Part shown: positions 1 through 46,348 of the stretch, in pieces
How the letters are laid out: every line of letters begins with the position of its first letter
Numbering within the stretch: the stretch's first letter is position 1
Assembly (NCBI GenBank): GCA_013115145.1
Contig: JAAPAO010000255.1
Location: 1-46,348, forward strand
Reading direction: 5' to 3'
Length of the DNA stretch: 46,348 bases
From: Perkinsus chesapeaki ATCC PRA-425
Lineage: Eukaryota > Protista > Perkinsozoa
Translations under genes and position numbers: made by a program
The notes under the pieces: generated by a model
Databases searched by the model: none
What the model saw: the letters and a program-made list of their open reading frames with translations, nothing else
Told to the model about the DNA's origin: nothing

Positions 1-11139: not shown

Positions 11140-11400
11140 TCATGGGGAGGCATCACGGGCCTCCTCCAACGGGAGCTTGTTCACATGTTGGCCACAGTTG
11201 GCTTCCAGGGGAGCCTTAATCTCCGGCAAGAGGCCTCCGATAAACTTTGCAGAGACGGAAGGCAGGGGTAGGCTGACACTAGATACCCCTGAGAAGAGCA
11301 TCCATTCACTCTCAGCGAGAGCATAGAAATCATCTACTCTTTCGCCAGTCTGCTGGCGTAGGGCCTCTCAGTACTCGCTGGCCGCTTCACAAGTATCAGG
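11140..11400 (-). mobile_element. Decayed LTR-retrotransposon (Ty3/gypsy-like) gag fragment
   Basis: Minus frame EY*EALRQQTGERVDDFYALAE...AKFIGGLLPEIKAPLEAN...LEEARDASP* matches the gag capsid pattern LxQ...V.D(F/Y)...F..GL, with in-frame stops. Confidence 0.6.
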
Positions 11401-11617
11401 CTTGAGAAATCGTGAGTCTAATTAACCCCATATGGCCTCTGGAGCTGGCGGTTAAGAAGTAATACCGGTGACACCAAACGCATGCTTTATATTAAAAGTA
11501 CTGTACCAAGTCGATCATTCCCGCCGTGGACTAACTACCCACCTCACCCTACCGAAGATTCACGAGGACGTTCCTCCACTACTTTCCGATCTGTATTATT
11601 CTGTGCCAAATCCTACT

Positions 11618-13246
11618 ATGGCCGAGTTTAGTATTGCTGTTACTAAGTGAAGCTCGGACGCAACACTGGTGCCAACTCTGCATTCAAAAGTGTCGCTAAT
11701 AACCTCGTTCTTTGACCAGATGCGTATAGGGCGGCGAAAGCTCACTACGTGAGCTGTGAGCGTTCGCCCCAATGTGACAGATATTCCGACATTTTTCATC
11801 TTGCGAGAAGCCGTTGGCTCTTTTTCGTGTTGGAAAATGACGAAATGTATGAGCCCAGATCGGTGGCACCCCAACGTTGGTCAGGTTCGGTTGGGCAACT
11901 TTGCTCCGCGACCGTTGGACCCCAGCGGTAACGAAATTCAAGATGCTGTTGATGAATGTGTCGATGAGGAGTTGGAAAAAATTAGAGCGAAACGGTTGCA
12001 AGATATGAAACGGACAGCACAAAAGGAAAGACAGGTAGGTTGGGATTGAAAAATGTCATTCGTAAAACGCTTCGCTCCGCTGCATGCTTGTATTACAGTA
12101 CGGTTTAATTAATGTGTAGCTTATGGAGAACGTAAAATTAGATTCCCTCACATTTCAGTCTTGAAAATTCAGAAGATTTTCGAAAATTTACGTATTTTCC
12201 CGGAAATTCTGGTATTTTTCCGGAAATTCTGGTATTTCCCCAACATTCTGGTATTTCCCCAACATACTTTGTTTCCTTTTAGATAGACACCGGAGGCAAA
12301 ATTAAAGATATTGCCCGGCAAGAATTCATGACCGAAGTCAACGAGAGCTCGAAAACTTCGGTTGTTGTCGTGCATTTGGCGAATTTGCACGACCCTATGT
12401 CGAGGCGGTTGGACGAATCTTTGTCGGTTTTGGCAAAGACAAGACGGACGGTGAAATTTGTCCGAGGATTTTATCAAGATTTGATTCTCGGATTTCCGTC
12501 GTTGCAGCTGCCAGCTGTGGTGGTCTATTCTGATGGAAAATGCGTAAAACAATTAATTGGGAAAGATGTATGGACGTCGAGGGTCGTCGAAAGTCCAACG
12601 CTGGTATGGAAAGCGTTAGGAATTAGCAAGCTTGAGCAAGATGACAGTAATGACATCTCATCAGTGTCTTCGGATGAGGGGCAACTGTCTTCGGAAAAAA
12701 AGCGATTTAAGATGAGTGTTAGGAGAGATGTTAATGATGGGATAAATAAAAGTAGGGGGGAAATCGGTATGAATTCACAGTAAAATACTACACTGCGATT
12801 TTCAAAACGTCTGTGGCGCATCACTGGTTCGTCAGAAGTTGCAGTGAATTGGGGAATAGATTGAGTTTCACGGTTATAGAGAGGCGGGCGAGTAGCGGTG
12901 AAATTTTACTCTTTCTTGATCTATTTTTTTGTTTTTGGTTGAGCTGGCCTTGAAGTGCACTGCTCACAGTTTCTGGGGTCCTCCTTTGTATTCCAAATGG
13001 TTTTCCCGTTCGAAGTTCAAGATTGCCGACCGATGTGAGCAAAACGTAGCAAAAAAGTAAAAGTGAAATGTGAAATTTAATTTATCATTTTCCGGGCGCG
13101 CGGTAGAGTTTGTTGGTCATATTTTTCTCTCAGGAATCGATCGACGTGAGAAGTCCTCCAGAAGTGAGGATGACATTTCCGACGACGACGACTCGAATGA
13201 GAAGGAATATTCCAATTTAAATTTGCAGAGGGTTTGGAGAGACTAG
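11618..13246 (+). CDS. Phosducin-like (thioredoxin-fold) protein; start tentative
   Basis: EELEKIRAKRLQDMK..KERQ|IDTGGKIKDIARQEFMTEVNESSKTSVVVVHL...VKFVR...LPAVVVYSDGK (intron 12035-12282). An acidic last exon 13134-13246 is phase-compatible with the donor at ~12762. Confidence 0.75.
12035..12098 (+). mobile_element. Intron element family carrying AACGCTTCGCTCCGCTG, copy 1
   Basis: Aligns from the donor onward with intron 28288-28339. Core at 12066-12082. Confidence 0.7.
12170..12270. repeat. Degenerate tandem repeat (CCGGAAATTCTGGTATTT-like) in phosducin intron
   Basis: About 4 copies of ATTCTGGTATTT with CCGGAA/CCAAC spacers. Confidence 0.75.
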
Positions 13247-13392
13247 TGAATTTTGGGGCGCGCGAGAAAATGTGATTGGCGTTTCCTTGCGAGTGATTAT
13301 TATTAATTATTGCTGTTTCACGTAAAGTGTAGTCGAGTTGGATTTTTTTCTCATTTTTGGTTTTAGTTTTGTGGCGCGCGGTTTTTTTTAGA

Positions 13393-14916
13393 ATGTCGAA
13401 TGTTACCACTTCCTTTGTAAATTCTACTTGTATTCCTGATGATTGGAGAGTCTTTTCTCTCACTTATGTGCCTTATCCAGCACAAGACGGAAAGGTAGGG
13501 AAACTACCAAATCGATCAAGTGGGCGAGCGCTTTTTACAGCGAAACTGGATTTGACCAAGTGCATCAATTTGCTACAGTGTGGGTCGCCAAGCTGCCGTG
13601 GGAAACGCACTCTTCACTGATGATGGGAAAATCCAACGAACAACTTGAAGTGTTAAAATTTTGTATTTACTAACGTATTCAGGCATCCTGGCACTATTGG
13701 CATCCATACTGATTGTTCTTCATATAGCTTTTAAAGAATAGATTGATTGGGATGAGTTGTTTCGTTGAGACTCGGAATTGATAGGTTGTGCGGATTGAGA
13801 TTTATTAAATCGATCGTGTGATCGATTTGTTTTTTCAGTTACTTGGTGCGATTTGGGGCCTATTGACTTTGTCGCCAATATTTGTTGCTTGGTCTGTTTT
13901 GACAATAGCATTAGTTCGTCAATCGGTAAGTTGAAAAATACCCTCGCCAGGGATCGAACCCGGGCATTTATTCCGGAGATTTCGAGCCTGTTGGAATACG
14001 TGCTTCAAGGTTTTCACAGTATCGTTGTCTCTCTGAGCTTGCCCTGCAGAATGACCGCAGTAGATGCTGCCCCCTTAATCCTCTGACCGTGTGAAAATAT
14101 GCCTGGAATTTCTCAGGGAAAATGCGTCCAGCCAAACATACGTGAATATATCTGTTCCATCTCTGGTGGTCTGGTAGCTCTCAGTAGTGGATTTGTCGGA
14201 GGTATTCACCGCAACTGCCTTTCGGAATCGATATAGTAGTAGCTGCGCAGTTTTCGTTTGTGTGCATGTGATGGCCCGTGTTTGATGGCGGTGGCAAGGA
14301 CGGGAAATTTCGGAGACCTGCAATCGATTTTTGCGTGTTCCTGTTCCAACGAAAATGACTCGTTCTCTTGACGAATCAATGAAGAAGAATGTGGAGGTTA
14401 ACTGAGGGAGGATAACACATGTCTTGTTCAGGTTCGCTGGTTTTTGCTTTTAATTGGTTTGATACTGTCAACCACAATAAATGAGATTCTTAAAGCGATA
14501 GTGGCAGAGCCGCGCCCAGAAGGAAGCTTCCGGGGAGGATACGGTATGCCGAGCGACCATTGCCAGTTTTATGGTTTTATTATTGCTTATGGGTAATCGA
14601 AAGGTCTCTGGTTCGAACCCCGGTGGAGGCATTTCTTGACAGGTTCTTGTTTGTTAAGCATCATGTTCAGACGCAACCATCTTGGATAAGATTCATTCCG
14701 CCTGTACTGGCCGTAGTTTTTATCTTTCTGCCTGTTGCGTAAGCATATCTTAAGGTCAAGCGTGCAAGATACGTGATAACTTAGATACTCGAGAGTTCAC
14801 CTTCTAGCACATACATGGGCGCAAGTTCGTGGAGGAGTGCTTGTTGGTCTGACCTTGGGATCAAGTTGGTTCTGGTTTGTTTATCAGACGCTTGAAGGTT
14901 ACGGGCTTTTATGCAG
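13393..14916 (+). CDS. DOLPP1: Dolichyl-pyrophosphate phosphatase (PAP2 family); 3' end unresolved
   Basis: Exons 13393-13494 (FSLTYVPYP), 13839-13925 (LTLSPIFV), 14432-14592 (LKAIVAEPRP..GMPSDHCQF), then AYSRVHLLAHTWAQVRGG. Phases are consistent. Confidence 0.85.
13808..13827. repeat. Palindrome family copy at the 3' end of DOLPP1 intron 13495-13838
   Basis: AATCGATCGTGTGATCGATT followed by TGTTTTTTCAG. Confidence 0.85.
13934..13970 (-). repeat. Antisense tRNA T-arm relic at the 5' end of DOLPP1 intron 13926-14431
   Basis: Reverse complement reads AATGCCCGGGTTCGATCCCTGGCGAGGGTATTTTT, close to the copies at 8098 and 31268. Confidence 0.75.
14593..14642 (+). repeat. 50-bp DOLPP1 intron that is essentially a sense tRNA 3'-half relic
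   Basis: GTAATCGAAAGGTCTCTGGTTCGAACCCCGGTGGAGGCATTTCTTGACAG. Splicing gives IAYG|FLFVKH in frame. Confidence 0.85.
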
Positions 14917-15575
14917 GTAACGGCTATCACCCTCTGGTCACCAAGATGACTTTCCACTGGGACTTTTTCCCGTAAATTTCCCGTTTTTTCTGTACATGTC
15001 TGTCGCTGAAATTTCCGTAAAATCTACAGCTTTTTTGGGGAATTTTTTCCGAAATTTTCTTTGGTGCTATAATCACCAAAGAAGGATTCTTGCCCTGTTC
15101 GGACCTGTTCGGAAATTTCAGTGATTGCTACGAGAATCTTTGCTCTTCTGCATTTTTTTATTTTCCGGAAATTATGACAAACCTCCGCTTCAGTAATGTT
15201 GAATGATGCCGGAAAAGTTCCTACTTTTGGTAATTCTCGGGAAAATTAATTTCTCTACTATTGTCATCAGATTGCAATCCTTTATCGATCTAATGATGAT
15301 GAACAATGTCCAGAAGCATCTTTGGGTCACCAGAATGTACAAGCGCGAGAGAACAAGTGTTCTTCATGGTACACCTACCAGCTCACCGTCCCCAACTGCT
15401 TCGTAACAATGATTTTGGGGCGCGCGGGAGGTATGTTCCTTCAGGTTGCCGGTTGATGGTGAGAAGAGCCGTAAGGTTGACTGAGCGTTTTAACGCGGGT
15501 AAAATCGTTACATTTACAGTGAATTCTTCATGTTGATTTAGTAGTGTTAATCATGCCGGGTTTTCCTTTACTGAT

Positions 15576-16421
15576 ATGCCGATGAGCGGCACGAAGCGTC
15601 CTCGATCGAATGACGATTGCCAAACTCCTCCGCAGACCCGCGCCAGAAAAGATTCCATTCTGGCAGCGGGACTCACTCCAAGGTCGAGCTGTAAGGTGCC
15701 ATTCTTGTCGACGGAAGATATCCTGTCACACGGAGCGGTTGTGAATGTGCAGAGCGTGAATTATCCTGACCTTGCCTGGGGGGTTGATAGGAATAAGAAG
15801 CAACTTAAAATAGTGTCGAGGGTTAAAAGCAAGAGCGTGCTAACTTTGAAGATTGTGAGGAGTTCGTCGAATCCCAGAGCAATTGCCTTCCGTCTGAGAA
15901 CCCAGTCGGATGTCTACGTTGCGGTTCACAAAGCGGAAGGGTATCTTACATTACGACGGCAACCGAACCCAAAGAATCTGACCTCGCAGTGTTGGTTTAT
16001 GGTGATGGCCCGAGCAGCTGGCGACCCTGGATATGTCTTGCAGTCGCTGGGAAGTAGCGGGGAGAGAGAGTTTGTTCGGCACTGTAATTACTGGTTGCAA
16101 TGTGATGCGCCCCCGGAGGTCAGCGCACCGTCGAGGGCGATCTACGAAGGCGACTCTGCATGGTTGTTCGTGAACGCGGAAAAGGCTGTGGATAGACTTG
16201 GTGATTTATGGGTGCACGTGGTGGCGCCGAAACCGTATGAAAGAATCGAGGCGCAAGTTGTTAAGTGTAGATCGGCACTTGGAGAGGATTCTGAGAAGGC
16301 TTGTAGGGAGCTGGAGAAGTTGGTGGACAGGTGTGATGTGGAGAACGAGTCCTATGAAGTTCAAGGTGAGCTAACTTGTGGAGAGGCGCGGCTTGTTCTG
16401 TACAGAACGAGGGCCTGTTGA
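15576..16421 (+). CDS. Intronless protein with AbfB/CBM42-like beta-trefoil domain
   Basis: 281-aa ORF. VQSVNYPD, AFRLRT and FVRHCNYWLQCD...YEGDSAW resemble AbfB repeats (S.N.P..(Y/F).RH.N..L..D....F..DA.F). Basic low-complexity N-terminus and no signal peptide. Confidence 0.55.
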   Translation: MPMSGTKRPRSNDDCQTPPQTRARKDSILAAGLTPRSSCKVPFLSTEDILSHGAVVNVQSVNYPDLAWGVDRNKKQLKIVSRVKSKSVLTLKIVRSSSNPRAIAFRLRTQSDVYVAVHKAEGYLTLRRQPNPKNLTSQCWFMVMARAAGDPGYVLQSLGSSGEREFVRHCNYWLQCDAPPEVSAPSRAIYEGDSAWLFVNAEKAVDRLGDLWVHVVAPKPYERIEAQVVKCRSALGEDSEKACRELEKLVDRCDVENESYEVQGELTCGEARLVLYRTRAC

Positions 16422-16889
16422 CGAACGTCATTTCTTGAGCTCTACCGGGACGCGTTCGCAATGTCTGCTTTCTAGGAACGTACTTTTCTCAGGAGACCTA
16501 TCATTGATAAGGAAAACTTCCATCATCCATTAGTAACACTTTTTGACCCACAAGAAACAGACTTCAGTGGGGTTATATTAACCCCTGTGAAGCCAGCAAG
16601 ACCCTCCTTCCCAGTTACTAGTGCTAAAAACAGATATTTTCGGAGTAACTTAATTTCGATCTCTTGTATGATCTCCGAGACTGTTCATAAATTATGGGTT
16701 TATTTGACATCTACAATAGCTAGTTCAAGACGCACGTGAAGTATATATATTGTATGCTCGCAGGTCGGCGACACGCCTTGTAGGGGAATAAGGTCGCGTA
16801 GTAGTACAACTTCATTTTCACCGTGCTTGAGTATCTCAACCCGAATTTGACGTTGAAATATAGCCGTAACTGAATTACATTGCAATTTA

Positions 16890-17814
16890 CAGGTGCTGGT
16901 GGCATGTCCGGCGTCGCTGGTATTATGTTTAAATCACCATTGTATGATGAGGAGCTAACAGAGGAATTGTTGGAGAGGATCGAAACAGCAGGGCCATTGA
17001 AGAGACGAGGAGGGATAAAGACGTTTAAAAGGATGGATGAGATAAATCCCGAAGCCGTAAGTGATGGGCTGTGCCGAGAATTGAACTCGGGACCTCTCGC
17101 ACCCTAAGCGAGAATCATACCACTAGACCACACAGCCGTTGATTATTTAAGGCTCCCTGTCAGATACCCTTCATCAGGGAAATTGACAAACGTGTAAGAC
17201 AATTACTGGGGGAAAGGAACTCCACCAACATTCGAAGAATGGGCCTTGCAAAAGAAGGGCTTTGGAGACAGAAGCTGAAACTAGGCTTTTTAGAATTCGT
17301 TTACATGCAAGCTGGATCGAAGGGGATGGCACGGTAAGCAACGATATCGGAGGGATGGGCGTTAAACAGCTGATGAAAAAGAAGCGATTAACAGTGTTAT
17401 AGAAAATTGATATAATTCAGAGTGAATTTTAGCTAGCTTTTATAGCTCCCTCGATAACTTACTATCGTATCGAAACGGAGCTGGTGAGCTTGAGGAGTAT
17501 TTACTTCCCTTCAGGCACAGAGATGGCGCAAATGACAGCGACTTTACGGCACTTTTCTGCATCACAGGGAGTGCCGAATGCACTATTGAGAATGAGAAAT
17601 TCGTTCTTAATGAGGGAGACATGTAAGATGATGTGTTTTATGTACCTTCTTTATTTTTTCATTTTAGGTATATTTTCGAACCACACAAGTACTTCCATTC
17701 GGTTGGGCCGCCAATGCACGGTACATGTCCGATAGATGCATGTTGTTGTTGAATGTTGGCTTTTCAGATAGAAGAAGAATTGCTGTTGCATGCCGATACT
17801 TTCTTGAGGAGTAA
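16890..17814 (+). CDS. 2OG-Fe(II) oxygenase-like protein; start approximate
   Basis: Spliced product contains an HxD motif (PFRHRDG..DFTALFCITG), LNEGD, YIFEPHKYFHSVGP (distal His) and a terminal RRRIAVA. Stop at 17812-17814; intron 17057-17151 is in frame. Confidence 0.65.
17066..17137 (-). tRNA. trnP-AGG: tRNA-Pro(AGG), intact, antisense inside a 95-bp intron
   Basis: GGCTGTG TG GTCTAGTGGTATGAT T CTCGC TTAGGGT GCGAG AGGTC CCGAG TTCAATT CTCGG CACAGCC C: acceptor, anticodon and T stems pair perfectly, 72 nt, A and B boxes present. Confidence 0.95.
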
Positions 17815-18889
17815 TTCTCACGCAATGAACTGGAATTATTTTTCCATGGCTGCCTTTGTGTTTTGGTTTGAGAGTTGCATGTCACCAAACCTACGCCGAA
17901 CGCGCCACACGGTAACGCTTTCAATTGCTAGATAAAAGGCTTCCTAGTAGCAGCGAAGATAAAAGTGCATCTTCGTGGTATACAGGAGCATTGTTGCTTG
18001 ATATTCGTTAATAATGATGAATATAAGGCGAGAAGGAAGTCAACAAAGGCTTCCTATTCTCACGTAACTCTCGCGAGGGCGGCAAGCATCTGTGTAGAAC
18101 GCGAGTAGAATGGAGCGGGCAGCGCACGATGAATAACAAGCACAAAACATCGATATCAAAAACTACTTCGTTTTGGTAGTTCTGCGCACTGGACTAGTGG
18201 CTCATATCTCCCAATCGTGCACTCTCTGGAGTGGACGACTGGCGGTGGGGAGCATTACCCGGTAATGATTACCGGTTAATTAGCTCCATCGTTGGATTCA
18301 ATGACAAGGCAGTGCATTGTCCATTCAAGAGTGAGCAAGCTTAAAGCGTCACTTCCCGAATATGGGACATGACGCGCCGCGGATCGCCTGGCGCACAGCT
18401 GTCGCTGGTTCCCATAATCGGAGTCCCATTGTTAAGGGCAGTCCGATTCTAATAAGTAGCAACTGACTGACATAGATAAGCTCACTATCCGTGTTTCTCT
18501 TTTTTTCACAAACTACAGCGTTGTCATGCACACAGTACCGCCGACTTCCTAACCATGTCTGAGGCGTGTCCAGCATCGCACAACGAATTGCACAGTGTGC
18601 GCCGCCTGCAAAACAAGTGATGTTTGTACGGAAATTTAAACATTCCTTCAATTTTCCATCCCATAAAATTCTTCTGGGGGCCCAGAATCATGTCAGTCGC
18701 TATAGATTCACTGCAAATTCGACAGTGTCAAATAGTGCAGGCTGATATCATACGCGCGTGCCACTCTGAGCCACGGGTTGTCGTCACTAGCACGCATGCA
18801 CGAAGCTTTGGGCTCGGAAGTTTCCGGCTGGACTTCCCGACTAGATTAAAATAATACTGCCAAGAGTTGGTAGCTTAGCATTCGTTAGC

Positions 18890-19976
18890 ATGGTGTCACT
18901 CCTTGGCCTACTCACTGCTCTCCCGGTTGTAGCCAGTTGCACTTTCTACAAGGGAATACTTTACCCATGGGTTACAAAGGAAGATCCCATGTGCTTCGAC
19001 GTAGCAAAGGAGTGTCCTCCCCTCAACTACACCTGGGACGAGTATTTCAGCAACCTAACTCATCTTGGTTCAGCGAACTTCGTTCTTGGTGGATACCGAA
19101 TCATTAACAGTAAGATCATGACTCGTTTTCAAGACGATAAGCCATGGGATAAGAAGGCTTTCAAGAAGCTCCGAGTTATGGCTTCTGCAAAGAAAGGTTC
19201 TATTTTGGTCGACCTTGGAGTGTACTTTGAGTATAGTGCTCCCTTTGACGAGACGCTCTTCTTACCGAGTCTGGCTGAATTCCTGAGCAACTATAGTGTC
19301 GACGGCTTCGTGATTAGTTTATCACCCTACAGAGATCAGTTTAGTACTAACTTAGGCAAGGCTCTACATGCTATATCGACCAAAAGCGTAGCCGCGCTTA
19401 GGTAAGCCACTCCAGAAATAGCTACTGTACGTGAAATGGCATTCAGGTTTCAACCGTACAATTGGAAGGAAGTTAAAGAGGCGGGTTTGACAAAGTATAC
19501 AAAAATCAATTTCGTGCCATTGTGGCCAAATGACGATCCTGCTGTTAAGACCTTCAATACAGAAGATTTTGCCGACAAAGTGGTCCAGAATGCTTCTTCG
19601 GCCGGTGTAAGCAAGAGTTCGTTAGTTTTGGAAGTAAGTTGGGAAGTTCTCGAGTTGAATTGGGTATTGAATGCCTGCGCTGGTGCCTCTGTTGGCTGCA
19701 GCAGATTATGATTCGGAGCCGCTTGGATACTCTTGCATGGTATACGACTATCATGCAGATCCATATGGAGATGGTATTGTGGTGGTGGATGCCGAGAAAG
19801 GTTGGCATTACTATTTCATATCTCAAAAGCAAGCAGTTGAACGAGCCAAACTAAGTAAAGCACTTGGTTTACATGGAATTGCATTACAAGAAGATGTCCC
19901 CAATGACTATCGGACGGACATGTACCCGTGGGACGATAGATCCCTTTTTTACGGCTTAGCACATGAGTTTAGATAA
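18890..19976 (+). CDS. Secreted GH18 chitinase-like protein lacking the catalytic DxDxE motif
   Basis: Signal peptide; FLSNYSVDGFVISL at the position of the DGxDxDxE motif; LVLE|VPLL; LGLHGIAL..DD. Intron 19402-19446 is canonical; the second intron 19634-19682 ends in TG. Confidence 0.7.
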
Positions 19977-21544
19977 TCTACAGTTACTGAGTGGCCATTG
20001 TGCAAGCTTTTTCCGCCACTGAATGCAGCACTGTTTGATCCATAGAATCAGCACCTTTGTAGTGCCAGTAGTACGTCTTCAACATTGGAGATATTCTACT
20101 TTATGTTTGGCTGTTAATACATCATGTGAAACACACGCTAACACCACCAACTTGGTTAAGCCGGACGTCTGGCATCCGGCGGGCCTCTATCGCCTGCGCT
20201 CTGAGTCAGAGACCCCGACGTTCGTCACCCAGGAGTGGATGAGAACTGTAATCATAGCCATCCTTACGGCCATCCTTTTGATCATACCGATAACGTTAAA
20301 AAGCCATGCGATCGTACGGCTCTGGCCAGCGGCAACCTACTACACCGTTATGATCGCGTCGTGCTTGTGACCTCTTACTCGCTCATTGGATGAATGCCAA
20401 ACTCCAGGACCTACATGCTTATAACCGCCGGTTTAAGTTGGAGAGTGCCACAGCACGGGATCGGGTGGACATTACTACTTCGTGGTTCACACTGAGGAAG
20501 CGTTTGCTCATCCAGAGAGGGTTTTGACGGAGTCCCATCGGCCGCCACACGGTATCTCAGCTCGAAAAAGAGGACACGATATACGATTATACGAGGCAAT
20601 ATCGATGGCAGTGCCCGCCCTGCAGCGTGGCTTCGTCGGCGCGTTCGGCTGCAAGAAGCGGAAACTCTTCTCCAGATGTTGTCTGAGGCAGTTTTAGAAG
20701 CCAACCGCCGGGAATACCAGTCGAGAGGACTATCACCATCTCAGCCAAATCGACTTGGCATTCCGAAGAGTATTTCCATTAGCAGATGTATTCCTTTGTG
20801 TATCCTTTAGCCTTGTTATGAGGCAATGTATAAGAAGACTTAAACACATAACATTTTCCTCAGGTACTTGCTCTAAGCAGTATATCGTCAAGAATATACG
20901 ATTGGATATTATTAAGAAACCTGTGTGGTATTATTTCCTTATAGCCCACCTTGAGCATAAGTATTTTTTACGCACCCTGTATCGATAATGGGCTCGCCCA
21001 TCGCAAGCCCATATGCATAGCCATTTGGTTTGAAGCTGTGCCGTCAAGCCAGTCCATAGGGCTTGATGGGCTTGACTTTAATAAAAAATTGTACTTTGAA
21101 TTCTTCTCTTTCCCGACTTATCAAGCTGCTGAGAATATCAGCCACATTCCCCTCCTATAATAGTATCATTTTTGTAGCACAACAATGCAATCGTGCCTTT
21201 CTGGCAAAGTGGTGATAGTAGACTTAGCGGTTCACACTACACCTTACTACTAGATATTGAAATGGTGTAAACCTCATTCAGTCAAATTGACTTAGGGAAT
21301 CAGTAGTAGTGATTCACTACCACTGGTGCCATCATAGTGCATGATAACACATGTTGCATGTTGCCTTATCTACTGCGCAGGCTCCCCTCGGCAATTAGCT
21401 GATCCTTAATTATGGCTCACATCAGGACGAGGTTTCTTTATCAGTAAGAGCCCAGGAATTTATGAGACTAACTCGGAAGCTACTTCAAGGTGAAAAAACC
21501 TACCCCTTGATAATGTTAGAAATGATGCATCACTACAGCAGCAC

Positions 21545-22747
21545 TCATTCTCTATGTCCCACACTGGGCGGAGGTGTCGGAACGTTACTCCTCATCGCTG
21601 CCGGGGATCGAAGGTGTTCTTGCTTAGGCGGTATGATCGGGTAGTAGAATCCTGGCAGACGGATGATATCGGAGTAAATGGCTTGGCCAAATATTAGTAA
21701 TCCGAAACCGAATAGTTGCAACCATGACCAAAGGCTCCAGACTTCCCCAAAGGGCGAGTCTGGCGCGATGGCGTGAATAGCCAAATCAACCATCCAGATC
21801 ACAGCAGTCCTCGAGGCCTCCAGCATTGTACGGTGCACAGCTGAGAGAGCGTACGTTACGAGAATTCCGGACATGTTGTAAGTGAATACAGAAAATACAT
21901 ATAGTAGTATCAGCCATTGAAGCTCGGTGCTGTTCTGAATCATAGTGAACGTGTCGTAGGGATTCTCGGCACTACCAGCATCGTGGCCTGGAATTATGTA
22001 AACGATAGGGAATGCTACCAGAAACATGAGTAGTGTCCCCCAAACACCCTCCATACCGGTGATGAGAAAAGGGGCTATTGTGTGATGTCGGAGCAACCTT
22101 TCTTCGACCACAACTTGTAGAGCTTGAACGATTTGACCAAGAATGATCATAACCATACCGAAGGCTCTGAGGCCGGCCGTCTCATCTGTAGGAGAATTGT
22201 CGATCGCGGTGCTCCTCATGTTAGCAACACCAACCACGACAACTGCCACCACACAGAGGAAAACTCCGAACCAATGGAAGGCTTTGAGTTGCCTCTTCAA
22301 AAATGCAACCGAAAATACCGCGGAAAATATTATCATTGACCCTCTCAACATCTGATAAACCGATGCTGAGTTATATAGCAGCCCCAGGAAGCAGAATACT
22401 GTAGCGACCAAGTCCAAGGCGGCCGGGAATGCAATGAGCATTGATGCTTTGGTAAACGAGGTCGTCTCTACCGGCGGTGGGGCTCCTGCACGCAGTAGGG
22501 GCTGCTGCCGTGCGGCGGCTCTGGTGTTACGTTTACGTAGCTGGCTTACGCAGAGGCTTACGAAATGGATGACCAATACGATGCACATGCCTAGAAACAT
22601 GGTGAGAGTGTTGAACCAAGGCTTCTTGAAAAATTTGGGTTCGCCTTCAACACCAATAGAGATAATCTGAAATTGGACTTTACTCATAATGGTGTTGAGG
22701 CAACCGAATATGAGAAGGCCTAGTACGTAGAACGTGGTCGACTTCAT
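21545..22747 (-). CDS. Intronless drug/metabolite-fold transporter, SLC35F6-like
   Basis: ~400-aa multi-TM ORF with FKKPWFNTLTMFLGM, ASVYQMLRGSMIIFSAVFS, QVVVEERLL, GMEGVWG, SAVHRTMLEASRTAVIW. Probable start is the Met at 22747; the ORF extends to 22807. Confidence 0.9.
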   Translation of the reverse strand: MKSTTFYVLGLLIFGCLNTIMSKVQFQIISIGVEGEPKFFKKPWFNTLTMFLGMCIVLVIHFVSLCVSQLRKRNTRAAARQQPLLRAGAPPPVETTSFTKASMLIAFPAALDLVATVFCFLGLLYNSASVYQMLRGSMIIFSAVFSVAFLKRQLKAFHWFGVFLCVVAVVVVGVANMRSTAIDNSPTDETAGLRAFGMVMIILGQIVQALQVVVEERLLRHHTIAPFLITGMEGVWGTLLMFLVAFPIVYIIPGHDAGSAENPYDTFTMIQNSTELQWLILLYVFSVFTYNMSGILVTYALSAVHRTMLEASRTAVIWMVDLAIHAIAPDSPFGEVWSLWSWLQLFGFGLLIFGQAIYSDIIRLPGFYYPIIPPKQEHLRSPAAMRSNVPTPPPSVGHRE

Positions 22748-23200
22748 GGTGATGTTATAACACCAAAAATAACTGTGCAGAGCCCAAGTCGAAGGGCTAA
22801 GGCCCATGATCGATTAGGAGCGACCATCTTGCGACGTAAAGTATTCAACCAATTAGTATTTTCGCTATTTCTGTGTTGAACGAGTACCCTAAATCTCGGA
22901 GTCGATATATCAATATATCTCTCAGAGTCAGTTATTGAGTCATGTTTGATAAACAACATTAAATATTTAATTAATGGAAGTTAGTATTTATTAAACGCTT
23001 TTGTATTCAATCAATTTACTGTCTAAACCCGAATGATATACGCCTAAATTCATCTGTTAAGTAACATTAAGGTAGCCGATGGTAATCGATTAATATCAAG
23101 TTGACGCCCGATAACCAAAGGAGGAGTTAGTTATGTTGAACTTCAGTTCCGGCCAATTGAGTTAGAAAACGGATAAATTTGTTAAATTGAGCTGCTGCGC

Positions 23201-23236
23201 ATAAAAATGCCAACACTAGGGATTGAACCTTCGTCC
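23201..23236 (-). repeat. tRNA T-arm relic in putative minus-strand intron 23195-23256
   Basis: Minus strand GTGAGG...GGACGAAGGTTCAATCCCTAGTGTTGGCATTTTTATGCGCAG. Confidence 0.55.
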
Positions 23237-23621
23237 AAGTGATCAGTAAACCTCACTCTTAACCTCTGTACCATTTGAAACACCAAAATCTTCTTGCTGC
23301 ACTTTGTGACGCTTTTTTGCACGCGAGTTCTGAGTCTTTGAATGCGACTAAACTGTATAAAGAAGATAGTTGGGCATAAATTTATCCTTCTCAAGTTCCG
23401 ATGTACTTTACTCATCCGTAGCATCCAACACAGAGGATGTGCTTTCGATACTAATCCAGACGGTTCTTATAACTACGATATTATTTGTATATATTTTTAC
23501 ACTTGTAATCATGGGCGTAATACAACCCCCGTAACTCTTCAAGCAACAAGGGAGAAAAATCAAGTCTTCCCCCAAGAAACGTATTTAATGTTATTTCACT
23601 AGTTACTTCATACCTCCCTTT

Positions 23622-24500
23622 AATGTGTCGGCAGTCCACCACCACGACTACGAGGCAATCGGACAGCCCTTCTAAAAGGAAACCAAAGCAAGTTGTGGAG
23701 AGTGCTGAGGAGGATATACATAAAGCCCTTAAGAAGCACTTCGACTATGTCTCGCCCAAAGCAGGTAAAATGTGTTACGGGGATTAAGTCTAAGAAAATT
23801 CAGGTAGATTTTTGCCCTCGGCAGTGGAGAACGTGTTTGTGGGATTTTATAATGGACATAATATAGTTATTATTGATGTTAGTATTTGAATATATGTTTA
23901 TGATAGTGAATTCCTTACAACATATTATTATTCTGGGGGATATGAATCGATATGGGAGTATTATATTAATATTTCTGAATAATAGCAAATCCTTAGTGGG
24001 TGATTAAATAGTTTTTATAGGATAGTAGTCGTTGTGATGTAAGTCTGCTACTGCTGTATGATTTTACCTATTTCAGACTTAATATGGCATAGATCGACGG
24101 CTGTGGGCATATCATGCTTCCTCCTCCCGATGATAACCGGACCAGCATTTATTCTGCAGCACTGCTGGTTAGGTGCATTGGTTTGCCTTGTGGAATCTTT
24201 CGCAAGGTAAAATACCTGGGTCAACCTAAGATATTTTATACCTCAGTTTCGCTGCTGATTACGTCTTTATTGATGATCCTACCCACCCATCACAGCGAAT
24301 CGATCGCTACATGTGTATCGTATTTGTCATTGTCACTTGGTACGACTGTATAGTCGTCCTTGGATATTCGGTAGTAAAAGGAGGGAGCGGTATGGCAATA
24401 TAGGAATTTCCTCTTCAATATTCTTAACAGGAAGTGCTTTCCAACGTCGGGCTGCTTTCTCAGTTGCCTCTCCAAAATGTCATAGAAAATTCAATCTCGT
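23622..24500 (+). CDS. Hypothetical multi-exon protein; extent approximate
   Basis: Exon MCRQSTTTTT...HKALKKHFDYVSPKA ending at a GTAAAA donor. Later exons unresolved. Confidence 0.3.
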
Positions 24501-25100
24501 AGGTTGATGCTGGAATTGATCAGAACTCTTCCTTCTTTTGTCACTGGTATGGGAATATGGTGGGTCGTTCGTTTTGTAAATGTTTTATAGCGCCCAGTTA
24601 TCATATAAGGATGTCGCTATATCATAAGTAATGCCAAAGACGGCAGTTAATTATATATTAATACTTAAAGTTGAATTATATAACTACATTAAATATATAC
24701 CTTAATATTGTATATAGTTTAATATACAGAATATCATTAGATTTATTTATACTCATCAATATACTTATAATGAATATATATAGACAAATCTATGTAGATG
24801 TAATACTAATGATTATAAAGTATATTGGTGATAATTCATATAGATATAGCACCTTCTGCCATCTAGTGTTTCTGTATGGCTGCTTATAGCTTCTATTGTT
24901 AGGTTATCACGATGTGCCTTCTAATGATACCAATAATGTTATTATTACATTTATCAAGAGCTAGTACTACCAAGGAGCAATGGGTCAGAAGGCATGTAAT
25001 AATAAAATAGAAATTTGCTAAAGTCTTAGGCGTTGGTCTTTCGCTTGGTTATTATGAAAATGAGCCACAGCGACTTCGAGCGGTGCACAAGGTTGGGATT

Positions 25101-25180
25101 CCCGTTCGAAAACCCGAAACCCGTTCGAAAACCCGAAACCCGTTTGAAAACCCGAAACCCGTTTGAAAACCCGAAACCCG
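25101..25180. repeat. 19-bp tandem repeat x4.2 (CCCGTT[C/T]GAAAACCCGAAA)
   Basis: Directly visible. The AAACCCG core recurs at 46317-46333. Confidence 0.95.
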
Positions 25181-25856
25181 GAATCCGGATGGGCAGATTT
25201 TGTTTTTGTTGTTACCTGTGATTTTAACATCTAAGCTCTAAGTAGTTACGACGGGCGTCTATCAGGGAGCTTTTCTGCGGATTTATCCCAGCGCCTTCTC
25301 CAGTGAACTCCATCTTGTCGAACGCATTTTGGAAATCAGCAATTTTCGCAAGAGCTCCGCCCTTGGGTTGAATTTGTAGGCGGCCTACTGGAGGCCGTGA
25401 GAATTGATGTCATCTCAGTTTATTTGGCATCTTCTTGGATCTGCAGGAGTGGCCATCACATTACTTTTGGGTACTCCAAGTTGGAGACATCCACACATCA
25501 GATTTATACCAGTAATATTGGGCAAAAATTTTACCGGAAATTTCGGGGAAAATTTCGGAAAAAAAGTTTCAGTGAAAATTATATTGAATATGATAAGTAA
25601 ATTTCCGGCAAAATAACGAAAAAGACTTCCGGTGCCATTCGTGGTTTGATTACGGTCGAGGCCGCGGGTCCGGGATAAATTATAGGAGCGTAGAAATGAG
25701 TAAGATTCTTTTTAGGACATCTCAGCATATCTCGGCTGAGTGTCGTTGAAGACTTTTGTTGTTGTTGAAGGGCCCATAGGGCCGGAATATACCGTTTCTT
25801 GAGATTGTGCAGTATTGGGTTGAGTAATGTTAGTGGCTGCGCACTGGGAATGTGAA

Positions 25857-26123
25857 TGCCTTTATTTGGTGTTCACGGTGAAATATATCGTTATTATTAA
25901 CTCCTGTGATTCATCAGGGGGGGGGGGGGGTTTATGGGCGTATCGAGACCCATCTGTGCGGCCCACCTGAGACTTGGCACAACAAGGATAATGTAGCATA
26001 CACTGGTGAAACAGCAATGGGTGGTGCATGTATTCACTGCTCTATTCACTTATTGCCTTCATTTGGTGTCAACGGTGAAATATATCGTTATTATTAACTT
26101 GTGTTATTAATCACTGGGGGTTT
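25857..26123. repeat. Direct repeat, 39-bp core at 25864-25902 and 26061-26099
   Basis: ATTTGGTGT(TC/CA)ACGGTGAAATATATCGTTATTATTAACT, 2 mismatches. Both copies are followed by a G-run and TTT. Confidence 0.85.
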
Positions 26124-26563
26124 GCTATTCTGATGTGAATAATTAAATTATATTATGTATCTCATATGTGTTTGTTACATATCCTTAAAGCTGGCTTCTT
26201 TGAGAGAATGGAGTAGCTAATGACCACAAGTGAGAGAGATATCTCTATCTATGTGGCTCATGTGAAGTTATGATTCGGAAATTATTCTGTTATATGTCGG
26301 GTATGAGTTTATCCTGCATCGAAGTTACAAATACATACAATCAATTATTGATAGACAAGAGTGTCTGGACAACAATGATGTTGGTAAGGACGCTATATAT
26401 ATGCGCTGGTGTGAGGGTTGAAGTATCTCATTCGTAAAGGGTTATAGCAATACTCAGTCTAATAGGACCCCCAAAGTGCCAGCTGTGAACCGGCCTAGGT
26501 TGTTATGAACTAGAAAAGACGCACAGGAAAAACACCGTCCACATTTTCTAGCAAATACCCAGT

Positions 26564-27226
26564 TTGAATGGGGAATTGGTTCACAAGCTTCACGAATGGA
26601 AGGAGTATAGTTTTGATTGTTTTCCATTGACTATGAACGAGAGCACGTCATGGTCGAGCTTGATTGATAACGAGTTGACTGCAGCGGTTAAACGCCAAGA
26701 GGAAAAATGTAAACAAATGGATGTCGACGGAGCGACGCAAGATGGGTTCCAATACGGCCTGTTCGAAAAGGCTTGCAGGAGTAAGCGTAATGTGGGGCCG
26801 GCGGGGAGCAGGTTGAAGCGACCGCGGATCAAGGATGACTCTATTTCACCGAAAAAGGGGAGGAAAAAACGGCGGAGCGAAGCAGAAATTACTGAAACTA
26901 GTTTGCTGGATAGACTTTGCGAGGATGAAAAACAAGCGGGTGATGTAGTGGTGTCGAAGAGGGCCGCGGAGCTGTTGGCTGAGGCGTGGGGAATGGAGGG
27001 GCACCTGGAGCAGCCGAGCGACGAGACGATCGAACGGTTGGAGGATGAGAGTGAGGGACAGCTGGATCGGCGATGTGTGGTGGGATTTTGGGAAAAGCAG
27101 AGGAAAAGGGAGAAAATAAAAAGTGGTGGAAAGGTGGATAAAGGAAAGGAGAGGAGCAAGCTGTTGAAGGTTAAGGTTATGAGGACAGATGTGGTAGGGA
27201 AGGGGGTGGGGGTGGGTAAATGTTAA
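26564..27226 (+). CDS. Hypothetical charged, probably nuclear protein (long terminal exon)
   Basis: 220-aa ORF with NLS-like KKGRKKRR. Preceded by an acceptor-like CCCAG, so upstream exons are possible. Confidence 0.6.
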   Translation: MNGELVHKLHEWKEYSFDCFPLTMNESTSWSSLIDNELTAAVKRQEEKCKQMDVDGATQDGFQYGLFEKACRSKRNVGPAGSRLKRPRIKDDSISPKKGRKKRRSEAEITETSLLDRLCEDEKQAGDVVVSKRAAELLAEAWGMEGHLEQPSDETIERLEDESEGQLDRRCVVGFWEKQRKREKIKSGGKVDKGKERSKLLKVKVMRTDVVGKGVGVGKC

Positions 27227-27391
27227 TCGATTAATAAATGGTCAATGACAAATAAATTGATAAGTGAATTATCAAAACACATACATATTATGAATGATAA
27301 TATCTATGTGTTAATGTTTCGGTATCGCACGGTTCAATTTCTATCTTGGCGAGATGTATTATGTGAATCATATCGCTGATTCGGGATCATT

Positions 27392-30288
27392 ATGTCGAAG
27401 TAGGCGGACTCGGAAAACGTGTGTCATATTTGAACCTTATTTACTTTGACGGACGATCGCTGGTGGCTGAGGAATGGCCGGGAATGGGACAAAGAAGCTC
27501 TCGAGAGTTTTGGGAATCCATTTCGCCGGATTGACATTTGGTTCACAGTATGGCCGAAAGTGGCTTAGTGTGATTGGACTCTATGTGTTTGTAAATGGGC
27601 GAGGTGGTTCTGCGATAGTATCGAGTTGATATCCGAGGTTGATTAGTGCACTTGATGTGCGGAAAGGATATGTTTGTGTCGAATAGGTTACTCGTAAATA
27701 CATGAAGGCGCTTGCGAAAGAAAGCAGTCCTATTGTGAGGCGAAAGGCGTTGTTGTCGATTTTTAACGATCCTTCAGAAGACGAGAAACCTGAGGTTTTA
27801 AAAAAGTACGTCACCAGGGATCGAACCAGGGACCTTTCGATTGGGAATGCTTTGTTGTCAGCTTTGTTAATCGTAAGGGTATCGAGCTGCTCGGTGAATG
27901 GCTCAGCAATTTGGTGAGCGATCGGAAGCCTAACGTTCCGCTGGCGGAGGCGTGTTTGGGTTTATTGGACGAGTTGGACATAACCGAAGGAACTCTGAGA
28001 AATACGGGAATAGGCCGAGTGGGCGGAATATTTTTGTCACTGCGCCACGAAATTGCCTTAGGTTGTTACTGCCGTGGTGAAACGGTTCGCTGGCGTATCT
28101 GAGGGGGTGGTGACGGGCGGTCGAGAATTGTTGGTAAAATGGAAGGATATGGTGACACGCTCGAGAAGGCCGTCGGCGGCGGCGGCGGCGGAGGAGCGAA
28201 CTGATGGAGAGTGAGCGCGGCAGAAACGGTGAAGTCGATCGCATTGTTTATTAATTTCAGGGGAGATGATTCGAAGAGCGAAGAGAAGTAGGCGGAAATG
28301 GAAAATGTTATTCGTGCAACGCTTCGCTCCGCTGTCTAGGTCCCGGAAAGATGGAGCTGGTCTTGAAGGGGTCTTGGAGGAGGATGAGATGAAAGGTTTG
28401 TGTGAGAGGATTTAGGGGACAGATATTGTGTGATTTTAGTTCCAACGGGGGAGGAGGTCGATTTGGATTCGTTGATGGATTTGATGGGAGAAGTGGATGA
28501 AGTGAAAGAGGATGCGCAGATTGGCAGGAATTTGAATGATCCATTGGATCCTTTAAGGTCGGCTTGGCTTAGTGGTTGAGCATCGAGGTCTCATGCGAGA
28601 GATCCTGGTTCGATCCTTGCATAGTATGTTTTTAGACTCATGGCACTTCCTGGGTCTGAGGACTTTGATGATGAAGAGCAGCCATCAACAGGTGTAGTAA
28701 TTCCCCCTGTTACTGAATACTGTCCCCGAATTCGATGGAAGGAGGATAGCGAGCTCGTATCGATGGTGCTGTTTCAGAAGAATGAGCCGCTCTGGGACAC
28801 AGTTGCGTAGGAATAGCCGATCGTTGCGGTTAACGTTTGCTGGTGATAAAAGGATTTTAATAGTCATATTGTTGGAGGTTCGGAGAGCGATGTATACAGT
28901 AGAGATTGAAGATAGGTAGCTTTAACTGATTGCAGATGAATGAGATACAATGTATATCCTCTACTGTCAAGAATAGATATTGGCGTAGTAGAGCCGTGGA
29001 AACAAGAAAAACTGATAGCTTCGATTATCGAGAAGGCTGCGGTCCCCGAAAGCTCCCTTATTTGGTGAATAGTAGTGCTTCAATGATACCACTATTTTAT
29101 TTTTCTACCATATAAGCGATGACCATCGCTCCTGTATATCCAAGGGGCCTTCGGGTTCGAGCACTTGGGGTGTCATTTGTGATTGCAGGTTTGATTTTGG
29201 ATCCTGTCATTTCAGGGCGATCAGCAACGCTAGAGGGAAGCATGTAAAGTATGTCGAACATGGTCATACGAGCAAGTTTGTAGAGCAGCGGAGGAAGGAG
29301 GCTGCCATGGTGAGTTGGAAGATATTACTGCCTCCTTCATCTTAGATATTGATGTTATTATATTTCACTAGTGCATTATAGATATTAATAATTATCATAA
29401 AGGTATTTCGAAAATCCGTGAGTACGTTCGGTCGAAAGTTGGTGGACCCGCGACGCTGATCTCTGCATGCTCTCTTCAAAATTTCGTGGAATTTTGTGGA
29501 GCTCGCATGCGAGGGTGAATAATTGATTCTTAAAAGTGTTCACGGAAGCTCACGTTTTCCGGCTTATCACCATTCATTACGTTATATACATTAATAGAGA
29601 TGTGACGATTCAAACTCTATTAGTAATTATTAACAGAATTGGATCCATCATTTATTCCATTATTAACCTTGCTACTTGGTACCCGACTGATTCTTTCTGA
29701 ACATCACCTACGAAAAGGGGATTTAGTTTTTGTTCGGCGTCGTCTGCTACTTGGTCGTCAGGGACGGGGCATCGGCAAATTTGACGAGTTTGCGATGATG
29801 ATGCCCTCGCGATGGCATGTGAATAAATTCTGCAACATAAATCGTTCATACCGCTCTGTTCTTATTTCTAGGGCGGTTCTGGACTTGGTCAACGGCACGG
29901 CGAGACTCCTCGGGAAAACAGCAAATCTGAGGCGCGTGACTCTGTGACGCCATCAGTCATTTTTGATCCTGATGCGGTTCCCTATATCTGCGTACCTCCT
30001 GATTGTGCGGTGGATGATAAAACCCTAAGCTCGCGGAGTTACGAGCGTCAAGACTTGGCCGATCTCCACGGCATTCGGCCGGAGGAACTATACGATAAAA
30101 CTCGCATACCGAACTCGCCCGCGGAACCGGACGCGCATTCGGGCGTGCTTGGCTTGGTTAAGCATGACTCGACGATTCACATGCCGCTGAGGAACAGACA
30201 AAGAGATCGCTCACCTCCATCTAAACCAGAGGACCATAAAGCAGGTAAATTGGAAGGCTTGAGGAGCTTCGGATTTTGTTACTGGTGA
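27392..30288 (+). CDS. PNUTS/PPP1R10-like protein (TFIIS N-terminal domain plus PP1-docking motif); ends approximate
   Basis: FVNRKGIELLGEWL...LDITEGTLRNTGIGR|VV...LLVKWKDMV (TFIIS-N/LW domain); PRIRWKEDSELVSMVLF (RVxW, ~28700-28760); LYDKTRIPNSPAEPD. Confidence 0.7.
27806..27845 (-). repeat. Antisense tRNA 3'-half relic at the start of 56-bp intron 27806-27861
   Basis: Reverse complement reads AATCGAAAGGTCCCTGGTTCGATCCCTGGTGACGTAC. Splicing gives VLK(N)|FVNRKG in frame. Confidence 0.85.
28019..28061 (+). mobile_element. 43-bp intron sharing an identical 20-mer with 43-bp intron 8508-8550
   Basis: GTCACTGCGCCACGAAATTG at 28036-28055 and at 8528-8547. Confidence 0.7.
28288..28339 (+). mobile_element. 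AACGCTTCGCTCCGCTG intron family, copy 2 (whole 52-bp intron)
   Basis: GTAGG...GAAAATGTTATTCGTGCAACGCTTCGCTCCGCTGTCTAG. Splicing keeps the frame (SEEK|SRKDG). Confidence 0.75.
28558..28635 (+). pseudogene. Full-length degenerate tRNA-like sequence forming an entire 78-bp intron
   Basis: A box TGGCTTAGTGG (28565-28575), D-arm GCTT/GAGC, TGCGAGAGATCC (tRNA-Pro-like), B box GGTTCGATCC (28607-28616), T-run then AG. Splicing gives DPLR|LMAL in frame. Confidence 0.75.
29143..29178 (+). repeat. Weak tRNA T-arm relic in putative intron 29134-29188
   Basis: GGGGCCTTCGGGTTCGAGCACTTGGGGTGTCATTT. Confidence 0.35.
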
Positions 30289-30972
30289 AGGAGAGACGAT
30301 ACCACATAGGTTGTACACTCCCGTGTGTGGTGGATCGATTGCGATCAATGATAGCCTATCATATAGAGATTATATATAATCGGATATATATCTGTAGATT
30401 GGAGTAGATCTATCTCTTATAGATCCAATAATATAATCTTTATATAGAGATTTACGAGAAGGCCCAACGCTAAGTTCAGAACGATGAAGGGGGTCAATTG
30501 TTGCGCCAATTGGATCATATCGAAATTTCCGTGATGCAGAGGTTTGGAGTGTGAACACAAAAGTGGTTGAAATCGGGTCCACTTCTTATCGTAATGCTAG
30601 AGCCAGCGAGCTGATAAGCTATTACTACCAGACTTACCAATCAGAACTCTCAAGCCGCTGGAGTGAAGTAGCGATTGAGGTGGGCGTCACAACCTATAGA
30701 CTTACTTCATCTGAACTGCTCCTCGAATGGATGTCATCCAGCAACACAATGAATGCTTGCCGGCGGAGGCCAGAATAGGGCCCTCCTTTTGGTGTTCTAT
30801 ATCACCACACATATATACCAACGTCTACCACTTAACCATTGGCCATCACTGTTGAAGTGCTCATTCTTAAATACAAACAGGCATGAAACGGTTGATCGAT
30901 TTACATATTCTTCCTCGATGTGTGTCCTAGTACTATCCTACTAAATCTTAGGGGCGTAAATTATAGGGGACT

Positions 30973-31879
30973 ATGAATCATCCAGAAATGAAGTCTTGTA
31001 TTTCTTTTCTATTATTTTACACTGAAGCACTCTAAAATTGCGTGCGCTCATCGATGCTTTTTGCGCACGCCTTAGATCCTCCCACGGCGGGATACTAGCA
31101 GTAAGAATTATTAGAAGAAACACTATTGTCAGGATATTCGGATTCGCTCGGTGTGTACACTCCTTATTACGGTGGACCTGATTGCTCGGCAGCCGACCCG
31201 GCGCCACTACTGGATCAGCTCAGAATGGCGTACTTTGGAGTTAGTGATGATACTTATGTGAGAATTCCGAAGGGCGTGGGTTCGAATCCTGGCGAAGGTA
31301 TCTTTTCAGAAATCCTTATAGCGTTGGCGAGAGGCACCACTGAGTGAGATATAGGCATATTACACCGAGGAGTGCTTGGTGTCTCAGATAGATGAAGACC
31401 GCGCGCCGCTTAATTGCGTCTCTCGTTGGAGATTCTTCTGTAAAGTTATCTGATATTTATGTTTCATTCCTGCCCTACTCGGAGGTATTTGGTTGATGAG
31501 TGCTCGGACAGGCACATATTGCCGCTTGGAAACAGCTCAAGGCTACGAAATCTGAAAACTATAGAGTGGAAAAGCGGTTTAGACTGTCCACTCTGTTTAG
31601 TAACCATGGTGTGATTGTCACTGCGTTGTTCACCGAATGAGTAAGTGACCAGTATCGAGTACATCTGTGTGGTTCTGTCGGTTAATCTGTGTGGCGCGCA
31701 GGATTCCGGGAGCATTCTGCGGTGACCGCTCTTTCTTGATGGGACTAGCGGACAGAAATGGACCGGAAATTCGGATGGGAATTCCGAGAGTCGGATGGCG
31801 TCGTTTTCTCTTCGCCACTGTGAATGCTTCGTTAAACCGTGCTGGGACCATAATGATGATGATGCTGATGTTTTCATAG
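30973..31879 (+). CDS. Hypothetical multi-exon protein
   Basis: Exon-like segments GYSDSLGVYTPYYGGPDC..., ILIALARGTTE|ECLVSQIDED..., IPGAFCGDRSF... separated by GT-AG introns. Confidence 0.4.
31268..31306 (+). repeat. Sense tRNA T-arm relic before acceptor 31309
   Basis: GAAGGGCGTGGGTTCGAATCCTGGCGAAGGTATCTTTT. Confidence 0.75.
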
Positions 31880-32399
31880 CTTTTGATACTCTAAACGAGG
31901 ACCACTCAATTCACTTCCCAAAAGAGAATGCGTAATGATATCATCTTACGCATTTCCTTATGTGCTCCAAAGGCAGTAAATTAACGAATTATAAGTTATA
32001 AATTATAACTTAGGTGGTAAATTGACATATTTAATATGAGTTAATTTACTGCCAGTTATTATTCACGTATTCAGTCCGCGAGGATGTACTAAATACTATG
32101 TACCAATTGATCTGAGTCATTTACCCGATCCTTCCGATCCTGGGGTCTATTAGATCCTAAGGCTCGTGCGGATTCGGAATCACCAGGTGGATCTTTAGGT
32201 TCTCTTATATCTTTCTGCGGTGTGTTGACGAGAAGTGAGTTTGATAATTAATAGGGTACATGTTTTAAATGTCTGACCCGTTATATGTGCCAGATGAGGT
32301 ACCGAATGATACCATTACCGTTGTAGTCCCTGCTGAAGATGGCTATGTCAACGAGCAAGGTGAGCAGCATTCAGCCAAGTGTCAATTCAACTAGCATGA

Positions 32400-33000
32400 A
32401 AATAATCGCGGAAGTTCTCGGTATGAGTTTCGAGTCCAGCACTGACTGAATTTAGCTCAGAGTCTGAGCCTCAGACTCACCGGTGTTCTTGATTAACTTC
32501 TGGATGGCTTAGTCCAATATGAAGCTTTCATCTGAAGGCCGCACTATTACTCGGTACTAGCGGCTTTCTTAGATTTCTTCACGCCAACGGCTGGCTTTTA
32601 GGCACACACGCGATAGCGCTGGCCGCACTTGGTGTCCTTTAGAATGTATAATAGTGCATCCAGTCGGGTTCGATCTCAATCCGTTGATATTAATATTTTC
32701 CAATCAGATATCCTAACAACCCTCGATGATCCTGATAACATCATAATTAGCACCGCCCCCGATGCTGCGGAAATGTCGTATCCTTCGCCGATTGCCGAGG
32801 AAGGTGAGCTTATTCGAGCGGGAATGACATCATTTTATACAGCTTCAAACGCTATAGCATCGGCCTGGCAACACCAACGTACGGTGGAATCCCCGTCCGG
32901 TGTCTTCACTGGGGACCTATAACTTCCTTCCCAGGCTGCGTTCAAAGTACACTCTTCGATGCCTGAAGATGTGAATATGAAATGAACTCTACGAGATTTC
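32400..33000 (+). mobile_element. Possible decayed LTR-retrotransposon integrase C-terminal region
   Basis: Stop-riddled frame containing WPHLVSFRMYNSAS and FTGDL*, reminiscent of W...L....AYNS and F..GD.V. A purine-rich GGGAGGGA lies downstream (~33230). Confidence 0.25.
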
Positions 33001-33633
33001 CCGAAATTGCCATCTCTTGTCAACATACTCATCCGCCCACAACTAATTCTTAAGTGTTCGCACACCTTCGATCGGTGAAACTTTCACCGTGAAGGAATTT
33101 AATACCTGTATTTCGAATCTAACCCTGCCACAAGCATCGAATCCAAGAATTGACTCCTCCGACAGTTAGTTCCCAAGATCTGGACATGCCCCATTATGGG
33201 ACAAGGTTACGCCCACATAGATATCAAACGGGAGGGACAGTGCGATTCTCACTTAACGACTCTAATTAACGACTATTGGTGCTCAACAACCGGCTTAGAG
33301 CCGCGCACAAGCACGGCATGAGCGGAAACGGGTGAATACAAATCGCATGGGAGTCGGTGCTGCTAACTGAAGTTTCTGTCCTGTTAATCTCTCAACTTGA
33401 GAGCCTCAAGTTCGTGTTTTGAGTACCTAAGTTCAATTACGGCCTAGAGCGGTAAGACATCGTGGTAACCGTCGCGAAGTGAAAACCGCGTTTGTATTGA
33501 CTACAAAGTTTGCATACATTAATATTTCAACTACGTCATTCTGGGAGTGGTAATAAGTGAAAATCATATTCACTTTCCTCCCGATGGCTTACTAAGTGTT
33601 TCAGGACCCATCGTTCCTGACGTTTTGAGAGAT

Positions 33634-33651
33634 ATCGATCAGCCGATCGAT
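33634..33651. repeat. Palindrome family copy in putative minus-strand 46-bp intron 33617-33662
   Basis: ATCGATCAGCCGATCGAT. The minus strand reads GTCACACCC...AAACGTCAG. Confidence 0.7.
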
Positions 33652-34390
33652 TTGGGTGTGACGAATAAACGGTATCGTGAAGAGGCTGTTGAGGAGGGTA
33701 AGTAGCATTGAAAAAACCTGCCGACTATTATTCTGCGGGAATACTTCTACCAGACTTGCAGAAATATCTAAGAAGGCATTTTTGGGGTACTGTATCTTCT
33801 TGCTTTTTCTTGGTTTGCGCTCTATCAAATTTTCCCGAAGCTCGAGGGTGCGAAAGTGGCGCGAAACTCCGTGAAATGTCTTCGAAGTTAAAAAGTTGAA
33901 ACTACGTATCACATAAAAGATAGAAACTAAAGTCAATGTGAAGCGGCAATTTAGCTTTTTTGCATCTCATTCATTAATTTTCTCGCGGAAAGCGATTTAG
34001 TGAATAATCAATCGCTTTTGCATGATGATGTCATAGAGCGCCACAAAATTTTCCATCCGTCCGAATTTGCCTCATATCTCTGTATAGTGTGAGTTTCTGT
34101 GAAACTAGAGTACTTCCTGGAAGGGAATCTAGTGGTCGATAAGGGGAGCTATAGTATTATCCTGAAAGCCATCCTAACACTGCAGCATGGCGTTTGCTTC
34201 CTAACAGTGCAGAACCAACTTCCAGCGTTGGTAATATATTGATGATAAATCTGCTCAATAGTAGCTATTCTTACCCGTCGGCTAAAGTTAATCCAATTTC
34301 AGTCCAAAATGAAGATAATCTTCAGAAGATTGTATCGCACTCATTAAAGTGATGGGTGCACACATTCCCTACTACTAATAGCGTTTCTTC

Positions 34391-37300
34391 AGAACTGCTG
34401 GGTGTTCCCAAAAGACAACGGGTCGATGTGGGAGGCTTGGATGAACCTAAGATACTCTCTGAGATTCACGAGCCACCACCGGAGACTTTGCCCGCTGAAG
34501 AGTTGCCGATAGTAAGCAAGGCGGAAACTTGTTGATTTATACTAACGAACTGAAACTCATTTGAGCATTCAATTTCGTATCAATCGCAGATCCATGCGAC
34601 GTGCCAGTCGCAGGTTCATATAGTAATCTCGATAATAGTGCATATTAATATATTGCTAAGGAGTTCAGAAGAAATGCGTTGAAGGTTTATACCTTCATTC
34701 GTAACTCTTCAAGTGATGATAGCAACATCATCAACCCGCACTACGGCCACCTGTACATGTTGAGTATTAGTGGCTTGTTTAGGATCAGTCAATGGTGCCG
34801 CTGCCTGTCTATCGTAGCAAACGATCTATTTTCGAGTTTGGTAACTACGATCGATATTATAACTATCGCCATGAGACTCAGGTAAGAAGAGTCTTTGTCG
34901 GAAGGGAAAATCGCACGAGGAGTAAGACTTTTCCAGTGGTGAGAAATGTGCTATTTGGAGAGTAATCAGAGATGGAGGCTGCAACATGTACCTGTCCCGA
35001 GGTGGCGTGGCATAAGTACTCCTAATCTCCGAAGTTTACTTTATCAGAGGTGTAGTCAGTCATAAATTTTTCCCATCACGAGTCAGTCATAAATTTTTCT
35101 CACCCCCGGATGAGATGGGGGGAAAATAAACTCTCAAGAGGACCTGATTCTCAACATCAGCGAATACCCGCGAATGGCGAAATTGCGCTTAGAAGTCCGA
35201 TGATATTATTATCATGACGGACTCCCGTTGACTGTGTCATACTTAGGCGTTCGTGGATTCAAGACTGAGCGCAATAATGCAATATCTTGGCGGAGATAAG
35301 CTCGACTTTTTTCACGACAAGACGGTCCTGGATATCGGGTAGGAAATCTACGTAGATTATTACTATATATTATCATACAATTATAAATTGGAATTGGGAT
35401 TAAGTATTTCATTTGGAGGTTGGAGAATAATACAAATGGCATAGATATGAAACAGTATTTCCTACATTTTGGCAGAACTCTTTTTAAAGATGACAAGTTC
35501 GCTTGTCAATTATAAAGGATAAATTTCAAATTCACTTTGATGTATATTTTTCGGGATGGTCTCAGGGAGTCTTAGTGGAGCACCGAACGTGTTCAGAAGG
35601 GAAGCGATGTTTCTGTTAAACAGAAACTTTGCTCGATTGGGCAACGAAATAATATAGCCTCCATATGTTCGTATTGAGGGAGCATTTTTCGACCTTTGTG
35701 GAGCGCATTCCCGTGACGGTCGATGCCATCGACTAGATGGAAGTGGTGGTCTAGGATTTCTCTGTCACAATAGGTTCGTCATTTTCAGGTGTAATATCGG
35801 TTTTATAACATTCTATGTAGCTTATATTCTTGGTGCCCATAGAGTAGTTGGTATTGATATAGACCACACTCTTATCGACCAGGCGCTTAGGCAGCTTAGG
35901 AAATATAAACATGATGGATTTCCATTAAACGAGGTGAGCCCTTCACCAGTAGGACCGTGACGTGACGTATCTTTGCATTAGGTAGCTTCAAGCTCGCTAG
36001 CTGCACATAAATCACCGTCCCTTGGCCGACGGAAGGCCGCGGCGCTCGAGCCGACTTTCCCAATAGCGTTGACACGGCGGGCCGGAGTGCCGCCGATCAC
36101 TAATAAAGTATTGTGTGTTGCCGAAAAGCACGTGGAGGAATTCGTGAAACCATAGTAAGTCGGTCCATATGTGGGAATAGGCACGTCCCATTCGACTCGG
36201 ATCTATTACTGTGTATTTCTGTTGAATTCTTACGGATGTGGCGCGTGGAATGGGTGGTCTAACTAAACCATACTTTAAACTCGCACACACTGTGGATGAT
36301 TGTGTGTTCTTCGGAAAAGCTGTCAGCAAACACTCTCACTGGGAAGAGAGTTGTCTATCAATCATCGATATGTATTGAATATCATTATTACACCATTACT
36401 TAGAGACATTAGTAATTAGCTCGTATATCTAAATATAACTAAATACAGTATTATATGATAAATACTGTGATACTTGTATTGTAATTAATACAGTCTGGTC
36501 AAAAAAATTGTCCAGCGCCGATCTGAAAGTGATGTAGATCGAGTCTGAGGATGAAAATTGTAGCACTGGATCAGAAATTTGTTGCTCTTTCCATTGGTAT
36601 ACGATTCACCTGCGCACCGGCCCTATCCCCTGAGAGATTAGAATCTTAGAAAATTTCTGGCGGCCCAACGTAAATTATCGAACCTTAATCTCGCATTTCT
36701 CCGCAACCTGATCGAATCTGACATCATCCAAGACACCGTTGTAATCAGGATGGCATGCACTTTCGATTAGTGCTTGAACCTCCCGGAGTTGGTGAAGTTT
36801 CAAAAAATGCTGACCCTTTGGTTTTGTTCTCTCTTGGCGGGCGCCCAGCCAGGCATTTTTACTTGAAACAACTGAGCTGGTTGGTTCCGGACACCGAAGT
36901 CTAATGCGCTGCGCTTCATTTTGATTTTTTTTTATTTTTTTTGACCAGACTGTATATAAACTGTAGTTCATCACATCTGTTCTTAGTGGCAAAGAGAAGG
37001 TGTCCCAGATCAGCGACCGATTTCCATTTAATATCGAGTTTCGAACGGAGGACATCTCGGAAGATACCGTTGACATTGACGTTAATGATGGATCGACTAT
37101 GACGGTGGCAGCACCGTGTAGTTATGAAAAAGAAAAGTAAGAAGCTCTCTGAGTTTCATAAGTCACAATGGTTCTCATTATGAAATATAGATGATACTGT
37201 ATAAGGATAGATTGTCAGGCAAATGAGGTTACTACTTTTTTTCAGGTACGATGTTGTGTTGTTGTTATCCGTTATTAAATGGATTCAATATCACAAGGGG

Positions 37301-38268
37301 GATGACGGAGTAAAACACGTCTTCAAAAAGATCTACGATCTTCTCAAGTAAGATGTTACTCTCAAAGGATTAACCGGATGAATTTCATCCTGTCTCTGAT
37401 TGTATTTTTAAAACCGTAACATTTCCTTTTGTTTCCTTGAGATACAATTTCAAGTTTCATGAGAAATATCTTCGAGCGCGAAATGCAACATTAAATTTGT
37501 TTCTTACGTGCTTTTGTGGGCTCTAGCTGTTACTTCTACACAGTTGTAGTTGGATGAAATTCGGGGAAAAGTAGATGCTTGGTATGGATAATTGCAGATA
37601 GTGTGGATGACAGGGCTTGAATTTATTCACTCAGACCGGGCGGACTCTTTATATTTGAACCACAAGACTGGAAATCATACAGGAAGAAGCGCAACCTAAC
37701 TAGAGAGATACGGTAAGTATAAATGATACCATTTGGAGTACAGAAATTTGGCGAGTCTCGGGGTATTTCTGTCCGTCTGTCTTTACATGGCAAATTATAC
37801 GCAGTATTTTAAACACGTAAATCTGAGTCAAAAGATGGATCTTCATTTAGCTAAGGCGTAGAGGGTAATCCGGGTCTATGGGATTACTCCTTGCATTCCT
37901 TCCCATTTCATTCACTTCATCACCATTGGTGTTTCATCAATTTTATCAGGAACAACTACAACTCTATCAAACTGAGACCGGCGCAGTTCATTGATTACTT
38001 GGAGAAAGAAGTTGGCTTTCGTTTGGAATGTACATTGAAACCAAGTCAGGGTAAGTGGCTTGCAATATAGCTCGCAATTCGTGTATGTGCGGTAGCTACA
38101 CCGGCGTGTGATGTCCGAGGATTCGATCGGCCTTTGCATTTATTAAGGAAGCCGGCAGGCGAATGTGGTGATAAGAAGACCCCACCGACAGCGGAGGTCC
38201 GGAAAGTTGAACCTGATAGGTATCTTCATCCAACACTATTTTCCAATCAATCAGATGGTGGAGGTTGA
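34391..38268 (+). CDS. Bin3/MePCE-family RNA methylphosphate-capping methyltransferase; start approximate
   Basis: Spliced motifs FEFGNYDRYYNYR, DSRL...KTVLDIG|CNIGFIT...VGIDID, FPFNIEFRTED, YDVVLLLSVIKWIQYHKGDDGVKHVF, PGGLFIFEPQDWKSY, LRPAQFIDYLEKEVGF, GFDRPLHLLRK. Confidence 0.9.
36491..36952. mobile_element. Non-autonomous Tc1/mariner-type DNA transposon (MITE) in a Bin3 intron
   Basis: Perfect 17-bp TIRs CAGTCTGGTCAAAAAAA / TTTTTTTGACCAGACTG, flanked by TA on both sides; 462 bp; no transposase. Confidence 0.85.
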
Positions 38269-39474
38269 ATCTATGGCTGTTGCGTTTGTGTTAAAACTAT
38301 TAACTTGACTAGAGAACGTCTTGTCCGCTTCTGTCCTGGACACTGCAGGATATATAGTCGTCATTCGGATATACTTGGAAGCTCTCAACCTGAATGCGAG
38401 AAATGTTCTTGACTGCTGATCTCATCGGTGCATCGCTGCTGTTCGTGTGTTCCAATGAAGTATTAATATGGACTGAATATATCTCAACTCCGTGTGTGAA
38501 CCACACAATGTGATATATATTCTGAATGCCAAAGAATGTCTATTCTGTCATTACCGCAGAGGAAGGACGCGATCTGTGATAGCTCGTAGGGAGAAAATCT
38601 TATAGTGCATTGTTGCCAGTTGAAACTTCTAACAATATGTTTCTCGTTATCTCGGTACAGCAAACTCGAAAATTTTAGGGACAATGTTTGAATCATCTTA
38701 TTATGTGTTCTTCGCCAAGAGGGTGATGAGGTCTAGCAAAGCTATAAGGATCCAGTCACTGCTAGAGACCAAGAAAGGCGCTAACGTTAATAATGTGAGT
38801 CGCTCGTAATGGACGACACTCGTGCTCCGGTACTGGGTTCACTTTCGGCATGCTCGGGACTCAAGCCTTAAGCTTTCGTAGGGCACGGCTATTCTCAGGT
38901 TACCACTGTCGGAATTTATCTGCATGGATTTCCTGATAGTGGGGTCCGACCAATCAAAAGCCGAGGGGAATTGCGGTTAACGGATGGCCTATTGCCGTAA
39001 GCCTGACTACGCGGCGTAGTCTACGCCATTCTTTCTCGGAGGAACTTTATTTTTTCTCTTGCCGTATAGGATAAAGAATTTGGTCAAATTCTTCAAGTAC
39101 GTGTATGTCGTTTCATATTCAAGGATTCTACTAACGGTCTTCTCAATGACCATGGCAGCAAGTTGCTGCCAGCAACAGTTGCTGAGCGACATCTATGTAT
39201 ATCGTTGGTTCTTGGTATTAACAGTAAACCTGGTCGCGGGTGGTACCGGCACCTGTGATGCCCATGTAGTGCAGCACTACGTAACCATCAACTTGTCCGG
39301 AGCCTTATGTTCTAATCGTGGATCTACTCGCTATGGTCAACACGTTCATGTTCGTATCGGATCCTGTTTTGACGAACCGCCAGGTCGGAACCGGCCTTGA
39401 CGATAAGTAGTAATCCTGCTTGGATCCCAAGTCTTTGGGTGGATTGTAACAACCCCGCTGCTCATGCATGCCCT

Positions 39475-39681
39475 CACACTCGATCACGTATTCCCTCACG
39501 CTCGATCGGGCATGCCTTCACGCTCGATCGGGCATGTCTTCACGCTCGATCGGACATGCCTTCACGCTCGATCGGGCATGCCTCCACGCTCGATCGGGCA
39601 TGCCTTCACGCTCGATCGGGCATGTCTTCACGCTCGATCGGGCATGTCTTCACGCTCGATCGGGCATGTCTTCACGCTCGA
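39475..39681. repeat. 22-bp minisatellite (CACGCTCGATCGGGCATG[C/T]CTT), 8 full units plus degenerate and partial units
   Basis: Units start at 39497, 39519, ... 39651; partial unit at 39673; degenerate unit at 39475. Confidence 0.95.
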
Positions 39682-40506
39682 ACATTCCATGGACGGTTCC
39701 TGATAAATTAAGAGACCGCTGGAAGCAGTGATGATAGTTCGAGTACCATTTCGGCTTTCTGACAGCCGCGCGGGCCACAGCGCAAGACACCGAAACCATT
39801 AGATACAGGTGAGGAAGCCATCGAAGTTGACGATAACTAATGATGTTGGCGAATTTTCTTGCCCTAAGGAAAATAACACTTTCAGACTGAAAGTTTCAGT
39901 GGATCTGTTAGTTCAAGCTAACGTCTTTAACCCCCAATGGTTATACTAAATCGGATGATATCTATCTGTGCGTGTACGTATAACATTCAATATCAGACTG
40001 ACGAGATCAACGAGGACATTGACAAGCCAACAGAATTGGTCCAACCAATGTGTGACAATTTGTCGAGGCTCGACCAATTTGATCGAGACCGCTATAATGA
40101 AAGAATCTCCCCAAACCTGGAAACATGATAGATATGATGGAGGTTGTCGTGAAAGTCCTTATTGTTGATGTTAGCATAATAAAGGTTGGAAGAGTTATGG
40201 CTCTCCACCTAATAAGATTCCCGGTATAATCATTTCTAGACTAGAAATTCTAGTATTCGGGTTGGTTGTTCAAAGTTGGCATGGGCCATTGCATTAAGTG
40301 AGACTCTCACCGTGAGAGGAAACCGACTTCCAAAAGAATCATCGGGGAAAAGCTGACTTCCAGTAATTCACTGGGAATTGAATCTTAATGGGTAAGAGTA
40401 TTTCCTTGCTGAGCAAGAAGAGTCTCTCCTCACTCGGCCTCCGTGAAGGCAGCATATGCCGCCTAGTTCCAAATTATATACAGTAGTCGCAAGTTAGTTC
40501 TCCCAG

Positions 40507-42371
40507 GTTGGTGGATGTGGAGTCGGCTAAGGTCGTCCATGGCAGTCGTATGAGCTCCAAGATGTCGGAAGCATTCCTTTCTAGCTCTGATGGAGATAAC
40601 CTCGCCTACTGTTCTTTCAACACGAATGGAGTTCCGAACTCTGAGTGAGACGAAACTTCTATTTCCCCCGTACTGGTTTGCTTAGTGGTGATTTCTATGA
40701 CAAAACTCTCATTAAAGACGTCGCTGATTTAGAGGCTGTTACCTCGTGGTTAAGGGAACACCTTCGGAGTCTCGAGCGGATATTCCTCATTGGCTTCAGC
40801 ACCGGTGAGTATTCATGTACGACTGGTTCCAGCTCCTCACTTGCTTGCTGAGACCACCCGACTCATCAGTGGACGATTTGGGTTCAATAACCAAATTTCG
40901 CTCGACTTAATTCGCGTTCGCTCCGGTACCTATTACAGTGGACACAGCGCTTTCACGCTACACGCGACACGCGCTCAGGTATTCAAGCCCAACTCAAACG
41001 CTTTCACGCGGCCCCTGAGACTGTGCAAAAACTGCATCTAGCAGATCTTGTTTCCACGCTAGCCTATTCATGGGCTGGGGAAAACCAATTCACTAATTCG
41101 TAGACTCCGAATGCAATTCACCGCCCATACAAATTTAGCCGGTAGCTTGTTCCAACCTGCCCTTTCAAGGTGCATTTCTGTCGGTTTGCGCTCCAGTGAT
41201 GACCAATGTCGTCTCCGAGAAGAGTCGTGCCTTGTTAAAAGGTGTCATTTCCATTGCGTGTCTGAGCGATCCCCATATTGGGGCCAAATTGGATTTCAAC
41301 CAGGAGCAGGTGAACTACTACTAGTACTCTACGAGAGCCTGATTTCCCGAAATATATACGCGGTTTATTATTGTAGCATTCCCAGCCACTCTCCGTCATC
41401 CGTAGCTCGCTCTACGGGCCTATGTGTGCGCCGTAGATAGTTTATTCGATTTGGTTATCTACATCATAACCCCACAACTCATAGCTCCAAGGCCAGAACG
41501 TTTCCTGCACATGGCAGAAGACTTTTGGAAGTTGTTCGCCGAACACTAATTTCGAGATGTTAATTTAATATTGTTGAACTCGGAGATGGGAAAATCTACT
41601 TCTACAGTGAGGGAAATTAGTTTCGAAAAATGACAGAGTACTTCGGCTGATGTCGACTATCAACCGAGACATTTTATGCCAGATAACTGCATGCCAAGAA
41701 ACAGGCGAGTGTCTGGTTAAATTCTGGCCTCTACTTGAAGTTGAGGTCAATGTGGGAACTGGTGAAGTTATGAACAACAAAGGAATCGAAGAGGCTTCTA
41801 AAGTAAATCGCAGCTAGAAGGATAAATCAGATATTCGGCTGCCTCAGCCTGAACCTGTTGAGTGGCGGTTGAGTCGAGCGTATTATGATAGCTATCTGGA
41901 CCTCCCAGCGAGAACCGAAATCACCAAACATTGGCCGGAAAAGCTGCCATTACTTTTGGTAAGGTTTATGCTCGAAGTGTCTCATTAGTTGGTAAATGAC
42001 AGGTCGTCCTTAGGTTCATGGTACAGGGGACGTGCTAGTTCCAAACGAGATGTCCGCTGAACTCCAGAAAGCCTTCCCAGTGGACACGACAGTCACCCGC
42101 ATTACGGTGGGACAGTTTCCCCTTAGCCTCTCCTAAAAAGCATTTGTTCTTTAATATTCGCTGGATGTCAACCAATATTTAAAAATGCACAGCTACGCGA
42201 ACATGCTGTATGATTAACCATAATCAGCGGAGCGAAGCGTTTCATGATTCATATTTGTAGGTGGCCGGCGCCAATCATTTCTTCTCGAGTCAGAAAGATA
42301 TGAAGAAGCTCCAGCTAGCAGTTAAAAACTTCTGCCACGATTTGAATGCTCAAACAACCAGCTCTTTGTGA
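40507..42371 (+). CDS. Alpha/beta hydrolase; 5' exons unresolved
   Basis: VVHG, GDFYDKTLIKDVADL, nucleophile elbow IFLIGFSTG, LLL|VHGTGDVLVP (Asp), VAGANHFF (His), stop at 42369-42371. Confidence 0.85.
42225..42241 (-). repeat. AACGCTTCGCTCCGCTG family copy 3, antisense, in intron 42107-42260
   Basis: CAGCGGAGCGAAGCGTT is the exact reverse complement of the 17-mer. Confidence 0.85.
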
Positions 42372-42468
42372 GCGGAGCGACGCAATATTCATTTACTTCC
42401 TTAACACCCCAGCGGCTAGTGTCACATTGAAAGAGCCATTCTGCGCAGTTTGATAGAGTTTTTGTCAT

Positions 42469-45400
42469 ATGTCTCATGCCTGCGTTAACTGCGGCGGGTC
42501 CCATACCGATTCGATGGCCATATTATCTTGTTGCCATCGTCTTTGCTCATCTTGCTCCGAACTATGCCTAAAGTGCCCCCGCTGCCCTCTCGATCAAACG
42601 AATGACAAATTCCTGTTACCCCCGACCCCCGCCGATCCGTGCCAGATTTGCTTTTCCGAGGCCCCAGCCGGATATGACTGTCGATCCTGCATTGGGTCCG
42701 ACGGTCGGCCGACTGCCATGTGCGATGATTGCGCACGGCATCACGCGCGGGCTCGCGCGACGGCGACGCATGAGTTGTGTTCTCGGGTGAAGGCAGCTGA
42801 ATGTCCTTCGTGCTCGCGGCCAGTGGAATCGACGAAAGATATATATTTCTGCGCATCGTGCCAAATTGCAGTATGCTCCAACTGCTTGGAAAGGGCCCAC
42901 GAAGACCACAACTGTCGGCCAGTCACAGAGTCACTCGCCGCGAAATTGCGACATAGTCTGGCCGAAGGTGCCCCCAAAAAGTGCTCAGAGATAATCGGCC
43001 GAGGAGTAATCCAGTGCGACGCTATTTTGAACTTGGCGGACAAAACTTACCAAAATCAAGATGCAAGATTGACCGATCTCGAGAAGGAAATTCTGTCGGC
43101 GGTCGGGGAACGATTCAAAGAGTTGCGGAAACTTCTACGACTGCAAGATGAACAGGTTCGAAGTGACGTGAGTCTGGTGCGGGAGAAACTCTTATATGTG
43201 GTCGAGGCCGAGAGCTTACTCGAAACGGCGAGGGGGGATGTTGAAGGTTGGGGCCCGAGGGAAGTGACACTAGTATATGGTATGTTGAAAAAAAGAGAGA
43301 AAGAAGTTACGGAATTGACCGCAAATTGTGGTAAAAATGCCACAGATGGTGACCCGGTGAGTTAGCCTTGCAGGGAAGCTTTGCCGGACGATTAACGAAC
43401 GGAAACTCAGACAGTTCCTCAACCTTGACGGCATTCAAGAATTGCTCGACGGAATTACGCGCTTCGGTGGGACGCAGGAAGGTGGCGCAATTTAGGATAG
43501 CTGTGACAGGTTCGGTGTCCCCGTGGAAAAATATGATATTCCCAATCGATCTAAGTAGACCAGATGGACGAGACGGCATGACTGAGCGAGCAGTTGATGA
43601 AATCTGTAAGAACTCCTCCGGATTTTTCTTCCTGTTCATATGATACATGCCTCCCTTCTAGGTGGAGTTGCTCATTTTTATTTAGTCGCAAAATCTCAAG
43701 GAAAGGATAACATCGGGAACGCCAATATGCGCAAATCATATCGAAGGCATTGAACTTCCGTCGACCTCCTCTCCGTCAATTTGGAGTTCCTCAACTTCAA
43801 TTTCGATCGCCCGTCCACATTACTGTTTCCCGAATGCGATGTGGTCTTTTGGTACTTGACAGCGCTTCTTAAACTTTGTCGCGGAAGCACCGTCTCGGTT
43901 GTTGCTTCATAAGTACATCAAATTTTGTCAGAATATCAACTCGCTTATTAAATCTGAAACCACCTATGAAATCTGAGTAACACCTTTGCACAGTATCAAA
44001 CAAACTTGAGTTATTCATTGGTAATCATCTTCACTAGATACGACAACGGAGAGGTCACCAGCCTCCATCACTCGAAGCAATATCCTAAATTATGGGGGAC
44101 TTCACATCAGATCCGATAAAGATATCACAGCGGACGGCATTGGCCCCCTTACCGACCAAATCGGTATTCCAGTTTACTCGCAAATGAAAGAGGCTGCTGC
44201 TGCTGCTGCTCTTCAGGGGACTTCACTGGAGGATCTGGTCTCGGCCAATTCCGCTCACCATACAGTGTTTGCAATCATGCAGGAAAGATGTTCATCTCTG
44301 ATAGTCTGAACCATCGAGTAGGTTGTATTATGATTATAGCTCAGCCCCGAATTCTACACTTGATCCTTGATAAACTACAACTGTATCACTCCGTTTGGCT
44401 CCGCCATCTCGCCATATCAAATCTGCTGACTCTCGTAGCTGACTCTAATCTCGCTCGCCTCAACATAGTTCGTCAATAGCACCACGACTTCTACCATACA
44501 ATTCGTCCACGCGGCTGATGTACGCAAATTGTTGAAATAATCCATTTAATGCTATCACGTAAGTTGGACAGCGCAAATGAATTTTAACTTATTAATAAAA
44601 CAAAGGTCATACCGAAGCAGTATGATCGGTGGTGATAGGCTAACCGATCCTATTGGGCTTGGAACTCGCACACGTCAATTTACAGGTACAAGTATTCGAC
44701 ACCAACACGCTCGAACTGCAGTACACCATCGGTCAGCGCGGTGACGGTGAGGGAGAGTTTTGTGACCCGAGCGGCATAGGCGTCGATAAAAATGGAAGGA
44801 TCATCGTGGCCGAGTATGCGATGATGATGTTGGCAGCTGAACTCGGACCATTGCCGCAGATATGGAAATGATCGGATACAAATATTCGATAATGAAGGGA
44901 AGTTTCTGCAATGTTGCGGAAGTTTCGGATCTGGTCAAGGAGAATTCTATGGGCCATTTGGAGTCCACATTTGTCCAGCCACTCAAAACCTGTTAATAAC
45001 AGACTCGTGTAACCATCGTGTGCAGGTGAGATTATCGCAATTTAACCAGGTCTTACTGAACATAGTAAGGGCAATTTGAGGTATCTTTCACCACATTTGA
45101 ATAGCACAACTCTCAAGATGTAAAATAAAGTCTTGCTTTTCGTTATTGCTACTCATCTTATCACAGCAGTGTACTATCCAGTTCTGTCTTGTGCGGCTCC
45201 TCAGGTCTTGTCTCCGACTGGCAAGTTCCTGTTCGCTTTTGGTCGCAAGGGTTCCGCCCCCGGGGAGTTCCTCTATCCCGAAGGCATCGGTACGACAATC
45301 GATGGAAGTTTCATAATTGTGTCGGATAAAGACAATGGGCGTATACAAGTCTTCACACAAAAGGGAGAGTAGGGCGACTCCATTTTAGTTGAATACTCCT

Positions 45401-45798
45401 CGGAAGGTTCGTTCGGCAAATCACAACTGCTTCCGAGGCTTGTGGTGCTCTAAGTGGCCCGCTTGGTGTTGCCGCTGATGTGCAGGGAAGACTGTATTGT
45501 TGCGATTGTGGCAATTCCAGAATAGTCTGCATTGAAATAACCGGAGAAGTAGTTAATAACACAGTTCGCCAGTGACCGGTTACTTAGGTCCTTTGGTCCA
45601 GCGATTCATCGAACAAGAACGACAACGGTCGTCAGCAACAGCCTTACACTTTTCCGGCCCCAACAGGAGTTGTAAGATACCTCTAATCTTATTATACGAT
45701 CACCTTCTCAGTGTATCGATCCTTCTGGTACACTGTATGTCGTTTGCGATCATGCTGTAATGATTTTTGGTCGAGAAGCACGTCAAAGAGTTGGCTAG
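42469..45798 (+). CDS. TRIM-NHL-like protein (RING, two B-boxes, coiled coil, NHL repeats)
   Basis: CVNC..CCHRLC..C..CPRC (RING); CQIC..C..C..CDDC..HH..H (B-box 1); C..C...FC..C...C..C...H..H (B-box 2); heptad-rich segment; NHL repeats GEGEFCDPSGIGVD, GEFLYPEGIG..DNGRIQVF, LSGPLGVAAD..DCGNSRI. Stop at 45796-45798. Confidence 0.85.
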
Positions 45799-46348
45799 TT
45801 TCATATGAGCTCCTTATTGTGGTGTTGCACAACTTAAGTCAGAGATGGAGAACCTCTTTTGTGTAATCGAGCCAGTTCGACTAGCGCACATGTTGTTGTA
45901 CGTAGACCAATATCATTCCTAAAAACAGCCACATCCTTCCAATCGAGTCATGCAAATCTAGGGGCACTCCGATCCCAGCCGAGAGCAGGCCCACTGGGTC
46001 AAATCTCACACCGCTTGGCGACTTGCTCGAGGAGCAGACTCACTGTATTTTAGCTGCTAAGCCACAGGACGATCGATGGTCGCTGCCTCTCGGAAATATG
46101 ATTCAATTTATATTAACTTGGTATTGTCAAAAGTGTGCATGAGACGGGTCAAGGAAGGTAACAAGTAAAGGCGGGGTGAATCTTCGGCACCAACTCTCAC
46201 AGCGACATTCTAACCAGCAAACGTGAGACCGACCCCGGTGCTACTGCGTGAGTGACCGAGGTGCGTAATAGTCCTCGTAAAATCCCATCGAACACGGGAG
46301 TGCGGGAGGAATACTCAAACCCGAAACCCGAACACACTCCAAAAGTTG

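Follow-up and report, generated by a model that had tools for sequence, protein, structure and literature searches.

Bursts of intron gain are at present explained chiefly by introners, and the documented mechanisms are few. Introner elements have been described in Micromonas, Aureococcus, dinoflagellates and others (Gozashti et al., PMC9860276), and also in Amoebophrya (PMC7789003). The short dispersed unit described here from P. chesapeaki resembles them in that hundreds of look-alike introns are found in unrelated genes, with the repeat making up most of the intron including the sequence adjacent to the splice sites; Perkinsus is moreover an aquatic protist related to Amoebophrya. It departs from introners in being a cassette of 33 nt, less than a whole intron, that fits tiny introns and functions in both directions, in having neither inverted or direct terminal repeats nor a demonstrated target duplication, and in carrying a 13-nt core that is far more conserved than the remainder. 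The one intron position tested appears to predate the unit, and the same 13-nt word marks an exact point of integration for mobile elements of other kinds. A claim of introners in Perkinsus was not found in the literature joining both terms, as far as this was examined.

Other described systems share some of these properties. Position-specific LTR retrotransposons include Ty3, which integrates at RNA polymerase III start sites, and Tf1, which integrates near Sap1 sites. In these, as in the Perkinsus elements described below, a landmark in the DNA fixes the distance and orientation of integration, which by analogy would imply tethering to a bound protein. The Perkinsus landmark differs in being a 13-bp intron word, with no tRNA gene close to the insertions. 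Miniature inverted-repeat elements (MITEs) and solo terminal inverted repeats are likewise short, non-coding, of high copy number and discrete in their borders, but the Perkinsus unit has no inverted ends, clear target duplication or evident partner arm and is, to our knowledge, shorter than known MITEs. A further parallel is offered by the Dada DNA transposons, which include tRNA-targeting families of P. marinus, and in which a sub-terminal motif is identical to a motif at a fixed distance in the small-RNA genes that are targeted (Kojima and Jurka 2013, PMC3706591). In both systems insertion is strictly sequence-specific, the target is conserved and present in many copies, and a motif near the end of the element is the same as the target motif at a fixed distance. 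The differences are that the Perkinsus target is an intronic repeat rather than a small-RNA gene, and that the two Perkinsus families, R1 and R2, have TG-starting LTR-like ends, of which 70-72 nt are present in the assembly.

The window, a stretch of 46,348 nt, had been proposed in an initial annotation to contain homologous introns in unrelated genes. Every string quoted in support of this was found where it had been placed, which confirms the observation. The 17-mer concerned occurs three times, at 12066-12082 and 28318-28334 on the forward strand and at 42225-42241 on the reverse strand, against 0.05 matches by chance in shuffles of the window, none of 100 of which reached three. The unit itself is a module of 32-33 nt, a 19-nt A-rich arm with the consensus RAAAA-N-G-NN-AAACATGAAW and then the 13-nt core CGCTTCGCTCCGC, and it is found in introns either way round. 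In the S layout, which is that of the initial annotation, the core adjoins the acceptor (..CCGCTGTAG up to the exon border). In the R layout the GC-rich core comes directly after the donor (GTAG, then GCGGAGCGAAGCG), with the T-rich arm providing a branch-site-like TTCAT/TTTAC and a pyrimidine run before the AG. The features of the window are as follows.

12035 to 12282, forward strand: intron of a phosducin-like gene (thioredoxin domain), 248 nt, with the unit near its 5' end in the S orientation
12049 to 12081, forward strand: unit copy 1, arm at 12049-12067 and core at 12068-12080
28288 to 28339, forward strand: GT..AG intron of a PNUTS-like gene, 52 nt, of which the unit is 63%, in the S orientation
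28301 to 28333, forward strand: unit copy 2, core at 28320-28332
42107 to 42260, forward strand: intron of an alpha/beta-hydrolase-like gene, the unit being 3'-terminal and turned the other way round (R orientation)
42226 to 42258, reverse strand: unit copy 3, core at 42227-42239
42368 to 42412, forward strand: GT..AG interval, putative intron, 45 nt, holding a decayed R-oriented unit at 42371-42403, core with two mismatches

The two forward-strand introns had been said to align from the donor onward, which is true of GTAGG at 12035 and 28288 and on through the motif, but the shared part is the 32-33 nt unit. In the phosducin-like intron the remaining ~200 nt outside the unit are unrelated; exon 1 of this gene ends in ..KERQ at 12034 and exon 2 starts with IDTGGK at 12283, a junction that agrees with the P. 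marinus protein XP_002784526.1 (..KEREVDTGGK..). The PNUTS-like intron lies between open frames that run for 27 and 24 codons and whose codon score is positive, and this assembly contains no second copy of the PNUTS region, whether allelic or paralogous. For the hydrolase intron the start at 42107 is the boundary of the initial annotation, where a GT is present, and our own scan gave a shorter GT..AG interval with the same acceptor. The T-rich arm of the unit leads straight into this acceptor (..TTTGTAG), and the antisense 17-mer that had been noted near the end of the intron indeed finishes 2 nt ahead of its AG. A degenerate antisense copy had also been reported over the stop of the hydrolase gene. 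The string AGCGGAGCGACGC is present at 42371-42383, but it stands within a full unit layout in a 45-nt GT..AG interval that overlaps the TGA read as the stop codon, and this copy may be a small intron more than a mere overlap with a stop; the reading frame closes here within 3 codons whether spliced or not.

It is apparent that the family extends far beyond the window. Genome-wide, the 17-mer with up to one mismatch has 101 copies, with none for a reversed-pattern control, and the exact core has 463 copies against one in the control. Allowing one mismatch in the core gives 1,096 matches against 59, which is about 1,040 copies, and the copy number of the module in the P. chesapeaki genome is put at roughly 700-1,000. 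The borders of the unit are sharp, with an information content of zero at -20 and +14. Of 47 dispersed copies with an exact core, 37 have an arm, which is seen at 0.36% of random sites, and all 31 copies retrieved with the arm alone carry the core, in which 11 of 403 positions are changed (97% identity). Identity within the arm runs from 42% to 99% per position (chi-square 197, 18 df), the free positions (-14, -12 and -11) being interspersed between fixed ones, and the core is under stronger constraint than the arm. Among 83 copies no similarity between loci was found in an all-against-all BLAST of their 150-nt flanks, which returned self-overlaps only, and these flanks gave no longer parent element. 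Inverted ends and a clear target duplication were not found at the unit copies either. Rfam gave no match to the unit even at E up to 10. An origin from U6, considered because of a supposed likeness between vertebrate U6, in its 3' part, and the junction of arm and core, was discarded as the genome's own U6 is dissimilar. A single metagenome scan with a 20-mer for other organisms returned three GC-rich bacterial chance matches, with the signal-peptide reading MKRFAPL.

The unit is located mostly within short spliceosomal introns and supplies 60-85% of GT..AG introns of 38-60 nt in both orientations; some R-type introns of 38-46 nt are nearly all unit plus GTAG and AG, with longer introns sharing the 33 nt. 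In 39 of the 83 copies it lies within a GTR..YAG interval of up to 62 nt with open frames on both sides, 24 of them reading as R alone, 12 as S alone and 3 either way. The host strand was taken from the splice-site layout plus open frames, a test passed by 23% of random sites, which is its false-positive rate in controls. Open frames alone were useless for this purpose (83% of random sites passed), and training a codon model on 36 long ORFs gave weak separation of the strands, so the stricter layout test was used instead. The S orientation of the initial annotation is probably the minority form, R being commoner in the classified samples. One inverted pair of units was also noticed among the 83 copies. 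A GT stands 3-4 nt ahead of the unit in 19 of 47 copies, and adjacency of donor and core is seen genome-wide at 100 of the 463 cores, with 27 exact genome copies of the 17-mer GTAGGCGGAGCGAAGCG where about 1.8 are expected. Of 26 R-type cases, 11 have GT at the start of the exon 3' of the intron, a hand count that is suggestive and has no baseline.

The genes that bear the unit, namely midasin, trehalase, the phosducin-like gene, the PNUTS-like gene and the hydrolase, are unrelated. Protein homology, for which exons and read-through ORFs were searched singly, supports the identity of midasin (and also its intron position), of trehalase (gene identity only) and of the phosducin-like gene (junction matched). 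That unrelated genes share copied intron sequence is therefore borne out by the unrelated hosts and the large family: the copies far exceed the few first noted, and the host exons are not paralogous. What is homologous is the 33-nt module only, not the introns as wholes. In P. marinus midasin an intron is found at the same codon with no unit adjoining its donor, a comparison of a single intron in a translated ORF. Either the unit arrived in an intron that was already there or P. marinus has lost its copy, and the shared position makes it less likely that the unit gave rise to this intron. Recent gain, with the intron absent from the orthologous site, was not seen at this, the sole readable site; a cross-species ORF search for trehalase returned nothing at the E cut-off used.

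A further property of the core is that it is a precise integration target for two families of repeats, R1 and R2, whose ends begin with TGTAGC and start exactly 11 nt 3' of it. There are 14 independent insertions at this offset, in one orientation throughout and with spacers and flanks that are all different. A search for the core followed by TGTAGC after 4-24 nt gave 20 matches, with 3 in the control; in 12 of these the gap is exactly 11, including one locus (C181) where it was measured from the true end of a duplicated core, and the remaining 8 are spread over 7 other gap lengths, which is chance level. Two further insertions at +11 have a mutated core and complete the 14. Two of the insertions hit the core of R1 itself or of an R1-like end, without an arm. 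The sequence of R1 and R2 in the assembly stops 70-72 nt in, their bodies being missing. Targeting of tRNA genes was considered and rejected, with none found in 24 R1/R2 flank loci. The core is also carried near the ends of two LTR-type families, at 9 nt in R1 and at 20 nt in R3, and is not found in the first 72 nt of R2. R3, a TG..CA repeat of 422 nt with a primer-binding-like TGGTAGCAG and a gag-like ORF after it, opens with a copy of the unit: its positions 2-34 score as unit, with 11/16 in the arm test when hand-scored from the alignment, a value reached by 0.36% of random sites.

We lean towards an introner-like short dispersed module that doubles as a landing pad in DNA. An insertion process acting on DNA would have copied the module to many sites as an introner-like cassette, harmless because it is spliced out, and at least sometimes it would have entered a pre-existing intron instead of making a new one. 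As the unit sits in tiny introns in both directions, and elements insert at 11 letters from it, it is probable that a protein recognises the word as DNA, either the integrase of the elements or a host factor, a point of relevance to the way in which mobile DNA and introns live side by side; such binding would keep the core nearly unchanged and would set the fixed 11-bp offset. Against this, a selected signal accounts at least as well as a young repeat for conservation that is position-specific, no transposition hallmark (inverted ends, clear target duplication or source element) was found, and 33 bp is shorter than any mobile unit known to us. The mechanism of the initial annotation was a different one, in which the intron family moved through a single-stranded DNA intermediate stabilised by GCGAAGC, with an HUH/Helitron-type or DDE partner. 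The core does include the complement of this heptamer and the family is large and dispersed, but for neither strand of the unit is the predicted folding better than that of shuffled sequence (z +0.7 to +1.4, in an energy model that lacks the special stability of the GCGAAGC mini-hairpin). The heptamer is a small part of the conserved 33 nt, in which the A-rich arm is unpaired, the flanks of the 83 copies gave no HUH, Helitron or DDE partner with the same ends as the unit, and the adjacent TGTAGC-ended repeats have no Helitron-type ends. This route is thus very improbable.

Copying may instead have ended long ago. The unit would then be a cis-acting word long under selection in introns that were there before it, either an aid to RNA splicing or a protein-binding site in DNA, held by purifying selection at ~1,000 sites seeded at that time, a tentative alternative that sits well with the position-specific conservation, with the 97% identity of the core in arm-anchored copies, with the excess of R over S (24 against 12 of 83) and with the midasin intron position common to P. 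marinus. Yet P. marinus has this intron without the unit at its donor, the thousand-fold presence of one particular 33-mer still calls for copying at some time, and copies also occur in LTR ends; the validated S cases in the window show that both orientations work, which argues against a single RNA-level signal. The presence of the core near the ends of R1 and R3, and of an arm-scoring stretch in R3, could also mean that the units derive from LTR ends, the core being the sub-terminal integrase recognition site of one LTR clade (R1, R3 and relatives) and the units now drawing insertions since the integrase binds the target word. The fixed offset extends to self-insertion into R1's own core, and there is the published parallel of Dada (PMC3706591). 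We consider this improbable all the same, as R2 targets a core that its own first 72 nt do not hold, dispersed units lack the initial TG of an LTR (position -20 being free of information), no mechanism is known for inserting 33-bp fragments of LTR ends, and the location of the units in introns is left unexplained.

What is new here is that TGTAGC-ended families start at a fixed 11 nt from the core. Returning to the landing-pad module, it is possible, if rather doubtful, that the putative protein-bound core makes ~1,000 intron-housed safe-harbour pads that steer retroelements to +11 bp, with the pads themselves descended from LTR ends; if true, this would be a self-reinforcing partnership of intron and mobile element, undescribed in alveolates. 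Perkinsus species are important shellfish pathogens for which genetic tools are starting to appear. Should the core prove to be bound by a protein, Perkinsus would provide a tractable case of motif-directed, intron-sheltered integration, and a direct test of whether short words in introns act as parasites, as signals or in both roles.

The family is held together by a 13-nt core, CGCTTCGCTCCGC, of which 463 exact copies were found in the 41.7 Mb assembly that includes the window, itself a eukaryotic contig, against one in the control; with one mismatch allowed the count is 1,096 (control 59). In an alignment of 100 exact-core copies, anchored at the core, positions -19 to +13 carry high information content and those beyond carry none, and the unit is therefore 32-33 nt long, with an arm of the form RAAAA-N-G-NN-AAACATGAAW and the core next to it. 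In a sample of 47 dispersed exact-core copies, taken irrespective of their flanks, the arm (called at a score of at least 11 of 16) is present in 37, compared with 0.36% of random sites. A search with the arm only gave 31 sites (control 0), all 31 with the core, and in these arm-anchored sites 11 of 403 core positions are changed, mostly C-to-T or G-to-A at the CpG-rich core start. The arm positions are uneven, ranging from near-fixed to free (chi-square 197, 18 df, a value inflated by the picking of copies on arm score).

The initial annotation had reported an exact 17-mer three times in the window, together with a degenerate copy, and all four are confirmed; shuffles of the window lead to an expectation of 0.05 for the exact word, which with at most one mismatch has 101 copies in the genome and none in the control. 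The two introns on the plus strand do, as was claimed, align through the motif, and both open with GTAGG.

Copies of the motif and other features of the window
12066, plus strand: exact 17-mer
28318, plus strand: exact 17-mer
42225, minus strand: exact 17-mer
42371-42383: degenerate copy of the motif
26872-26884, minus strand: one-mismatch core TGCTTCGCTCCGC, arm absent, probably outside the family
12185-12262: short tandem repeats in the phosducin-like intron (units such as CCGGAAATTCTGGTATTTTT and CCCCAACATTCTGGTATTT), with no relation to the family unit
about 10440-10540: undetermined bases (assembly gap), giving X in ORF translations
17066-17137, minus strand: intact tRNA-Pro(AGG), 56.9 bits in Rfam

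Among 83 copies compared, no similarity of flanks was found between loci, nor was a longer parent element or an inverted end found for the unit, and it has no match in Rfam even at E up to 10. Neither strand of the unit folds better than shuffles, which leaves the earlier suggestion of a hairpin and a single-stranded DNA mechanism without support. Some units form close pairs in direct orientation, at distances of 43 or 61 nt (L003:1240-1320; L043 and L044, 61 nt; L038:231-361 is also listed), and one pair among these loci is inverted, its members about 105 nt from each other and their arms facing outward.

Short GT..AG intervals enclose the unit in both orientations. With the arm before the core (S), donors like GTAGG and GTAAG are found 3-15 nt upstream of the arm and the core leads into the acceptor, e.g. 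..CCGCTGTAG; on the opposite strand (R), the core adjoins the donor, GTAG|GCGGAGCGAAGCG, the reverse-complemented arm supplies TTCAT/TTTAC and a T run, and the AG lies 2-15 nt beyond, so that entire R introns of 38-46 nt are nearly only unit. A strict test of layout (GTR donor, YAG acceptor, at most 62 nt and at least 20 open codons per side) is passed by 39 of 83 copies, compared with 23% of random sites, with 24 passing as R only, 12 as S only and three as both. Among the classifiable samples the R layout was seen about twice as often as S. Loci picked via the 17-mer are biased to the S type. Of 47 sampled copies, 19 have a GT 3-4 nt ahead of the unit, and genome-wide 100 of the 463 exact cores show this spacing; 27 exact copies of GTAGGCGGAGCGAAGCG were counted among the listed matches, against an expectation of about 1.8. 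Elsewhere in this genome GGCGGAGCGAAGC has also been noted near 5' splice sites. In 11 of 26 cases the exon that follows an R-type unit intron starts with GT (..AG|GT), a count without a baseline from ordinary introns (L010, L029, L038, L042, L043, L046, L049, L080, L084, L095 and window 42260). These starts could have been left by a target duplication of GT, or could reflect just a preference of the genome at exon starts.

The genes that house these introns can in several cases be named. The phosducin-like gene of the window has its nearest named relative in Perkinsus marinus (XP_002784526.1), whose protein agrees with the exon junction 12034|12283, and a P. marinus-type ORF fragment, P0001, is 69% identical to its exon. 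A trehalase gene, its identity confirmed by a Pfam match that spans the in-frame read-through, appears from its sequence to carry a 45-nt R intron, and a midasin gene supported by homology (L095) has one of 42 nt. A spliced leader of the dinoflagellate/Perkinsus type, used as a pattern, gave 31 matches in the genome and none in the control. The source is thus a Perkinsus species distinct from P. marinus.

The age of the unit was approached at the protein level at one locus, midasin, through ORF-type gene calls, from a P. marinus-like assembly, that run into the intron. The P. marinus-type fragment P0002 is 89% identical to the midasin ORF as far as ..WNLRDV, past which it reads GYVLGLAQ-stop and P. 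chesapeaki reads GGAKRF.., the translated unit; the next P. chesapeaki exon has no continuation in P0002. In P. marinus, therefore, the same codon is interrupted by an intron, beginning GTN GGN, that lacks the unit beside its donor, with a unit deeper within it being possible. Read in this way, the site shows either that the intron predates the unit or that P. marinus has lost it. A second comparison, for trehalase, gave no match at the E cut-off used.

The core is also a landmark for other repeats. R1 and R2 both start TGTAGC, and their first 70-72 nt open or close several contigs; all 31 matches are at contig ends, and the assembly thus lacks their bodies. Of 26 distinct flanks, 11 place the start of the repeat exactly 11 nt past the core, with one constant orientation and with spacers and upstream sequence that differ in every case. 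Searched as a pattern, the core end followed after 4-24 nt by TGTAGC has 20 matches (control 3). In 12 of them the gap is 11, which for one takes account of a duplicated core end; the other eight are scattered across seven other lengths. Independent +11 insertions total 14, including two with mutated cores. Two +11 insertions are into the core of R1 itself or an R1-like end, 9 nt from the element end, and as this core has no arm, the core alone seems to be enough as a target. A 38-nt tandem repeat lies ahead of R2 at two loci, L062:1-80 and, on the minus strand, L067; its first 11 nt are those of R2, TGTAGCAAGTC.

R3, a third family, is a 422-nt repeat with 97.6% identity between two loci.

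L040:379-800: R3 LTR, TG..CA
L091:1481-1903: R3 LTR, TG..CA, with ATAT on either side, resembling a solo LTR

A primer-binding-like TGGTAGCAG comes after the L040 copy, and then a 300-aa gag-like ORF with a weak SCAN match (E 0.054). Positions 2-34 of R3 score as the unit, in an alignment scored by hand, with the core at LTR positions 21-33. R1-R3 are taken as LTR-type elements, an assignment made for R1 and R2 purely by analogy.

Among published systems, Dada transposons come closest to this fixed-distance targeting logic: in them a sub-terminal motif is identical to one at a fixed distance in the target (PMC3706591). Families specific for tRNA genes exist in P. marinus, and those reported in Perkinsus target tRNA only (PMC3706591); no tRNA genes were found near the R1/R2 insertion sites. 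A separate observation is a U6 gene split at GCGCAA, with one contig passing from U6 positions 1-70 to AT-rich sequence of no relation to it and another from unrelated sequence to GCGCAAGGATGACACGC.., the U6 3' part (L103, G000:C2248:314-412; L104, G000:C633:1204-1255). Target site and duplication are exactly those described in print for Dada-U6 transposons.

A specific 33-mer at about 1,000 unrelated sites must have been copied, hence the unit is a repeat by origin and introner-like by location. Compared with described introners it is very short, has no terminal repeats, is used in both orientations and has a core far more conserved than its arm. The main rival is that it is an old selected signal whose copying has ended, which is compatible with its being an insertion module. 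That integration is fixed at +11 and that the core occurs near LTR ends both speak for a protein that reads the word on DNA. The main texts of the introner surveys that were found do not mention Perkinsus, the Amoebophrya genome paper makes no claim on Perkinsus introners, and no description of the motif, or of motif-directed LTR integration, was found in the searched literature for Perkinsus. The favoured reading is a short insertion module that finds shelter in tiny introns, with a core that would be a protein-recognised DNA site and would also guide the integration of LTR-type elements.
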